From Candidatus Babeliales bacterium (lineage in GTDB: Bacteria > Babelota > Babeliae > Babelales > JANWKD01), in contig OY969622.1 in the NCBI GenBank assembly GCA_963701665.1, positions 704,001 to 768,000 on the forward strand: a stretch of DNA of 64,000 bases, given 5' to 3'. A program made the translations under genes and the position numbers. This document shows, piece after piece, positions 1 to 64,000 of this stretch (positions are counted from its first letter, which is position 1; the number at the start of each line of letters is the position of its first letter). The notes beneath the pieces are model-generated. The model was not told the DNA's origin and made no database searches. It worked only from the letters and a program-made list of their open reading frames with translations.

Positions 1-55
1 CAGTTTGCCTCAAAAGTAATACAAAAGAATCAATCCAACTAATTTTCAATTTCTT

Positions 56-92
56 AAAGCCTTTAGCACGATAATTTGCTAAAGGCTTTTTT
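56..92. terminator. Intrinsic terminator-like hairpin downstream of ftsW, probably bidirectional
   Basis: AAAGCCTTTAGCA (56-68) / TGCTAAAGGCTTT (77-89) inverted repeat followed by T-run. Confidence 0.7.
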
Positions 93-215
93 AATAAGTA
101 TCCAAGTTAATATTCAGCTCTCGAAACACTGTCTGGATGTGCTGTAACGTAAAATTAATAGTCAAAATATCGTTCCTGAATGAATCCACTATATGATGCT
201 CAGAATGACATTATA

Positions 216-1316
216 TTAATAATCATCATGAACAATATTCATGATCAATCCGACCATAAACATGCAACAAATCAATGATGATTTTCCATAGCTGACAAAG
301 GGAAGGCCAATTCCTTTGGTGGGCGCAAGTCCAGTAGTTACCGCTAAATTTATGATGGTTTGTAATGAGATGAGGGTGATGAATCCTGTGCACACTAAGA
401 TGCCAAAAGGATTTTTTAATTGCCATGCAATACGCATGCCGCAATATAAAAAAAGTAAATAAAGGGTGATTAAGAGTAGTGAACCGACAAAGCCGGTTTC
501 TTCGGCAATAATTGAGAAGATAAAATCAGTATGTTGCATGGGCAGATAGAAGAATTTTTGTTTGGAATGAGAAACGCCGATGCCAAGCCAACTTCCTGAT
601 CCGATTGCAATAAGTGATTGAATAATTTGAAACCCGGCGCCCTGCGGATCATTCCATGGATTTAAGAAGGTTATGACTCGTTTCCAACGATAGGGCCGTA
701 AATAAATCAGCATTGCCAAGGTAGGTAACAAAGTAAGTAACGTTATGAAAAGATATTTGACGCTAAATTGTACTAGAAAATACATGATGCATGCTGTAAT
801 GACAACCGTAACGGTCATGCCAAAATCGGGTTGTTTTAATAGTACCCATGCGACAAGGCACATGATACCGACAAAAGGCAAAAATTTATTTTTGAATTTC
901 AGCGAAGTTTCTTTGGTAAGCCAATAAGAAAGATATAAAATTAATGAAATTTTTAAAAGCTCGCTCGGTTGAAAGGTCAGGCCAAAGAGTGTGAGCCAAC
1001 GGCTTGAACCATGAATGTGTTCTGCCAAGGTAGGAATTAACGTGAGGGCAGTTAGTGCAAGCGAGGCACAAAAAAAATAGGGGCTGGTAATTTTCAAAAA
1101 TTCGAGCGGTACTAAACGGCCAATAATAAGAGCACATACACCAAGCAAAATACCAATAATCTGTTTTTTTACAAAAAAGGTGGCCGAGCCAAATTTTTCG
1201 AGTGCAAATACGGAACTTGATGAGTAAATAAATAATAGGCCAATGATGGTGAGCGCACCAATCACGGCCAAGAAAATTTTTAAATCAGTGTTTAATCGTT
1301 TCTGGTGACTATACAT
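216..1316 (-). CDS. ftsW: Peptidoglycan glycosyltransferase FtsW (SEDS family)
   Basis: Polytopic; motifs RW..FQPSE.LK, QPDFG, GFQIIQSLIAIGSG, LPMQHTDFIF, GLPFVSYG; near murD. Confidence 0.93.
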   Translation of the reverse strand: MYSHQKRLNTDLKIFLAVIGALTIIGLLFIYSSSSVFALEKFGSATFFVKKQIIGILLGVCALIIGRLVPLEFLKITSPYFFCASLALTALTLIPTLAEHIHGSSRWLTLFGLTFQPSELLKISLILYLSYWLTKETSLKFKNKFLPFVGIMCLVAWVLLKQPDFGMTVTVVITACIMYFLVQFSVKYLFITLLTLLPTLAMLIYLRPYRWKRVITFLNPWNDPQGAGFQIIQSLIAIGSGSWLGIGVSHSKQKFFYLPMQHTDFIFSIIAEETGFVGSLLLITLYLLFLYCGMRIAWQLKNPFGILVCTGFITLISLQTIINLAVTTGLAPTKGIGLPFVSYGKSSLICCMFMVGLIMNIVHDDY

Positions 1317-1434
1317 GCATCAAACTTTGTAATGTGGTGTATTGGTTGTACGTTCAAATTACTATGATGCATGTACCGTGTCAATTGAATTGAGGCAATC
1401 AGTAAACTAAGGTATTAACATAAGAAGTTATATA

Positions 1435-2049
1435 TTATTGCTCACCTTTTTCGCCGCTAATTGCGCTTGAAAGTTTTGAAAGATATTCTTTAGATTCGGC
1501 TTGAAGAGCTAATAAAGTCTCTTTAATTATTACCAAATCCTCTTTAATTGAAGATATATCACAATCATTCTTAAGTTCTATCTTAAATTTTAGGTGTTCT
1601 ATTTTAGTAGATAATAATTTCAACATACTATCATAATGTCTAATTTCTTCAGCAAAAGGATATTGTTTCGTATCTTCTTTGTTATCGTTGATATTTGTCT
1701 GAAGAAGTTCTAAATCAACCTTAATTTGTTTTAAAGTATTCTGCTCAGCAACTCTTTTTGCGAAGTTAAAACAAAGAAGACTCCCGATACCAAGTGCAAC
1801 TGGAATGACTAACGCTTTTCCGGTTTCAAGAGCTGGATGAGAAGAAATCGTGTTTTGATAAGCAATTGCAGCGCCACTACCAATACTTGCTAGCAAACAC
1901 GCGCTTCCTGCAATTGACCATGCATTTTTAACTAAAGAATGTGCTGTTGATGAAACTTTTTCTTTTATAGATCTAAAAGAAAATTCTGCATGTGCAACAG
2001 GCGCTAAGCCAAAAAGCAGTACGCTTGAGAATAAAACTAATTTTTTCAT
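1435..2049 (-). CDS. Hypothetical exported/membrane protein with C-terminal coiled coil
   Basis: GGAGG SD, signal peptide (AHA), two hydrophobic segments, heptad-like tail. Confidence 0.7.
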   Translation of the reverse strand: MKKLVLFSSVLLFGLAPVAHAEFSFRSIKEKVSSTAHSLVKNAWSIAGSACLLASIGSGAAIAYQNTISSHPALETGKALVIPVALGIGSLLCFNFAKRVAEQNTLKQIKVDLELLQTNINDNKEDTKQYPFAEEIRHYDSMLKLLSTKIEHLKFKIELKNDCDISSIKEDLVIIKETLLALQAESKEYLSKLSSAISGEKGEQ

Positions 2050-2204
2050 ATAACCTCCAAATAATAGCGTGGCTCTATAAATACCACGTATTATAAAAAA
2101 TAGCAGAAATTATAGAAAAATCAAATTCAATCTGTAAAATAAGTCTTTTAAAACAGGGCAAATCCAGGTTCAAATGTCGCATAATCCTTAATTATGACAA
2201 TTCC

Positions 2205-3605
2205 CTATAAAAGCGAGGTTTCTTGGAGCTTTTCAACGAGTTTTTTAAAGTAGTTTCCTCGTTCTTCATAGTGGGAAAACAGGTCAAAACTAGCTCCGCT
2301 CGGGGAAAAAAGGATCTGCTCGCCGGGTTGCGCGTGCGCCACAGCCGTGTGGAATGCCTCGTCTAGGGAAGAAAACGCGTGGCAGGGAATGTGAGCGGCA
2401 GCGGCACCTTGCCCGAGGGAATTGGCTTCGGCGCCGAAACAATATACGGTTTTAACGAGGTTTTTTAGCTCTTTGAACGCGTGCGAACGGTCAACACCCT
2501 TGCTTATACCACCCATAAAAAGAAGGATAGGTTTTCCTTGCAGTTTTTTGACGGCTGCCAGGGTGGCTTCAATGACCGTCCCTTTGGAATCATTAAAGAA
2601 ATCGACCCCTTTAATTGAGGCAATTTTTTCAACCCGATGCGAGGGCAATGTAATAGTTGCAGCAGTTTTTAAAGCAGTTTGTGGGATACCAAGCAATGAA
2701 AGGCTGGCAGAAATTGTAAGCCAATTTTGTGCAAAAGTAAGCGAGGGTAGTTCTGTTATGTTAACGAGTGCATGTTGTGTTGAGGGGGTTGCCTGTATAA
2801 CATGATTATCTTCAATCCAGAAATAGTGAGCGTTCGGAAATTCTTGGTGATACAGTTCACGCGGTTTTTGTTCACTAAAAAAATGAATATTGTTGCGAGG
2901 GTTTGCAAACGCGCGTTTGAGCTGTGGAGCGAGGGCAATAGGAACGAGCGCGTGTTGATGCGGCTGTTGGCGGGCAAGAATCATATATTTTGCATTAAAA
3001 TAGCTCTCAATTGTTTCGTGCCTATCAAGATGATTGGGATAAAAATTTGTCCAAATTGCTAAATCCGGTGCAAAGGCGTTGCAATATTCTAACTGGAAAC
3101 TGGAAACTTCTAGTAACGCGCCATCAGCGGCATCTTTTTGATCAAGCAATGAAAGCATGCCAGTGCCGATATTGCCGCCCGTGAGCATTTTTTTGTGTGG
3201 CGCTAAAATTGATGAAAGAAGATGCGTGACACTCGTTTTGCCTACAGTGCCTGTGATCGCGATGATTGGTTTTTTAAATTCTTGAAAAAACAGATCGAGT
3301 TCAGTGATAAATTTATGTCTATAGATGGCAAAAGGGTGAAGATCAATGCCAGGACTTGCCAAAATATAATCATGATTATGCAAAAACGATTCATAATCTT
3401 TTTGTAGGACAAAGGTGCTGTGATATTTTTCAAGGAGGTGTGCATTTTCAGAGGATACGGGTTTTGCATCCATGATCGAGGTTGTATAGCCGCGTTGTGC
3501 AAAATAGTGCAATGCAGTTTTGCCCACAATGCCAAAGCCCCAAATGCCAATTTTCTTTGTATTCATAAAGGTTTTTATTGAAAAATTTTTTATAGGGTGT
3601 ACCAT
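2205..3605 (-). CDS. murD: UDP-MurNAc-L-Ala:D-Glu ligase (start possibly 3566)
   Basis: SPGI, AITGTVGKTSVT, GGNIG, LEVSSFQL, HLDRH, NDSKGT, SGASFD. Confidence 0.95.
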   Translation of the reverse strand: MVHPIKNFSIKTFMNTKKIGIWGFGIVGKTALHYFAQRGYTTSIMDAKPVSSENAHLLEKYHSTFVLQKDYESFLHNHDYILASPGIDLHPFAIYRHKFITELDLFFQEFKKPIIAITGTVGKTSVTHLLSSILAPHKKMLTGGNIGTGMLSLLDQKDAADGALLEVSSFQLEYCNAFAPDLAIWTNFYPNHLDRHETIESYFNAKYMILARQQPHQHALVPIALAPQLKRAFANPRNNIHFFSEQKPRELYHQEFPNAHYFWIEDNHVIQATPSTQHALVNITELPSLTFAQNWLTISASLSLLGIPQTALKTAATITLPSHRVEKIASIKGVDFFNDSKGTVIEATLAAVKKLQGKPILLFMGGISKGVDRSHAFKELKNLVKTVYCFGAEANSLGQGAAAAHIPCHAFSSLDEAFHTAVAHAQPGEQILFSPSGASFDLFSHYEERGNYFKKLVEKLQETSLL

Positions 3606-3656
3606 TTTTAAGAGAAAACAAGTATACCAAGTATATTTTTACATCAAAAGGTTTTT

Positions 3657-3959
3657 ATGAAGTTGTTTTTTAACGTACTTCTTTTGCTAGGCTTTTTCTG
3701 TGCATTACAAGGTATGGAAAAAAAAGAAGGTACGCTGAGGCGAAAAAAATCTGAAGATGGATCAATTGCCTATATCCAGCGGACGAGCGATGAAATAACT
3801 TTCGCAGAAAAAAAAGGAAAAAAAGGTAAAGAAACCTTTGAGGGTTATAAACGTCCAATCAAAGAAACTCAAGACAAGAGTAATTCTTTAAGCGAGGAAG
3901 AAAAAGCAAAGCTTTGGCATGAATTGCATGCAAAATATGAAAAAAATCTGCAACATTAA
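3657..3959 (+). CDS. Small exported protein, paralog family member 1
   Basis: Signal peptide ending LQG-M; similar to 3985 and 4334 ORFs. Confidence 0.7.
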   Translation: MKLFFNVLLLLGFFCALQGMEKKEGTLRRKKSEDGSIAYIQRTSDEITFAEKKGKKGKETFEGYKRPIKETQDKSNSLSEEEKAKLWHELHAKYEKNLQH

Positions 3960-3984
3960 AAAAAATAACAGCAAAAGGGTTTTC

Positions 3985-4305
3985 ATGAAATTGTTTTTTC
4001 GAGTAGTTCTTTTACTTGGTTCTTTTTCATTAAGGGGAATGTCGAATGAAGCAACTATTGAACGATTGATGTCACCAAGCGGCACTTGTGTAGCGTATTG
4101 TGGCAAAATCGATTCAAAAAAAACTTATATACAAAAAGTTCAGGAAGGTGCCAACGAGCGTTTTGTGGGTTATATAGAAGCTAGCGATGGTACAAGAAAT
4201 ATTTATCGTAACAACATGAGAACAAAAGAACTATGGCATACGTTCGATTCTCTTTATGAAATATTACATCACATTGACTTGCTAGATCGTACATTAAAGA
4301 AGTAG
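3985..4305 (+). CDS. Small exported protein, paralog family member 2 (start MKLFFRVV at 3985)
   Basis: N-terminus MKLFF.V.LLLG.F.L.GM and upstream DNA nearly duplicate those of 3657. Confidence 0.7.
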   Translation: MKLFFRVVLLLGSFSLRGMSNEATIERLMSPSGTCVAYCGKIDSKKTYIQKVQEGANERFVGYIEASDGTRNIYRNNMRTKELWHTFDSLYEILHHIDLLDRTLKK

Positions 4306-4333
4306 GGTGGTTATCAAATTAAAAGGAGTATAA

Positions 4334-4693
4334 ATGAAGTTTTTAAAGGGGATTGTCATTGCGATGTTGATGTCAGCTGAACTATCTGCAATGGACAGCA
4401 ACCAATGCGGAACGATAGGAAAAAATCCTGATCGGGGTGATGGTGTTGTAACGTATAATAGAATAACTATGTTAGGCAAAAGGATTGTCGTCTCGCGTAA
4501 AGAAAAAGATGGGGAAGAATATTTTGGAGGATATTCAAATAATATTTTTGGAGGGCGGACTGAACCATTATCTTATAATCGTGCTAAAACAAAATGGTAT
4601 AAATTGCGTGATGAATGTGAAGGATTGATCAAAATGAATGAGGATGTCAAAAATCTCATGAAAAATTCACGAAGCAATGCTCAAGAAAAATAA
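4334..4693 (+). CDS. Small exported protein, paralog family member 3
   Basis: AAGGAG SD, signal peptide LSA-M, F.GY...W..L pattern shared with neighbours. Confidence 0.7.
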   Translation: MKFLKGIVIAMLMSAELSAMDSNQCGTIGKNPDRGDGVVTYNRITMLGKRIVVSRKEKDGEEYFGGYSNNIFGGRTEPLSYNRAKTKWYKLRDECEGLIKMNEDVKNLMKNSRSNAQEK

Positions 4694-4735
4694 TAAAATC
4701 TGATTATGTAGAGATAATGGCTATTTGTAAAAAGC

Positions 4736-4764
4736 TTGCAAAGCATTAAAATATCGGGCAAAAT
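4736..4764 (+). promoter_or_regulatory. Sigma70-like promoter upstream of the ileS leader
   Basis: TTGCAA-17 nt-CAAAAT. Confidence 0.45.
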
Positions 4765-4801
4765 TGAACTTAGTGTGTATTTTTAATGTAAGGATTGGCG
4801 C

Positions 4802-4891
4802 ATGTCTTTTGACCTAAAATCATGTTTTCAACTGCAAATGATGCATCAAAAATCTATCCCTATTTTCTCTTCCTTTATTATTGTGCGCTAA
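4802..4891 (+). CDS. Putative Ile-sensing leader peptide of ileS (MSFDLKSCFQLQMMHQKSIPIFSSFIIVR)
   Basis: AAGGA SD; all 4 Ile codons within the last 11 codons; stop codon in loop of 11-bp hairpin. Confidence 0.6.
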   Translation: MSFDLKSCFQLQMMHQKSIPIFSSFIIVR

Positions 4892-4922
4892 GCACAATAA
4901 TATTCTCTTTTTCATTTTTTTA
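4876..4922 (+). terminator. Attenuator-like hairpin plus U-rich tract in ileS leader
   Basis: TATTATTGTGC-gctaa-GCACAATAATA followed by TTCTCTTTTTCATTTTTTT. Confidence 0.6.
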
Positions 4923-4991
4923 TACAATTTCTGATATTCTTATAGTTCTTCTTACTTGAACTTATTGCGAATTATACGCTAAGGAAAAAAA

Positions 4992-7925
4992 ATGGCTGAA
5001 AAAAACACTGAGCAAGAAACGGGTGCCGTAAATTTTAAAGATACCTTAAATTTGCCTCGCACTGATTTTCCTATTCGTCCTGATGCCAAGCATGATGATA
5101 AAGCATTGCTTGAGCGTTGGGAACGAGAAAATCTTTTTTTTAAATCATTTATGCAGAACGAGGGAGCACAAAAATTTATTCTCCATGATGGTCCCCCCTA
5201 TGCCAATGGCAATATTCATTTAGGGACCGCCTATAATAAAATTATCAAAGATATTATTGGCAAATCGCAGCGCATGAAAGGTATGCACGCACCAATTACG
5301 CCTGGATGGGATTGCCATGGATTGCCGATCGAATTAAAAGTTACTAAAGAATTTTCTGAGTTGAAAGCGCAAGATTTAAAAAAAGCATGTCGTGAGTACG
5401 CAAAAAAATGGATTGATATACAAAAGGCTCAATTTAAAGGGCTTGGCGTTCTCATGGATTGGGATCGGCCGTATTTGACCATGAATTATGGCTACGAAGC
5501 ATCAGTGTTACGAGCTTTTGCAGATCTTGTGCAAAAGGGATATATCGAAAAAAAGAAAAAAACCGTGGCTTGGTGTTTTAATGATCAAACAGTACTTGCA
5601 TCTGCTGAAATTGATTATAAAGAACGTAAGGATCCTTCAATCTATGTTGCTTTTCGGCTTGCCTCGGATGCTGTTGCGCAATTAGTGCCATCGCTTAAAA
5701 ATAAACCAGTCAACCTACTAGTGTGGACAACAACACCATGGACATTGCCGCTCAATCGTGCGGTGCTTGTCAAACCAGAAACAGAATATAGCGTATTAGA
5801 AATCAATGATCACTATTATTGTGTTGCTTGCGCGCGCGCTGAAGCTGTATGCACGCTTTTGAATGTCCCTAAAAAAGTTGTGGCGACTATTAATTCCGCG
5901 GATTTTGTTAATGCGCGCGTGCATCATCCATTTATTGATGATTTGATGGTGCCTGTGTTGCTTGATAATTCTGTTTCAACGGACGATGGTACAGCCGTAG
6001 TGCATTGTGCGCCAGGGTGTGGGCCCATCGATTATGATGTTGCGCTTAAAAATAACCTTGAAATATTTTCACCAATTAGCCCTGATGGCAAATACACGCT
6101 TGGCATTGAACCGGCTGAATTAGTTGGTATGCCGGTAATGGACGGGCAAATTTGGGTGCTCAAAAAATTGACCGAAAAAAATGCACTCGTTTATAAAACC
6201 TCAATTCGGCACTCGTATCCTCATTGTTGGCGATGTGGCGAGGGGCTCATCTTCCGCGCGACTAACCAGTGGTTTTGTGATTTAGAACATGACAATTTAA
6301 AAGAACGCTCGCTCGATGCGATTGAAAAAATTACGTTCTTACCACCAAAAGCAATTAACTATTTAAAAGCAACGGTTGGCGGGCGTTTGGAATGGTGCCT
6401 TTCTCGCCAGCGCGTGTGGGGTGTGCCAATTCCCGCGTTATTGTGCAAACATTGTGATTATGTATATACAAATGTTGATTTGATACGCGCGGTTGCTGAT
6501 GGTGTTGAGCAACATGGCATTGAATATTGGGATACCGTTTCGCTCCATGACCTTGGTCATAAGCTTGATCATTGTCCGAACTGTAGCTCGCCAGATATAG
6601 TTAAAGAAAAAGATATTCTTGATGTGTGGTTTGATTCGGGTGTAAGCCATTATGCGGTGCTTGAACAAAATCCCCATTTAGCATTTCCTGCCGACATGTA
6701 TTGTGAAGGGGTTGATCAACATCGTGGTTGGTTTCAAAGTTCACTATTAACCAGTATGGTTATAGAAAATAAAGCCTGCACAAAAGCATTTTTGACGCAC
6801 GGATTCATTGTTGATGAGCGTGGACAAAAGATGTCCAAATCGTTAGGCAATGTTGTACTGCCAGAAGAGATTATTGAACAACTTGGCGTTGACGGTTTGC
6901 GCTTATGGGCTTCAAGTATTGATTATGGTGGTGATATTGTGGTGTCAAAAGTTGTACTCCAGAATGTTGCGCAAGTATACCGTAAAATCCGCAACACCTG
7001 CAGATTCTTACTTTCAAACTTGTATGACTTTTCCTATGAAAATGATGCACTTTCAGTGCATGAGCTTTCAGTGCTCGATCTTTTTGCATTGCAGGAATTG
7101 CATGAAGTTAATGCCGCGATTTTAGAAAAATATGCTGTCCATGATTTTACGGCGGTGTTTCATATGCTCAATGATTATTGTTCGGTGAACTTGAGTGCTC
7201 TGTATCTTGATGTGCTTAAAGATCGCTTGTATACGGAAAAAGCCCATGGTAAAGAACGTCGCGGTGCGCAAACATTGTGTTGGTTAATTTTAGATTCAAT
7301 TACCAAGGCCATGGCGCCAATTTTGTCATTTACGGCGGAACATGTTTCAGATTTTTATCAAAAAGATAAAGAGAGCTCAATCCATTTACAAAATTTTAAT
7401 AACGTGCCATCAAGTTGGTTGTTGCTTCTAGAAGAAAGTAAAAAAGAACAATCATCATCAATTCCATTACATTATCAGCCTTTTGCACAAAAAATTCAGC
7501 AAAAAGGACATGAGCTTGAACTACTTGCCATGCGCAAAAAGCAATGGGAATTTTTGCTCTCGATTCGATCAGCGCTGTTAAAAGCTATTGAACTACAGCG
7601 AGAGAAGGGACTTATCAAACACTCGTTAGAAGCTCATTTGCGCGTTTATTGTAATTTTAGTGATGAACAAAAAGAATTATTTAATGATTTTGTGAAATTG
7701 CTTGGAAAAAAGAATCAAACGCTTGAAGCTTTCTTGAAAGAATTTCTCATTGTTTCTCAAGTTACGATAGAACAACATGATCAAGGATTGATGTCATCTG
7801 AAATGCCAGGGCTTTCAGTGCTCGTTGAACATGCAAAAGGGAAGAAATGCCCTCGCTGCTGGAACTGGGATGAACACTATGATGCTGATGGTTTGTGCCA
7901 ACGGTGCCAACGAGTATTGAAGTAA
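4992..7925 (+). CDS. ileS: Isoleucine--tRNA ligase (bacterial type 1)
   Basis: LHDGPPYANG, PGWDCHGLPIE, WTTTPWTLP, DQHRGWF, KMSKS, C-terminal CPRC..CQRC zinc finger. Confidence 0.97.
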   Translation: MAEKNTEQETGAVNFKDTLNLPRTDFPIRPDAKHDDKALLERWERENLFFKSFMQNEGAQKFILHDGPPYANGNIHLGTAYNKIIKDIIGKSQRMKGMHAPITPGWDCHGLPIELKVTKEFSELKAQDLKKACREYAKKWIDIQKAQFKGLGVLMDWDRPYLTMNYGYEASVLRAFADLVQKGYIEKKKKTVAWCFNDQTVLASAEIDYKERKDPSIYVAFRLASDAVAQLVPSLKNKPVNLLVWTTTPWTLPLNRAVLVKPETEYSVLEINDHYYCVACARAEAVCTLLNVPKKVVATINSADFVNARVHHPFIDDLMVPVLLDNSVSTDDGTAVVHCAPGCGPIDYDVALKNNLEIFSPISPDGKYTLGIEPAELVGMPVMDGQIWVLKKLTEKNALVYKTSIRHSYPHCWRCGEGLIFRATNQWFCDLEHDNLKERSLDAIEKITFLPPKAINYLKATVGGRLEWCLSRQRVWGVPIPALLCKHCDYVYTNVDLIRAVADGVEQHGIEYWDTVSLHDLGHKLDHCPNCSSPDIVKEKDILDVWFDSGVSHYAVLEQNPHLAFPADMYCEGVDQHRGWFQSSLLTSMVIENKACTKAFLTHGFIVDERGQKMSKSLGNVVLPEEIIEQLGVDGLRLWASSIDYGGDIVVSKVVLQNVAQVYRKIRNTCRFLLSNLYDFSYENDALSVHELSVLDLFALQELHEVNAAILEKYAVHDFTAVFHMLNDYCSVNLSALYLDVLKDRLYTEKAHGKERRGAQTLCWLILDSITKAMAPILSFTAEHVSDFYQKDKESSIHLQNFNNVPSSWLLLLEESKKEQSSSIPLHYQPFAQKIQQKGHELELLAMRKKQWEFLLSIRSALLKAIELQREKGLIKHSLEAHLRVYCNFSDEQKELFNDFVKLLGKKNQTLEAFLKEFLIVSQVTIEQHDQGLMSSEMPGLSVLVEHAKGKKCPRCWNWDEHYDADGLCQRCQRVLK

Positions 7926-7931
7926 ATTGAT

Positions 7932-8165
7932 TTACTTGTGAGTCTTGGAGCCATTCTTTTTTTGTTCTTCCAAGTAACACAATGCGCGGAAATGATTTTG
8001 TTGAAAGGTACAAACATTAGGTGGTCTTAAAGGATGTGGTTGTACATATTGTTCTGAATTTTCTTTCATTTGCTCACGTGTCGGTTCATGTTCTTCCTGC
8101 ATGCATGCAAGGAAAGATACATTACAACAAATAGTGAGTACTGCTACAGAATAAAAGAAATTCAT
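7932..8165 (-). CDS. Small exported hypothetical protein
   Basis: AAGGGG SD before MNFFYS; signal-like segment ending LAC-MQEE. Confidence 0.5.
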   Translation of the reverse strand: MNFFYSVAVLTICCNVSFLACMQEEHEPTREQMKENSEQYVQPHPLRPPNVCTFQQNHFRALCYLEEQKKNGSKTHK

Positions 8166-8237
8166 ATGATCCCCTTTGTAATTATTTTGGTACAAAATAC
8201 TACAAAGGGGATTTATATTGTAAGAGTATGGTATTAT

Positions 8238-10280
8238 TTAATCTTCTGCTTTTTCTGTAGGTGCTTTATACGTATCTTTGAGCTGTTTAATGGCATTAGT
8301 GCGTACTGAAATTTTCTTAGGCAACCCTGTTATTGGATCAATTTCTTTCGTTTCTTCTTCTTTCAAAGGATTAATTTGATTTAATTTTGCTGCTTCAAGA
8401 TCAGTAGAATCATTGAGATTGAGGCCAGCCTGAGTACCCGGTAAAAAGTCTCCAGTGAGCGCAAAAACAGCAACAGGATCAAGCGGTTGAATTCCAGCAT
8501 CAACTTTTGGTTGCAATTGTTTTGTTGCATCAAATTTAAGTACTGGCTCGATGAGCTCATACGCTGTTAATTCTTGAGGCTTTTCAGGATCACGTTTCTT
8601 TTTTTCAAAATCTTTAAATTCTTGTACAACTGCTTTTTTATACGCAGCAAGATCAGCTTTGTTATCTTTAAATTCTTTTTTGAAAGCATCTCTCATTATT
8701 TTATTTGGAATATCGGTAAGAATGTTTGTTATCTTAACGATTGCTGCTTTGGTATCACTAATTTTCTTTAATGCTTCTTCAGAATATGGTTTTGCTACTG
8801 GCGTTGTCATAAGCTCTTTGAACTTCCACCCAAAAAGATCTTTATTGTCAGTAATTTCACTGCTGAAATCTTTGAGCTTTCGCTTAATGATACCAACTTG
8901 TTCAGAAACTTTTGATGATAGTTCTGCTTGTGCTTTTTTGTCGCCTGCCTTGGTTGTTTCTTCCCCTTTCTTTTTTTCCTCTTCTTTTTTCTTTTTTTTG
9001 TCTTTCTTTTTCTTCTTCTTCTCTTCTTTAGCTTTTTTTTCTCCAGCAGAACCTTCGCCACCACGAGGTTTGATGCCGGCAGATGCGGGTGGTGCGAGTG
9101 GTGCATTAGCATTAAAACTTTCATAAGGTGCTGGGAAACCGAACTCTCCGCCGGGAAGCGGGGGTTCATAGCCACCGAGTGGTGGTTGAGGCGGTGGCAT
9201 AGAAAATACCATGCGACCTGGGAGCGCGCGTTTTTTAAGTGCTTCTTCTTGTGCTTTACGCGCTTCAGCTTCTAATTTTTCGCGCTCTTGTTGTGCTTTC
9301 AATGCTTCAGGGTCATGTTTTTTGAATAATTTTTTTATATCTTCAAGGATTATGCGTTCATCAGTTGCTTTTGACAAAGCATAAAGAATTTGATCAAAAA
9401 TATATCGTGATTCTTCTTGATTACGTATTTCTGCATATGAGCCATTGATAAGCGTAAATTTATTTTTTGCTTCGCTAAGTGCTTTATCAATTTCGTCTTT
9501 GGTTTTTCCTTGCCGAATAAGCTTGACTTCAAGTAATTGTGGATTGGTGTCTGCAACGAGTTTTTGATACGATGTTACAATTTCATCTTGTGTAGCAGTG
9601 CGTGCAACATTGAGAACTTCGTAAGGATTTTTCCCTTCGAGACTGAATTCTTCAATGGTCAGCTGAGGTTCAAGAGAGCTTAAGCTTGTATGTAATTCTT
9701 TCAGATTCGTTAATAATGGCTCAAATTCTTTATCTGAAAGAAATTTTATGAGCTTTTCACTCGTGAGCAAGTTTAAATAATAAACTAAATCATCTAAACG
9801 ATATTTAAAGGGGATGAGATCGTTAGAAAAATCTTTATTATTTGCAGCCTTTTGGCGAATATCACCAATTAAACGAATAAGATCTTTTAACATTTGAACA
9901 TGAGAAAGATCAACAACAGGGGCTTTTTTTTCTGGTTCGGCTGGTTTTGTAGGTGCGGGTTTCTCCGGAGCTGCAGCAGCTTCTTTTTCAAAATCTTCTT
10001 GCAGCTGAGCTTGAAGTTCAATGTAGTCAAATGGGTCTATGCCAAGTTCATCGGCTTCTTTAATAATTTCTTCGCCGATAGCAGTAAGTGCATCGATGGT
10101 TTCCTGATCCAAGCTTGAGATAAAATCTTCAAACATTTTCATATCTTGTTCAGATAGTTCGGGCATGCCAGCAGGAGGTGCAGCAACAGGGGGTTTTGAA
10201 GGTCCTGCTGATGCATATATCGTACTATATGAAGCACTTATCAAAGAAAGAAAAAGAAAAATAATTGATTTGATTTTCAT
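8238..10280 (-). CDS. Large exported protein with degenerate J-like domain, Pro-rich and Lys-rich tracts
   Basis: Signal peptide; NPYEVLNV...EI..SYQKL...NPQ (HPD absent)...KF..IN.SY. Confidence 0.7.
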   Translation of the reverse strand: MKIKSIIFLFLSLISASYSTIYASAGPSKPPVAAPPAGMPELSEQDMKMFEDFISSLDQETIDALTAIGEEIIKEADELGIDPFDYIELQAQLQEDFEKEAAAAPEKPAPTKPAEPEKKAPVVDLSHVQMLKDLIRLIGDIRQKAANNKDFSNDLIPFKYRLDDLVYYLNLLTSEKLIKFLSDKEFEPLLTNLKELHTSLSSLEPQLTIEEFSLEGKNPYEVLNVARTATQDEIVTSYQKLVADTNPQLLEVKLIRQGKTKDEIDKALSEAKNKFTLINGSYAEIRNQEESRYIFDQILYALSKATDERIILEDIKKLFKKHDPEALKAQQEREKLEAEARKAQEEALKKRALPGRMVFSMPPPQPPLGGYEPPLPGGEFGFPAPYESFNANAPLAPPASAGIKPRGGEGSAGEKKAKEEKKKKKKDKKKKKEEEKKKGEETTKAGDKKAQAELSSKVSEQVGIIKRKLKDFSSEITDNKDLFGWKFKELMTTPVAKPYSEEALKKISDTKAAIVKITNILTDIPNKIMRDAFKKEFKDNKADLAAYKKAVVQEFKDFEKKKRDPEKPQELTAYELIEPVLKFDATKQLQPKVDAGIQPLDPVAVFALTGDFLPGTQAGLNLNDSTDLEAAKLNQINPLKEEETKEIDPITGLPKKISVRTNAIKQLKDTYKAPTEKAED

Positions 10281-10353
10281 AAAATTCTCATACTGTGTAA
10301 TGTACTATTAGTACAAAGAAAAACATGTACCTTCAGATGATGATTTTAGTGGT

Positions 10354-10752
10354 ATGGCTATGCGAAGTCAATTAAAGCGCTCATTACAAAGATCTGGTTT
10401 TATGATTATTGAATTACTAGTAACCATTTTAATTCTCTCAGTTTTTACTTTTATTATTGCTTGTTATCAGAGCATGAGCATTAGAGCAAGTTATGAAGCG
10501 ATCGAGCGATGGAAAGCGGTCAATGCCGTACATACATTTTTGGTTAAAGCATCATGCGATCGTTCATTATTAACCAAAACAACTATACAAGAAGATTCAT
10601 ACAATATTACGTGCGCTCGATTATCATTAGCACTCGAGGGGCCTGCTCAATTTACCAATGCCAAGAAACATTCTTTCTATGAGGTTGCTGCTTCATGGAA
10701 AGGATATCACAAACAATGTACGTACTCATGCGTTGCTGGAGTCATGTCATGA
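10354..10752 (+). CDS. Prepilin-type N-terminal cleavage/methylation protein (minor pilin/pseudopilin)
   Basis: G|FMIIELLV type IV pilin motif plus hydrophobic helix. Confidence 0.75.
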   Translation: MAMRSQLKRSLQRSGFMIIELLVTILILSVFTFIIACYQSMSIRASYEAIERWKAVNAVHTFLVKASCDRSLLTKTTIQEDSYNITCARLSLALEGPAQFTNAKKHSFYEVAASWKGYHKQCTYSCVAGVMS

Positions 10753-11279
10753 AAAGTAAGAGCGACGGTTTTTTGATGATTGAATTTTTGGTCTACTTTT
10801 TTTTGGGGACGTGTCTATCCTACTGCGTTGTTCATTTTATCGTTGCATCATCACTTCATATGTGCCGAGAACATAAAAAAATAGGGGCAATTACTGAATT
10901 GCTTACAGCACTGGATTATTGTGGCTACACGCTTGAAAATGCTCCATGCGATAAAAAACTTTGGAAAAAAATGGAGCCTAAGCTTCTCATATGGCATGAT
11001 GCGCACGATACTATTGATATTGGATTACGTTTGGCACACGATAAATTAGTACGGATTAAAGGAACCTATTCATTATTTAAAAAATCGTGGATCTCAAAAA
11101 AGAAAGCGATACTTGCTCGAAATATCAAGGATGTTGAGTTTACGTGGTATGAAGATTCTGTCGCTTCTAAAAAAAATATTCGCTATATTTCTTGTCAATT
11201 AAAAAGGGTGTTGCCTGATAAAGATGATGATTATTCAGTATGCAAATCCGTCGCATTAGAAAATAGAATTTTAGTATGA
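10749..11279 (+). CDS. Prepilin-like protein (start MKSKSDG, ATGA overlap)
   Basis: G|FLMIEF motif; translational coupling. Confidence 0.7.
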   Translation: MKSKSDGFLMIEFLVYFFLGTCLSYCVVHFIVASSLHMCREHKKIGAITELLTALDYCGYTLENAPCDKKLWKKMEPKLLIWHDAHDTIDIGLRLAHDKLVRIKGTYSLFKKSWISKKKAILARNIKDVEFTWYEDSVASKKNIRYISCQLKRVLPDKDDDYSVCKSVALENRILV

Positions 11280-11737
11280 AGCTACATAATGAAGGATCGA
11301 TGTTACTGACTTTTTTTCTCGTGCTAAGCTCGTTGACCCTCGCATGTTCAATTGTATGGCTTGCTGCTACCTTATTTTTTGATGCAGCCATACAAAAACA
11401 AAATTATGAGTCGTCATACCAACAAACGGCGGGTATGCTCAAGTATGGTATTTCATTATGTACCCATAATTTTGATAACGTACGTACTTATTTAAAAAAT
11501 AACAAAGTTCTTACGTTGAGTGGGCCATTCGACACCATGAGCAAAAAAAATTACCGTGCAACAATGCGTATGACCTTGCGTGATGAACAATGCGTACTAC
11601 TCAATGCCCGTGTGCACGACCATGAAAAGACCATTTTTGAAAGTTCTTGTGAATTAATTAAGTCTGTAGAGTCGACATCGAATGATAAAGTATCAGAATA
11701 TTTTGCTATAAACGCATGGAAAAAAAACAGTTCTTGA
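11276..11737 (+). CDS. PilX/GspK/ComGG-like minor pilin
   Basis: G|SMLLT lacking Glu5, third gene of coupled pilin cluster. Confidence 0.55.
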   Translation: MKLHNEGSMLLTFFLVLSSLTLACSIVWLAATLFFDAAIQKQNYESSYQQTAGMLKYGISLCTHNFDNVRTYLKNNKVLTLSGPFDTMSKKNYRATMRMTLRDEQCVLLNARVHDHEKTIFESSCELIKSVESTSNDKVSEYFAINAWKKNSS

Positions 11738-11768
11738 TGTTTGAGTAAAATGGTTTCTTCTAGGAAAA

Positions 11769-13286
11769 ATGAACGTTAAAAACAGTAGTGTCATTGCGAG
11801 CCCTCAGAGAGGGCGTGGCAACCCAGCTAATAAAATCAAATCCTATTATGGATCTATTAAAGTTCTGGATCCCCACGTCGCTTTGCTCCTCGGGAAGACA
11901 TTCCTGGGTTCTTTTCAAAGTTTCTATCGAAAGCACTTTCTCCTAATCAGTTTGAGCGTATCAGCTCTTGCGGGCGTATTACCGTATATTTTCCCTTACC
12001 TATGTGCAGAATTAGTATTTGTTTTCTTAGTACCACTCTTCATCCTCATAGGAAACTCCGTGCGTCTTGGCTTTCGGGCAGGATTTTTCTGGGGCATTTT
12101 ATTTTATAACATTTATTTTTTGGGTTTGGGCGATATCATTTTTCGGCATGGTGCCGGACCTTTACGATTATGTGCCTACAGCGCGCTCGTTTTCTACGGA
12201 GCATTTTTTTCTGCTGTATGGTTTTATGTAAGTGCAACATGTATGCGATGGCTGCACCGTACAAATTCTGAATGCAAAATTTTCTGCTGCGCGGGTATAA
12301 CAATGGGTTATATGTGGTGGCACGATCGATTATTTTTTTGGATATTCGGTCAGATGGAAGGGGATACATTACATTCTTTTGTTGTGCCGCTTGCAGCGCG
12401 TCCTGCATGGTTGCTCATAAGTTCCTATGCAACTCATCTTGGGTGTTTATTTTTGATAATATTCTTTGCCGCGTGTTTGGCATCTTTTTTTACCGCGCGC
12501 AATTCATTTTTGTCTCTAACGGGTGCCTTCGTATGTTTTATCCCTTTTGCAAGCGGGTGGCTGTTTCATGGACAAACGCGTGCAAAGCCTGGTTTTTTAG
12601 AAAAAAGCGTGTGCCTTATACCGCGCGTGGAGCATGATGACCCTTGGCAATGTCATGAGCAGATATGTGAACTTTTAGAAACGTGTGCGAAACATGCTGA
12701 TTATATAGTGCTGCCGGAATCATCATTGCCATTTATTTTATCTGAATATCAACGGTGCATTACGAGTTGGTACGATATCATACAGAATGATAATGCCTAT
12801 ATTATTATGGGTTCGCACCGAAAAGAAGATAATAATCTCTATAATTCTTTTTTTATTTTGCACCGACGTCGCATAATTCATCATTATGACAAAACTCATC
12901 TCATGTTCTTTACTGAACGAGTGCCTTCCCATTTAAAAGGTTTGAAAAACTTATTTTTAAAAAGCAAAACCCCGTTTTCTCAAGGCAAAATGACGCGCGC
13001 GCCAATTCATTTACCTGAGCTCGGAGCTCTGGTGCCGTACGTATGTTCAGAGTTATTTTTTGAGCCACTCGCCTACTGGTCGTATGGTGATCGTACTGAG
13101 CAACTTTTTTGTTTGGTGAATGATAGTTGGTTTTTCTTCTCATACGTACCTGAACTTATGTTTTTATATGCGGTAAATAAAGCTATTTTCGAGCGTAAAA
13201 CTATCCTCTATGTAAGCCATAGAAAAGGGGTGTGCATTATGCCCGATGGCACCTTGTTCCATCTGACTAGGGCAGGTTCTTCCTAG
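11769..13286 (+). CDS. lnt: Apolipoprotein N-acyltransferase
   Basis: N-terminal TM domain; nitrilase triad LPES, YDKTHL..F.E, VCSE; NDSWF. Confidence 0.85.
   Translation: MNVKNSSVIASPQRGRGNPANKIKSYYGSIKVLDPHVALLLGKTFLGSFQSFYRKHFLLISLSVSALAGVLPYIFPYLCAELVFVFLVPLFILIGNSVRLGFRAGFFWGILFYNIYFLGLGDIIFRHGAGPLRLCAYSALVFYGAFFSAVWFYVSATCMRWLHRTNSECKIFCCAGITMGYMWWHDRLFFWIFGQMEGDTLHSFVVPLAARPAWLLISSYATHLGCLFLIIFFAACLASFFTARNSFLSLTGAFVCFIPFASGWLFHGQTRAKPGFLEKSVCLIPRVEHDDPWQCHEQICELLETCAKHADYIVLPESSLPFILSEYQRCITSWYDIIQNDNAYIIMGSHRKEDNNLYNSFFILHRRRIIHHYDKTHLMFFTERVPSHLKGLKNLFLKSKTPFSQGKMTRAPIHLPELGALVPYVCSELFFEPLAYWSYGDRTEQLFCLVNDSWFFFSYVPELMFLYAVNKAIFERKTILYVSHRKGVCIMPDGTLFHLTRAGSS
11790..11899. repeat. 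RPE/REP-like palindromic element inside the 5' coding region of lnt
   Basis: GTCATTGCGAG...CGTGGCAACCCAG / CTGGATCCCCACG...CTCGGGAAGAC imperfect terminal inverted repeats. Confidence 0.7.
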
Positions 13287-13380
13287 CATTTCAGAGCCGG
13301 GAAACATATTGGTTTCCAGATGGCTACTTTTTTTGTATACTAAAGAAAAAAATAACCTCTCATACCACAAAGGTATCTTC

Positions 13381-13845
13381 ATGAAAGTATTCTTAACCAA
13401 AAACGTTGAAAAAATAGGCCTCGCTGGAGAAATTTTAAAAGTTGCTGATGGGTTTGCTCAAAACTTCCTTTTTCCCCGAAAATTAGCAGTGCAAGTTACC
13501 GCTGAAAATGAATCTTTCTATACGGCTAAAATTAAAAAAGTTGAACAAAGAAAAGAAGTCATTGCTTCTTCGACTTCGATGCTCGCTGAGAGAATCAAAT
13601 CAATCTCTATTACTATAAAAAGAAAAATACATGATGACGGCAAATTGTATGCTGCCGTTTCCCCTCAGGAAATTGTTGACGCCTTGGCATTGATTCCCGA
13701 TAAGGTTTCAATCAGAAAGAGCCAAGTAGAATTTGATAAGCCTATCAAAGCAAAAGGTACCTACGAAAATATAGTTACTATTACACTTTCTTCTACATTA
13801 AAACCAAAATTAAAACAGCTCAAAGTAGTGCCTGCACCTGAATAA
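13381..13845 (+). CDS. rplI: 50S ribosomal protein L9
   Basis: MKVFL..V..IG..GE...VADGFAQNFLFP; upstream of dnaB. Confidence 0.95.
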   Translation: MKVFLTKNVEKIGLAGEILKVADGFAQNFLFPRKLAVQVTAENESFYTAKIKKVEQRKEVIASSTSMLAERIKSISITIKRKIHDDGKLYAAVSPQEIVDALALIPDKVSIRKSQVEFDKPIKAKGTYENIVTITLSSTLKPKLKQLKVVPAPE

Positions 13846-13855
13846 AGTTCGCTCT

Positions 13856-15244
13856 ATGCGCAAAGAATTTTCTGGTGTAATGACTCTTGATGGAGCACAA
13901 AAAAGCAAACAAGCAGAGCATATTTTAGGGCAACGATTGCCCTATAGCGAACAAGCAGAACGTGCTGTTCTAAGTGCTTTATTGCTTAATGATCAACAGA
14001 TTCATGAAGTTGCTGAATTGTTGTTTGCCCAAGATTTTTATCAGCCAGCTCATAAAGTTATTTTCCAAACATTGCTTGATCTGACGCAACAGTTAAAGCG
14101 TATTGATATGGTTATGCTACAAGATGAGCTTGAAAAAAAGGATCAGCTTATTGCTGTTGGTGGCGTCGTCAATCTTATTGCTTTGCAAGAAGATATTCCG
14201 GCGGTTGGGATGCTTCTCCATCATGCTCGTATCATTAAAGAAAAAGCAGTGTTGCGTGATCTGATTAGTTCTGCAACGGATATCATTACCAATTGTTATT
14301 CGCAGAATGATCAAGATATTGATGCAGTTCTTGATGAGGCTGAAAAAACGATTTTTACTATAGCCAACAAACGCTCGCAACAAAGTTTTGTGCAGCTCAA
14401 TATTTGGTTGAAGAAGACATTCCAGCATCTTTCTGATATCAAAGGACACAGCAAAGGTATTACGGGCGTTGCGAGTGGTTATAAAAAATTGGATCAATAT
14501 ACCTCTGGCTTTCAAAAAAGTGATCTGATTGTGCTCGCTGCACGTCCTTCGATGGGTAAAACAGCCTTTGCGCTGAATATTGCTATTAATGCTGCCAACA
14601 ATGGGCAAGTTGTTGGCTTTTTTTCATTAGAAATGTCTGCTGAACAATTAACGTTGCGCCTTCTTTCAATGCAATCTGGTATTGCGCACCATAATATACG
14701 TAATGCAACAATCACCTCAGACGAGTGGCTTGAATTAACGCGCGTTGCAGGTCATTTAGCAAATTTAAAGTTCTTCATTGATGATACTGCTATGGTAAGC
14801 ATCATGGATTTGCGCGCTAAGGCACGAAAACTAAAAGCTGAACATAACGTGCAATTTATTGTTATCGATTATCTACAACTGTTGCATAGCAGCAAAAAAC
14901 ATGAAAATCGCCATCAAGAAGTTTCTGATATTTCCCGTTCTTTAAAAGCATTAGCAAAAGAATTGGGCATTCCTATTATTGCACTTTCCCAATTATCACG
15001 CGCCGTGGATAGTCGTACCGATAAACGCCCCATGCTTTCAGATTTGCGCGAATCCGGTGCTATTGAACAGGATGCGGATGTTATTATGTTCTTATATCGT
15101 GATATCGTGTATAACCAAGATACCGAGCATCCCTTACTCGCCGAACTTATTATTGGCAAACAAAGAAACGGGCCAACGGGTACCGTTTTTCTCAATTTCT
15201 TGCGCGAATATGCTTGCTTTGAAGACGCTGAATTTGAAGAGTAG
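13856..15244 (+). CDS. dnaB: Replicative DNA helicase
   Basis: AARPSMGKT, FSLEM, IDYLQL, LSQLSR, SDLRESGAIEQDAD, KQRNGPTG. Confidence 0.98.
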   Translation: MRKEFSGVMTLDGAQKSKQAEHILGQRLPYSEQAERAVLSALLLNDQQIHEVAELLFAQDFYQPAHKVIFQTLLDLTQQLKRIDMVMLQDELEKKDQLIAVGGVVNLIALQEDIPAVGMLLHHARIIKEKAVLRDLISSATDIITNCYSQNDQDIDAVLDEAEKTIFTIANKRSQQSFVQLNIWLKKTFQHLSDIKGHSKGITGVASGYKKLDQYTSGFQKSDLIVLAARPSMGKTAFALNIAINAANNGQVVGFFSLEMSAEQLTLRLLSMQSGIAHHNIRNATITSDEWLELTRVAGHLANLKFFIDDTAMVSIMDLRAKARKLKAEHNVQFIVIDYLQLLHSSKKHENRHQEVSDISRSLKALAKELGIPIIALSQLSRAVDSRTDKRPMLSDLRESGAIEQDADVIMFLYRDIVYNQDTEHPLLAELIIGKQRNGPTGTVFLNFLREYACFEDAEFEE

Positions 15245-15257
15245 ACTATTAATTCAG

Positions 15258-15587
15258 TTAAACTTTTTTAGATTTTGTTTTATTTGTTGATGTCTTTTTA
15301 GGGGATAAAGAAATTTTCATCGAATAACCCAAGGCATCGGCAACCTGAGCTAATTTTCCAACAGACGTTGTAGTGTACCCACCCTTTTCTAGTCGTGCAA
15401 TAGCAGGTTGTTGAAGATGAAGACGCTTAGCAAGTTCTGATTGAGAATAACGCGCTTTTTTTCTTGCCCTTATAAACTTTTCAAGTAATGCAAATTCTGG
15501 TTCCAATAAGTCATACGCAGCTTTAAGTTCTTCATTTTCTAAAGATCTTTTTTTATATGCTGCAAAGCTTGGTCTCTTATTCTTCAT
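15258..15587 (-). CDS. XRE-family HTH antitoxin (HigA-like)
   Basis: SQSELAKRL...QPAIARLEKG; overlaps upstream toxin gene. Confidence 0.85.
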   Translation of the reverse strand: MKNKRPSFAAYKKRSLENEELKAAYDLLEPEFALLEKFIRARKKARYSQSELAKRLHLQQPAIARLEKGGYTTTSVGKLAQVADALGYSMKISLSPKKTSTNKTKSKKV

Positions 15588-15909
15588 TTTTTACCTCTTT
15601 CATGCGCCGTATTGCTATTTCCATTTCCCTTGGCGGAGTTTTTTGTGTTTTCTTTATAAATTCGCTCAGTACTATTACAATTTTCCCCTTTATAGTACAA
15701 AAAGGAGCACGGGCGATGCCCTCAGGTCCCTTTACTCTAATCTCAAAAAGTCCTTTTTTTAAAGGCTTAATATGTGGCATTCCTAATTCATCAGGACCCA
15801 TCTTTTCAATCAGTTCAGCTATTTTTAAAAATTTAGCTCTTAAATGTACTGGCCATTCATCAATACCATCTTGAACCTTACTATTATAAAACTCTATTTT
15901 CCAGCCCAT
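15577..15909 (-). CDS. RelE/HigB (Gp49-like) type II toxin
   Basis: MPHIKPL..GLFEIR, FIKKTQKTP.RE; toxin-first order. Confidence 0.88.
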   Translation of the reverse strand: MGWKIEFYNSKVQDGIDEWPVHLRAKFLKIAELIEKMGPDELGMPHIKPLKKGLFEIRVKGPEGIARAPFCTIKGKIVIVLSEFIKKTQKTPPREMEIAIRRMKEVKNEE

Positions 15910-16126
15910 ATAAATCTCGCTTTTTTAATAAAAACACCTTAAAATTATAACAAATATATTATATTTTAGCAATATAAATTAGCAATAATTCAAGAAAGCC
16001 AGAAGGAATGACATTAAGCAAAAATAATTTTGATAGGTAAAGGAATAAGCAAGATGCTGACTTAATCAATATAATGTTTTGAGTGATATTAATTTTGTGT
16101 TTTTTTATTTTTAACAGAGTAGCAAA

Positions 16127-16618
16127 ATGATTATTTTAGGTATCGATCCAGGATTTAGTTTTACCGGTTTTGGTATATTAAAAAAAGAAGGGCAGAAATC
16201 ATATCTGCTTGATTGTGGTTATTTGAAAATGTCATCAACAAAGACGTTATCTCAACGTGTTGGCATTTTCCATCAATTTTTTATCGAAAAAATTACAGCG
16301 CACAATGTTACTATCATTGCACTCGAAACACCATTCTTAGGGAAAAATGCACAAAATTTTTTAAAACTTGGTTATTTGCGCGGCATTGTTTATTTATTAG
16401 CTGATACACATCATCTCACGTTACATGAATTTGCTCCGCGCGAAGTGAAACTATCAGTGACCGGTTTTGGCGGCGCTGATAAAGAACAGGTTGCGCGCGT
16501 TATTTTGCGCCTTTTTCCAATGCTTACTGCCCCAGATAAGGCTGATGTTACCGATGCACTCGCCGTTACCTTGTGTTGTTTGTGGCAAAATACTAAACTA
16601 ACGCAGAAAATGTCATAA
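16127..16618 (+). CDS. ruvC: Holliday junction resolvase
   Basis: ILGIDPG, E.PF, VK.SVTGFG.ADKEQV, DVTDALAV. Confidence 0.95.
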   Translation: MIILGIDPGFSFTGFGILKKEGQKSYLLDCGYLKMSSTKTLSQRVGIFHQFFIEKITAHNVTIIALETPFLGKNAQNFLKLGYLRGIVYLLADTHHLTLHEFAPREVKLSVTGFGGADKEQVARVILRLFPMLTAPDKADVTDALAVTLCCLWQNTKLTQKMS

Positions 16619-16635
16619 CTACACGAAGGAGCAAT

Positions 16636-16980
16636 ATGAAAATAGTGATTTTTGTAAGTATTTTTTTAGTGATAACTGTTAGAGCAATGGATAAAGAGGG
16701 AGAAATCCTTTTTTATAGAAAGTTTAATGGAACTGAAAAAGTTAGAAAATTTAAGCAGTCAACCGAAGGCAAGCGATACATAGTTTCAAGAATAGAAGAT
16801 GCGTCTACGAAAAAAGTGATATGGAAAGGTAAAGTGGTTAACGAGGTGTCACCATTTAAAAAAACTCCAAAGCCAATGTTACTTGAAGCATCTAGCGCAA
16901 AAGAGAAATACGATAAATTATTCCTGGAATTCAAAGAAACAGTATTAATACCTGCACAGATCTTAGAATATTACCAATAA
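16636..16980 (+). CDS. Small exported hypothetical protein, possible distant relative of 3657-4693 family
   Basis: AAGGAG SD, signal peptide VRA-MD. Confidence 0.7.
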   Translation: MKIVIFVSIFLVITVRAMDKEGEILFYRKFNGTEKVRKFKQSTEGKRYIVSRIEDASTKKVIWKGKVVNEVSPFKKTPKPMLLEASSAKEKYDKLFLEFKETVLIPAQILEYYQ

Positions 16981-16982
16981 GG

Positions 16983-17013
16983 AAATTCTCTCCTCAAAAG
17001 AGGGGATTTTTTT
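16983..17013 (+). terminator. Intrinsic terminator
   Basis: TCCTC-aaaa-GAGGG hairpin followed by T7. Confidence 0.5.
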
Positions 17014-17025
17014 AATAAAAATTTT

Positions 17026-17053
17026 ACGTCTGATAATATATATTATGTTAAAA
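17026..17053 (+). other. dif: dif chromosome dimer-resolution site
   Basis: ACGTCTGATAA-TATATA-TTATGTTAAAA; right arm 10/11 to E. coli XerD arm TTATGTTAAAT; apparent GC-skew inversion here. Confidence 0.8.
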
Positions 17054-17072
17054 TAATAGCTAAATAAATGGA

Positions 17073-18683
17073 TTAAAAAGAAGAAAAAGAACTCAATGGA
17101 TTCAGAACAGAATTAAGTCGTTGCTGAATCCATTGAGAATTAGAAGAAAAAAGTAGCGGTAATAAGGAGAACTTATCAGACTGTACCTGCACAAACATCT
17201 TCTCAACAATATACTCAACACCATCGGAAAGAGATTCAAAACAAGGAACTACATCAGAACTCATAAAATTTATTAATAAGGTATTAATCATTATTAATAA
17301 ACGATCAAAATCCCTATCAAAATCACATAAAAACCTCGATTCTAACATCATTCTTTCCCTAAAACGACACAGGGCATGCATTATAAACAGTGCACAACGC
17401 ATATCTATCGTGCCCAATAAGGTTTTTGTAACCCACTCCTGCGTTGGCTCAAGCCGTACCGTTGCTTGATAACAGATCTTCAAAATTTGTTCCCGAGTCA
17501 AACGCGTGCCAAATTCACCCAACACTAAAGCCATGAATCCTGTTATCATAGCAGCTGCACATGATGTCCCATGAAAAAAAGCATACTCCTTCTTGAAATT
17601 ATCAGTGACTAAAGTAGTTATGATGTCACATCCTGGTGCGACTATTTTTGGCCCTTGATAGCGTTCGTACTGTGAAAATGGCGCTATGCAATAATGCTGA
17701 GTATCATCAAGCTTAAAAGCCCCGACATCAAAAGCGATATGCGCTAAACGAGCGGGATACGCTTCATGCGCCATACCTACCCCATTGCCAGAAGATGCGA
17801 CAACATAGGCAATACTCCTCATTACGCGCGCAATTTCATTATCAAGAATTTCATCGCGCGCACTTCCTTCATCAATTTTCAAACTAATATTAACTAAGGG
17901 AATGTTGAGCTCCTGAACTTTTTTAACTGATTGGAGCAGTATTTTTTTAGTACTGTTACCATAATCATCACACGCGCGAATGATAATAACATCAGCATTT
18001 GGCGCAATGCCTATTGGCCCTAAGAGCGGATGCTCTTTGCCTGCTATAATGCCGCACAATGCCGTGCCATGTTGAGCGCGCATATCATTAGTGGTAGTGA
18101 TGGGCAGCAATTCACGCACATACCAATTTTTGTCTGTGCCGATTCTACACAAATCAAAACAATGTTTTTTATGCGCATCATCTATTAGTTCTTTACAATC
18201 CAAAGGAAAAGTAACATCACGAGAATTATAATACGCGTGTATCATTTCCACTGGCGTACGTTCAGGCATTGGATGCACGCGTTGGGCAATATCAAGAACG
18301 AGTGCATAAGCATCTTGGTTGGCAAAATTTAAGAAGTCACTCGTTCCTAAGGAAATATGCGGCAAGGCAGAATGTAAGGCATAACGGTTATCATTCGTTT
18401 TGCGCACACAAATACCGGTATCGATAACCGCGATCTTGACACCCGCGCCTTTTTTTGGTGCGAGTTGCCACAAACTGAAAGTATGAGCGAGTGGACTATT
18501 TTTTGACGCGCGCGTTGCGCGTAAACCGACCGTCGGCACGCGATGATGCCAAAAAAGACATTGTTGTGCACGCGTTTGACTTGTAGAGGTGCGTATGGCA
18601 TCAAGTTCATGGGCGGTAAATGAATGCCCTTGTAGATGGCTTACCGTTATACACATGAGTATCAGCTTTTTTGCGCGCTGCAT
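17073..18683 (-). CDS. S8 (subtilisin-like) serine peptidase
   Basis: IAVIDTG, HGT..CGIIAG, SSGN, APG, GTSCAA catalytic motifs. Confidence 0.88.
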   Translation of the reverse strand: MQRAKKLILMCITVSHLQGHSFTAHELDAIRTSTSQTRAQQCLFWHHRVPTVGLRATRASKNSPLAHTFSLWQLAPKKGAGVKIAVIDTGICVRKTNDNRYALHSALPHISLGTSDFLNFANQDAYALVLDIAQRVHPMPERTPVEMIHAYYNSRDVTFPLDCKELIDDAHKKHCFDLCRIGTDKNWYVRELLPITTTNDMRAQHGTALCGIIAGKEHPLLGPIGIAPNADVIIIRACDDYGNSTKKILLQSVKKVQELNIPLVNISLKIDEGSARDEILDNEIARVMRSIAYVVASSGNGVGMAHEAYPARLAHIAFDVGAFKLDDTQHYCIAPFSQYERYQGPKIVAPGCDIITTLVTDNFKKEYAFFHGTSCAAAMITGFMALVLGEFGTRLTREQILKICYQATVRLEPTQEWVTKTLLGTIDMRCALFIMHALCRFRERMMLESRFLCDFDRDFDRLLIMINTLLINFMSSDVVPCFESLSDGVEYIVEKMFVQVQSDKFSLLPLLFSSNSQWIQQRLNSVLNPLSSFSSF

Positions 18684-18834
18684 GAACGTACCTCCTCAAG
18701 AAACTGCCCGCATTCATCATACAAATAGCACATCACTAGACACAAGATTCGCGTGGGAATCGCAATTTTATTGCGCGCTGTAATTTCTATTTGTTAATAT
18801 TTGTATGAAGTTCAAGAGAGGTGAAAGGAGTTAT

Positions 18835-19494
18835 ATGATAAAGAGACCATTGTTAAGTACTTTGCTAGCGTTAGTGATACTGCCCCAATGTTACAATGTA
18901 CCATCATCATTGAAAGAGGAAATCAATGAATTGTATGGGGCTATTTCAGGATTTGGCATATCCAATGAAGATACTAATCTCATAGAATCACATGGATGTG
19001 CTTCCACCTACGGCGAGATTACCTTTGAAGGCGTTGAAACGCTGCTTAAACTCCTCAAATTAAAAGATACCGACGTTTTTTATGATTTGGGGTGTGGCGT
19101 AGGCAAGATGGTTGTTCAAGTATATTTAGATTCGCCCGTAAAAAAGAGCGCTGGCATAGAACTTTCTAGCGAACGTGCCGAAAGTGCCCTCAAGATCAAA
19201 CAGCAATTACAGGTAGATAATAAGATAAAAGCGGGAAGAACCTTAGTGTTTTATAAAGAAAGCTTCTTGGATGTAGACTTATCGGATGCAACCGTTATCT
19301 ACTTAGCCTCAACGTGCTTTTCCGATGATATTATGAAAAAAGTTACCGATAGACTAGCAACACTCAAAAAAGGACTGCGCGTTGCAACGCTCAAAAAATT
19401 GGCTGAAAATGATAAATTTGCCTTGCTTGATCAGTTTATTTTACCAATGACCTGGTCTGATAGTACCCCCGTCTACCTCTATGAATTACAGTAA
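18835..19494 (+). CDS. SAM-dependent methyltransferase, DOT1-like, with N-terminal signal-like segment
   Basis: TYGEI, DVFYDLGCGVGKMV, GIELS.ER, ATVIYLASTCF, TWS. Confidence 0.75.
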   Translation: MIKRPLLSTLLALVILPQCYNVPSSLKEEINELYGAISGFGISNEDTNLIESHGCASTYGEITFEGVETLLKLLKLKDTDVFYDLGCGVGKMVVQVYLDSPVKKSAGIELSSERAESALKIKQQLQVDNKIKAGRTLVFYKESFLDVDLSDATVIYLASTCFSDDIMKKVTDRLATLKKGLRVATLKKLAENDKFALLDQFILPMTWSDSTPVYLYELQ

Positions 19495-19531
19495 AAAAAA
19501 ACCACCGCATTGATCGAAATCAATGCGGTGG
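19493..19531 (-). terminator. Strong intrinsic terminator with UUCG loop
   Basis: CCACCGCATTGAT-TTCG-ATCAATGCGGTGG then T9 on minus strand. Confidence 0.85.
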
Positions 19532-19586
19532 AAAAAAGGAGAGTAGTAATGAAGCCTAATTAAAATCAGTATAATTGTTACTGATG
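19493..19586 (-). ncRNA. Putative ~95-nt small RNA with anti-Shine-Dalgarno/anti-AUG linker
   Basis: TTGACA-16-CATACT promoter (19619-19592), 5' hairpin ATCAGTA/TACTGAT, linker CTTCATTACTACTCTCCTT, terminator. Confidence 0.55.
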
Positions 19587-19745
19587 GTTAAAGTATGAAG
19601 TTTATTATAATAATGTCAAATTTTATAGAAAAAAAACTATGTTATTATTGCTATAAAAACTTTACTTATTACTAGTAGGTTATAGTCTTTTTTATTACCT
19701 GTCAATAGGCCACAAAATGAAAAGTATCACCAGGAGCCAAACATT

Positions 19746-20819
19746 TCACATTGTCAATTTTATATGCTGCGTATCACGCGATAGGAGAAATTCTTCAAAG
19801 GCACCGTCTGTCGATGGAGAGGTAAAAAACAGTTGATTGTTCATTGTTTGTAATATGCCAAGGAGAATTTTACTGCGGATGGGATCAAAATCTGTCATAA
19901 AATCGTCGAGTAAAAAAATCGCAGAACCTTTATGAGCAAGAATAAGTTTCATCTGCGCTATTTTTAGCAATATAAGAATCAATTTTTGTTGCCCGCGCGA
20001 GGCAAATGATCGCGATGTTTTATGACAAAATTCAATAGCAATGTCATCTAAATGAATACCAAAAAGTGATCTTTTAAACCGTTGCTCTTGCAAAAAAAGA
20101 TCGTTATGCCCCTGCATAAATTGGTCAAACGTATCATAAAGATTTTTTTTGGGTTGGTAGGTCAAACGAATCGTAATTGTATCATCAAACCATGTATGGA
20201 GCAATTCATTAGTTTGGCATTGTAATTGATGCAAAAAAATAGTTCGTTGTTCTTGAATGCGTTTTGAATATTCCCATACTTGCTGAGTCCACAAGGTAAA
20301 CATATCCCGATGATGATACCCTTTTAAGATAAGTGCGTTGCGATTATCTAAAACATGTCTATATTTTTTCAACTCGGTAAGATATTCAGGAAATGCTAGT
20401 GCCACTGCTTGATCAATGAATAATCTTCTTTGTTCTGGTCCGCCTTTTATAATATAAAGATCATCTTCGGTAATGGTAATAATACGGTATTGTTGTGCAA
20501 GATCTTTATACGAGGTAATAACTTTTTCATCGATTTTAACGAGTCGCTTTGTTCCCGAGCAGCCAACATGCAGTGTGTATGGCACTAAATCTTGATCGAT
20601 AGCCATTTTAATAAAAAAATTTGTTGCATCAAACTGTATCAGTTCGCGCGGCAGATGGGTACGAAACGAGCGCAGATAACACGCGTAATGGATCGCTTCT
20701 AATAATGATGATTTACCAGATCCATTTTGACCAGTCACCAGAACGAGTGGCTTTTCAATAGTAAACGAGCTGTCTTGAAAGCAGCGAAAATTTTTGAGAA
20801 CTATATGATATATGCGCAC
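19746..20819 (-). CDS. recF: DNA replication/repair protein RecF
   Basis: GQNGSGKS.LLEAI, GGPEQRR.FID, ASRGQQK, LLDD; follows dnaN. Confidence 0.93.
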   Translation of the reverse strand: MRIYHIVLKNFRCFQDSSFTIEKPLVLVTGQNGSGKSSLLEAIHYACYLRSFRTHLPRELIQFDATNFFIKMAIDQDLVPYTLHVGCSGTKRLVKIDEKVITSYKDLAQQYRIITITEDDLYIIKGGPEQRRLFIDQAVALAFPEYLTELKKYRHVLDNRNALILKGYHHRDMFTLWTQQVWEYSKRIQEQRTIFLHQLQCQTNELLHTWFDDTITIRLTYQPKKNLYDTFDQFMQGHNDLFLQEQRFKRSLFGIHLDDIAIEFCHKTSRSFASRGQQKLILILLKIAQMKLILAHKGSAIFLLDDFMTDFDPIRSKILLGILQTMNNQLFFTSPSTDGAFEEFLLSRDTQHIKLTM

Positions 20820-20838
20820 AATACTACTGCAACAATTA

Positions 20839-21960
20839 TTAGGTCGTCGTTGGGGAAACGGGCATGACCAAATAGGTCATCGTATAAGAATCGTGCACTG
20901 CTTCAAAAATAATAGGCTTTGAAGAGCTCTTTAAATAAAATTTGATTTGTGCATCTGAAAATGCTTGCAACCCATTTAATAAATAGGGCGCATAAAAGCG
21001 AATGTCCAACGCAGAACCTAAAAAGCCGTGGAGGGGCAAACTTTCTTGCAATTTACCAACTTCCTTATTTTGCATGGCAACTTCAAGAAGTTCTTTATCA
21101 AAAGCAAATTTAGTTGCTAAAAACTGTCCTGATAATAAACAGGCTGAACGGCGCAATGTTTTAATAAAATGGGAGCGATCAACAACAGCAGGCGTAAACT
21201 CATTTTTCTGCAAAATAGCTTGATAATGGGGAAATTGATCAACAAGTAACTTGGTAAAAAAGTTAAATGATTCACCAGAAAAAACAAGCTGATTGCCACA
21301 AATGCCAACAAAAATCATTTTTGTCGTATTATTTTCAAGCACTTTTTTAATTTCAAAAATAGCTCGGCGTGGGAGTAACCATTTTTTTTCTTCATGTAAG
21401 GTAACTGTTGCTGTATGCACTTGTGCAAGACAATGACCATCGGTAGTTGTCATAGTTAAACCTTGTGGCGAAATTTCTAATAAGAGCCCATTGAGTGCCG
21501 GGTTAGCATTATTTTGTGGAATTAAAAAAGCAACTTTTTCAAGCATATCAACAAAGAACTGTGCATCTAAATGCATAAGATTTTCGATGCGCTCAGGAAA
21601 TGGTGGAAATGTTTCTGCATCTTTAATATGTAATGAAAGTTGCACCTGGCCTGATTGTAAAGAAAGCTGGTTATCTTCGAAGGTAAATACAATTTGATCG
21701 TACAGTTCTTTTACAAGATCAAAAATACGTTTGCCTGATACTAAAAATGATTGCGAATCATCAATATCACTGCTCTCAAGCATACAGTTTGATTGTAAAC
21801 TTATTTCTAAATCAGTTGATTTAAGAATTAATTCTCGATGGCCTATTTGGAACAATATTGATGCAGTCGTATCAAGGGTAGTTCGCTTTGTGCAAATTGG
21901 TTGCATAGAAGAAAGCATCCCCAGCATCGTTTTTTGATCAATAGTAAACGTATGAGCCAT
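20839..21960 (-). CDS. dnaN: DNA polymerase III beta clamp
   Basis: STDLEI, LNGLL, TTDGH.LA, FP.Y, YLVMPV. Confidence 0.95.
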   Translation of the reverse strand: MAHTFTIDQKTMLGMLSSMQPICTKRTTLDTTASILFQIGHRELILKSTDLEISLQSNCMLESSDIDDSQSFLVSGKRIFDLVKELYDQIVFTFEDNQLSLQSGQVQLSLHIKDAETFPPFPERIENLMHLDAQFFVDMLEKVAFLIPQNNANPALNGLLLEISPQGLTMTTTDGHCLAQVHTATVTLHEEKKWLLPRRAIFEIKKVLENNTTKMIFVGICGNQLVFSGESFNFFTKLLVDQFPHYQAILQKNEFTPAVVDRSHFIKTLRRSACLLSGQFLATKFAFDKELLEVAMQNKEVGKLQESLPLHGFLGSALDIRFYAPYLLNGLQAFSDAQIKFYLKSSSKPIIFEAVHDSYTMTYLVMPVSPTTT

Positions 21961-22062
21961 GAAAATTGTTCCTTGAAAATGAAATTCTGAAATACAAAGA
22001 GCAGCTAGAGTAACATGATGTATGTAAGTATACTATACTACTCTTTTGTGTGCAAAATTATA

Positions 22063-23067
22063 TCAAGAAACGGTGACATTAAAGGCGCGCAATATACCCA
22101 AAATTTCTTTCACACCAATACCAGCTTTATGTACTAATAAATATGACGGAACTATGGTAGGAGCAAACTTTTGCCAATATTGTTTTCGTTTATAAAGTTT
22201 CAGTATTTTTTTCGTAAGATTAAAACAGTATGGAGCGAGAAATGTTGCGCATCTTCCTAATCCTTCGATCGTGCGCAATTGCGCAACAGGTAGCGTACCA
22301 AAAGAAAAATAATTGCATCCTTCCGCGCGTAACACGGCGAGCGTTTGTAACAATATATATTCAGATGTGTATTTTGGCGCATCGGGTGCATAAAAGAGTG
22401 CGTTTATCGTCCATCCGTTAAAGATATCAAGTCTATTTAAAATAAGGGCACCAATAAAATTATCATTATTTTTCACATAAAAAAATCGCTTATTAGCGCG
22501 ATGAGAAAAAATATTAACATTCATCAGTGATGTTTGAGGGCCTTTGCGTTCTTGCAACCAACTTTGGCCTAACGCTTCCATGGAATGTTCAAGTTGATTA
22601 TCAATGCCACGATACTCGTGAAATTGTAGATTATGTTTTTGGAGAATGCTTGCGATATTGCGCAAAGAAGAAGCATGCTTGCCACGCAAAGAAAGTGGGT
22701 CAACTTGGGGATTAACAATAATCTCATCGCCCATACTCAATGCCGTTTTTATGTAACCGTGCTCAGATGCCCACTTTTTAAAATGGTCAGAAGCTAATAA
22801 ATACATAATACTTTTTTTCTGAGCAAGGAAATGAGCATGAAATTTTGCTACCAATAAAGGCATATTGTGCGGATCACAAAGAGGGTCACCAAAAACCAAT
22901 ACACAACCAGCTTCATCTTTATAGCCCATAATACCATCAATACCAGGAGCCTGGAAAATTTTCATGGTACTATCAAAAATAGCTATTGAGGGCGCTCTGC
23001 CCCATTTCTGTATGTAAGGTAAGACGAGGTGTTCTTCTTGCAGTGTAGCAAAGGTATTTTGATTCAT
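22063..23067 (-). CDS. Stand-alone MprF C-terminal (DUF2156) aminoacyl-transferase-like domain
   Basis: LVFGDPLC, GDEII, APKYTSEYI, FSFG..P, KFAP...P.YL; no flippase domain. Confidence 0.75.
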   Translation of the reverse strand: MNQNTFATLQEEHLVLPYIQKWGRAPSIAIFDSTMKIFQAPGIDGIMGYKDEAGCVLVFGDPLCDPHNMPLLVAKFHAHFLAQKKSIMYLLASDHFKKWASEHGYIKTALSMGDEIIVNPQVDPLSLRGKHASSLRNIASILQKHNLQFHEYRGIDNQLEHSMEALGQSWLQERKGPQTSLMNVNIFSHRANKRFFYVKNNDNFIGALILNRLDIFNGWTINALFYAPDAPKYTSEYILLQTLAVLRAEGCNYFSFGTLPVAQLRTIEGLGRCATFLAPYCFNLTKKILKLYKRKQYWQKFAPTIVPSYLLVHKAGIGVKEILGILRAFNVTVS

Positions 23068-23199
23068 TAAAGCCCCCAATTTTATTCCATATTAGTATAC
23101 CAAAGAGGATAAAAAAAGATAGGGGACAAAAAATAGCTTTTACCTAAATTCCCTGATATTCTGAGTACATAAAAACCTTCTTATTTTTCTTTAAAGACT

Positions 23200-23250
23200 A
23201 TGAAAATCAATACTATATTCTTAACCTCTCCTCATTATATTCCCGCATAG
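23200..23250 (+). CDS. Possible Pro-containing leader peptide of putP (MKINTIFLTSPHYIPA)
   Basis: Two Pro codons in last six; stop overlaps weak hairpin; SD weak. Confidence 0.35.
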   Translation: MKINTIFLTSPHYIPA

Positions 23251-23312
23251 GGTATAAATTTACTATTTTTCACTAGAGATGAGTTACTTGGTTAAAGAAT
23301 TAAAGGATTTTC

Positions 23313-24746
23313 ATGTATATTCAATTTATCATTTCATTTGCCGTTTATCTGACTATTGTTTTAGCAATAGGCCTTGTTGCTGCACGCGCTGCTGCTAGCA
23401 AAAATAAACACTCGCCTGACTTTTTATTGGGTGGACGCTCGACTCACTGGTTTTTAACCGCGCTTTCAGCGCACGCTGCTGACATGAGCGATTGGCTTTT
23501 TATGGGGTTACCTGCCGCAATATATCTTCAAGGCGGTTATCAAATATGGATTCCTATCGGATTATTAGTAGGTATGTTTTGCGTGTGGCACTTTATTGCA
23601 AAGCGATTACGCATTTCCTCAGCCTACTATCGAGGCGTCACTCTCGCTTCCTATTTTCAAGAACGATTTAACGATAGATCAGGTATTATAATTGTCATAT
23701 GTGCCTTAATTTCATGTTTCTTTTTTTCTATCTATCTTTCCGTAGGATTAAAAGGAATTGGGTATGTATTAAAATCAGCATTTAACCTTGATTATCATCT
23801 TGGTACGTTGTTTGCTGTGCTGGTTGTTTTGACGTATACCGTTCTAGGTGGGTTTATCTCCGTTGCATGGATTGATCTCTTTCAAGGAATTTTTTTATTA
23901 ATAATGCTTATGATTGTACCTATTGTCGGTTTTTTTTCTGTAGGCGGCTTTTCAGCAATTTTCAATGCTGCACAGCAAAAAGCGATTTCATTATCCCTTA
24001 TTCCTGATTTTTCATTGCATACAATGCTCTCAATTCTTTTGAACCCTTTTGCATGGTGTCTGGGCTATTTTGGCATGCCGCATGTATTAACAAAGTTCAT
24101 GGGCACTGAAAATGCAGAGGATCTTCATAAAGCAAAATATGTTGGCATAACATGGCAACTATTAGCAACATCCGCTGCTGTAGGTGTCGGGTTAGTTGGT
24201 ATCGCATATTTTATGCAGGGCGTACCTGGCAAACCAGAATTCATTTTCATTGAAATGACAAAGCAGTTATTTAATCCATGGTTTGCTGGCATTGTATTGT
24301 GCGCAATTTTGGCAGCAACTATTTCTACCGTGGATTCACAACTTTTAGTACTCGCCAGCATTATTGCCCACGATTTTTATAAAAATATTTTTTGCAAACG
24401 CGCGACTCAAAAACAGGTTATGTGGGTCTACCGCGCGTCATTAATTGTTACCGCGTGTATAGGCTATGCAATCGCGTGGGATGAACATAGCACCATCATG
24501 TCATTAGTGAAATATGCCTGGTCTGGCCTTGGCGCCTCGTTCGGACCCCTTATGATTCTTTCACTCTATTCAACGAGTATTAATAAATACGGTGCCATTG
24601 CAGGCATTCTTGCAGGCGCTTTTGTGGCTGCAACATGGGATTTGATAAATCCTTATGTTACGAGCATGCCTGTTTACTCAATCGTTCCAGGGTTTATTAT
24701 AGGTCTCATAACTATTTATACCGTGTCATTGGCAACAAAAGAGTAA
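23313..24746 (+). CDS. putP: Sodium/proline symporter
   Basis: LGGR, ALSAHAADMSDWLFMGLP, LGYFGMPH, LAATISTVDSQLL, AWSGLGASFGP. Confidence 0.9.
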   Translation: MYIQFIISFAVYLTIVLAIGLVAARAAASKNKHSPDFLLGGRSTHWFLTALSAHAADMSDWLFMGLPAAIYLQGGYQIWIPIGLLVGMFCVWHFIAKRLRISSAYYRGVTLASYFQERFNDRSGIIIVICALISCFFFSIYLSVGLKGIGYVLKSAFNLDYHLGTLFAVLVVLTYTVLGGFISVAWIDLFQGIFLLIMLMIVPIVGFFSVGGFSAIFNAAQQKAISLSLIPDFSLHTMLSILLNPFAWCLGYFGMPHVLTKFMGTENAEDLHKAKYVGITWQLLATSAAVGVGLVGIAYFMQGVPGKPEFIFIEMTKQLFNPWFAGIVLCAILAATISTVDSQLLVLASIIAHDFYKNIFCKRATQKQVMWVYRASLIVTACIGYAIAWDEHSTIMSLVKYAWSGLGASFGPLMILSLYSTSINKYGAIAGILAGAFVAATWDLINPYVTSMPVYSIVPGFIIGLITIYTVSLATKE

Positions 24747-24866
24747 ATTCTTAGCCCACAACACAAAAATATAGGTTGACACTCTTTTGCTTTATTTTAT
24801 AATAGTAAATATATAGCAACTGCTAGTATGGGTATATTGTGGTATAAAATTAGGGGACAATTCTAT

Positions 24867-25841
24867 ATGAAAATAGGTAAATTTCTAATGCTTTCTGTTG
24901 CCTTTCTCTCTTTTTTAAGCTGTTTTGGCATGCAAGAAAAAAAAGAAATAACCGTTCCGGGAATTTCTAAAAATATATCTTGCATGAAGGCTACTGATTA
25001 TTTTAGTTCAAAAAGGAGCAGCTCAAGGGCTTTAGATCTTATAGAAAAGAAATCATATTGGGATAAGCTGCAAGATGCCGCTGTATCGTCTATGGGATTT
25101 GGCGTACTTCTTGCAGGAATATATGCTATTGCCATTCCATTAGAACGAAGACATCTTATATCATTTGAACAGCTTAAACATACTGATGGAGATCTTGCCA
25201 AACATATCGAAAAAGTTGCTAAGGCAGTTAATATTGATCCATCTTGCATAGAATATAATCTTTCTGGTAGAGAATTTGCTGCCGTGAGTCCAACAATTTA
25301 TCCTAAAATTTTGAATCTTGACCCTGCAGGACTTAAAAAGATAACCAATGACATGGCGTCATTTTGTATCGCGCACGAGTTAATACATATTAAAAAATAT
25401 CATATCGCTAAAAATCTTATATTTTGCTTGATGGCGCCGGTTACGGATTTACATCTTGAACTTGCAGGTAAATACTATTCAAAATTTGTTGACCGATCTA
25501 TATTTTCTCTTCAAAAAAAATTTGGTTATGAAAATAATTGGTTAATCAATCACTTTCGCAGTTTTCATAATTCAGTTGCAACTTCACAAATTACCCATTT
25601 CTTAATTCAAGCTTATATATGGAAAAAAATGATGACATCTTTTGAAAAAGAAGCGGATATTGAAGCGGCGATAGCATTAAAAAGCGCCAAAGGTGGAATG
25701 GATTTATTTGCTTCAATAGTACGTACCCCTTCAAACTTTTTTATGGGATTCTATAATAAATTTATTGACCCTCACCCTGCAAATTACGATAGATATATGT
25801 ATCTACTTCGACTTCAAAAACAATTCGATGTACAAAAATAA
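24867..25841 (+). CDS. Exported M48-like zinc metalloprotease
   Basis: Signal peptide CFG-MQE; IAHELIH, EKEAD, HP...R. Confidence 0.75.
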   Translation: MKIGKFLMLSVAFLSFLSCFGMQEKKEITVPGISKNISCMKATDYFSSKRSSSRALDLIEKKSYWDKLQDAAVSSMGFGVLLAGIYAIAIPLERRHLISFEQLKHTDGDLAKHIEKVAKAVNIDPSCIEYNLSGREFAAVSPTIYPKILNLDPAGLKKITNDMASFCIAHELIHIKKYHIAKNLIFCLMAPVTDLHLELAGKYYSKFVDRSIFSLQKKFGYENNWLINHFRSFHNSVATSQITHFLIQAYIWKKMMTSFEKEADIEAAIALKSAKGGMDLFASIVRTPSNFFMGFYNKFIDPHPANYDRYMYLLRLQKQFDVQK

Positions 25842-25860
25842 AATTTATAAAATTGTTTAA

Positions 25861-26757
25861 TTACGATCGAGGGTGTTTTTTATCATACACATGCCGCAAA
25901 TAACTAACCTCAACATGCGTATAAATTTGTACGGTAGAAATATTCTCATGACCCAAAAGCATTTGAAGCGAGCGCAAATGGGCACCATTTTTAAGCAAAT
26001 GGGTAGCTAAAGAATGGCGAAGCGTGTGCGGGGAAATTGCTTTTTGAATGGTTGTCTTTTTGCAAAGATCTTTTAAAACTTGCCAAAATGATTGGCGCGT
26101 GATTGGTTTAATTGCACTCGCATATAACGTGGGAAACAGATAATCGGTTTGCCCGTGCGCTTCAATAAATTTTTTATGCACCGATTCCAAATACGCGCGT
26201 ATCATATCAAGCGTAGGAGTAGGAAGTGGAATCACTCGTCCTTTTCCGCCTTTACCATGCACTTCGAGAATGCCTGTGTCAAAGTGAATATTTGAAATAA
26301 TCAATGAAACCAATTCTGTAATGCGCAAACCCGTAACATATAAAAGATACAGCATAACTTTATTGCGAATGCCAATATCAGAAGTATCGCCATCAGCAGC
26401 TTGCAACAATTCCTGTATTTCGTGTTCAGTAAGAAAATTGGGTAATTTTTTTTCCAATTTAGGGAAAGTAAGGTCTTGTGCGTGATCTGGCCATTGTAAG
26501 GTGGTATGCGCCCACGAGAAAAAATTTTTTATTGCCGATATTTTGCGCGACATGCTAGTCGCTGATATTTTTTGCTTTTTAAGCATTGCTAAAAATGATA
26601 TAAGCATATCGTGTGTAGCAGTTTGTAATATCCGTTGTTCTTGATGCAAAAACTGCTCTAATTGCCGCATATCATTCATATAGGCTTGGGATGTATTGCG
26701 CGCAACACAACGCTCGGTGAGTAAATATGCTTGATAGTGAGAAAGTATTTTATCCAT
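25861..26757 (-). CDS. xerD: Site-specific tyrosine recombinase XerD
   Basis: TGLRITEL, GKGGK, SPHTLRHSLATHLL, LLGH..ISTVQIYTHV, HPR. Confidence 0.9.
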   Translation of the reverse strand: MDKILSHYQAYLLTERCVARNTSQAYMNDMRQLEQFLHQEQRILQTATHDMLISFLAMLKKQKISATSMSRKISAIKNFFSWAHTTLQWPDHAQDLTFPKLEKKLPNFLTEHEIQELLQAADGDTSDIGIRNKVMLYLLYVTGLRITELVSLIISNIHFDTGILEVHGKGGKGRVIPLPTPTLDMIRAYLESVHKKFIEAHGQTDYLFPTLYASAIKPITRQSFWQVLKDLCKKTTIQKAISPHTLRHSLATHLLKNGAHLRSLQMLLGHENISTVQIYTHVEVSYLRHVYDKKHPRS

Positions 26758-26902
26758 ATAATGCTCGTAAGAATTGTTATCTAACGTAGCTATATTACCA
26801 TAAAACTATACATAAAAAGCAAGCTCATGAAACTTGCCAAAGAAAGAGGAATGAAGTAGAAATTGAATACAATCTTATTCACTTTAAAAAAAAGGATTTT
26901 TC

Positions 26903-27382
26903 ATGAAAAAATCGCTCGTCTTTTATACACTTTTCTTAGTTATTGGCTCATCATATGGCATGGGAAAAAATCATTCAGGCACCATGAGTTTATCAGCAAA
27001 TGCACGTTCAATCTGTAATGGTATAGATGAAGTTTGTCCTAGACCTCTAGAGTCAATTCTCTGTGCCTGGGGATGGAATGATGTTACTTCCAATCATGGT
27101 CTTTTTAATGCATCAAGTTTAAGAGATCCTCAAGTAACCGGTGCCATAGTTGGAGGTATGATTGGTTCAGCAATCCGTGCAACAATTACTGATGCATCAT
27201 TGGATAAGACGTCACCTCTTATCAGACCAATTGTTAATGTAGCAGCGAAACATCCATTTTTAGTGGCTTACACAGGACTTCATGCATGGTACCGTTGGAA
27301 TGAAATAAAAAGTAACCCTTGGCCATTTATAGGAGAAACTAGCCTTATAGCGCTCCATTTATATAATGAAAGTAATTATTAA
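26903..27382 (+). CDS. Exported/membrane hypothetical protein
   Basis: AAGGA SD, signal peptide SYG-M. Confidence 0.65.
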   Translation: MKKSLVFYTLFLVIGSSYGMGKNHSGTMSLSANARSICNGIDEVCPRPLESILCAWGWNDVTSNHGLFNASSLRDPQVTGAIVGGMIGSAIRATITDASLDKTSPLIRPIVNVAAKHPFLVAYTGLHAWYRWNEIKSNPWPFIGETSLIALHLYNESNY

Positions 27383-27397
27383 CATACTGATAATACA

Positions 27398-27421
27398 AAA
27401 GCCGCAGTAACCTGCGGCTTT
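27398..27421. terminator. Bidirectional terminator between convergent genes
   Basis: AAAGCCGCAG-taac-CTGCGGCTTT. Confidence 0.75.
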
Positions 27422-27427
27422 CATTTT

Positions 27428-28849
27428 TTAATATGCTTTTGCAATAAGAATATCTGATTGAGAAGTATCATCACAATTAAAGCAGTGTGCAAAAGTAACT
27501 TCATCGAGTAAACAACGAATAGTTGCTTTGAACTGTTTTACTTTTTCTTCACAAGAAGCTTTGCGGCACCAACCGGTTTGATAAAAACCACCATGTTCTT
27601 CTAATGTTGGCCCAAATTCTTGTAGCTTTGCACCCGAGTGCCATTGTTTCTTAAGTCTTTCTTCTGCCCGTTTATACATTTCAGTATGCAAAAGTTGTAG
27701 CCGTCCCTGAACAACTTCGATGATATTTGCTAGAGGAACCATTTCTTTTGCAAGCCCTAATCGATCTGCAACAACCACCGTGCCATTCGCAACATCACGA
27801 GGCCCTATTTCAATACGTACAGGAACCCCTCTTAATTCCCAGTGAAAGAATTTTTCTCCGGGGCGTTTATGTTCATCTTCGTCAACAACAACGCGAGCAA
27901 CCGTTTTTAATCGTTGTGCAACATTTTGTACCGTAGCAAGCAACGTTTTTTTATCTTCATCAGTTTTGAAAATAGGTATAATAACTACTTGAATAGGCGC
28001 AACTTTTGGTGGCAGCACCAAGCCTTTTTGATCACCATGAACCATAACGAGTGCGCCAATGGAACGCGTGGTGAAACCCCAGCTGGTTAAATACGGATGA
28101 TCAAGGCCTCCGTCGCGCGTTTGAAACGTAATGCCGAACGCTTTTGAAAACGAGCGGGAAATAATGTGAGACGTACACATTTGCAATGCTTTACCGTCTT
28201 GCATTAATGCTTCTATGGTCAAGGTGACATCAGCACCCGCAAATTTTTCACTTTCTGATTTTTTGCCCGCAATAGCAGGAATGGCAAGATAATTCTTAAT
28301 AACATCCAAATATTCACTGAGCATTAAACGCGCTTCATCTTCAGCTTCTTGTTCAGTTTCATGGGCAGTATGACCTTCTTGCCATAAAAACTCTGTCGTA
28401 CGCAAAAATGGACGCGTACGCATTTCCCAGCGCACAACATTGCCCCATTGATTTATTTTCAATGGTAAATCTCGCCACGAGGTAATCCACTTAGCAAACA
28501 TATAATGGATAATGGTTTCAGAAGTAGGTCGTACAACGAGTGGCTCTTCTAATTCCTTGCCCCCACCGAAGGTAACGATCGCTAATTCTGGCGAAAAACC
28601 CTCGACATGCTTTTTTTCTTTTTCAAGGAATGATTTTGGAATAAAAATGGGAAAATAAGCATTTTGATGGCCGGTATCTTTTATTTTTTTATCAAGAATA
28701 TCACGGATATTTTCCCATAAGGCATACCCGTAAGGGCAAATAACCATGCAGCCACGCACGGGAGATTGATCCGCTAATTGTGCTTCATACACAACATCTT
28801 GATACCATTCAGGAAATTGGGTAGTAATATCAGAAAGTTTTTTGTTCAT
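27428..28849 (-). CDS. proS: Proline--tRNA ligase, archaeal/eukaryotic-type
   Basis: RPTSET, QWGNVVRWE, FLRTTEFLWQEGHT, C-terminal AKAY; no INS editing domain. Confidence 0.96.
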   Translation of the reverse strand: MNKKLSDITTQFPEWYQDVVYEAQLADQSPVRGCMVICPYGYALWENIRDILDKKIKDTGHQNAYFPIFIPKSFLEKEKKHVEGFSPELAIVTFGGGKELEEPLVVRPTSETIIHYMFAKWITSWRDLPLKINQWGNVVRWEMRTRPFLRTTEFLWQEGHTAHETEQEAEDEARLMLSEYLDVIKNYLAIPAIAGKKSESEKFAGADVTLTIEALMQDGKALQMCTSHIISRSFSKAFGITFQTRDGGLDHPYLTSWGFTTRSIGALVMVHGDQKGLVLPPKVAPIQVVIIPIFKTDEDKKTLLATVQNVAQRLKTVARVVVDEDEHKRPGEKFFHWELRGVPVRIEIGPRDVANGTVVVADRLGLAKEMVPLANIIEVVQGRLQLLHTEMYKRAEERLKKQWHSGAKLQEFGPTLEEHGGFYQTGWCRKASCEEKVKQFKATIRCLLDEVTFAHCFNCDDTSQSDILIAKAY

Positions 28850-28925
28850 CGCTCGAGCATTTTTAATGATTTGTTACGCTATCGTATTAAAAATAGCGTA
28901 TATTTTTGATATTGTAAAAAATGCT

Positions 28926-30332
28926 TTAAGCTATGTCACACCGCTTTTCAACTTTTTTACTGGCCGTTTCATAATAAAACCGCTCTTCGGCTAGTTCTTC
29001 GGGGGTCTTAGTAGATGTGGCTTCTGGGACAACATCAACAAACTGCTTAGCAGATAATGGTGTTAAAGGTTTTTTTTCTTCGCCTGATGAAATATCAATT
29101 GCATCACCATCTTCTGTTACAAAATAATCATCTGAAAATTCTCCGGAATCTTTAGCTGCTTTAGCGGCTTTTCCCTTTTTTAAATCTAACAATTCCTGAC
29201 AAGAATTTGATTTGTTAAGTCTTGTTGTTTTTGGTGTTCTTATCAATGAACCTGGCGCACTCCAAGAAGGTATCGAGGGTTTACTCTTTTTTTTTGTTGA
29301 ATATTTTCTCAAAGGCGATGGCAACCTTGATGCATTGCGAGGGGTCTCCCGCGTACCATTATCATCAAATAAATCTTGCCTATCTTTTTCTTCACTTACA
29401 TCAAACGCTCGTTTGCCCCCTTCAAAACCTCGTTTGTTATCTAAACTGTGCGGGGTATTTGTGGCGGACGTTCGCGCTGAAGAGTCGTCTGGCGTTGTCG
29501 CTGACGTACGCGTGCTGGCAGTAAGACTCTCCATATCCGAAGAACTTGATGAAGAATCTTCTTCTGAAGTTTCAGTTGAATCTGAGTTGTGTCTTGTAGG
29601 TCTTGTAGTTGTTCGTTCATGTAATCTTTGTAATGTCGCCTGTCCAGGTATTTTAATCCCAGCATTTATTCGAGCCCGTTTATTACGAATTGGCGAAGCT
29701 GCTTCTGTTTCATCAGGGAGCCAGATACGCGGAACAATAGAAGGTCGTACAGGTACTGATGCCCTCTTGTATGGCTGAGATATTTTTCCAATCTGTTTTA
29801 GTTTTGTATTAACCTGTTGGGATTTAACAGCAGCACTTATAGCAAGCCTTTGACATACAGCAGTGTCCTTTTTTATTTCTATATGTTCCTTCTGCATTTC
29901 ATCTAAAGACAAATTAATCTTTTTTAAAACAGAATATATTTGCTTCATTTGACGGCTCTCGGCCATTCTATCTTCTGAGTTTTCTTCTTCATCCTGATTT
30001 CGGGCTTGCCATGATGCAAGACGCTCGTTAATCTGTCGAATATCCACTCGCATTGCAGTTACTTCTTGAGAGACAGGTTCGGAGGATCGAGAAGATTTCC
30101 TAAATAGAAAATTCCATGTGCCTTTAGTAATTGAAATACATTTATCGAAAGCGGCAATGCCGACGAGCACACAAACTGTTTTTTTCCAAACATCAAGATC
30201 GTTAAATTGTGCAGCATATTCTTTACATGAAGCGACGCATGAATCAACAAGCCATGAAAAAGAATACCCTTGAGCATTGTGGTTATGAGATAATAGTAGT
30301 AAAGATAACATTATAAGATTAAATCTTTTCAT
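28926..30332 (-). CDS. Exported hypothetical protein: coiled coil plus long Ser/Thr-rich disordered region
   Basis: Signal peptide AQG, hydrophobic patch, low-complexity C-half, ends KRCDIA. Confidence 0.7.
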   Translation of the reverse strand: MKRFNLIMLSLLLLSHNHNAQGYSFSWLVDSCVASCKEYAAQFNDLDVWKKTVCVLVGIAAFDKCISITKGTWNFLFRKSSRSSEPVSQEVTAMRVDIRQINERLASWQARNQDEEENSEDRMAESRQMKQIYSVLKKINLSLDEMQKEHIEIKKDTAVCQRLAISAAVKSQQVNTKLKQIGKISQPYKRASVPVRPSIVPRIWLPDETEAASPIRNKRARINAGIKIPGQATLQRLHERTTTRPTRHNSDSTETSEEDSSSSSSDMESLTASTRTSATTPDDSSARTSATNTPHSLDNKRGFEGGKRAFDVSEEKDRQDLFDDNGTRETPRNASRLPSPLRKYSTKKKSKPSIPSWSAPGSLIRTPKTTRLNKSNSCQELLDLKKGKAAKAAKDSGEFSDDYFVTEDGDAIDISSGEEKKPLTPLSAKQFVDVVPEATSTKTPEELAEERFYYETASKKVEKRCDIA

Positions 30333-30418
30333 TGCGTATGCTCCACATAAGATTTGTTAACGTCTGCTTACGAGCCTAGTCAATTTATTCCATACGGCGC
30401 AATATTATGAATCAAAAA

Positions 30419-31216
30419 TCATTTTTTTACAGAACGTGAACGCGTTACTTTTTTAGTACGAGCAAGGCTTGCGTGCAACGATTCAACGAGTGAACCGTGC
30501 GCTTTTTTCTTAACAGTTTTAGGAGAAACGAGCTTTTTTCTGCCATGTTTGCTCAAAAATGTTTTAAGCCGCAGTGCAAATGTATCTTTGAATTGTTTCA
30601 TATCAAATGTTTTTTTTGTAAGTCGATCAATAAGTTCAATCGCTAATGATACTTCTTGTGTAGTTATTTTTGGTATGTCGTCTAAAGTTTCAATATTGTT
30701 AATATCATTGATTTCATACGAATAGTTCAATGTGGTTAATAACAATGCATGTTTGTAGGGAGAAATAATACATACATGTTCTTTATCTTTCATCACAAAT
30801 GTACCAACCGCCGCTTTCTGCGTCTTATTAAGAGCCGCTGCAAACAGAAAATATGCTTTTTCTTTGTGCTTTTTTGGCGCAATATAATAATGTTTTTCAA
30901 AATAAATGGGATTTATGAGAGCAACATCAACGAACTCGATGATTGTTAATGCTTCTGTTGTTAACGGTTTTAAGGCTTTTAAATTTTCTTGCGTCAATAC
31001 AAAATAGGTATCGCCTTTAAGTTTAAGCCCTTTAACAACATTCTCCCACGCAACTTCTTTTTTGCAATGATTACACCACCGTTTATAGGAAATGGGAGTG
31101 TTGCAAGTACTACATAATAAGGTAAAACCTAATGGATGCGCTTTAACAGCTGTATAAAGTGCAATAGGAATATTAACTAATCCAAAAGAAATGGAACCTT
31201 GCCACACTGCTTTCAT
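30419..31216 (-). CDS. ku: Prokaryotic Ku (NHEJ DNA end-binding) protein
   Basis: W.GSISFGLVNIP, IVKG-like VVKG, I.EFV, YF...YY..P, basic tail. Confidence 0.93.
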   Translation of the reverse strand: MKAVWQGSISFGLVNIPIALYTAVKAHPLGFTLLCSTCNTPISYKRWCNHCKKEVAWENVVKGLKLKGDTYFVLTQENLKALKPLTTEALTIIEFVDVALINPIYFEKHYYIAPKKHKEKAYFLFAAALNKTQKAAVGTFVMKDKEHVCIISPYKHALLLTTLNYSYEINDINNIETLDDIPKITTQEVSLAIELIDRLTKKTFDMKQFKDTFALRLKTFLSKHGRKKLVSPKTVKKKAHGSLVESLHASLARTKKVTRSRSVKK

Positions 31217-31278
31217 GATACTCCTCTGTTATCTTATAAAAGATGTATCACGAACTAATCATGTAAGGCAAGAATACG

Positions 31279-32067
31279 TTATTCGTACCGTTCTAAGCGC
31301 GCAAGGCCACTGCGTTTGCTTTTTTCAAAGCAATAATAAAAAAAAGCAAGCGACAAGCCAAAATAAATAATGCTCAGAAAAAAACCTTTCATGAGCAAAT
31401 GTGTTGGCATGATTCCTGTTTCAATATATGCTCTAATACCGTCAAATAAATAAGGTTGTGGTAAACAATAAGCAATTCTCTGCGCATAAGTCGGCAATAC
31501 AGAAATAGGAAAGAAAATACCGCTTAATGGCACAAATCCCCAAACGACAACCCACATTAAACCTTCTACGTGTTGACCCCAGCTTATAATACATGATGCT
31601 GTCAAAAACCCAACGCTCCAACCAACAACAATAATCAACAATAAGAACGGTATCAAATGCCATCCGAGTGATATAATCTGCAATGCATATAAAAGCCAAA
31701 TACAGAAAGCTCCAAAAGCAAAGGTAAAGAAGGATTTCAGAAAACCGATCCCAATAACGGCAAGCATCCATTCGGGTAACGTAAGTGGTGTAGAAAATAC
31801 ATTACAAAAATTATTGGACCGTAACTCATCAAGTAAGCTGTAACATACTTCCATATTGGCGCGGAATAAAATTTGCCATAATAATAATGCTGTCAAAAGC
31901 ATGAACGTGACTTTTGGGGATTCAGACTGCTGATGCCAAAGACTATTGCAACCCCATAAAATTATATTCAACAAGGGCCAATATACAATATCAATTGTTC
32001 TATGCAAAACACGGAATGTTAACATCAAATGGCGTAACATAATTGCATGAACACGGTATAATTTCAT
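31279..32067 (-). CDS. ABC-2 type transporter permease
   Basis: Six TM segments, SGIFFPISVLP. Confidence 0.85.
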   Translation of the reverse strand: MKLYRVHAIMLRHLMLTFRVLHRTIDIVYWPLLNIILWGCNSLWHQQSESPKVTFMLLTALLLWQILFRANMEVCYSLLDELRSNNFCNVFSTPLTLPEWMLAVIGIGFLKSFFTFAFGAFCIWLLYALQIISLGWHLIPFLLLIIVVGWSVGFLTASCIISWGQHVEGLMWVVVWGFVPLSGIFFPISVLPTYAQRIAYCLPQPYLFDGIRAYIETGIMPTHLLMKGFFLSIIYFGLSLAFFYYCFEKSKRSGLARLERYE

Positions 32068-32099
32068 AAATTCCTTATTTTTTACTATGAACTAAAATT

Positions 32100-33077
32100 T
32101 TATGCCAACCTCTTATTGTTATTTTTAGCAATATAGAGGAAATAATCTTCTAAGGTAGGTTTATCGATAGAAATTTGCGTATAATCGACCCCGATTTTAG
32201 CAAGTCCTATTAATAAAGCTGCAACATCAACTTCATCAACATGAATCTCGAGAAAATTCTCTTTGATTTCACTACGCCATGAACGATCTTTGATGAAAGC
32301 TTGCGCTTTCGCGATGTCTTCAGGTGCCATAATAAGATTTACGCGGGTTTTGGAAATACTTGCTGCAATTTCATGGGGCTTATTATCTGCGATAATGTGC
32401 CCATTTTTTAAAATAAGAACGCGGTCACAAACTTGCTCAACCTCCGTCATATTATGAGAGGTAAATAGTACTGAAATATTACGCTCTCGTTGTTGTTGCA
32501 CAATAAACTTTCTGACATCTTCTGCAACATCAGGGTCAAGCGACGCCGTTGGTTCATCAAGGAGAACAATTTTAGGTTCAGTCATAAAAGCTTTTGCAAG
32601 CATAACGCGTGTAATTTGGCCAGCAGACAAGGGCCCAACGGGTTTGTCCCTCAATTCCCATATACCAAATAACCGTAAATATTCTTCTATTTTTTGCGCG
32701 CGTTCTTTGCCAGATAAACCATATAAACGGCCATAAATATCGAGATTTTCATAAATGGTTAAACGGCCTGGCAACTTTGTATAGGCACTCGCAAAAGAAA
32801 CATATTGCAAAATGTTTGAACGATTGGTAAAAAAATTTAATCCAAAATAATTAATAATTCCCGAGGTTGGGGTCATAAGTCCTAAAAGCATTTGAATGGT
32901 TGTGGTTTTTCCTGCACCATTAGGCCCTAAAAACCCAAGTATTTCTCCCTCGTGTAAATTAAATGAAATATTATCAACGGCAACAAAAGTTTTATGAGTG
33001 GATCGTAACAATTTTTTTTGGGTAAAGATCTTGGTAAGACCTTGCACATTAAGAACTATTTTTTTTGCGTGTGACAT
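32100..33077 (-). CDS. ABC transporter ATP-binding protein
   Basis: GPNGAGKTT, LSAGQ, LLDEPT, TSHNM. Confidence 0.92.
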   Translation of the reverse strand: MSHAKKIVLNVQGLTKIFTQKKLLRSTHKTFVAVDNISFNLHEGEILGFLGPNGAGKTTTIQMLLGLMTPTSGIINYFGLNFFTNRSNILQYVSFASAYTKLPGRLTIYENLDIYGRLYGLSGKERAQKIEEYLRLFGIWELRDKPVGPLSAGQITRVMLAKAFMTEPKIVLLDEPTASLDPDVAEDVRKFIVQQQRERNISVLFTSHNMTEVEQVCDRVLILKNGHIIADNKPHEIAASISKTRVNLIMAPEDIAKAQAFIKDRSWRSEIKENFLEIHVDEVDVAALLIGLAKIGVDYTQISIDKPTLEDYFLYIAKNNNKRLA

Positions 33078-33249
33078 GTTTTTTTACCTTGTATAAATTT
33101 TTTATAGTCTAACATTATACGTTGTTAACTGCAATACATGACTGTTGGCAATTAAAAATTAGTATAAGAAGGCCTTGCATTTTGACATCTGAAATTGCTA
33201 CTCTTGATGATAAGGCATAGAAAACTATCGCCTTAAATTAGGGGAAAAA

Positions 33250-34212
33250 ATGAATAGTAGTAGTATGATGCTTAATACATTATTGTTGCCGTCTATGTTA
33301 CTTGGTACTGAACCAAATTTCATGATACATTTACCTCCCCCTGATTCTATGACGTCGATCGTTTATTTATATGCGCACGGTCTTGGTGCTACACAACAAC
33401 AAGCACAAGCACTACTCCCTCATAATAAACATTGGATTCTGAATAGACCTTTAGCGGCCTTTGATTTTCCTGATTCTAAACCTGCATATATGGAATATGA
33501 TCCCAAACATGTAAACTTGGGCCAGCAGGTCGATATTGATCGTTTGCGCTATGCTTACTGGAGAACAAGGCAAGAATTGCCTAATCATATGCAGGTTATA
33601 GCGGCAGTATCGCGTGGCGCAGTAACCGCTTTTAATTGTATGGCTTTACACCAACTCGACCATGTTAAAGCGTTAGTGTTGGAATCTCCTTTTGATACCT
33701 TTGCAAACGTTGTAAAACATTTACTCAGAAGATTCCATATTGGATGGATTCCCTTTTCAAGAAAATTGGCAATTCGTTATGTCAAAAAAACATTCCCATC
33801 ATTTGATATAAATGGCGTCTTTCCACTCACCGTTGCGCATATGATTCCTCATGATCTTCCTATTATAATTATTCATGGAAAACGTGATAAAACAATTCCT
33901 ATAAAAAGCTCACGACTCATTTATTGTGCACTTCTTGAAAATGGCCATAAAGATGTTTATCTACTTGAACTCGATGAAGGGGATCATGGAAAATTGATCG
34001 CTGGCCCCAACGGAGAAATATATCAAAATGTTGTACACGCATTTTATAGACGATACGATTTACCGCATGACCCTCTCCTTGCACAACGCGGTGAAGCCAT
34101 TTTAAATCAATGCCAACCGTCTCTTGATTCAATGAGACGCTATGTAAAAAAATTGAAAAAAATAAGAAAGAAAATGAGAAGAGATCTACTCGAAGCAGCA
34201 GAAGAAGCTTAA
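33250..34212 (+). CDS. Alpha/beta hydrolase
   Basis: AHGLG, VSRGA nucleophile elbow, LVLESPF, IHGKRD, GDH. Confidence 0.8.
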   Translation: MNSSSMMLNTLLLPSMLLGTEPNFMIHLPPPDSMTSIVYLYAHGLGATQQQAQALLPHNKHWILNRPLAAFDFPDSKPAYMEYDPKHVNLGQQVDIDRLRYAYWRTRQELPNHMQVIAAVSRGAVTAFNCMALHQLDHVKALVLESPFDTFANVVKHLLRRFHIGWIPFSRKLAIRYVKKTFPSFDINGVFPLTVAHMIPHDLPIIIIHGKRDKTIPIKSSRLIYCALLENGHKDVYLLELDEGDHGKLIAGPNGEIYQNVVHAFYRRYDLPHDPLLAQRGEAILNQCQPSLDSMRRYVKKLKKIRKKMRRDLLEAAEEA

Positions 34213-34300
34213 GATACACGCGATGTAATCACAACGCAAAATATCAAGCTGAAAAAATTAGCTATAATAAAATTATATTTATCTGCAGAAAAAATTATTT

Positions 34301-35245
34301 TCAGTTATTTTTCTTCAAATCAAAATATCCTTGCCTCATTTCTTCATGATATACGATAAACAATCCACTTAAAAGAAAAACTGAAGAAACGATGAAAGAC
34401 ACCGAAATTGATTCGCCTAAGAAAAACCATCCAAAAAGTGCTGCAAATGCAGGCGTCATAAGCTCCCCAAAGGTAACAAGAGTCGCCGTAAAACGTTGCA
34501 ACAAGAACCCATACAAAAGATAACAGATGATGTTACCAAACAAAATCAAAAGAACAGAATAGCCAAGGAATGGTATCAGTTCTGTCACCGGGAACCACTC
34601 TGAAAGTAATGGTTGTGTAAGACATCCACCATTTTCAATAAAGTATGAAGTAATCAATGCTGCGATACCACCACATAACATACCAACGCCATTTATAAAG
34701 ATAATGGGAAGCGCGTGCTTTTTAATACCTTTTCTAATGACAACCCATCCATAAGAAAAAGAAACAATAGCCGCAAATATTGCAAGTTCAGGTAATGAGA
34801 CAGCAACGAGGTTACATCCATCATAAGAACCCGATGCAAAGATAACGGGAAGTGAACCGATTAAACTGAGCGCAAGCCCGCACGCTTTTTTAACCGTCAT
34901 TTTTTCATGGAATATATAATAGGAGAATAAAGCTGCAATAGCGGGAGAAAGGCTATAAAGAAATGCCGTTTTTGCCGACGACATGTATTGTAATGACCAG
35001 AACTCCATTATATAAGCAAAGTAAAAACAGAAAAATGATACTTGTATAAAGAGGAAGTAATCAGATCGAATAAGTTTTGGAAATTTTCTGTTGGTACACC
35101 AATAAGCAACTAAAAAAGCAACGCCTGAAACAATAAGACGAAAACTAATTAAAAAGATAGGGGGAGAATAGCCAAGGAGAATTTTACCAAGCGTATAAGT
35201 ACTAGCAGAGAAAGCGGAAAGTAACATTAAAAGAAACATGCGCAT
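34301..35245 (-). CDS. DMT/EamA family transporter
   Basis: ~10 TM, two EamA repeats; paralog of 51629-52537. Confidence 0.85.
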   Translation of the reverse strand: MRMFLLMLLSAFSASTYTLGKILLGYSPPIFLISFRLIVSGVAFLVAYWCTNRKFPKLIRSDYFLFIQVSFFCFYFAYIMEFWSLQYMSSAKTAFLYSLSPAIAALFSYYIFHEKMTVKKACGLALSLIGSLPVIFASGSYDGCNLVAVSLPELAIFAAIVSFSYGWVVIRKGIKKHALPIIFINGVGMLCGGIAALITSYFIENGGCLTQPLLSEWFPVTELIPFLGYSVLLILFGNIICYLLYGFLLQRFTATLVTFGELMTPAFAALFGWFFLGESISVSFIVSSVFLLSGLFIVYHEEMRQGYFDLKKNN

Positions 35246-35289
35246 CCTTTATATATGAAGGCCTTACTTAGATTTGACGATGATATTTT

Positions 35290-36117
35290 TTATTCTTTTT
35301 CATCATGTGCAACATGAATTTCATCATCAACTACTCTAACACGTTCAATATGTGTTGCTTTTCCTGTTGTGGTATCAATCTCAACCCAAACTCCTGATAA
35401 TACAAAAGGACCTTGAATATCGACTTCAAATTTTTGCGGCATCTGCGTTAAATAATTTTTTATAATTGATTCTTTTTTCATCCCTATCATAGAATTGAGT
35501 GAACCTGCCATACCAAGATCCGTTATATAGGCTGTACCGTTGGGTAAAATTCTTTCATCCGCAGTTTGTACATGCGTGTGAGTTCCGACCAAAGCACTCA
35601 CGCGACCATCAAGATAATAAGCAAGTCCTAATTTTTCCGATGTTGTTTCAGCATGAAAATCTACAAGGATAATATTTGTTCGTGATCTTAAAAAGGTAAG
35701 TGCCGAGTCTGCCGTGCGGAATGGATCATTGACATACTCACGCATAAAAACTCTTCCTTGCAAGTTCAACACACCAATTGAATATTCTTTGCATGAATAT
35801 ATACCAACACCGGTGCCAGGACAATCGGTTGGAAAATTTTCTGGTCTTAAAAGATCCTTATTTTCAGACAGATAAGAATAAATTTCTTTATTATGCCAAA
35901 TATGATTACCCGATGTAACAACGTCAACGCCAGCGTGTCTAAAAAAACGGACGATGCGTGAGGTAATGCCTTTACCTTGACAACTATTTTCTCCGTTTAC
36001 AACCACGAAATCAATTGAAAATTTACTTTTCAAAGAATTTATGTGCTTTTGGAAAATTATTCTTCCTGGAAATCCTACAATATCGCCTAAAAGTAAAACT
36101 CGTAAAGATTTACTCAT
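35290..36117 (-). CDS. ymdB: YmdB-like metallophosphoesterase
   Basis: GDIVG.PG, NGEN, SGNH, DFHAETTSEK, GTHTHVQTAD; downstream of rny. Confidence 0.92.
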   Translation of the reverse strand: MSKSLRVLLLGDIVGFPGRIIFQKHINSLKSKFSIDFVVVNGENSCQGKGITSRIVRFFRHAGVDVVTSGNHIWHNKEIYSYLSENKDLLRPENFPTDCPGTGVGIYSCKEYSIGVLNLQGRVFMREYVNDPFRTADSALTFLRSRTNIILVDFHAETTSEKLGLAYYLDGRVSALVGTHTHVQTADERILPNGTAYITDLGMAGSLNSMIGMKKESIIKNYLTQMPQKFEVDIQGPFVLSGVWVEIDTTTGKATHIERVRVVDDEIHVAHDEKE

Positions 36118-36120
36118 TTT

Positions 36121-37686
36121 TTACCTTGCGTACTCGATTGAGCGTTTTTCTCGGATTACATTTATCTTAATTTGACCAGGAAATGTCATTTCTAATTCCA
36201 CCTTTTTTGCAATATCACGCGCTAACATTGCTGCTTTTTCATCATCTAAGAAATCTTCTTCAACAATCACGCGCACTTCTCTACCTGCTTGAAGTGCGTA
36301 CGCTTTCTTTATACCTTCAAAGGATAGCGCCAATTCTTCAAGTTTTTCAAGACGTTTGATATAAGCAGATAATGTTTCACGACGAGCGCCCGGACGGGAT
36401 GCCGAAATAGTATCTGCAATCATAACGATCGGACCATATAATGATGTGAACGGCACTTCCTCGTGATGAGCTGCAATGGCATTAACAACCATTGGATCTT
36501 CGCCACAACGTTTTGCAATATCACCACCGATAAGTGCGTGCGGGCCTTCAACTTCAGCTGTAACTGCTTTACCAATATCATGTAATAAGCCGCAACGCAA
36601 TGCCATTGCACCATCTAATCCAAGTTCTTCAGCAATCATTCTGGCAAAAATACCAACTTCCTTGCAATGTTCAAGAACATTTTGTGAAAAGCTTGTTCTA
36701 AAATGGAGTTTGCCAAGCAACGTTACAATTTCTGGATGTACGCCCTGCAAGTTAAACTCAAGCACAACTTCTTTACCGTATTCTTCAACAATTTCATCAA
36801 TGTCTTTTTCACATTGTGCGACGGTTTCTTCAATACGTGATGGATTAATACGTCCATCGGCAATTAATTTTTCTAGCGCTCGTTTTGCAACTTCACGTCG
36901 AATAGGGTTAAATCCAGAGATGGTAATGATTTCCGGCGCATCACCAATGACAAATTCCATGCCGGTTGCCATTTCGAGTGATTTAATATTACGCCCTTCT
37001 TTACCAATAATTCTTCCCTTCATTTCCTCGTTGGGTAAATGTACCACACCAGATGAATGAGGGGCTACCTGATCAGCAGTATATCGCTGCATAGCGCTTA
37101 CAACAAGCTGAATCGAGCGATCCTTAGCAGTCGTTCGCACATCCTCTTCAACTTTTTGCAACCATTTTTCACTCGTTAAACGAACTTCGGCTTGTAACGT
37201 ATCAAATAAGCTTTGACGAGCTTCATCCCTCGTCATGCCACTAATGTTTTCTAATTTTGCGATTAAATCAGTATATAATGATTTAATTTTAGTTTCATCG
37301 AGACGCAAGCGATCACTCAAGCGAGATAAGTTACGTTCTTTTTGCTGCAGCTCTTGGCTTAAATCATCAAGGCGTTGTTCTTTTTTTTCAATATTTTCAT
37401 ATTTACTTGTGATTTTAGCTTGAAAACGTTCGAGTTCGAGTTTTTCTCGCCTCATTTCAAATTCAAATTCATTTTTCCTTTTATGAAGTTCATCTTTCAA
37501 CTTTAATGATGCTTCTCGCCGCTCAACTTCGATGTCTCGTTTAACATGTTTCCATTTTTCCTGTGCTTCGTTGAAAATCAATGAAGCTTTATCCATTTTT
37601 CTTTTTGCTAAAAATAGGAGCACAATGGCAATGCCAATGCTCACTATACTTATAAAACCTAACAAACCAAGTGTCATAAATTCCAT
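36121..37686 (-). CDS. rny: Ribonuclease Y
   Basis: N-terminal TM, coiled coil, KH (KGRIIGKEGRNI), HD (LLHDIGK), SRPGAR. Confidence 0.96.
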   Translation of the reverse strand: MEFMTLGLLGFISIVSIGIAIVLLFLAKRKMDKASLIFNEAQEKWKHVKRDIEVERREASLKLKDELHKRKNEFEFEMRREKLELERFQAKITSKYENIEKKEQRLDDLSQELQQKERNLSRLSDRLRLDETKIKSLYTDLIAKLENISGMTRDEARQSLFDTLQAEVRLTSEKWLQKVEEDVRTTAKDRSIQLVVSAMQRYTADQVAPHSSGVVHLPNEEMKGRIIGKEGRNIKSLEMATGMEFVIGDAPEIITISGFNPIRREVAKRALEKLIADGRINPSRIEETVAQCEKDIDEIVEEYGKEVVLEFNLQGVHPEIVTLLGKLHFRTSFSQNVLEHCKEVGIFARMIAEELGLDGAMALRCGLLHDIGKAVTAEVEGPHALIGGDIAKRCGEDPMVVNAIAAHHEEVPFTSLYGPIVMIADTISASRPGARRETLSAYIKRLEKLEELALSFEGIKKAYALQAGREVRVIVEEDFLDDEKAAMLARDIAKKVELEMTFPGQIKINVIREKRSIEYAR

Positions 37687-37858
37687 ATCTGAATAATCCT
37701 ACAATAGAGTCCATAAAAAAGACTATCTCAATTTTTTTTAAACTATCATAAAATAGCTTTAAAATTGAGTAGCTTCATTTTTTTTAATTAATCAAGAGAG
37801 ATACTATGATCCTAAACCGGATGCAGAAAGTTAAGGGAACAGCTACAAAAGAGCGCAC

Positions 37859-38134
37859 TTATAAGGAAGGCATTGCTTGAATAAGATTCTTAATTGCAGC
37901 TTTTGTTTCGTCATGCTCTAGGCAAGTAGCCTGCATTTGTAAAGCGATTTTCAACGCTGCCAAAATAGCAACTTTTTGACTTGGCATATCAGAAGCTTTT
38001 GAAGCAATTTCTTTCATGAGCTGATCAACGTACAAAGCAGCAGTTAAAACACATTCTTCTGATTCGTCACTAACAACGGTATAAGAGTCACCAAAAACAG
38101 TAATAGTGTATTTTTTTACTTCAGGCTTCATCAT
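37859..38134 (-). CDS. zapA: Cell division protein ZapA
   Basis: ITVFG..Y, A.YVD..M, AILAAL.IA; upstream of rny. Confidence 0.85.
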   Translation of the reverse strand: MMKPEVKKYTITVFGDSYTVVSDESEECVLTAALYVDQLMKEIASKASDMPSQKVAILAALKIALQMQATCLEHDETKAAIKNLIQAMPSL

Positions 38135-38355
38135 TTTCGATCGTGATCGCCTATAAGTGAATCAATATTTTTAATCAGATCATCCACAGCACTACGTGTC
38201 AACGCTTTTTCTTCTTCGAAGTTTTCTTTCCCACGAAGCATGGACGTTTCAAGAGCATCAATTTTTTTAAGCAAAGCGGCATTTTCTGCTTGCAACGCTC
38301 TAATCCGCTCTATGAGCTGTGCAATTTTTAACTCTAAAATTTGCAGTGTTTCCAT
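38131..38355 (-). CDS. ZapB-like coiled-coil protein
   Basis: L..LE.KI..LIE.I..L..EN; overlaps zapA. Confidence 0.7.
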   Translation of the reverse strand: METLQILELKIAQLIERIRALQAENAALLKKIDALETSMLRGKENFEEEKALTRSAVDDLIKNIDSLIGDHDRK

Positions 38356-38442
38356 TAACTCTCCTTTTTACCTTAGCTCATGTATAGTTTTTTTTAATGG
38401 CTATACATTAATTCTAAGAAGCTGCACTCGTACTTGTCAAGA

Positions 38443-38790
38443 TTATTTCTTTATTAACGTAACAATACGAGTAAAAGCCATAGGATCATAAATCGCAATT
38501 TGGCTTAACATTTTTCTGTTCAAAGAAATATTAGCCTGCTTTAATCCGTGCATTAATTTATTGTATGACAGTCCATTAAGCTTAGATGCAGCACCAATAC
38601 GAGTAATAAAAAGTGCTCTCATATCACGCTTTTTAAGCTTTCGCCCTTTATAGGCAAATGCCATGGCACGCAACAACGTTTCTTTCGCACGCTTAATGAT
38701 ATTCTTTCTTTGTCCCCAATATCCTTTAGTGCTTTTTAATAAACGTTTATGTCTTCTCTTGGTATTAAGACCTCTTTTAACTCTTGTCAT
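38443..38790 (-). CDS. rplT: 50S ribosomal protein L20
   Basis: MTRVKRG, KGY.G, RK.KKRD.R.L.I.RI, LNRKMLS. Confidence 0.97.
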   Translation of the reverse strand: MTRVKRGLNTKRRHKRLLKSTKGYWGQRKNIIKRAKETLLRAMAFAYKGRKLKKRDMRALFITRIGAASKLNGLSYNKLMHGLKQANISLNRKMLSQIAIYDPMAFTRIVTLIKK

Positions 38791-38828
38791 GTATCAAATC
38801 CTTGTTAATAAACAATAACGTGTTACCG

Positions 38829-39029
38829 TCATTTTACGTACGGTAATAATGGTGCAATAGTGCGATAATCAGCAGCATTAACATATGCTGATTGACGCAT
38901 AGTTCTTTTTTTGCGGGATGATTTTTTTGTTAAAAGGTGGCGTCTGCCAGCTTTTGTAAATTTAATCAAACCGCTTTTTAATTTTTTAAAACGCTTGCTT
39001 GCGCCAGAATGAGTTTTCTTTTTTGGCAT
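38829..39029 (-). CDS. rpmI: 50S ribosomal protein L35
   Basis: MPKKKTHSGASKRF, HLLTKKS. Confidence 0.95.
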   Translation of the reverse strand: MPKKKTHSGASKRFKKLKSGLIKFTKAGRRHLLTKKSSRKKRTMRQSAYVNAADYRTIAPLLPYVK

Positions 39030-39040
39030 AGTAAAATCCT

Positions 39041-39592
39041 CTAACTTTTCCCTGATTTCATATAATAGGTTCTTGACCATAGTTGACCAATTTTTGCATC
39101 TTTTTCCTGCATAAGGTTGGTTAGACCACTGTCTTTTAAGTACGAATCAATTTTTTCAAACAGTTGAGAACCGCGCTCTTCTTTATTCATAATTTCACGG
39201 CCACGAAATGCTACGGTAATCTTCAAATGTTTCCCATCATGAAGAAATTGAACGCCTTGGTTCATTTTTGTTTTGAAATCATGTTCACCAATTTTAGGAC
39301 GAACCTTAATTTCTTTAACTTGTATTGTCTTTTGGTGCTTTTTAGCCTCAGTGAGCTTTTTCTTTTTCGCGTACTGCGCTTTACCAAAATCCATGATTTT
39401 AGTAAGAGGAAACCCATCACTGCCACTTTCAGCGATCAGTACCAAATCAAGACCTGCCAGGTGAGCTTGCCTAAGAGCTTCATCACGCGAAACAACACCA
39501 ATATTCTGACCCTCATGAGTTATCAGTTGAACTTTGGGAAAACGGATATTCTCATTGACGGGATGTATATTTTTTTCTGGTTTTGTACTCAT
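39041..39592 (-). CDS. infC: Translation initiation factor IF-3
   Basis: NENI, GLDLV, KIMDFGK, VKEIKVRP.I.EHD, FRGRE. Confidence 0.96.
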   Translation of the reverse strand: MSTKPEKNIHPVNENIRFPKVQLITHEGQNIGVVSRDEALRQAHLAGLDLVLIAESGSDGFPLTKIMDFGKAQYAKKKKLTEAKKHQKTIQVKEIKVRPKIGEHDFKTKMNQGVQFLHDGKHLKITVAFRGREIMNKEERGSQLFEKIDSYLKDSGLTNLMQEKDAKIGQLWSRTYYMKSGKS

Positions 39593-39614
39593 GGTCAGTT
39601 ATATTAATCCTTTA

Positions 39615-40718
39615 CTAATCTGCCGAGGCAAGGCTCATATCAGCCTCTTGAAATTCAGTTACTTTTGCCTGCTCTGGCATGGCTAAAATCTTTTTTACTT
39701 CAGTTAAAACGGCTTGCGCAAAATCATGCTTTTCTCTTATATAGATAAGCGCTTGTTCTCTTCCTTGAGCAAATTTTTCTCCCTTAAAGGAAAGCCATGA
39801 ACCCGATTGCTGCACTACCCCATAGATAAGTGCCGCATCTAAAAGATCAAGCTCTTTACTAATTCCTTCACTAAAGAGCAAATCTAACTCTACCTTCTTA
39901 AAAGGAGGAGCCATTTTATTTTTTACTACTTTAATAACAACTCTGTTACCAAAATGGTTATCATTCTTTTTTAATGAACCTATTTTTCTTACTTCCAAAC
40001 GAAGTGATGCATAGAACTTTAGTGCGTTACCGCCAGTTGTGGTTTCTTTATTGGCAAAAGGCATAGAGTTCATAGTATGACGAATCTGGTTAATAAAAAT
40101 TAAGACCGTCTTTGATTTATGAACAACGGGTGTTAATTTTCGTAATGCTTGCGACATCAAACGTGCCTGTAGACCCATATGAACATCGCCCATGTCACCT
40201 TCTAATTCTGCTTTTGGTACGAGCGCTGCTACTGAGTCAATGACTATAATGTCAACGGCACCAGAACGAATAAGCATTTCAGCGATATCGAGTGCTTGTT
40301 CACCGTAATCAGGCTGAGAAATGATAAGTTCATCGATATTAATGCCTAAATTAGAGGCATATTTCGGGTCGAGGGCATGTTCGGCATCTATAAACGCGCA
40401 AATCCCACCCTTTTTTTGCGATTGTGCAATTGCTTGCATTGCCAAGGTTGTTTTTCCTGAAGCTTCAGGACCGTATATTTCAACGATGCGCCCACGTGGC
40501 AATCCGCCAATACCAATCGCATGATCAATCAAGATAGAGCCAGTTGAAATTGCATCGATCGTACCATGAGGCGTTTGCCCAAGGAGCATCACGGAACCCT
40601 TACCATACTCTTTATCAATTTGAGAGAAGGTAACCTCTAAAGCTTTTCTTTTTGCGTCTTTTTGCTCATTTTCATGAGTATTAGGCGCTGTTTTATCAAC
40701 TTTTGCTGGTTTAATCAT
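39615..40718 (-). CDS. recA: Recombinase RecA
   Basis: [44 protein letters not shown]. Confidence 0.98.
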
Positions 40719-42690
40719 ATGGTAGATTTTCTTCTTGAGTGTTAAGCGATGGTTCTATAAATTGTAGTGTAGCAGTTCTATATAAAGAAGCAACAAAGCC
40801 ACGTTCAATAAAGGATTTTTCATCGGCGTATAACGCTTGGGTAACCTTACTCTTTTGCGCATCAAATTCAGCTTGTACAAACGGTTCTCTGCTTTCAAAA
40901 TAAATCAGGAAATCCCTCGCATGCCCCCCAGAATTTATTGAAGTACCTTCAAGCTGGGAAAGTGCGAGCATTTCCTCAACGGGAACGCCTTGCTTGATAA
41001 GGTCCTTTATTTTCTCTTTGTCATCTTTTTTTAGGGGGCCATATTGTTTCTCAAGTCCGCCGAGTTTTTTTATCTCATCAAATTTATGCTCGCGCGCCAA
41101 GTTTGCTGCCTGCTTGAGCGTTTCTTCTTGTAGTTCACGCGCTTTTTGTAAAAAATAATCCGAGCGCACTTTTTCCTTAGCCTGTTCAAGCTCTGGCTTA
41201 TGGGCTTTTTCGATCGATTTGAGCTGTAAGGCATACCCTTTATCACCTTCTACAAAAAATGCCCAATCACCAACTTTGAGTTTAAAAAGCTTACTTACAA
41301 TACGCGACTCGTCATTTCTTTCTTGATTATCAAGCGTTTTTGCCACTGCTTTTTTGTCTTGTGCAAAGGTTTTTAATAATTCTTGGGTGGTTGACCGGTT
41401 CATAAACTTGGTCATATCTTCATTAAAGAGAGTTTTAAATTTTTGTAGCCTTAATGTTGCAAGAATATCAGGAGTTACTTCAGTGAGGGTTTTATAGGTA
41501 ACAGGTTTTCTTGCCACACGCTGTAAAATCTCAAAGCCTTGATCAGTTACAACCATATCGGAAATATCACCATCATGTTGTAAGCGGAATGCAGCACGCT
41601 CAAATTCAGGATTTTTTTCACCTTTTTTGAAAAACTCAAGTAATCCACCTTTACTTGCCGATGCTTTATCATCAGAATATTTCTGAGCGAGTGCATCGAA
41701 ATCGCTTGGGTTAGCAGAGAGTTCAGATTTAATCTTTTGAGCTTTTTCTTCGGTTGCTTTCACAGCTTCATTATCGGCAGTGTCAGCAACGCCAATCAAA
41801 ATTCTTTTTACCTGTACTTGTGCAGGCGTTTCAATATATTTTTTTGTTTTTTGTGCTGCATAGTATGCTTCAATTTCACCGGCAGATACTGATACATTGT
41901 AGGTATCTGGAGAAAATTCCCAGTAAAAACCTGATCTTTTTTCTGGCACAAGGTAATTTTTGCTATATTTTTCAAAGAATGCAGCAAGCTGCTCATCAGA
42001 CACTGATCCTTCATGAGCTTTTTTTAAAAACGCATTTAAGGAAAACTCAAAAACACGGAAGCTTTTACCCAAATAATTTTCTATGTAATAATTTTTAATG
42101 GTTGTTGGGGAAAGATACAGTGCGGTTGTAACCATAGAACGCAATACCGATCTTTTTATTGCATCTTCAATTGTTTTTTCAAAATCACTAAGATTGAGTT
42201 TATAACGATGCAAATATTGATTTAACCGTTGGGTATTGATCGTCGTTTTTTGTTCATCAAAAAGATAATACGGTATCACATCACCCAATTCTTTTGAAAA
42301 CCCTGCAGGATTTTGTAAAAGTTGGACAACATAATCAGGCGAAATACGAAGCGGTATAGCCCCAGCAGCCTGATTTAAAAGTTCATCTTGGATAAGAGAC
42401 TGTAAAGCCATACTTCTAGGGTTATTTAATCCTAATTGTTGCAAAAAGTCTTCGGCTTGCGCGCCAAATTGTTCCCTGAAAAAATGTATACGTTCTGTTT
42501 CTTGTGCTACTTTTCTTTCATAAGGTAATGTCTCAATAGGCTCATTATTTACCGTAACAACAGCTGAACGCATACTGCTTTGCCGTCGAAAAAGTGCCGG
42601 AGAAAAGAGAAGCGCCATAGCAAGCAAAGTAATCCAAAGAACTACCTTGAATCCTTGTCCTTTTAATTGATTACGAATTTCAATTATCAT
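40711..42690 (-). CDS. PpiD/SurA-like periplasmic chaperone with parvulin domain
   Basis: N-terminal anchor, PE.R, F..LA.KYSDD..S..KGG.L, EFE.AAF.L. Confidence 0.85.
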
Positions 42691-43313
42691 GCATTACCTT
42701 TCTTATCCGATCGCAGCGAAATTATTTCAACATTTTTTAATTTTTCAAGATCAGTGATGGTAGTAACCACCGCCATTAAATCATCTTTATTACTATAAGG
42801 AGTAGTTACTGCTTGATACCAATGTCTCGTTTTTCCTTTAGCGGTTTTACCTACACGCTCACGAACTTCGACAGTAATACCACGATTTTGTAACCGATGG
42901 GCAAATTCTGTAACTGCCTTTTTAGTACCACCAAATAACAATGCACGATGCTGCAAACCTTTATCAACAGCAGTGGCAACAACAGCTGGAGCACAAATAG
43001 CTTTATCTGCTTCCACTGTTTGAATTTTTTGATTATCAACTCCTTGTTCTTGCGGCATAGCTTGAGCGAGCGCTTCGTGATCAGGAGAAGCATTAAGCGC
43101 AAAAGAAACATGATCAGCAAAAGCAGTGCGTTCGGTATCCAGCATAGCTTCTTGTGCTAATGACCGCTTACCCATAAAATAACCGGCTGCAAACACAAAA
43201 AATGAAACAAGCAAGAGAACTGCAAGAATCCTGCTAGCCGAATATCTATCAACAATTAAGGTGGCAGGGTCTCCGCAATGACAATTTTTTTCAAAGTTTT
43301 TCACGGTAATCAA
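42687..43313 (-). CDS. Single-TM protein with SPOR-like C-terminal domain
   Basis: FAAGYFMGK TM; C-terminal A..L...G....WYQ..T.PY pattern. Confidence 0.55.
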   Translation of the reverse strand: MITVKNFEKNCHCGDPATLIVDRYSASRILAVLLLVSFFVFAAGYFMGKRSLAQEAMLDTERTAFADHVSFALNASPDHEALAQAMPQEQGVDNQKIQTVEADKAICAPAVVATAVDKGLQHRALLFGGTKKAVTEFAHRLQNRGITVEVRERVGKTAKGKTRHWYQAVTTPYSNKDDLMAVVTTITDLEKLKNVEIISLRSDKKGNA

Positions 43314-44259
43314 CCTTTTTTTGCATAAATGGCATCAAAAATGACAGCTGTTTAATATATAAATCAAGGTCCAATAATGTCAAGTCCACCGTTGAAATCT
43401 GCGGCAACGCTATAGGTGCATCATTTTGATGCATAACAATTTTTTTTACCAACCCACGCCAAAATGTTTCCTGCCGCTTTGCATAGTTGCGTGTTTTTTG
43501 TGCAATAATCTCTGAAAGATGGCCAAGATCTTGATTGCAATCCATAAGATACTGCAAACAATCGTCATACCCTATAATCTTTTTTCCCATAAGGAAATCA
43601 ACCCACGCGGTTCCTTGTAATGCACGCGTTTCATTGAGCAAACCCTCGTTCATCATGAGATCCACGCGTTTATTAATGCGCTCGTATAAATCTTTACGAG
43701 TGCGTGTGCATTGTATAAGCAAATAAGGCGCTAGGGGATTATAGACCGGTTGTTGAGTCGAGGGCAGTTTTCCCGTTTCTTGCCATAAAGAAAGCGCGCG
43801 TTCAATACGATACGTATCATTTTTATGAATCTGAGACGCGCGCACCGGATCAACGCGTGAAAGCAATTCCCACGCATCGCCAGAATAACGCTCGTTTTCT
43901 TGATTCTGCTCCACGTGCCCATGCTCGCGCGGCGGAAATAATAATGATTGGATATAAAAGAAAGAGCCGCCAACAAAAAATGGAATCGCGTTTCGCGCCC
44001 AACATTCTTTAATCAACGAGTGTGCCAAGGTTCTATACTGAATCACCGTCATTGATCGAGGTTCATCAAGAATATCAAACAAATGATGTGGCACGTGTTC
44101 ACGACGCCAATCAGGCTTTGCTGTTCCAATATTCAACGGCGCATAAAATTGTCCAACATCTGCATTAATGATCTCAATAGGCAGATGATCAGCTAATTTT
44201 AATACGAAATCTGTTTTACCAACGCCAGTTGGCCCAGTAATAATCCCAATAAAATTCAT
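43291..44259 (-). CDS. miaA: tRNA dimethylallyltransferase
   Basis: GPTGVGKT, IGTAKP, PHHL.D, RI.RAL, TRNYAKRQ.TF. Confidence 0.95.
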   Translation of the reverse strand: MNFIGIITGPTGVGKTDFVLKLADHLPIEIINADVGQFYAPLNIGTAKPDWRREHVPHHLFDILDEPRSMTVIQYRTLAHSLIKECWARNAIPFFVGGSFFYIQSLLFPPREHGHVEQNQENERYSGDAWELLSRVDPVRASQIHKNDTYRIERALSLWQETGKLPSTQQPVYNPLAPYLLIQCTRTRKDLYERINKRVDLMMNEGLLNETRALQGTAWVDFLMGKKIIGYDDCLQYLMDCNQDLGHLSEIIAQKTRNYAKRQETFWRGLVKKIVMHQNDAPIALPQISTVDLTLLDLDLYIKQLSFLMPFMQKKVDYREKL

Positions 44260-44264
44260 ACATT

Positions 44265-44297
44265 AAAAAATGTGCTGGAAAACAGAGTTTCCAGCAC
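44265..44297 (-). terminator. Terminator-like hairpin between carD and miaA
   Basis: GTGCTGGAAA / TTTCCAGCAC followed by T6 on minus strand. Confidence 0.6.
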
Positions 44298-44328
44298 CGA
44301 CCTTTTTGTTTTTTTTATAAAAAGAATG

Positions 44329-44865
44329 TCACAATGAGTTTTGTCTATTTGAATGAGAACTTTTTTCAACATAGCCAAATACTGAGCGCAAATGCTCAAT
44401 TGCTTTTTGCGGCTCAAGCTTTTTTACAATCGAAATCTCTTCTGCAATTAATGCTTCTGTCTGATGTAAGAGATTCTTCTCTCCAAACGAAAGCTCTTTT
44501 TGTTGCGCTATATGCTTCAAATCACGATATATTTCAGATATTTTTTGCAAATCTCCTGTTCTTAATTTAAGCTGGTACTCTTTATTTTTTTTATTCCAGT
44601 TCGTAGCACTCAGCTCATAAGAATTAATTTTTTTTGCAGGCTCAGCCAACATTTTAACGATATCATTTATCTCATCTTGGGAACTTAACGGTCTGATGCC
44701 AATACTCTCTGTATTTTGTGTCGGAATAAGAATGGTCATTTCTTTGTTAAGAAAGGTAAGTTCATAAAATAACGTGCGATTACCGCCGATGTTTTTTTCA
44801 ACAATTTGGTTTATTTTTGCAACACCATGGCCAGGATAAACAACCTTATCATTTAAGCGAAACAT
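44329..44865 (-). CDS. carD: CarD-family transcriptional regulator
   Basis: F...DKVVYPGHGV, GIRPL, NW.K, LSFGEK.L. Confidence 0.92.
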   Translation of the reverse strand: MFRLNDKVVYPGHGVAKINQIVEKNIGGNRTLFYELTFLNKEMTILIPTQNTESIGIRPLSSQDEINDIVKMLAEPAKKINSYELSATNWNKKNKEYQLKLRTGDLQKISEIYRDLKHIAQQKELSFGEKNLLHQTEALIAEEISIVKKLEPQKAIEHLRSVFGYVEKSSHSNRQNSL

Positions 44866-45251
44866 AGGGAATCCCTCTTTTTTTAAGAAAACTCCCGACT
44901 ACGCTTATATACGCAGCTTTTACCTGTACCGTAACATCATAGCACAAATCTATTTTTTTAGAAACATAATAAAGGAGAATACTCAAGAATTTTGTCAAAA
45001 AATTCTTGCGCAAAAAAAGGGGCGCGCTCTTTCCCTTTTTAAGGAAAAAAGAAGCTATAAAGTATACGTCAACTTTCTAAGAAAGAATTTGCTCTGATGT
45101 TTTTATCACCACTACAAAAAAACAAATAAAAATCTACAGAACTATCATCTTTTCATCTTTATTTTCGTTCTTGCGTATAAGCGCTATTTTTAAACAACTG
45201 GCGTTAATTGGTTCAATTACTAGATTACTCCATTTTTTAGGATAGCACCCT

Positions 45252-45287
45252 ATATAATCACCCTTCTTAATATAATCACCCTTCTTA
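45252..45287. repeat. Perfect 18-bp tandem duplication ATATAATCACCCTTCTTA x2
   Basis: Read directly at 45252-45269 and 45270-45287. Confidence 0.9.
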
Positions 45288-45412
45288 TTTATCTATGTTA
45301 TTAATTACTATTAATTTGCTAAATGGAAGTTAGGCATGTCCGCGCATAGGTATCTAGTAAGTATCTAATAAGTACTCCTCTATAAGTATATAAACATATG
45401 GCATAGAGACAT

Positions 45413-45580
45413 GAGATATGATAGTCGGATACCCCCGGATAACCAACGTAGGTATAAACGGAGTCAAGAGCCCGGCAGCCCGTTAATTCTTCAACGGAAA
45501 GCTGCCGGGCTCGAAGACGGAGTGCCCGGTCCGCGCCCGGGGATTGGCGATAGCTCAATAGCATTTGGCTGATTCATCTC
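45413..45580 (-). ncRNA. Candidate structured rod-like RNA (6S-like architecture, unconfirmed)
   Basis: Perfect 12-bp stem GAGCCCGGCAGC/GCTGCCGGGCTC (45468-45512) nested in outer CCCCGG/CCGGGG stem with asymmetric central bulge; GC-rich island. Confidence 0.4.
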
Positions 45581-45606
45581 GATAAAAGCTCAACAAACAG
45601 AGCGAT

Positions 45607-45637
45607 GTCATCCCGAGGCGTTAGCCGTGGGGATCCA
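45607..45637. repeat. Half copy of the RPE/REP-like element found in lnt
   Basis: GTCATCCCGAGG..CCGTGGGGATCCA resembles reverse complement of 11865-11899 (GTCTTCCCGAGG..ACGTGGGGATCCAG). Confidence 0.7.
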
Positions 45638-45777
45638 AACTTTAATTAATCCTTATAGAACAAAACATGACATAAGGGGAGAATTATGCGACGTAATAGG
45701 CTTGCCCTGCAGTCATCTGGCGCCCCCTCCCCTAAGAAAGTTGAGTCACTTACACTAATATATTCTTACAAAAAAAA

Positions 45778-45808
45778 TTGACATTTCCTCATAAAGAGAT
45801 TATATAAT
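45778..45808 (+). promoter_or_regulatory. Sigma70-like promoter of dnaK
   Basis: TTGACA-17-TATATA(AT). Confidence 0.6.
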
Positions 45809-45864
45809 CTTAAGTGAAAATGCTTTTGAAATCGAACGAATATCAACTTATAAAAGGATATAAA

Positions 45865-47745
45865 ATGGGAAAAATTATAGGAATAGATTTAGGAACAACC
45901 AACTCTGTCGTAGCATTCATGGAAGGCGGAAAGCCTAAAGTAATACCAAGCAGTGAAGGTTCAAATATTATACCATCTGTCGTAGCTTTTACAAAAGACG
46001 GCAAAAGGCTCGTAGGAACCTTGGCAAAACGACAAGCGATAACCAACCCAGAGAATACTATTTACTCAGCAAAGAGATTTATTGGCCGCAAATACGATGA
46101 AATGCGTGATGAGTTCAAGAATATCCCCTACAAAGTAATCAAAAGATCAAATGGCGACATTGGCATCATGGCACAAGGCAAAGAATATACGCCAGAAGAA
46201 ATAGCAGCGTCAGTGCTAAGTCTTATCAAGCAAACGGCTGAAGAATATCTTGGGCAAAAAGTAACAGAAGCGGTAATCACTGTACCTGCTTATTTTAATG
46301 ACTCACAAAGACAAGCAACAAAAGATGCAGGTAGAATTGCTGGCTTGGATGTTAAAAGAATCATCAACGAGCCAACAGCTGCTGCACTCGCCTATGGTGA
46401 AGATAAGAAAAAGAATGGAACGGTGGCCGTATTTGACTTTGGTGGTGGCACCTTTGATATTTCAGTTTTAGAAATTAATGACGGTGTTATTGAAGTTAAA
46501 TCAACCAATGGCGACACACACTTAGGTGGTGATGACATTGATCAACGCCTGATTAACTATCTGGTTGAAGAATTTAAAAAAGAGCAAGGCATCGATTTAA
46601 GAAATGATAAGCTTGCTTTGCAACGACTCAAAGAAGCTGCAGAAAAAGCAAAGATCGAGCTTTCTACCGTAGCAGAAACAGAAATCAATCTTCCTTACAT
46701 TACTGCTGATGCATCAGGCCCAAAACATCTTAATATAAAAATCACACGAGCAAAATTAGAATCACTGTGCTCAGACTTGTTCACACGTTTACTTGAGCCA
46801 TGCAAAAAAGCAATCGCTGATGCAAAAATATCACGCGATGCAATCGACGAAGTAATTTTGGTTGGTGGTTCAACACGTATGCCAAAAGTACAACAATTAG
46901 TAAAAGAATTTTTTGGCAAAGAGCCGAACAAATCAGTTAACCCAGATGAAGTTGTTGCATTAGGTGCGGCAATACAAGGTGGCGTACTCGCAGGCGAAGT
47001 CACCGATGTGCTGCTACTAGACGTTACTCCCCTCTCATTGGGTATTGAAACACTCGGCGGCGTTTCAACAAAATTAATTGAACGCAATACAACGATCCCA
47101 ACAAAAAAATCACAAGTCTTCTCTACCGCTGAAGATAATCAAACAGCAGTGGACATTCGAGTGGTACAAGGCGAACGCGAATTAGCAAAAGATAATAAAT
47201 TCCTTGGTCAATTCAGACTCGATGGAATTCCAACAGCCCCACGCGGCGTACCGCAAATTGAAGTAACTTTTGACATCGATGCAAATGGTATTGTGCATGT
47301 TTCTGCAAAAGACAAAGCAACAAACAAGGAACAAAAAATCACTATCACAAGCAGCAGTGGATTAAGCAAAGAAGAAATCGAAAAGATGGTGCAAGATGCT
47401 AAATCCCATGAAGCGCAAGACAAAAAGACACGCGAAGCAATCGATAAGAAAAACCGTCTTGATGGATTAGTGCTGGATATCGAGAAAACACTCAAAGAAA
47501 ATAAAGAAAAATTGAGTGAAGATGATATCACAAAAACAGAAGATGCTCTTGCAAAAGCTCGTACAGCATTAACAGAACACGCGCAAGATCCTGAAGCATT
47601 GCAAAAAGCAACTGATGATCTTATTCAAGCATCGCACAAAGTAGCCGAACTGCTTTATAAACAAACACAAGAAGCAGGTAAACATCCTGAAGAAAAAGAG
47701 ATTGAGCCTGAAAACCAAGGTCCAATCGATACTGACATCAGCTAA
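45865..47745 (+). CDS. dnaK: Chaperone DnaK (start [12 protein letters not shown] at 45865)
   Basis: [32 protein letters not shown]. Confidence 0.98.
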
Positions 47746-47874
47746 TTAATAATATGGTAGGGAGAAGAGCAGCAACATTAACCGCTCTCTCCTGCCACAC
47801 CAGCTTTCGCTAAAATTACAGCTCGCGACCAGTTCTTTAAATGAATTTGAACTTTTAAGGTATGGGATAAAATA

Positions 47875-48414
47875 TTGGATAGATTTACATTAATACAAAT
47901 GTTACAGAACTATTTTCCAGTTTCAGAAGAAGAAATCAAATTCAAGAAGGAAATGATTAATTTTATCAAGAAAAATCCTGACTGCTTTGAGAGATCCTTA
48001 GAAATTGGGCATATCACCGCATCATCATGGTTGCTCAACAAAGATCACTCAAGAGCCCTTCTCATGCATCATACAAAATTAGATAAATGGTTCCAGCTTG
48101 GAGGACATTGCGATGGAAATCCTGATGTTTTAGCTGTAGCAATTAAAGAAGCTCAAGAAGAATCTGGTATCAAAGGAATAGCCCCTGTGTATAAAGAAAT
48201 TTTTGATATTGATATTCACCTCATACCCGGAAATACGCGGGAAAAAGAACATTATCATTATGATGTTAGATTTTTATTACAAGTTACCAGTGATGAACAA
48301 ATAGTACAAAATCGTGAATCAAAGGAATTGCGGTGGATAGAGAAAAAATTGACCTCATTACCAACACAGGATCCATCAGTAATTCGCATGTTCAATAAAT
48401 GGATAAATAATTAA
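47875..48414 (+). CDS. NUDIX hydrolase
   Basis: GHITAS, W.QLGGHCDG...AIKEAQEESG, HYDVRF. Confidence 0.88.
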   Translation: MDRFTLIQMLQNYFPVSEEEIKFKKEMINFIKKNPDCFERSLEIGHITASSWLLNKDHSRALLMHHTKLDKWFQLGGHCDGNPDVLAVAIKEAQEESGIKGIAPVYKEIFDIDIHLIPGNTREKEHYHYDVRFLLQVTSDEQIVQNRESKELRWIEKKLTSLPTQDPSVIRMFNKWINN

Positions 48415-48456
48415 CACTTAATATATTTTTAAAATTCTTATGGGGGAATCAATATT

Positions 48457-48576
48457 ATGAATACTAAACAACTTATCTTTTTTTGCTCGTTCATTACTAA
48501 CCCACTATGTGACGCTCACATACAACCGAGTATTTCGAGATTCATAGCCGGTAATGCTTTGATCAGCAAGCTTTAA
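48457..48576 (+). CDS. Possible 39-aa ORF or gene remnant (MNTKQLIFFCSFITNPL...)
   Basis: GGGGA SD-like sequence upstream; lies ahead of OPT transporter. Confidence 0.25.
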   Translation: MNTKQLIFFCSFITNPLCDAHIQPSISRFIAGNALISKL

Positions 48577-48697
48577 ATTCAATTCCTAAACTATCTTTAA
48601 GGCAATTCAATTTTGCGATAGAGAAGTTTTGATACTATGCTATCCTCACAGGATATACAAACTTATTATACAAAACTCGCTGTAATGAGGTACGCAC

Positions 48698-50305
48698 ATG
48701 ACATCACTTCTCATAACACTCTTTCTCACCTTTATTTTTTCTTGTCTTTCAACGGCAATCTTAAGTTACATCTCAATGGCAGTCATGCTTGGGCCTTGGA
48801 TTGATTCGACCATTGTCCTTGCTTCAAGTATGATTCTTGCGCTTTTTGCACAAAAAATATCGCTTTCTAGCCGACAAAATTCAATCGCATTGATAACTAT
48901 TGGCGGCTCAGTTGGCGGTATTGTGGCCACCGCATGCGGATTTGCATTTCCAACACTCTATTTTTTAGACAAAGAACTTTTTAATTCTTGGCTTTCACAA
49001 CCACTCTATTTTGTTGTGATAATGGGCATTTTGGTTGCATGTGCCGGCGCATTTGGTTTATTACTTGCTAATCTTTTTGAACATCATTTTATAGCCATCG
49101 AACAACTCCCCTTTCCTATCGGTGAACTCTCCTACAAAATGATTTCTGCGCAAGAAAGTAGCAAAAAATCACGCGAACTTTCTTTTGGATTTATAGTGAG
49201 CGCGTTATATAGTATCGCAGTCAAATATATTCCAGGCATTCCAAGAATGATTACTGCATTGCCTGCGTTTCATTATCGCTGGTTCAATCTACCGACACTA
49301 AAAATTTCCCTTCTTGAACTTCCTATGCTCTGGGCAATTGGATTCATCGCAGGGCACACCATCGCAATTCCCCTTGGTATTGGCATTTTGGCAAAGAACC
49401 TCATTTGTGGACCGGCACATCTTGCCTGTTTTACACATCTTCCTTTTGGCGATTTTTTAGTCGCTTTTGCAGGTGGCATGGTGGCATATGGGGCTCTTAT
49501 AAGTTTTTTAACGCTGCCTTCTGCATTTAAAGGTTCCAAAAGAAAACAAAAAACCAATACTGTAACATTAAAACAAATCGCATCGCTCGTATCAATCAAA
49601 GATAGGGTTCAATGGCTCATTTTTCTCATCTGTACAGGAATATTTTTACATTATTTCAACTTTAGCATTATCTCTCAGCTTTATTTGCTTATCACCATAA
49701 TCGCTTGTACCTATCAATTAATTATTATTGGGGGAAAAATGGGAATTGCACCATTTCCGCGGTATGCAACATTTGTTATGATTCCTGGCATAATGCTTTT
49801 TGGCTATGACGCCATACAAATTACATTAGTCTCTACGTTTGTTGAAATTTGCGGAGGCGTTGCTGTTGAAATATTATTTGGTCGTAAAGTTGCCCAGTTA
49901 AGTGAGCTGCCATCACACAAGGTACGATTATTTCAATGGTTAGGATTGGCAATAAGCGCTTTAGCAATTGGCATTTGTTTTTGGATTTTAATTACGAATC
50001 TTGGTCTTGGATCAGCACAGCTCATTGCACAACGCAGTCAAAATCGCGCATTATTAGTTATGGTACAATCATTTGATTTTTTCGCACTTATCTTAGGAGC
50101 ATTATTTGCTTCCATTCTTAAAGAATTGAAAATTAATGCAATCATGGTACTTGGTGGCATTTTAATGCCTACAGAGTTAGCATTACCATTAGTATTTGGC
50201 GGTCTATCAAGCTTGGCGGTTAAGAACAACGAATCCCAGTATCCATTTTGGTCAGGTATTTTTGCCGCCAATTCACTCTGGATGTTCATTAAAATATTGT
50301 TGTAA
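48698..50305 (+). CDS. OPT/YSL-family oligopeptide transporter-like membrane protein
   Basis: Highly hydrophobic; FPTL, E.LPFP.G motifs. Confidence 0.7.
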   Translation: MTSLLITLFLTFIFSCLSTAILSYISMAVMLGPWIDSTIVLASSMILALFAQKISLSSRQNSIALITIGGSVGGIVATACGFAFPTLYFLDKELFNSWLSQPLYFVVIMGILVACAGAFGLLLANLFEHHFIAIEQLPFPIGELSYKMISAQESSKKSRELSFGFIVSALYSIAVKYIPGIPRMITALPAFHYRWFNLPTLKISLLELPMLWAIGFIAGHTIAIPLGIGILAKNLICGPAHLACFTHLPFGDFLVAFAGGMVAYGALISFLTLPSAFKGSKRKQKTNTVTLKQIASLVSIKDRVQWLIFLICTGIFLHYFNFSIISQLYLLITIIACTYQLIIIGGKMGIAPFPRYATFVMIPGIMLFGYDAIQITLVSTFVEICGGVAVEILFGRKVAQLSELPSHKVRLFQWLGLAISALAIGICFWILITNLGLGSAQLIAQRSQNRALLVMVQSFDFFALILGALFASILKELKINAIMVLGGILMPTELALPLVFGGLSSLAVKNNESQYPFWSGIFAANSLWMFIKILL

Positions 50306-50407
50306 TTCTATGATAAGATATATTTTTATTATTCTATTGTTCTCCTTATTGACTAAAAAAATATTATGATTATTACTGTCATTAAAAATTCAAACTTAAG
50401 GAGAAAC

Positions 50408-50920
50408 ATGTACAAAAATACATCACTAATTTTATTATTTTGCCTAACAACATTAAAACTAGGTTGCGCAAATACAGAATTAATTATTAGTAATGCAATG
50501 TCATTCAATATGAACTCTATTGTCGACCGTTACAAAAAAGAATTCCAAGTTACTGATGAAGTTGCAAAAGAACATGAAAGAGAACTTAAACGCTATTTAG
50601 CTTTATGCGCAATATATCCTGAACAAAACTTTCATATGTTTAGCAACAGCGTAGACAATTTATGGCATACTTTTTTAATTTTTACAAAAGATTATAAGAA
50701 TTTCTGTAAAAATGTTGCAGGAAAATTTTTACATCATGTTCCAATCGAAAATAAATCAGAAGAAGATGTTTCTGCTAAAAATAAATTCATAGATAAATAT
50801 TCTTCTACTTTTAATGAAAAACCTTCTACTACTATCTGGTCGACATTAGAAAGTTCCAACGGAGCTGACTGCAATCCGGATTATTGCTCAAATTGTCAAT
50901 CGGGTTGTTTAGTTAGATAA
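50408..50920 (+). CDS. Glycine-rich-domain-like (DUF1399-like) protein with Cys-rich tail
   Basis: E.KRYL.L, VD.LWH.F...TK.Y..FC....G.FLHH.P; tail CNPDYCSNCQSGC. Confidence 0.7.
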   Translation: MYKNTSLILLFCLTTLKLGCANTELIISNAMSFNMNSIVDRYKKEFQVTDEVAKEHERELKRYLALCAIYPEQNFHMFSNSVDNLWHTFLIFTKDYKNFCKNVAGKFLHHVPIENKSEEDVSAKNKFIDKYSSTFNEKPSTTIWSTLESSNGADCNPDYCSNCQSGCLVR

Positions 50921-50938
50921 TACAAAATCTAAAAATGA

Positions 50939-50978
50939 TAAGAAAAAGAGCTGGAAAAATTTCCAGCTCTTTTTCTTA
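50939..50978. terminator. Bidirectional terminator
   Basis: TAAGAAAAAGAGCTGGAA / TTCCAGCTCTTTTTCTTA perfect inverted repeat. Confidence 0.85.
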
Positions 50979-50993
50979 TATATACAATTCTTA

Positions 50994-51548
50994 TTAATTT
51001 TTTTCATATTGACGCGCAACACGGCGAACATTATCAGGAATAATGAGTGAATCAAGAACATGAATAACACCATTGCTCGCAGGAATATCAACCGCAACAA
51101 CTTTTGACTTTGTAACACTCGGTGTTACAAAAAGTGATCCTGAACCATCTATTTGTAGATAGATTGGTGTGTTCAGGGTTTGAATAGCGTTGAGCTCACG
51201 TAAATTAAATGAAGGAATATTTCCTTGAATAAGGTGCATACTCACCAAAAGTTTTACGCGAATTCTATCTTGAGCAATAGAGTCTAAAAAATTAGGTGAA
51301 ACCTTTCTGAACGCATACCATGCCGGCACTAAAACAGTAACTTGACCCATCTCTTGCAACGTCTTGACCATATCAGCTTTTTGAACAAGCTGAAAAAATT
51401 CAGGAAAATCTTTTTCAAGAATAGTTACGATGTTTGGATTACTTTTGCCTAAACGCTCGGCAGGCATAACAAAATCATCAGGAAAAGCGTTGAGCAACGA
51501 GAAACAAAGACATTGTACCAGCAACAATTTTTCAACTGATATTTTCAT
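50994..51548 (-). CDS. Fasciclin (FAS1) domain protein
   Basis: TVLVP...AF, H.I.G, DIPASNGVIHVLDSLIIP. Confidence 0.88.
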   Translation of the reverse strand: MKISVEKLLLVQCLCFSLLNAFPDDFVMPAERLGKSNPNIVTILEKDFPEFFQLVQKADMVKTLQEMGQVTVLVPAWYAFRKVSPNFLDSIAQDRIRVKLLVSMHLIQGNIPSFNLRELNAIQTLNTPIYLQIDGSGSLFVTPSVTKSKVVAVDIPASNGVIHVLDSLIIPDNVRRVARQYEKN

Positions 51549-51628
51549 GACTCCCCTATTTGAAATAGCAATGTTCATTATTATTGATGATACATAACAT
51601 CAACTCAAATAGGCAATATTTTGATATT

Positions 51629-52537
51629 TTAGGCCTTTTCTGCCGTTATCATATATCCTTGTTTTAATTCTTCATGGTAAAAAATATATAATCCAATACA
51701 GACAACAATGAGTGACATAAAAAAGCTTATACTCACGCGCTCGCCTAAAAATAACCATCCAAATAATGCCGCAAAAAATGGTGTCGTAAATCCCGCAAAT
51801 GCAAGGAATGTCGCGGTATAACGCTTGAGTAAATAGCCATAAAAATTATAAAAAACAATATTAGCAAGAAGAATAATAAGCGCTGTTAGCCGAACAAACG
51901 GCCAAAAATCAGTCACCGGAGAAACCGTCCACCCTTCAATGCAGTAGGAAGTAAGAAGTGCTAATATACCGCCACCAACCATACCAATACCATTCACCAT
52001 GATTGGCGAATATTCCCCATCTTTTACTAATTTACGCATAGTCACCCAACCATATACCGCTGATCCCACAGCAAAAAGCATAATAAATTCTGGTAACATA
52101 GTCGCTGAAGAAAAAGAAGTCATATCTATATTGGCAATAATCTCAGGCGCAAAACCACAAAAGCCAATACCAAGCCCCAACCATTTTTTTAGCGTCATTT
52201 TTTCAGAAAAACAGAAATATGAAAATAAAGCTGCTAAAAATGGAGAGAAATTGTAAAGAAAGGATGATTTAAAAGAAGTTAGATATTGTAATGACCATAA
52301 ATCTAAGATATACGCGAAATAGACGTGAAAAAGAATAATCTGGAAAAACAATAAACGATCTTTCTTATGTATAAAAAACGTACGTTTATCTTGAAAATAC
52401 GAGTAACCGAGCAAAAGCATGCCCGCAACAAGCATGCGTACGCCAACCAAAAAAAGCGGTTTCACATATGCCAACAAGGCTTTACAAATGGTGAAAGTAC
52501 TAGCACACACAGCATACAATGCAATAATAGAAAACAT
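51629..52537 (-). CDS. DMT/EamA family transporter
   Basis: ~10 TM; shares WSLQY.S, EKMT.KK, LFGW.FLGE, YHEE with 34301 paralog. Confidence 0.85.
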   Translation of the reverse strand: MFSIIALYAVCASTFTICKALLAYVKPLFLVGVRMLVAGMLLLGYSYFQDKRTFFIHKKDRLLFFQIILFHVYFAYILDLWSLQYLTSFKSSFLYNFSPFLAALFSYFCFSEKMTLKKWLGLGIGFCGFAPEIIANIDMTSFSSATMLPEFIMLFAVGSAVYGWVTMRKLVKDGEYSPIMVNGIGMVGGGILALLTSYCIEGWTVSPVTDFWPFVRLTALIILLANIVFYNFYGYLLKRYTATFLAFAGFTTPFFAALFGWLFLGERVSISFFMSLIVVCIGLYIFYHEELKQGYMITAEKA

Positions 52538-52756
52538 AGAAGACCCTTTTTCTTAAAAGTCATTTGAACTTGAGGCAAGATAAAGTTATCGTGCCCCATA
52601 AATAATTTAATCAATCGCCCTTAGATTGCAAATGCATAGGCTCAAACATCAGCACTAATCCGCGCTGATCAGCCCTCCAACTTTTTTATCAATTTCTTCA
52701 AGATCATAAAACTGTAAAAATTTTTTAATATCCATAATATCCTTTAAAAAAGCCTA

Positions 52757-53527
52757 TTAAACAGTAACAACAATCTCTTGCCCAGGGAATGCTTGCAAAT
52801 AATCTCTCGCGCAACCTTGGTTAACCGCAATTTCAAGCGTTTCATTGCTCCCTTTATAGCACAGCAATTTTCCTGGCTGCACATTATCAAATGTAGTCAC
52901 AAAAAGCGCCTCAAAAGATTTTTCCTCTATCTTGAGGCATATCACTTTATTAAACCATGCAGCATCAGCTGGTATATTAGTTTTAATATTCCCAAAACTA
53001 TCGATATAGGTAATAATTTTTTGTGTTTCGAGAATATCACAATATTTAATATCTTTTTTATCAATCGGCAAAAGAGCATCACAATTGCCTTGAGCCAACC
53101 GAATTGCAATTGGTGCAAAAATATCTCTGCCATGGAATGTATTAGATTTTTCTGGGAAACAGAATTCGTTAATTTTAAAAACCGTTACACCCTCTTGCTT
53201 CAAAATATAATGAAACAAGCCATTATTGGGCCCAATAAAAGTATACGAGCCAAGTTTTACCACCAAACCACTCCGTTCAGTACCAACTCCTGGATCAACA
53301 ACCGCAATAATATAACTATTTTCTGGAAAATAGGCGTATATCTTTTCAAGCACAAATGCACCACTCACAACAGAAAACTTTTCTATAGAATGATCAATAT
53401 CGATAACTGAACTGTCAGGAATCGCACGCAATAAGGTTGCTTTTATTGTAGCAACGGCAAAGTCAAACCCAAAATCAGTCAATAGGCCAAAAGTAATATT
53501 CGTATTTTTTGAAGATAATAAATTCAT
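52757..53527 (-). CDS. SAM hydroxide adenosyltransferase / chlorinase-fluorinase family (DUF62)
   Basis: LLTDFG, VVDPGVGTER, GPNNG, SNTFHGRDIFAP, YIDSFGNIKTNI, LEIAVNQG. Confidence 0.92.
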   Translation of the reverse strand: MNLLSSKNTNITFGLLTDFGFDFAVATIKATLLRAIPDSSVIDIDHSIEKFSVVSGAFVLEKIYAYFPENSYIIAVVDPGVGTERSGLVVKLGSYTFIGPNNGLFHYILKQEGVTVFKINEFCFPEKSNTFHGRDIFAPIAIRLAQGNCDALLPIDKKDIKYCDILETQKIITYIDSFGNIKTNIPADAAWFNKVICLKIEEKSFEALFVTTFDNVQPGKLLCYKGSNETLEIAVNQGCARDYLQAFPGQEIVVTV

Positions 53528-53628
53528 AATCAAACCTCTCTCATTAAAATAAATGAAATAAAAGCATAACAAAAGCACATACCCTAAAAAGGGTTTAGCT
53601 TATAAAAAAAATAAGGGTAAAAAGAAAG

Positions 53629-53652
53629 ATATATGGCCTTAGGCCATCATAT
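53629..53652 (-). terminator. Attenuator-like hairpin with leader stop codon as loop
   Basis: ATATgATGGCC-TAA-GGCCATATAT then CTTTCTTTTT on minus strand. Confidence 0.55.
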
Positions 53653-53737
53653 AAAGAAGAGAGTATGACATAGCCATAAATGCCAAAAACAAAATTTTGC
53701 TTGTCTGAAGAGAACAGAAAATAATGTTAGGATTCAT
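53639..53737 (-). CDS. Putative Met-sensing leader peptide (MNPNIIFCSLQTSKILFLAFMAMSYSLLYMMA)
   Basis: GAGG SD; 4 internal Met codons in last 12; upstream TTGACA-17-TAAACT promoter. Confidence 0.6.
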   Translation of the reverse strand: MNPNIIFCSLQTSKILFLAFMAMSYSLLYMMA

Positions 53738-53777
53738 AGATACCTCACATGAATTGAATTGTTACTATTATATTTTA

Positions 53778-53806
53778 AGTTTAAGAATCAAATTCTAATT
53801 TGTCAA
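53778..53806 (-). promoter_or_regulatory. Sigma70-like promoter for Met leader/DUF62
   Basis: TTGACA-17-TAAACT on minus strand. Confidence 0.6.
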
Positions 53807-53910
53807 TTTTTTCCAAAAATAGCCTCCAAAGATGACCTTCCAATTATCACTAAAACGGGTTAGACTACGGGTAAAAAAAAATAGTTAATGTGTAAAAAAG
53901 AGAACTTAGT

Positions 53911-55455
53911 ATGAAGCATGTAAACACCCTCCTTTACCTAGCGTTGTTAGCATCATCAACATTTTTTTCTCATCTTCATGCAGGAGATTTATTTTTTGAC
54001 CATCATGAAACGTTTGGAAAGACATTCTATAATCCACGTTCTCCTGGTCTTAATAAAGCTCAAGAGTCTTCCGGCGTTGCACGTTTTATAGGGCCTTCAG
54101 AGGATTGCACAGTCGAAGGCTTTTTCGATATCACATCAGAATTCGGTATAAGTTTCAATAAAAATGCTGTAGGCCAATTTATTTTTTTTAATGGCTCTAG
54201 CACCATGAAAACCGGTACAGCCGGAGGGCCAGGTGTCGATATTTTTGGTCCAAATTTTTTATTAAATGATAATTTTACCGATGCCATCACAGCACGTCCG
54301 CAAGTTAAAACTGAAGTAATAGATTTTGGTTTTTATTGTTCTTTAGATCCCTTTATAGATGGTCTTTATGTTATAGCTAATGCAGCAGTTTGTTGGGCAT
54401 TTTGGGATGTAGATTTAATTGAATCACCAAGCTTCGTAGGAACCACCATTCAAGCTTTTGAATTAGGCAATCCGGTAGCAGAACCCGCACCATTCGATAA
54501 TTTAATTGATGCTTGGAATGGCCAAGCAACCTTCTTTGATGTTACACAACCATTGCAATATGCTCGCATTAATGGAACGCAAAAAAAATTCAGCGGCAGT
54601 GATATAGAGCTAGGTGTCGGTTATTTCTTCATTAGAGATGAATGCGCATACCTTAGCTTTAATGGACGTGTAATAATTCCAACGAGCAATAGACCGCAAG
54701 GAGTCTTCCTTTTTGAGCCCTGTACGGGAAATTTTCATCATGTTGAAGTAGGTTTTGGCATCTTAGGTGCAAAAGATTTGTGGTATTGTGAAAATAAACT
54801 GTTGCAAGGTTTTGTGAATGCAAACTTATATCATGCGTGCAGGAGCCGCCAAAGAAGATCATTTGATTTAATAAACAACGGCCCTGGCAGTCGATATTTA
54901 CTCTTCAAAACCTTTGATAGCACAGGCCACTATGCAGGAGAAATGGTACGTGGTCCAAATATTTTAACGTTGGATGTTGATGCACGAAACATGGTACACG
55001 GAGATGCCGTCTTTATGCTTGATTACAATCAAGGCGGATTCAATTGGAACATTGGCTATAATATTTGGGGCAGAACTAAAGATCAGCTTACATTGAAACA
55101 AACTATTCCCGGTAGTACCTATGGCATTGCGGGAGTTACCGGAACTAATCCTGCAGGAGATCGTGACAGGACTGCAAGCCAAACTACTATTAGCGGAGAA
55201 AACGCTGATTTGATCGATGGAGGCGCCACGGGCTCCTTCCTCAATAACGTATATCTAACTACCGAGGATATCGCTATAGGGTCAGCCGCCCACCCGGGCT
55301 GCTTTAGCCATGGCATTTTTACCTATATTGGCTATGTATGGGACTGCCAAACAGCCCCTTTTATAGGTTTGGGCTCTGAAGTCGAGTTTTCAGGGTCAAG
55401 AAACGATGCTTTGAGGGTCTGGCACGTTTGGGGTAAAGTAGGCTTAAATTTCTAA
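53911..55455 (+). CDS. Probable outer-membrane beta-barrel protein
   Basis: Signal peptide LHA, Gly/aromatic-rich alternating strands, C-terminal GKVGLNF, 9 Cys. Confidence 0.65.
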   Translation: MKHVNTLLYLALLASSTFFSHLHAGDLFFDHHETFGKTFYNPRSPGLNKAQESSGVARFIGPSEDCTVEGFFDITSEFGISFNKNAVGQFIFFNGSSTMKTGTAGGPGVDIFGPNFLLNDNFTDAITARPQVKTEVIDFGFYCSLDPFIDGLYVIANAAVCWAFWDVDLIESPSFVGTTIQAFELGNPVAEPAPFDNLIDAWNGQATFFDVTQPLQYARINGTQKKFSGSDIELGVGYFFIRDECAYLSFNGRVIIPTSNRPQGVFLFEPCTGNFHHVEVGFGILGAKDLWYCENKLLQGFVNANLYHACRSRQRRSFDLINNGPGSRYLLFKTFDSTGHYAGEMVRGPNILTLDVDARNMVHGDAVFMLDYNQGGFNWNIGYNIWGRTKDQLTLKQTIPGSTYGIAGVTGTNPAGDRDRTASQTTISGENADLIDGGATGSFLNNVYLTTEDIAIGSAAHPGCFSHGIFTYIGYVWDCQTAPFIGLGSEVEFSGSRNDALRVWHVWGKVGLNF

Positions 55456-55641
55456 AAACCTTCAAATTTGACCCTTTTTTGGCTGTTTTTGACCTTAATC
55501 GTTGACTAGTAGAATATTTTAATAAAAAATTATTGATTTTTCAATTCTCCCTGTGCGATACTATTACTAAGTCCTATTACAAGCGTACGGTGTAAGCGGA
55601 CATATGAAGTAATATATAAACCTTATTTAAAGGAGAATCTA

Positions 55642-55917
55642 ATGAAAAAGCTTTTATTAGTTACCTTAATCGCCCTCGGTATGGGCTTAGTAGTTGCTGA
55701 TGCATCTGCTCGTTATAACAACTGTAATACATGCGCAAAACCTTGCAGAACATCTTGCCATGACGCGTGTGAAGTTATTGAAGAACCTTGTGGTTTACCA
55801 CCTTGCTGTTTAACAGCTGTCGAAGTACCTGCTAAAAAAGTTAAACATATTAGTTATTCATGGTACTGTCCAAAAGGTTGCAGAACAACTGGTATGGATA
55901 GCAGCTTCGTAGAGTAA
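55642..55917 (+). CDS. Small exported cysteine-rich protein
   Basis: AAGGAG SD, signal peptide ASA, 10 Cys, own terminator. Confidence 0.8.
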   Translation: MKKLLLVTLIALGMGLVVADASARYNNCNTCAKPCRTSCHDACEVIEEPCGLPPCCLTAVEVPAKKVKHISYSWYCPKGCRTTGMDSSFVE

Positions 55918-55945
55918 TTTGCATTAACAAGTCTAGTATCTTAAT

Positions 55946-55987
55946 AAGAAAATAACGCTGATGTATTTCAGCGTTATTTTCTTTTTT
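55946..55987 (+). terminator. Intrinsic terminator
   Basis: AAGAAAATAACGCTGA / TCAGCGTTATTTTCTT plus T-run. Confidence 0.85.
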
Positions 55988-56103
55988 ATCCCCATTTTTC
56001 AACTACTTAATCCTCTATACCTTTGCTATAAGAGCTACTATACTGAGTAACAAAAAGAATAACGAAAATAGATGTACCTAGATCCTCGAAAAAAACAGCT
56101 TTT

Positions 56104-57441
56104 ATGGCAAACAACTCGGTATTTAAACCACATTCCTGGCACTCAGTTTCTTCTCAAAAAAGCCTAGAAGAAGTATATAAATCTATACCAATTCAGGACA
56201 AAACCTCTTTTTTTAAAAAATTACTTTCATTCACCGGCCCAGGTTACTTAGTTGCCGTTGGCTATATGGATCCAGGCAATTGGGCAACTGATATCGCTGG
56301 AGGATCCAAATTCTCCTATTCATTATTATCAGTTATTTTAATCTCTAACTGCATGGCCGTAATCTTACAATATTTAGCCCTTAAATTAGGTATTGTAACA
56401 GGTAGAGACCTTGCACAAGCATGTCGGGATCACTATTCTCAAGCAACATCATTTTGTTTGTGGATCCTTGCTGAAATAGCTATTATTGCCTGTGATTTAG
56501 CTGAAATTATTGGATCTGCTCTTGCCCTTAACCTTCTCTTTTCAATACCCCTGCTATGGGGCGTTATCATAACTGCATTTGATGTATTTTTATTACTGCT
56601 GTTGCAACACCGAAGCTTCCGCTATCTTGAAAGCATTGTTATCATCCTTATTGTTACTATTTTAAGCTGTTTTGCTATTAATATATTTTTATCGTCCCCA
56701 AACCTCACGGACCTCTTAAAAGGCTTTATTCCAACAAAAGAGTTAATAACTAACCCTGAAATGCTCTATATTGCCGTCGGCATCCTTGGAGCAACCGTTA
56801 TGCCTCATAATTTATACCTGCACTCGTCGGTGGTCCAAACGCGCGGATATGCAGAAACGGATAGTGCCAAAAAAGAGGCTATTTTTTTTAGTACCCTCGA
56901 CTCAACTATAGCGCTCTCGTTAGCCTTCCTGGTTAACGCGGGTATCCTTATAGTGGCAGCAGCCGTTTTCTATACGCGCGGATTATATGAAATCGCAGAA
57001 ATCCAGGACGCCTATCAGTTATTAACCCCCCTTCTAGGCTCCCAAATGGCCAGTATCGTCTTTGCCTGTGCCCTGCTTGCCGCAGGCCAAAATGCCACCA
57101 TTACCGGCACCCTAGCCGGCCAAATCATTATGGAAGGCTTTACATCCTTTTCCCTTGCTCCCTGGGTACGTCGCTTTTTAAGCCGATCTTTAGCCATTGT
57201 TCCTGCCATTTTTGTAGTTTGGCATTATGGCCAAAATGGCCTTTCCCATCTACTTCTATTGAGCCAGGTTATTTTGAGCCTTCAACTCCCCTTTGCCGTA
57301 TTCCCTCTGGTACAATTTACCTGCCATCAGGGAAAAATGGGCATTTTTGCAAATTCCTTTTACCTTAAAATTACCGGCTATTTCTTGGGTTTCTTTATTG
57401 TCCTATTAAATAGCTGGCTTTTGATAAAAATACTATTTTAA
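56104..57441 (+). CDS. mntH: Nramp divalent metal (Mn2+) transporter
   Basis: GYMDPGNWATD, GATVMPHNLYLHS, GTLAGQ..MEGF, SQV.LS.QLPFA. Confidence 0.95.
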   Translation: MANNSVFKPHSWHSVSSQKSLEEVYKSIPIQDKTSFFKKLLSFTGPGYLVAVGYMDPGNWATDIAGGSKFSYSLLSVILISNCMAVILQYLALKLGIVTGRDLAQACRDHYSQATSFCLWILAEIAIIACDLAEIIGSALALNLLFSIPLLWGVIITAFDVFLLLLLQHRSFRYLESIVIILIVTILSCFAINIFLSSPNLTDLLKGFIPTKELITNPEMLYIAVGILGATVMPHNLYLHSSVVQTRGYAETDSAKKEAIFFSTLDSTIALSLAFLVNAGILIVAAAVFYTRGLYEIAEIQDAYQLLTPLLGSQMASIVFACALLAAGQNATITGTLAGQIIMEGFTSFSLAPWVRRFLSRSLAIVPAIFVVWHYGQNGLSHLLLLSQVILSLQLPFAVFPLVQFTCHQGKMGIFANSFYLKITGYFLGFFIVLLNSWLLIKILF

Positions 57442-57567
57442 GGTGTTTTCCCCCCCTTCTCCCCCTGCTTAATGGCAGGATTTATTGATTAAATATATGA
57501 TTTTTGACAAATTGTAATATTTATATAAACTGAGATATATGAAGATAAATTTAAAGGGAGAAAAATA

Positions 57568-58389
57568 ATGAAATTTTTAAAGAATAATAAGGTATTTTTG
57601 ATAGCGGCAATAGCCTTAGCAGGCTTGATCATTATAGGTATAGGACTTATAGAGAAAAACACCTACCAAAGTAGTGAATCAATTCAGCCTAACTTGCTTT
57701 CGCAGCTTTCACTTGATTCGGCTCAAGAAATATCTAAAGAAACGTATCAAACTTTTCTAAAAGATGAAGAAACACGTATTTGGGGTCTTTTAAAAGGAAT
57801 CTTAAATATGTCTCAAGATGAATGTAATGCAAAAAAAATACAGTGGCAAAGCTACTACGCCAATGATGCAAAAGAGTTACAAGATTTGAACAAGAATTTA
57901 CCTCCTCTTTCATCAGATACTTTAAAGGTTGTCAAAGCTGTTTTAGAAGATTTTAATATATCTGAAGATGCCGTTGTCATTTTACCATTTGAAGATTATT
58001 GTCCGGCAGCTGCTGATGATTGCAGCCTATTTATTAATGAAACACTATTTAAACAATTATCACCCAATGCTCAAAAATTCTGTATTGGTCACGAATTACA
58101 GCATTTTTTAAACAAAGATGATTCAACAAATTATGTGTTATTACAGCATTGCGATCAAGATAAATCAGAATTACCTGCTGAACATTCTATTCAACAAATT
58201 TCAAGACTACAAGAGCTCAGAGCTGATCTTAGCGCAGCAGCAAAAAATGATGAATATGCTCAAGGATTCAAAGAATTTATCAACATAGCATTAGAAATTG
58301 TTGGTGACGGTCCAGGAACAACACATCCAAAAAATACATTAAGATTAAGCTATGCAGAGAAATTAATTGCTCAAACAATAGTAACTTAA
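57568..58389 (+). CDS. Membrane-anchored M48-like metalloprotease, paralog 1
   Basis: N-terminal TM, GHELQH, QELRAD, THP...R. Confidence 0.75.
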   Translation: MKFLKNNKVFLIAAIALAGLIIIGIGLIEKNTYQSSESIQPNLLSQLSLDSAQEISKETYQTFLKDEETRIWGLLKGILNMSQDECNAKKIQWQSYYANDAKELQDLNKNLPPLSSDTLKVVKAVLEDFNISEDAVVILPFEDYCPAAADDCSLFINETLFKQLSPNAQKFCIGHELQHFLNKDDSTNYVLLQHCDQDKSELPAEHSIQQISRLQELRADLSAAAKNDEYAQGFKEFINIALEIVGDGPGTTHPKNTLRLSYAEKLIAQTIVT

Positions 58390-58405
58390 TACTGAAACTA
58401 AAAAA

Positions 58406-59254
58406 ATGGAGAAGATCATGGAATTTGTTAATAAAAAGAATATTTTAATCGCATCAGCACTATTAGGTATTATTCCAGCACTTTATTATATCAATCATAG
58501 ACAAACAGCTATCACACCAAATTTAATACATCAACTGGGTATTGATGAAAATAGCCTTAAGAATGATTATTATGTAGGCATTTCACCTAACTCGGAAAAA
58601 AGCACAAAAGAAGAATATCTTGCATGGCTTGCTTCGGAAGAAAAAAAAGTATGGCATGATGTTACAGCATTAACAGGAATTACCTACGATGAATGCAAAA
58701 AATTAGTTCAAGAATACCTGCCAACACATGCTAAAGAAACTGAAGGGCTTAAAAAGCAATTAAGTACTGGCAAGGAAGTTGCGCCCCATGTTAGAGAAGT
58801 TATTGAAACCGTTATTCATGATTTAGGTTGCCAACCACTTGAAATTATTTCATGCACCTATCCCGTTGCTGCGGCAACTCACGGCCCGATCGTTTTGGTA
58901 AACGAAGAAATTTTCAATACTATGCCAACGCTCGCACAAAAATTCGTGGTGGCTCATGAAATTAGTCATATTTTCTTACAAGATGACGAGATACGCTCCG
59001 TGCTTAGAAGTAAAGGTTTTGCGCCTAACGAAGAATCACTCGATTATGCTATAAACAAGCTTTACCGTTTCCAAGAGTTACGAGCTGATATGCTTGCAGC
59101 GCTCACAAGTCTTGAATATGCAAAAGGTTATACTGAATACGTTCATAATGCTTTAGGCAGAAGAGACAATGAAGAAATTACTGAATTATTTTATCCGACC
59201 TACGTACTGAGACAAACAACTAGTGAAAAAATTCAACAAATAGTTTTTGCATAA
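58406..59254 (+). CDS. Membrane-anchored M48-like metalloprotease, paralog 2
   Basis: AHEISH, QELRAD, YP....R (His to Tyr). Confidence 0.75.
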   Translation: MEKIMEFVNKKNILIASALLGIIPALYYINHRQTAITPNLIHQLGIDENSLKNDYYVGISPNSEKSTKEEYLAWLASEEKKVWHDVTALTGITYDECKKLVQEYLPTHAKETEGLKKQLSTGKEVAPHVREVIETVIHDLGCQPLEIISCTYPVAAATHGPIVLVNEEIFNTMPTLAQKFVVAHEISHIFLQDDEIRSVLRSKGFAPNEESLDYAINKLYRFQELRADMLAALTSLEYAKGYTEYVHNALGRRDNEEITELFYPTYVLRQTTSEKIQQIVFA

Positions 59255-59280
59255 TTTTGAATTTAAATAAGGAATAGAAC

Positions 59281-60759
59281 ATGAAAAGATTAATATTAAT
59301 AGTATTAACAATGATATCGCTACAAGCGTTCGCCATGGAACAAAAGCCTACGGCAAACCAAAACACTCTCAGAGAAAAATTAGGTGCACTTTTCAATGCT
59401 GTTATCCAACGCGATGCATTGAAAGTACAAAATTTATTATCTGATCATGAAATCAGTTCCCATAAAACAATTTTGGATACCCGCGCGTTAATTAAAGGGA
59501 TGCCAACAGCAGCATCACTCATCGATTTTGCGGTTGAGCTCCCAGATCCTACTATTTTAAGACACTTAATTAAAGCTGGTGCGTCAATAGAAACAAGAAA
59601 TAGTGAAGGTCAGACTCCGCTGTTGAAAGCTGTTTATAATAGAAATGTTCCTGCTGTTAGAGTCCTCTTAAAAAATAAAGCAGATGTAAACGTCAAAAGT
59701 CTTAGGAGCAAATCTTCTCCATTAAAGTATGCTGTTAATAACCACGACTACTCTGTGATTGAACTCTTGATTGGCCACGGTGCTCGTCTTGATGAATTTC
59801 AACGAGGATCCCGTACTGAAATAGAGAATGCGCTTTTGCATAAATCACAGAATGATTCAAATTTCTATCCTGAAAAATTTTTGCTCAAAGCAGCAAAAAC
59901 TAACCCCAATATTATTATGAGAGACAACAGTAGAACTCGTATGCCGGCTTTGCACTATCTTCTCAGAAAATTTTATGAAGAATATTACAACCCTCAATTT
60001 GTGCAAGGGCTCAATGCTGCAACAAAAAAAGGTGAAGACATCTTAATGAAGCCAGAAGAATCAAAATTAATCCAATCAATTTTACAGCAAATTGAAGCCG
60101 GATTTAATATTAATAAGATAGACAGCGATGATCGTACAGCTTTAGCAATTGCTATCGAAAATACAGATCCAACTTTCGTAAAATGGATTTTGTCTCATCA
60201 CAAGGCTAATGCCATGACTTACGATAGTAGCAAACGCATTACCACTATTACCGGACTTTGCACCATAGATCCTACATCTCGACGTCCAATGCAATATGTC
60301 TTAAATGAATTAGAAAAGGTAATCAAAGATAAGCAAATATACTTAAAATTACAATTTTCTGATCGAGTGGATGAATTGTCTCTTAAAAAGGATCGGCTAC
60401 TTTCAATAGCTGAGCATCTTGTCAGCTATAACCCTTATTTATGCACTCAAGAAATAATGTTTAGCAATTACCTTATTTCACCTTTTGAATTTGCAGAGCA
60501 ACAAGGATTGCACGAGCTTACGGAAATACTTCAAAAATATAATCAATTAAGTTTAGTTGAACAAACTGCAAAGCAGCTTATAAATAACATACTTGCAACG
60601 GGTTTTGATGATCCAAAAAATAATTTAGGTGCATTGCCAAAAGAAGTCATTAAAAACTTGGTGGATGAAATCGATAAATTAATTACTGTACGTCAAGATA
60701 AAGAAGCATTACATAATTTGAAAGACGGCATTATTAAAACATATTTAATTCAGTCTTAA
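59281..60759 (+). CDS. Exported ankyrin-repeat protein
   Basis: Signal peptide AFA-ME; GQTPLLKAV, ADVN, SPLKYAV, RTALAIAI. Confidence 0.85.
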   Translation: MKRLILIVLTMISLQAFAMEQKPTANQNTLREKLGALFNAVIQRDALKVQNLLSDHEISSHKTILDTRALIKGMPTAASLIDFAVELPDPTILRHLIKAGASIETRNSEGQTPLLKAVYNRNVPAVRVLLKNKADVNVKSLRSKSSPLKYAVNNHDYSVIELLIGHGARLDEFQRGSRTEIENALLHKSQNDSNFYPEKFLLKAAKTNPNIIMRDNSRTRMPALHYLLRKFYEEYYNPQFVQGLNAATKKGEDILMKPEESKLIQSILQQIEAGFNINKIDSDDRTALAIAIENTDPTFVKWILSHHKANAMTYDSSKRITTITGLCTIDPTSRRPMQYVLNELEKVIKDKQIYLKLQFSDRVDELSLKKDRLLSIAEHLVSYNPYLCTQEIMFSNYLISPFEFAEQQGLHELTEILQKYNQLSLVEQTAKQLINNILATGFDDPKNNLGALPKEVIKNLVDEIDKLITVRQDKEALHNLKDGIIKTYLIQS

Positions 60760-60794
60760 CTGTTTTATAACTAACTATAAATGGAGAGAGACGA

Positions 60795-61649
60795 ATGAAT
60801 TTAAGAATTTTAGATATTAAGCTAAACAAAAGAATTATTGCATCAATCGCTGTACTTATAATTGCAATATCATCCTTAACTTTGCATCGCATTCACCAAA
60901 CACAAAAAAATACGAGCATTGAACCAAATCTAAACGCGCGCATTGATCTTACAGCTTTTGAGCAAACGAGTGCGCTACAAGATTTTCAAACATTATTAGA
61001 TAATGAAGAAACACTCGTTTGGCACGAGATTGAACACGCAAGTGGGATGTCAAAAAAACAAATTATAGCTATAAAAAGTGAAAAGAGTTGGCAAAAATAT
61101 TATGCAGAAGATATCAAGAATCTAAAAGAGAAAAAACATAGTGATCACAAGATTAGCCAAAAAAATACGGAACTCATCAAACGAATGATCCACTTATGTG
61201 GTCTCGATTCAAACAACATAGAAATTGTAAGCTCTAATGGTTTTTCTCCAGCGGCCGCAACTGATATCGTTCTATTCGTAAATCCAGAAAAATTTGATGC
61301 ACTTTCTCCTAATATACAAAAGTTCGTTCTAGTACATGAGATGAGCCATATTATTAATCAAGATCACTCAACACGTTGTATACTCGAAGATATGCAAGAA
61401 AATCAGAAAGATAACGAGCGCTTAGAACATGCTATAAATCATATTAAATACTTTTCTGAAACAAGAGCTGACGTCTTTGCTATTCTTCAAGGACAAGAAT
61501 TTGCACAAGGCCAAATCGATTTTATGGAACAATGTTTAAAACTACACGGAAATAAGCCAGGCCGTAGCCACCCATCAAATGGTGAACGTCTTGCAATGGG
61601 GCAAAAACTATTAGCATTGATAGAACATAAAAACAATTCACAAGCATAA
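60795..61649 (+). CDS. Membrane-anchored M48-like metalloprotease, paralog 3
   Basis: VHEMSH, ETRAD, SHPSNGER. Confidence 0.75.
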   Translation: MNLRILDIKLNKRIIASIAVLIIAISSLTLHRIHQTQKNTSIEPNLNARIDLTAFEQTSALQDFQTLLDNEETLVWHEIEHASGMSKKQIIAIKSEKSWQKYYAEDIKNLKEKKHSDHKISQKNTELIKRMIHLCGLDSNNIEIVSSNGFSPAAATDIVLFVNPEKFDALSPNIQKFVLVHEMSHIINQDHSTRCILEDMQENQKDNERLEHAINHIKYFSETRADVFAILQGQEFAQGQIDFMEQCLKLHGNKPGRSHPSNGERLAMGQKLLALIEHKNNSQA

Positions 61650-61655
61650 CTATTC

Positions 61656-61700
61656 AAAAAAAATAAGTACCGCAACATACAAATTGCGGTACTTTATTTT
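61656..61700. terminator. Bidirectional terminator
   Basis: AAGTACCGCAA / TTGCGGTACTT flanked by A and T runs. Confidence 0.7.
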
Positions 61701-61945
61701 GTTCGTGTGCGATTAATCGCTTCAACAGCTTCTTGCACCGTCTTTATATGCGCTGCATCATCATCATTTATTTCAATGCCAAATGTATCTTCAAATTTCA
61801 TAATAATTTCTAACATATCCAGAGAATCAGCCCCCAAAGCTTCAAAAGAAGATTGAGGCGTGATTTGTGCTTTATCAATATTCAAGGTATCAACAATGAT
61901 AGTAGCAACTTTTGCAAACGTATCGTTAACATCAAATTGTGCCAT
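61694..61945 (-). CDS. acpP: Acyl carrier protein
   Basis: LGADSLD, E..FGIEI.D, TV..AV. Confidence 0.95.
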   Translation of the reverse strand: MAQFDVNDTFAKVATIIVDTLNIDKAQITPQSSFEALGADSLDMLEIIMKFEDTFGIEINDDDAAHIKTVQEAVEAINRTRTK

Positions 61946-62032
61946 TAATTGAGCTCCTAAGAAAAAAAATCAAGGGATAGTATTAGTATACTGCATCAAT
62001 GCACACGTAGCTAGATTTGCATAAAGATTTAC

Positions 62033-62968
62033 TCAAGCAGTCTGCTGAATAAAGCTCTTGAGTGCATCAATATCTGAACGCGTGTTAATGGTGAAATGTG
62101 CTTTTTCTGGGAATAACGCGCGCACTAATGAAGATAATGTTTTACCCGGGCCAATTTCAAGAATTATATCCCAATCAGCGCACTGTTGCAGCACTTTGTT
62201 CCACATAATTGGCGCGTGCAGTTGTTTCATCACGCGTTGCTTAATAGCGTCATGTTTTTGAACGAGTGCACCATCGGCGCACGCAATGAGTGGAATCGAG
62301 GTTGTTCTGAAATCAATTTTAGTGCAATATTTTTCGAGTGTGTCGACAACAGGATTCATCAAATCACTGTGAAGACCGCCCTTAACCGATATTTCTTGCA
62401 TAAAACCATTTTTTTCAGCAACCATTTTTGCTAGATCAGGAAATAATGCAGCGTTACCAGTAACAATATGCTCATAATCAGAAGTATATACTGCCAAGGA
62501 AAGTTTCAGATCACGCTCGTTCAACGAAGAGCAGATCTTTTTAAGCGTTGCAGCATTAATGCCTTTCACGAGTGCAGCACGTACATCAACTGTTTGCAAA
62601 AGTTCGCTATAAAATAACGCATATTTTTGTAAAAAATATAAGCCGTCTGGCAAACTTATACCATCGATGGTGCACAGCGCACTCAATTCACCAATACCAT
62701 GACCTGCAACAGCATCGATGGTAATTCCCTCTTGTTTGACCAAAAGAGCAAGTGAAACACTCGTCAGAAAAATTGAAACGTACGCATTCTCTAATGCTGA
62801 TAACTCTTCATCAGACGAGGCAAAACATAATTTTACGAAATTTATAGAAAGACAATTATACGCTTCTTCAAAATATTCTTGCACCAGGCGAGATTCATCA
62901 TAAAGTTCTTTTCCCATACCAACATACTGACTGCCGTAATCAGGAAATAACATACCTATTTTCATCAC
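62033..62968 (-). CDS. fabD: FabD-like malonyl-CoA:ACP transacylase homolog lacking catalytic Ser
   Basis: FP..GSQYVGMG, GHGIGE (canonical GHSxGE), HS.LM, EIGPG..L; next to acpP. Confidence 0.75.
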   Translation of the reverse strand: MMKIGMLFPDYGSQYVGMGKELYDESRLVQEYFEEAYNCLSINFVKLCFASSDEELSALENAYVSIFLTSVSLALLVKQEGITIDAVAGHGIGELSALCTIDGISLPDGLYFLQKYALFYSELLQTVDVRAALVKGINAATLKKICSSLNERDLKLSLAVYTSDYEHIVTGNAALFPDLAKMVAEKNGFMQEISVKGGLHSDLMNPVVDTLEKYCTKIDFRTTSIPLIACADGALVQKHDAIKQRVMKQLHAPIMWNKVLQQCADWDIILEIGPGKTLSSLVRALFPEKAHFTINTRSDIDALKSFIQQTA

Positions 62969-62977
62969 AACACCCTT

Positions 62978-64000
62978 CTAGAGTGACGCCTTGCACTGTA
63001 CAGAAAATTTTTGCAATCGTTTCACTGTTTCATCTTTGCCCAATAATGTCATCAACTCAAAAATACCTGGGCTCGCTGTAGTTGATGTTAATGCAAGACG
63101 AATTGGCTGTGCCAGCGTGACAAGTTGAATGGTATATTGAGCGCAAATATCTTTAAGCAAAGCTTTGAGTGAATCGACAGAATACGTATCAAGGCCCATA
63201 ATTCTTTTTTGTAGCACTTCAAATTGTTCAATAATAGGAGGTGTAACCCATTTTTTCATATCTTCGGCTGATGCTTGCTGTTGATTATCGTGTAATCTTT
63301 GTAAGGTATTCATGAGATCAACAAGTGTTGTATTCCGTTCTTTGTATAAGGTAATACCAAGCAGCACTTGATCATGCTTCCACCCACCAAGAGGTCGTGG
63401 CCAAGAAGCATCAATATCACGAACAATATGATCAAAAATTTTTTGTGCAGAATACGAGCGCATGTACATACCATTCACCCAGTGCAACTTTTGATTATCA
63501 AAGACAGCACCATGCTTACCCACTTTTTCCATGGTAAAATGATCAATCATCTCTTGGCGAGTGAAAATTTCTTGATCTCCATGCGCCCATCCTAAGCGCA
63601 CGAGATAATTGCACAACGCTTCTGGAAGAAATCCATTTTTTTTGTAATCAAGCACCGATGTAGCAACATCGCGTTTACTTAATTTACCACCCGAAGGCGA
63701 AAGAATAAGCGGCAGATGCGCAAATATTGGCACTTTAAATCCTAATGCCTGATATAACAAAATTTGTCGTGGTGTATTGGGAATATGCTCTTCACCGCGA
63801 ATGACATGCGTGATATTCATTAATGCATCATCAACAACCACAACAAAATTATAAATCGGTGTGCCATCAGAACGAGCGATTATGAAATCATCAATTTGAT
63901 CACGATCAAAGCTAATACGACCATGAATTAAATCATCAAAAGCTATTTCACGAATATCTTGTGGAACTTTCAAACGTATAACATACGGTTGATCATGTAA
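62978..64000 (-). CDS. gltX: Glutamate--tRNA ligase (5' part outside window)
   Basis: DF.I.RSDG.P.YNF.VVVDD, THVIRGEEH, KLSKR, RLALT. Confidence 0.95.
   Translation of the reverse strand, partial: LHDQPYVIRLKVPQDIREIAFDDLIHGRISFDRDQIDDFIIARSDGTPIYNFVVVVDDALMNITHVIRGEEHIPNTPRQILLYQALGFKVPIFAHLPLILSPSGGKLSKRDVATSVLDYKKNGFLPEALCNYLVRLGWAHGDQEIFTRQEMIDHFTMEKVGKHGAVFDNQKLHWVNGMYMRSYSAQKIFDHIVRDIDASWPRPLGGWKHDQVLLGITLYKERNTTLVDLMNTLQRLHDNQQQASAEDMKKWVTPPIIEQFEVLQKRIMGLDTYSVDSLKALLKDICAQYTIQLVTLAQPIRLALTSTTASPGIFELMTLLGKDETVKRLQKFSVQCKASL

What the first reader, a model, noticed from the sequence alone, without database searches (positions are those of the whole stretch)
4802..53737. Recurring 'stop-in-the-loop' leader-peptide attenuator architecture matched to three different amino acids
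Seen: three unannotated short ORFs precede amino-acid-related genes, each ending in the cognate codons: ...IPIFSSFIIVR* before ileS (4802-4891), ...MAMSYSLLYMMA* before a SAM-cleaving DUF62 gene (53737-53639), ...SPHYIPA* before putP (23200-23250). In the first two the pattern is X-x-X...XX, the tandem codons form the 5' arm of a hairpin, the stop codon is in the loop, and a pyrimidine tract follows. All three share a C/U-rich stretch just before the hairpin (TCTCTTCCTTTAT, TCTCTTCTTTAT, TCTCCTCATTAT). Established: classical trp/his/ilv attenuators use a separate antiterminator, and Gram-positive aaRS genes use T-boxes; I saw neither here by eye. Inference: a minimal attenuator in which a ribosome stalled on hungry codons physically blocks the terminator (and possibly a Rho rut-like site), while completion and release allow termination. 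This would let a host-dependent bacterium sense host amino-acid supply. I do not know of a description in this lineage, but novelty needs a literature check.
Basis: partly seen in the sequence, partly recalled or inferred. Interest (0 to 1): 0.88.

Follow-up and report, generated by a model that had tools for sequence, protein, structure and literature searches.

The report
Amino-acid-sensing leader peptides in Dependentiae
Parasitic Dependentiae bacteria carry tiny leader genes, ending in methionine, threonine, isoleucine or proline codons beside a small RNA hairpin, in front of the matching transporter, salvage and tRNA-synthetase genes, and these likely switch the genes on when the host-supplied amino acid runs short.

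Summary
All three leader ORFs are at the stated coordinates, in a Dependentiae (Babeliae) genome. They belong to a lineage-wide family. Met leaders precede 9 of 11 DUF62 loci, and motif-first searches found 8 more before DUF62 or its EamA partner. Thr, Pro, Ile/branched-chain and Leu leaders precede thrS/SDF, putP, ileS/brnQ and a leuS operon in a minority of relatives. The hairpin's 3' arm changes with the cognate codon, and a promoter-like site lies upstream of the leader. Leader hairpins are weak (median -7 against -17 kcal/mol for gene-end hairpins), the U-tract is usually displaced, and the stop is in the loop in only 28 of 39. A ribosome would cover the hairpin whether starved or fed. 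I found no downstream terminator and no anti-Shine-Dalgarno pairing. The region is C>G in 37 of 38 leaders and Rho is present in 60 of 61 genomes. Best reading (inferred, about 50%): hungry-codon stalling shields a Rho loading site, and the hairpin acts as a pause signal. This is a new variant of leader-peptide attenuation, not found in the literature searched or in the scan's earlier notes. No expression data were available.

The parts
4725..4752 (+). sigma70-like promoter consensus upstream of the Ile leader
   Evidence: 9 of 12 matches; consensus match only
4802..4891 (+). Ile leader ORF, 29 codons, Ile at -3,-4,-9,-11
   Evidence: Ile-rich counterpart in same-genus G001 before an inserted gene and ileS
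4876..4902 (+). 11-bp hairpin with TAA in the loop, followed by a U/C-rich tract
4992..7925 (+). ileS, isoleucine-tRNA ligase
23200..23250 (+). Pro leader ORF, 16 codons, Pro at -2 and -6
   Evidence: Pro-codon leaders before putP in 8 of 30 loci
23242..23252 (+). 3-bp CCC/GGG hairpin opened by the Pro codon; weak
   Evidence: same 11 nt in G001, longer C/G stems in G055, G014, G048
23313..24746 (+). putP-like sodium/proline symporter
   Evidence: best hit, below curated cut-off
53778..53806 (-). sigma70-like promoter (TTGACA-17-TAAACT) upstream of the Met leader
   Evidence: 10 of 12 matches
53639..53737 (-). Met leader ORF, 32 codons with Shine-Dalgarno, Met at -2,-3,-10,-12
   Evidence: conserved in 9 of 11 DUF62 loci
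53633..53647 (-). ATGGCC-TAA-GGCCAT hairpin, stop in loop
   Evidence: covarying stem
53595..53632 (-). U/C-rich, G-poor, poorly structured tract after the hairpin (candidate pause and rut sequence)
   Evidence: role inferred
52757..53527 (-). DUF62 / SAM hydroxide adenosyltransferase (SAM hydrolase family)
51629..52537 (-). EamA-family transporter following DUF62; candidate SAM/Met importer
   Evidence: follows DUF62 in most loci; metK family not found in 5 of 5 genomes searched; substrate inferred

Best explanation
These are conserved leader genes that likely act as amino-acid-sensing attenuators, in which a ribosome stalled on the cognate codons next to the stop would shield a C-rich Rho loading site and let transcription run into the downstream gene. 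Shown: a promoter-like site, then a short ORF (usually with a Shine-Dalgarno), cognate codons mostly 2-3 codons before the stop, a short GC-rich hairpin whose 5' arm usually starts at or next to the last cognate codon, a G-poor U/C-rich tract, and 50-160 nt to the gene. Inferred: (1) the hairpin plus U-rich tract pauses RNA polymerase about 20 nt past the stop until the leader ribosome arrives and melts the stem; (2) with charged tRNA plentiful the ribosome finishes two codons later and leaves, baring the C>G leader RNA for Rho, which terminates in the spacer; (3) with the amino acid scarce the ribosome sits in the middle of that C>G stretch, Rho cannot load, and the synthetase, importer or SAM-salvage genes are expressed.
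For: Cognate match by gene class: 48 cognate codons in the last 5 codons of 23 blind hits against a permutation mean of 18.7, maximum 42 in 100,000. Out-of-sample: a motif search of 201 genomes gave two new Met leaders before DUF62; of 64 metagenome matches, 9 had a short ORF and pyrimidine tail, and 6 of these precede DUF62 (4 directly, 1 after a short gene) or EamA (1). Stem covariation: the 3' arm tracks the codon (ATGGCC/GGCCAT, ACTGCC/GGCAGT, ATGGGC/GCCCGT, GTGGC/GCCAC); own halves fold at -8.7 against -3.7 for halves swapped between classes (23 of 39 leaders). Promoter score of 15 or more upstream of the leader in 26 of 38, next to the gene in 3 of 38, against 48 of 114 for orthologs without a leader. 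C>G around the stop in 37 of 38 (mean C-G 0.083 against 0.002 in controls), also in the Met class and after the stop in 5 of 6 classes; the 50 nt after the hairpin are weakly structured (median -2.2, 25 leaders, against -4.4). Rho RNA-binding domain in 60 of 61 genomes. Precedent for a stalled ribosome masking a rut site at a uORF stop: tnaC, speFL, cruR (PMC12360218, passages); pause hairpins sit 11-12 nt from the RNA 3' end (PMC12288461, passages).
Against: No experimental or transcript data. Rho is near-universal, so its presence does not discriminate. C content falls to background beyond about 30 nt past the stop, and spacers of 100-160 nt leave free RNA behind a stalled ribosome. C>G in Thr and Pro leaders is partly a codon effect, and the single Leu leader has C<G after the stop. 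Distribution is patchy: curated leaders at ileS 2 of 30, leuS 1 of 30, putP 8 of 30, brnQ 11 of 30, thrS 6 of 51; none seen directly upstream of 15 other synthetases of this genome. Two of 39 leaders have no stem within 45 nt of the stop. The blind rule was set after seeing examples, genomes are related, and the curated set was chosen partly on cognate codons. NusG appears to carry TT where the pausing B. subtilis protein has N81/T82 (aligned by eye on a recalled motif), so NusG-type pausing is open.
Confidence: 0.5

Rival explanations
1. The stop-containing hairpin is itself a weak, factor-assisted (NusA/NusG/Rho-stimulated) intrinsic terminator that a stalled ribosome blocks.
For: The window's ileS (11 bp, 6 U in 8) and DUF62 hairpins pass a permissive terminator scan; 12 of 37 stems have 5 or more U in the next 8 nt; suboptimal terminators helped by NusA and NusG are known in B. 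subtilis (PMC12288461, passages).
Against: Median stem -7.1 kcal/mol against -17.3 for 75 gene-end hairpins of this genome; U-rich window offset median 4 nt against 0 in 42 of 58 gene-end hairpins; several stems are followed by A runs (gene-end set was pre-filtered for strong stems). Stop outside the loop in 11 of 39. The ribosome covers about 12 nt downstream of its codon (PMC4833913, passages) and the U window starts a median 14 nt after the stop, so a fed ribosome cannot finish and leave before polymerase passes (inference).
Confidence: 0.2
2. The leader controls mRNA stability: after ribosome release an endonuclease cuts the single-stranded A/U-rich tract beside the hairpin, and a stalled ribosome protects it.
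For: A short stem next to an unstructured A/U-rich tract is what the sequence shows; such sites are typical endonuclease targets (recalled).
Against: Does not explain the C>G bias as directly; the cut site would lie partly beyond the ribosome footprint; nuclease content of these genomes was not tested.
Confidence: 0.12
3. Translational attenuation: the pyrimidine-rich leader pairs with the downstream Shine-Dalgarno unless a stalled ribosome covers it, as in the mycobacterial polycysteine sORFs.
For: Same overall layout of cognate codons near the stop (bioRxiv 10.1101/834739, passages); single cases of 7-8 bp complementarity are visible by eye (G004).
Against: Leader-to-own-RBS duplexes are no better than leader-to-other-RBS (P 0.12-0.86); modelled RBS accessibility is 0.41 without and 0.42 with a stalled ribosome, with a gain above 0.15 in 1 of 38.
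Confidence: 0.08
4. A classical attenuator in which this hairpin is the 1:2 pause stem and a 3:4 terminator with an antiterminator lies downstream.
For: In the enteric trp attenuator the leader stop also lies between segments 1 and 2 (recalled); weak second hairpins exist in 7 of 38 spacers, one in the window at 53594-53581.
Against: Only 1 of 38 spacers has a hairpin of -6 kcal/mol or better with a U-tract, and it is borderline; the second hairpins are not conserved.
Confidence: 0.05
5. The ORFs are incidental to a conserved RNA hairpin or are chance.
For: Patchy occurrence; the window's putP hairpin is no more stable than shuffles; leader peptides diverge outside the cognate codons.
Against: Frame, start, Shine-Dalgarno and cognate codons are kept across families, and the codon identity switches with the downstream gene.
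Confidence: 0.05

Closest known systems
uORF-mediated Rho-dependent attenuators tnaC, speFL, cruR (PMC12360218, passages and Table 2)
   Same: A ribosome held at the end of a leader ORF masks an adjacent rut site; no intrinsic terminator/antiterminator pair; cruR has the same polarity (stall when the nutrient is scarce, importer on).
   Different: Those stall through a conserved nascent peptide and a free ligand at or near the stop codon. Here peptides are not conserved beyond cognate codons, which points to uncharged-tRNA stalling, and one layout serves at least five amino acids.
Cys leaders of Mycobacterium cys, P. acnes cys and B. longum cbs (PMC1262725, passages; bioRxiv 10.1101/834739, passages)
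   Same: Cognate codons near the stop, no terminator hairpin, pyrimidine-rich spacer; Rho was proposed in 2005; several loci form a 'ribulon'.
   Different: No conserved hairpin was reported there; the tested case works by Shine-Dalgarno sequestration, for which I find no support here; leaderless and Cys only.
Classical trp/his/thr/ilv/leu/pheST attenuators
   Same: Leader ORF with cognate codons in the 5' UTR; a hairpin overlapping the end of the ORF that can pause polymerase (recalled); control of synthetases and amino-acid genes.
   Different: No antiterminator and no downstream intrinsic terminator (1 of 38); targets are importers, salvage and synthetases in an auxotroph; includes Met, for which my searches listed no bacterial leader-peptide attenuator.
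Salmonella mgtL/mgtA (Pro-codon leader with Rho)
   Same: Pro codons, Rho-dependent outcome, polymerase pausing (PMC8346122 and PMC12360218, passages).
   Different: mgtA needs large alternative RNA folds and reports Mg2+; here the only conserved structure is one 3-7 bp stem.

Membership tests
Classical ribosome-mediated transcription attenuator | Leader ORF with cognate codons in the 5' UTR of the cognate gene | tested here: met
Classical ribosome-mediated transcription attenuator | Intrinsic terminator downstream of the leader stop, outside the ribosome footprint | tested here: not met
   1 of 38 spacers, borderline
Classical ribosome-mediated transcription attenuator | Competing antiterminator hairpin | tested here: inconclusive
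   no terminator for it to compete with; no dedicated alternative-fold search was run
Classical ribosome-mediated transcription attenuator | Read-through rises on starvation for the cognate amino acid | not testable with these tools
   no RNA run listed
uORF-mediated Rho-dependent attenuator (tnaC type) | C>G, poorly structured RNA at the leader end | tested here: met
   37 of 38
uORF-mediated Rho-dependent attenuator (tnaC type) | Rho encoded | tested here: met
   60 of 61 genomes
uORF-mediated Rho-dependent attenuator (tnaC type) | Conserved arrest peptide that binds a free ligand | tested here: not met
   peptides diverge except cognate codons, terminal Ala (19 of 39) and a Met-Cys pair
uORF-mediated Rho-dependent attenuator (tnaC type) | Termination sensitive to bicyclomycin or rho mutation | not testable with these tools
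   needs experiment
Intrinsic terminator (the stop hairpin itself) | Strong GC stem directly followed by a U-tract | tested here: not met
   family median -7.1, 12 of 37 with 5 or more U; met loosely by the window's ileS and DUF62 hairpins
Translational attenuator (mycobacterial polyCys type) | Leader pairs with the downstream Shine-Dalgarno; stalling frees it | tested here: not met
T-box or SAM riboswitch | Match to the Rfam model | tested here: not met
   0 hits in the window and in 10 leader loci

The most novel reading that the evidence does not exclude
Dependentiae use one portable, minimal attenuator module - hungry codon, a covarying pause hairpin that the codon itself opens, and Rho - re-coded for Met, Thr, Ile/Val, Leu and Pro to tune importers, SAM salvage and synthetases to host supply. 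It would include a methionine-codon attenuator, which couples SAM import and hydrolysis to Met-tRNA charging in cells without MetK.
Probability: 0.4. Interest if true: 0.8.

Novelty: new variant of a known kind. Interest (0 to 1): 0.64.

Why it matters
Dependentiae are reduced intracellular parasites without complete amino-acid pathways (PMC4776705, passage), and I found no description of RNA-level regulation in them. A multi-amino-acid regulon built from about 60 nt per locus would show how such cells sense host nutrients without regulatory proteins. It would extend Rho-dependent attenuation from ligand-binding arrest peptides to plain codon starvation, and add methionine to the amino acids read by leader peptides. 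The leader codon also predicts transporter substrates (Thr for the SDF carrier, Met/SAM for EamA, Met as well as Ile/Val for some BrnQ). The elements are short and can be tested in E. coli or B. subtilis reporters.

Tried and rejected
RNA evidence: no RNA holder listed for window 51600-54000; no evidence either way. Rfam: no hits. Anti-Shine-Dalgarno pairing and RBS accessibility: no support. Downstream terminator: 1 of 38. First look at ileS orthologs suggested no conservation (0 of 29 directly upstream); the G001 leader appeared only when I looked past an inserted gene. Leaders not seen before valS, metG, cysS, tyrS, trpS, gltX, proS, hisS, glyS, serS, aspS, lysS (330 nt upstream; cysS, tyrS, trpS and gltX assigned from motifs only) or pheS, argS, alaS; leaders in front of upstream operon genes could be missed. 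APC permeases: only a repeat-derived ORF. Trp/Tyr permease family not found in 5 of 5 genomes. The generic GCC-stop-GGC pattern mostly hit coding sequence; of 51 matches examined it added three leaders: Thr in G001 and G033, and a second Met leader in G042. Triple hits in G096 are a repeat beside tRNA genes, and a Met-rich ORF in G004 is antisense to a gene. The MAFFT alignment of hairpins was out of register because loops differ, so covariation was counted by anchoring on the stop. Literature: 0 papers for leader peptide + attenuation + Dependentiae; none of 15 listed mention Babeliae; PMC4776705 has 0 occurrences of attenuat, leader or riboswitch in its main text; further searches listed nothing on this element. 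Subscription papers, including the 2016 Rho-leader review (not held) and comparative attenuation surveys I recall, were not seen.


Full report
Observation. The window is part of a 1.34-Mb, 37% GC single-contig genome. The three ORFs are at the stated coordinates and precede ileS, a putP-like symporter and a DUF62/SAM-hydrolase gene followed by an EamA transporter. The ileS and DUF62 hairpins are real local folds with the stop in the loop; the putP hairpin is 3 bp and no better than shuffles. Rfam finds nothing.

More members in the same genome. A scan for stop-in-loop leaders found three outside the window: a Thr leader (...QTTA*) before thrS, an Ile/Val leader (...VSSITA*) before a BrnQ-family carrier, and a Leu-rich leader before a 294-aa gene that precedes leuS. 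A rule blind to amino-acid identity hit 13 of 635 genes with enough intergenic room, against 3.2 from shuffles. Five hits are these cognate leaders, one is a repeat-derived ORF, and seven look unrelated. Fifteen other synthetases show no leader directly upstream.

Conservation. DUF62 was found in 5 of 61 genomes and in 6 further GTDB loci. Nine of these 11 loci carry a 25-45-codon leader ending Met-Ala/Gly-stop in a hairpin; G042 has two in tandem. Motif-first searches gave an out-of-sample test. In 201 genomes (50 of 61 listed matches fetched) two new leaders preceded DUF62 and two short-ORF hits preceded unrelated genes. Of 64 metagenome matches, 9 had a 10-60-codon ORF and a pyrimidine tail; 6 of those precede DUF62 or EamA and 3 are GC-rich and unrelated. 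All 18 Met leaders have a further Met 4-14 codons before the stop, although Met is 1.9% of this proteome. Other classes are patchy: curated leaders at putP 8 of 30, brnQ 11 of 30, thrS 6 of 51 (one through an SDF-thrS operon, one weak), one more before an SDF carrier, ileS 2 of 30 and leuS 1 of 30. They fall in 10 of the families labelled by the search tool. Only the best 30 loci per search were fetched, plus 21 extra for thrS. Under the blind rule the counts are DUF62 8 of 11, brnQ 7 of 30, thrS 3 of 51, putP 3 of 30, ileS 1 of 30, SDF 1 of 24, with 0-0.4 expected from shuffles in each class. The last five codons of these 23 hits hold 48 cognate codons against 18.7 under label permutation (maximum 42 in 100,000). 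The rule was set after seeing examples and the genomes are related, so this shows non-randomness rather than an exact probability.

Anatomy (39 curated leaders; 38 where one of the tandem pair is dropped). A promoter-like site scores high upstream of the leader in 26 of 38 and next to the gene in 3 of 38, whereas 48 of 114 leaderless orthologs have one next to the gene. Cognate codons peak at positions -2 and -3 (22 and 23 of 39) with a second peak near -10/-11, and Ala is the last residue in 19. A stem is found in 37; the stop is in its loop in 25, or 28 counting three leaders where a stronger upstream stem was picked first. In others (several brnQ and putP leaders) the stem lies 4-16 codons before the stop, still opened by a cognate codon in most. 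The 3' arm changes with the codon, so the pairing is selected. The spacer to the gene is 50-160 nt.

Mechanism. Intrinsic termination at the stop hairpin is unlikely as the general rule. Stems are weak (median -7.1 against -17.3 kcal/mol for 75 gene-end hairpins, a set pre-filtered for strength), 12 of 37 have five U in the next eight bases against 45 of 75, and the U window is offset by a median 4 nt against 0. The window's ileS and DUF62 cases do pass a permissive scan. Geometry adds an inferred problem: a ribosome covers about 12 nt past its codon (PMC4833913, passages), and the U-rich window starts a median 14 nt after the stop. A fed ribosome would therefore still be on the stem when polymerase crosses the tract. 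A downstream terminator is present in 1 of 38 spacers. Shine-Dalgarno sequestration gets no support. What remains is a C>G, weakly structured stretch centred on the stop (37 of 38) and Rho in 60 of 61 genomes. I therefore favour Rho-dependent attenuation as at tnaC, speFL and cruR (PMC12360218, passages), triggered by uncharged tRNA instead of an arrest peptide, with the hairpin as a pause signal that lets the ribosome catch up (pause geometry from PMC12288461, passages). Every step of this is inferred. Against it, C-richness fades about 30 nt past the stop, long spacers leave free RNA, and the NusG pause residues are ambiguous.

Physiological logic. The lineage lacks complete amino-acid pathways and is thought to import them (PMC4776705, passage). 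The SAM synthetase family was not found in 5 of 5 genomes searched (93-97% complete), so EamA is a plausible SAM or Met importer (inference; EamA-type SAM import in Rickettsia is recalled). DUF62 enzymes hydrolyse (R)-SAM in a salvage role (bioRxiv 10.1101/2025.08.29.672840, abstract and passages); release of methionine is recalled. One metagenome leader sits directly before EamA without DUF62, so import may be the main target.

Comparison and novelty. It works like ribosome-sensing attenuation but fails the terminator test of the classical family, the arrest-peptide test of the tnaC type and the pairing test of the mycobacterial translational type. The nearest published proposal is the Cys leaders of Actinobacteria with suggested Rho control (PMC1262725, passages), whose tested member proved translational (bioRxiv 10.1101/834739, passages). 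Searches listed no paper on this element or on attenuation in Dependentiae; PMC2965389 and PMC8346122 were read as passages only. Subscription literature and supplements were not seen. The scan's earlier notes hold no match by words, place or sequence. Verdict: real, new variant of a known kind, interest 0.64; about 0.9 that these are cognate amino-acid sensors, 0.5 for the Rho-plus-pause mechanism.

Noticed in passing
Met leaders (L063-L067, L141-L144, L382, L392, L403, L411) and brnQ leaders (L147-L152): A Met-Cys pair, often Ala-Met-Cys, recurs 5-15 codons before the stop (12 of 39 curated leaders; Cys follows 11 of 37 internal Met codons in 18 Met leaders). Unexplained: Cys co-sensing, an RNA motif, or a peptide effect.
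   Followed up: partly
L179:1400-1530 and L066:1130-1300 (G042): Two Met leaders in tandem before DUF62, about 200 nt apart.
   Followed up: partly
L248:2160-3044 (G000 before leuS); L002 (G001 before ileS); window 24828-25841: Similar-looking 290-340 aa genes (weak Peptidase_M48 hits for the two G000 proteins) sit between leader and synthetase or right after putP; they seem to insert into these operons.
   Followed up: partly
L151, L152, L155 (brnQ in G032, G002, G008): The hairpin of these brnQ leaders is opened by a Met codon, suggesting these carriers also supply methionine.
   Followed up: no
G000 tRNA set; window 23242-23244: ARAGORN finds a single tRNA-Pro (TGG), while the putP leaders mostly open their stem with CCC, a codon that would be read by wobble and may be slow.
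   Followed up: no
G000 upstream of aspS (L054), valS (L129), APC permease (L305) and elsewhere: A dispersed palindromic intergenic repeat occurs many times and creates false short ORF-hairpin hits.
   Followed up: no
L140 (G000 about 29.5-30.5 kb) and upstream of trpS (L134): A second repeat of about 250 nt occurs as an inverted pair and again before trpS.
   Followed up: no
L359:400-1000 (G096): A repeated element precedes each of three consecutive tRNA genes read on the opposite strand.
   Followed up: no
L150 and L062 (G004): The brnQ leader is split by an apparent frameshift and lysS holds stops; possibly assembly errors.
   Followed up: no
G000 gene ends: 8 of 45 U-tailed terminators start within 12 nt of a stop codon, which bears on whether transcription and translation are coupled in this lineage; not compared with model organisms.
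   Followed up: no

Follow-up and report, generated by a model that had tools for sequence, protein, structure and literature searches.

The DUF62 gene of the genome analysed here is preceded by a short open reading frame (ORF) in which methionine codons are conserved in frame among orthologous loci, a real, conserved and well supported Met-codon cis-regulator from which we infer the mechanism and the metabolic role discussed below. Judged from sequence comparison, the ribosome translating this leader very probably senses Met-tRNA, in whatever form the signal is then used; for the narrower proposal that the leader is a Met-sensing, Rho-dependent transcription attenuator of the DUF62 and EamA genes, the balance appears even. 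The sensing of Met shortage by translation, the interpretation offered in the initial annotation of this DNA, is supported by the in-frame conservation of the Met codons and by the lack of a riboswitch match. The 30 leaders compared constitute strong comparative evidence for a Met-sensing leader in a non-classical layout, which would work like a leader-peptide attenuator but with a different design. To our knowledge, methionine is not among the amino acids usually named as sensed through leader-peptide attenuation.

The leader lies in the window, the whole stretch of 64,000 nucleotides that was analysed, which is part of a single-contig genome of 1.34 Mb (37% GC, 93.6% complete), and all its parts are read on the minus strand. 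A predicted sigma70-type promoter, TTGACA-17-TAAACT, extends from 53806 to 53778 and matches the consensus at 10 of 12 positions. Nine promoter-like sites were found against 6.0 ± 2.6 in shuffled sequences, so that a single site is not above chance; comparison of the homologous leaders revealed a promoter-like site upstream of 19 of the 30, where 4.0 were expected. The Shine-Dalgarno (SD) sequence GAGG (53746-53743) is located 5 nt ahead of the ATG at 53737, and an SD-like motif, drawn from a loose motif set, accompanies an ATG in 22 of the 30 leaders. The ORF, identified by its reading frame and by comparison with homologues, comprises 32 codons (53737-53639), ends in Met-Met-Ala-stop and carries Met at codons 1, 21, 23, 30 and 31; four Met within the last 12 codons occur in only 2 of the 1149 intergenic short ORFs of the genome. 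Up to this point the parts are those listed in the initial annotation.

The stop codon occupies the loop of a hairpin, ATGGCC-TAA-GGCCAT (53647-53633; 6-bp GC stem, about −8.4 kcal/mol), which probably pauses polymerase or else acts as a weak terminator. It had been described as built from the Met codons; the hairpin is present, but of the Met codons just the last one, together with the Ala codon, contributes to its 6-bp core. The U-rich tract said to follow was also recovered, as a U/C-rich, G-poor segment (53632-53590) and not as a U-run abutting the stem. By its base composition this tract is a candidate Rho utilisation site, with 77.5% pyrimidine, a value matched or exceeded by 0.2-0.4% of the intergenic controls of the genome. 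A second small hairpin (53594-53581, within 53598-53581), likewise described before, is predicted by folding, but its conservation was not found beyond the same-genus genome and it is probably incidental. After a spacer of ~110 nt follows the DUF62 / SAM hydroxide adenosyltransferase gene (53527-52757, minus strand; 256 residues), and 219 nt past its end starts an EamA/DMT transporter gene (52537-51629, minus strand; 302 residues), which encodes two EamA domains and a candidate SAM importer. We infer that the two genes are co-transcribed.

The leader set comprised 30 sequences, 17 from 15 genomes and 13 of metagenomic origin; L011 (a near-duplicate of L008), L012 (broken by a stop six codons ahead of the last Met) and L136 (a match inside a coding region) were left out. 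As the 30 leaders are related, counts over them overstate independence. The last Met (codon 0) and codon +1 were not counted as evidence, since both belong to the search pattern. At codon positions −12 to −2, ATG accounts for 52 of 330 codons in frame versus 3 and 1 in the two alternative frames, the Met background in the proteins of the genome being ~2%, and Met is found at position −1 in 22 leaders. The 25 upstream codons are stop-free in all 30 leaders, and the stop stands at +2 in 28 of them. The initial annotation had made its proposal depend on Met-rich upstream ORFs before DUF62 orthologs and on conservation of their Met codons; both hold, in-frame Met being kept across the orthologs. 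The three leader frames contain similar numbers of Phe and Ile codons, so that the U-richness of the leaders is largely a property of the RNA; Ser is somewhat enriched in frame, and Cys shows no specificity for that frame (18 in frame versus 49 and 14). The leaders are 18-46 codons long and their peptides share a mean identity of ~11%, with no conservation past the last three codons. In the closest pair, formed by the leaders of the window and of G001, six codon changes are nonsynonymous versus two synonymous, and all four Met are retained.

The 261 genomes searched were taken as the phylum Babelota (TM6), described as parasites of protists (PMC6561590, PMC4776705). DUF62 is encoded by 16 of these genomes, and in 15 a leader precedes it, or precedes a cupin gene situated immediately before it. 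In the remaining genome, G214, the DUF62 gene is split. The leader of G069 has no ATG start, and G042 (L123) and G090 (L124) each display two Met leaders in tandem, which in G090 are placed one before the cupin gene and the other before DUF62. The 23 metagenome loci comprise 14 with an intact leader, six with none, one with a broken leader and two whose upstream DNA is too short. Four of the six leaderless loci form one clade (support 98/96), and the remaining two have broken DUF62 frames. Split DUF62 frames were observed at L026, L137/L027 and L138, L027 appearing to be the same DNA as the G214 locus; two of these loci are also without a leader, a combination that suggests decay of the leader-DUF62 unit.

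The exact core motif was matched seven times in the 261 genomes, each time before DUF62, and its reversed control gave no match. A collection of 185,579 species contained it in 87 stretches, among which a short leader, the tract and DUF62 were found together only in L062, L068, L098, L103 and L115; the leaders of L068 and L115 are the same as in the closest relatives of the window genome. The remaining exact-motif stretches appear to be chance matches and lie mostly within coding sequence. A relaxed pattern matched 38 places in the 261 genomes, and the 30 loci inspected revealed no new leader before another gene, while a covariance model (R2) run on 151 genomes returned 8 training-set matches and two weak ones, L158 and L159, that were not picked up by the motif check. 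A wider Met regulon was thus not found by the relaxed pattern in 261 genomes or by the covariance model in 151, and metG of G000 has no leader of the Met type upstream. G000 also contains a dispersed repeat with an ATG-GCG-TAG stretch, in at least four copies (G000:C1:394159, 560038, 645222 (+) and 350312 (−)), for which no relation to the leader was apparent.

Conservation at the RNA level concerns a core of only about 17 nt. For the hairpin, 86% of cells are paired and 7 cells are compensatory, a result reached by none of 500 shuffles, which do not take relatedness into account; with slid controls, pairing amounts to 12-44%. Its loop measures 3-6 nt across the leaders. The 40 nt after the hairpin display 72% pyrimidine and 5.7% G, compared with 50% pyrimidine and 15-16% G in controls. 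The tract is at least 65% pyrimidine in 27 of 30 leaders versus 9-10% of controls, and C exceeds G in 28 of 30, as it likewise does in the leader 3′ half (28 of 30). A Rho gene is present in all 16 DUF62-bearing genomes. The leaders and genomes thus display what characterises a Rho attenuator, namely a weakly structured tract with more C than G at the leader end and a genomic Rho, and Rho involvement, as judged from base composition, is the most likely form of leader control. The features of classical attenuators are shared in part. A translatable, SD-led ORF and cognate codons enriched in frame are predicted, but an intrinsic terminator with an adjacent U-run was not found at the conserved hairpin in the 30 leaders, and no downstream hairpin with a U tail is conserved across them. 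As for an antiterminator, pairing of the 3′ arm with upstream or downstream RNA does not surpass that of shuffled sequences (mean z −0.09 and −0.15). Lacking terminator and antiterminator, the Met leader is not filed as a classical attenuator.

In the Rho-dependent model, RNA polymerase would pause at the hairpin, so that a ribosome would gain time to load on the leader. When Met is plentiful, the ribosome would finish the leader and leave, exposing ~100 nt of weakly structured, U/C-rich RNA, which correspond to the leader 3′ half plus the tract; Rho would load on this RNA and terminate transcription in the ~110-nt spacer or early in DUF62. When Met is scarce, the ribosome would stall on Met codons that lie no more than ~10 codons from the stop, and would thereby occlude the Rho site. 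The EamA protein would then import host SAM, which DUF62 would split into methionine and adenosine. A difficulty for the model is that Met starvation lowers initiation too, and an untranslated leader could favour termination.

It is conceivable, if rather unlikely, that Met is sensed as proposed and that the hairpin itself is a weak intrinsic terminator, possibly assisted by NusG or NusA, whose 5′ arm is covered by the stalled ribosome. The invariant Met codon is part of that arm, the hairpin is retained in L020 and L125 despite a stop shifted downstream, and the Ile/Val/Leu leaders of actinobacterial ilvB overlap terminators (PMC1262725). Past the stem, 6-7 U occur within 8 nt in five of the 30 leaders, but the mean is 3.9 U and an A-run often comes first. 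In addition, the stems amount to merely −4.8 to −10.4 kcal/mol, in a genome where canonical hairpin-plus-U terminators exist at 57 of 419 free 3′ ends, and the Met codons at −9 to −5 lie too far upstream for a ribosome waiting there to cover the stem.

Met sensing could instead act on DUF62 translation, by SD sequestration or re-initiation, which we regard as improbable. Blocking the ribosome-covered segment shifts the predicted accessibility of SD and start by a mean of +0.03, with 7 of 30 leaders gaining more than 0.05 and one losing. The spacer between leader and gene, usually 85-135 nt, would suit such control, and mycobacterial polycysteine leaders provide a precedent (bioRxiv 834739); however, the tandem leaders of G042 and G090, and spacers that reach about 310 nt, better fit transcriptional control.

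The same layout was observed with other codons. Leaders with Thr, Ile and branched-chain amino acid (BCAA) codons surfaced when the short leaders of the genome were ranked on the tract, and they stand out only under this ranking; genome-wide, ORFs with the stop in a hairpin are not above shifted controls (11 versus 4-12 of 664). The downstream genes ileS, thrS and the BrnQ-family gene were identified above the NCBIfam cut-off. In the window, a 29-codon leader on the plus strand (4802-4891) with four Ile in its last 14 codons has its stop in the loop of a 10-bp hairpin, followed by a pyrimidine tract, 100 nt before ileS (4992-7925); it was not found at the other 33 ileS loci, same-genus genome included (1 of 34 in total). 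Before thrS, a plus-strand leader at G000:C1:805331-805429 (L191:331-429) contains four Thr and the ending Thr-Thr-Ala-stop, whose stop lies inside a 6-bp hairpin. The thrS leader of G003 has five Thr and the same ending, hairpin and tract, that of G014 a Thr run, a hairpin and a U tract, and L248 a Thr-rich short ORF. Such Thr-rich short ORFs occur at 4 of 30 thrS loci, and a four-Thr ORF at 1 of 34 ileS and 1 of 30 brnQ loci. The four loci with Thr-codon leaders before thrS correspond to L191, L231, L232 and L248. Upstream of the BrnQ-family transporter gene of the window genome the layout resembles the Met version, with a Val/Ile/Leu-rich, SD-led short ORF (G000:C1:523797-523648, minus strand), and the stop-in-hairpin arrangement is found at BrnQ-family loci of G000 and L288. 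Val/Ile/Leu-rich, SD-led ORFs, some with Met, were seen before BrnQ-family genes at L260, L263, L264, L277, L284 and L288. Although the Thr and Ile versions are patchy, the cognate codons change with the gene that follows, and this favours sensing of charged tRNA and induction by shortage. A further SD-led ORF, of 47 codons, with its stop in a 6-bp hairpin (G000:C1:322243-322100, minus strand), lies 111 nt before a gene for a 295-residue, secreted-looking protein with a weak peptidase M48 match.

Thr or Ile codons in the same layout before thrS and ileS speak against the idea, to us very improbable, that the signal is not Met-tRNA but SAM or another ligand, read through nascent-peptide arrest or a small riboswitch. 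The regulated genes do handle SAM, and the leaders have a highly conserved ending, Met-(Ala/Gly)-stop; the low peptide identity, with nothing kept beyond the last three codons, and the shortness of the conserved RNA core fit such a signal poorly. A scan of positions 52500-55000 against Rfam, proposed in the initial annotation as a check for a SAM riboswitch, gave five chance-level matches, all below the gathering score, none of them a SAM riboswitch or T-box. It is hardly credible that translation-coupled control is absent and that the ORF instead encodes a functional, stable small membrane protein or the palindrome serves as an operator for a transcription factor: the window peptide has a hydrophobic stretch (maximum 17-residue Kyte-Doolittle mean of 1.9) and the motif is palindromic DNA, but hydrophobicity in the leader frame does not exceed that in frame +1 (16 versus 15 of 30 leaders reach 1.6), peptide identity is ~11% with nonsynonymous changes dominating, and the variable loop length and compensatory stem changes are unlike an operator.

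The tnaC leader of E. coli encodes a conserved arrest peptide that senses free Trp and is induced by excess. In contrast, the Met-leader peptide is not conserved, a TnaC-type arrest peptide was not found among the leaders (11% mean identity), and the predicted sensor consists of hungry Met codons. The two have in common a leader ORF on which a ribosome stalled near the stop would mask a pyrimidine-rich Rho site (PMC1262725), and the lack of a terminator/antiterminator pair. Actinobacterial Cys leaders share cognate codons near the stop and have no conserved terminator (PMC1262725; bioRxiv 834739), and their polypyrimidine was proposed as a Rho site, as here (PMC1262725); they differ in the amino acid, in their leaderless ORFs and in that the locus tested is controlled at translation (bioRxiv 834739). 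For mycobacterial Cys leaders, the Rho proposal (PMC1262725) was followed by the finding of translational control at the tested locus (bioRxiv 834739). The conserved stop-in-loop hairpin of the Met leaders is not reported for Cys leaders in the accessible text of these sources (PMC1262725; bioRxiv 834739).

The leaders trpL, hisL, thrL and pheM share with the Met leader an SD-led ORF, cognate codons and a hairpin overlapping the leader end, and classical attenuator targets include aminoacyl-tRNA synthetases (PMC1183508), as do those of the layout described here. Unlike them, the Met leaders have no conserved antiterminator or downstream intrinsic terminator, are longer (18-46 codons) and carry Met codons that are dispersed and not in one run. 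S. lividans metL, located before metNIQ, was also proposed as a Met leader of Met-supply genes with no typical Rho-independent terminator (PMC8079986). It is a single-genome annotation, leaderless and from another phylum, with other target genes and another RNA layout, and in the accessible text of that source it is put forward without conservation analysis or experiment (PMC8079986). This annotation is the only Met leader that was found in the literature searched; the accessible parts of PMC1183508, PMC2965389 and PMC7755916 contain none. A Met leader before DUF62 or in Babelota was not found in a search of the openly accessible literature, and an earlier description may exist.

The DUF62 protein contains PF01887 and PF20257 above cut-off, the same two Pfam domains as StDUF62, PH0463 and archaeal SAMH, and retains the motifs DPGVGxxR and FHGRD, whose Asp, Arg and His we take to be catalytic. 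In the PDB it matches DUF62 proteins best (E about 1e-35), its scores lie below both NCBIfam (R)-SAM hydrolase cut-offs (134 versus 350 and 130 versus 470), and the loop after TDFG is one residue shorter than in solved homologues. Patescibacteria-named DUF62 proteins are about 50% identical to it. Characterised DUF62 enzymes convert SAM into Met and adenosine with a preference for (R,S)-SAM (PMC12120602), the minor SAM epimer (PMC12120602; bioRxiv 2025.08.29.672840). StDUF62 also attacks (S,S)-SAM afterwards, and the study that describes it questions whether the enzyme serves to remove the epimer in the cell (PMC12120602); archaeal knockouts accumulate (R,S)-SAM (bioRxiv 2025.08.29.672840). 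The initial annotation had DUF62 release Met from SAM, a claim complicated by this preference (PMC12120602; bioRxiv 2025.08.29.672840), which makes the Met yield from host (S,S)-SAM uncertain.

In 10 of the 16 genomes, and at many metagenome loci, an EamA gene is located downstream of DUF62 at a distance of at most 1.5 kb, in a neighbourhood scan that covered 70 of 96 neighbouring ORFs. One homologue of the EamA protein (58% identity) bears the automatic name SAM/SAH transporter and another (49% identity) comes from Waddliaceae; named homologues come from Dependentiae/Babeliales, the top atlas cluster is mostly Chlamydiota, and the NCBIfam matches are below cut-off. C. trachomatis CTL843 and R. 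prowazekii RP076 are EamA-type SAM transporters (PMC3104491). On these sequence relationships, the EamA protein may import SAM. At L014, metG follows DUF62-EamA. A small cupin gene recurs in the DUF62-EamA unit (L014, L124, L126, L132, L134 and L138) and is absent from the 219-nt gap of the window. At L131 (G220) and L123 (G042), an NhaC-like or Vut_1 transporter gene follows DUF62 in place of EamA; the NhaC-like family presumably includes Met transporters. MetK is encoded by 20 of the 261 genomes and was not found in any of the 16 with DUF62, an absence that is not significant since most genomes of the phylum share it (241 of 261; ~1.2 overlaps expected). The MetE and MetQ families were not found in any of the five genomes tried. 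Unlike that of known DUF62 SAM hydrolases, the genomic context here points to Met supply and not to epimer clean-up.

Control of a DUF62-EamA operon by Met codons, in parasites in which MetK was not found, would indicate that Met is scavenged from host SAM, a reading that predicts an altered epimer preference of the DUF62 enzyme. It touches the open question of the physiological job of StDUF62, doubted as (R,S)-SAM clean-up (PMC12120602). The cognate-codon logic also offers a route to substrate assignment for unknown transporters in Babelota. More tentatively, Babelota may possess an attenuator design of their own, defined by hungry codons, a stop inside a short hairpin and a Rho tract, which would be reused for Met, Thr, Ile and BCAA, together with import and hydrolysis of host SAM, probably (S,S)-SAM, as a Met source. 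If true, this would give DUF62 a nutritional role in parasites of protists.
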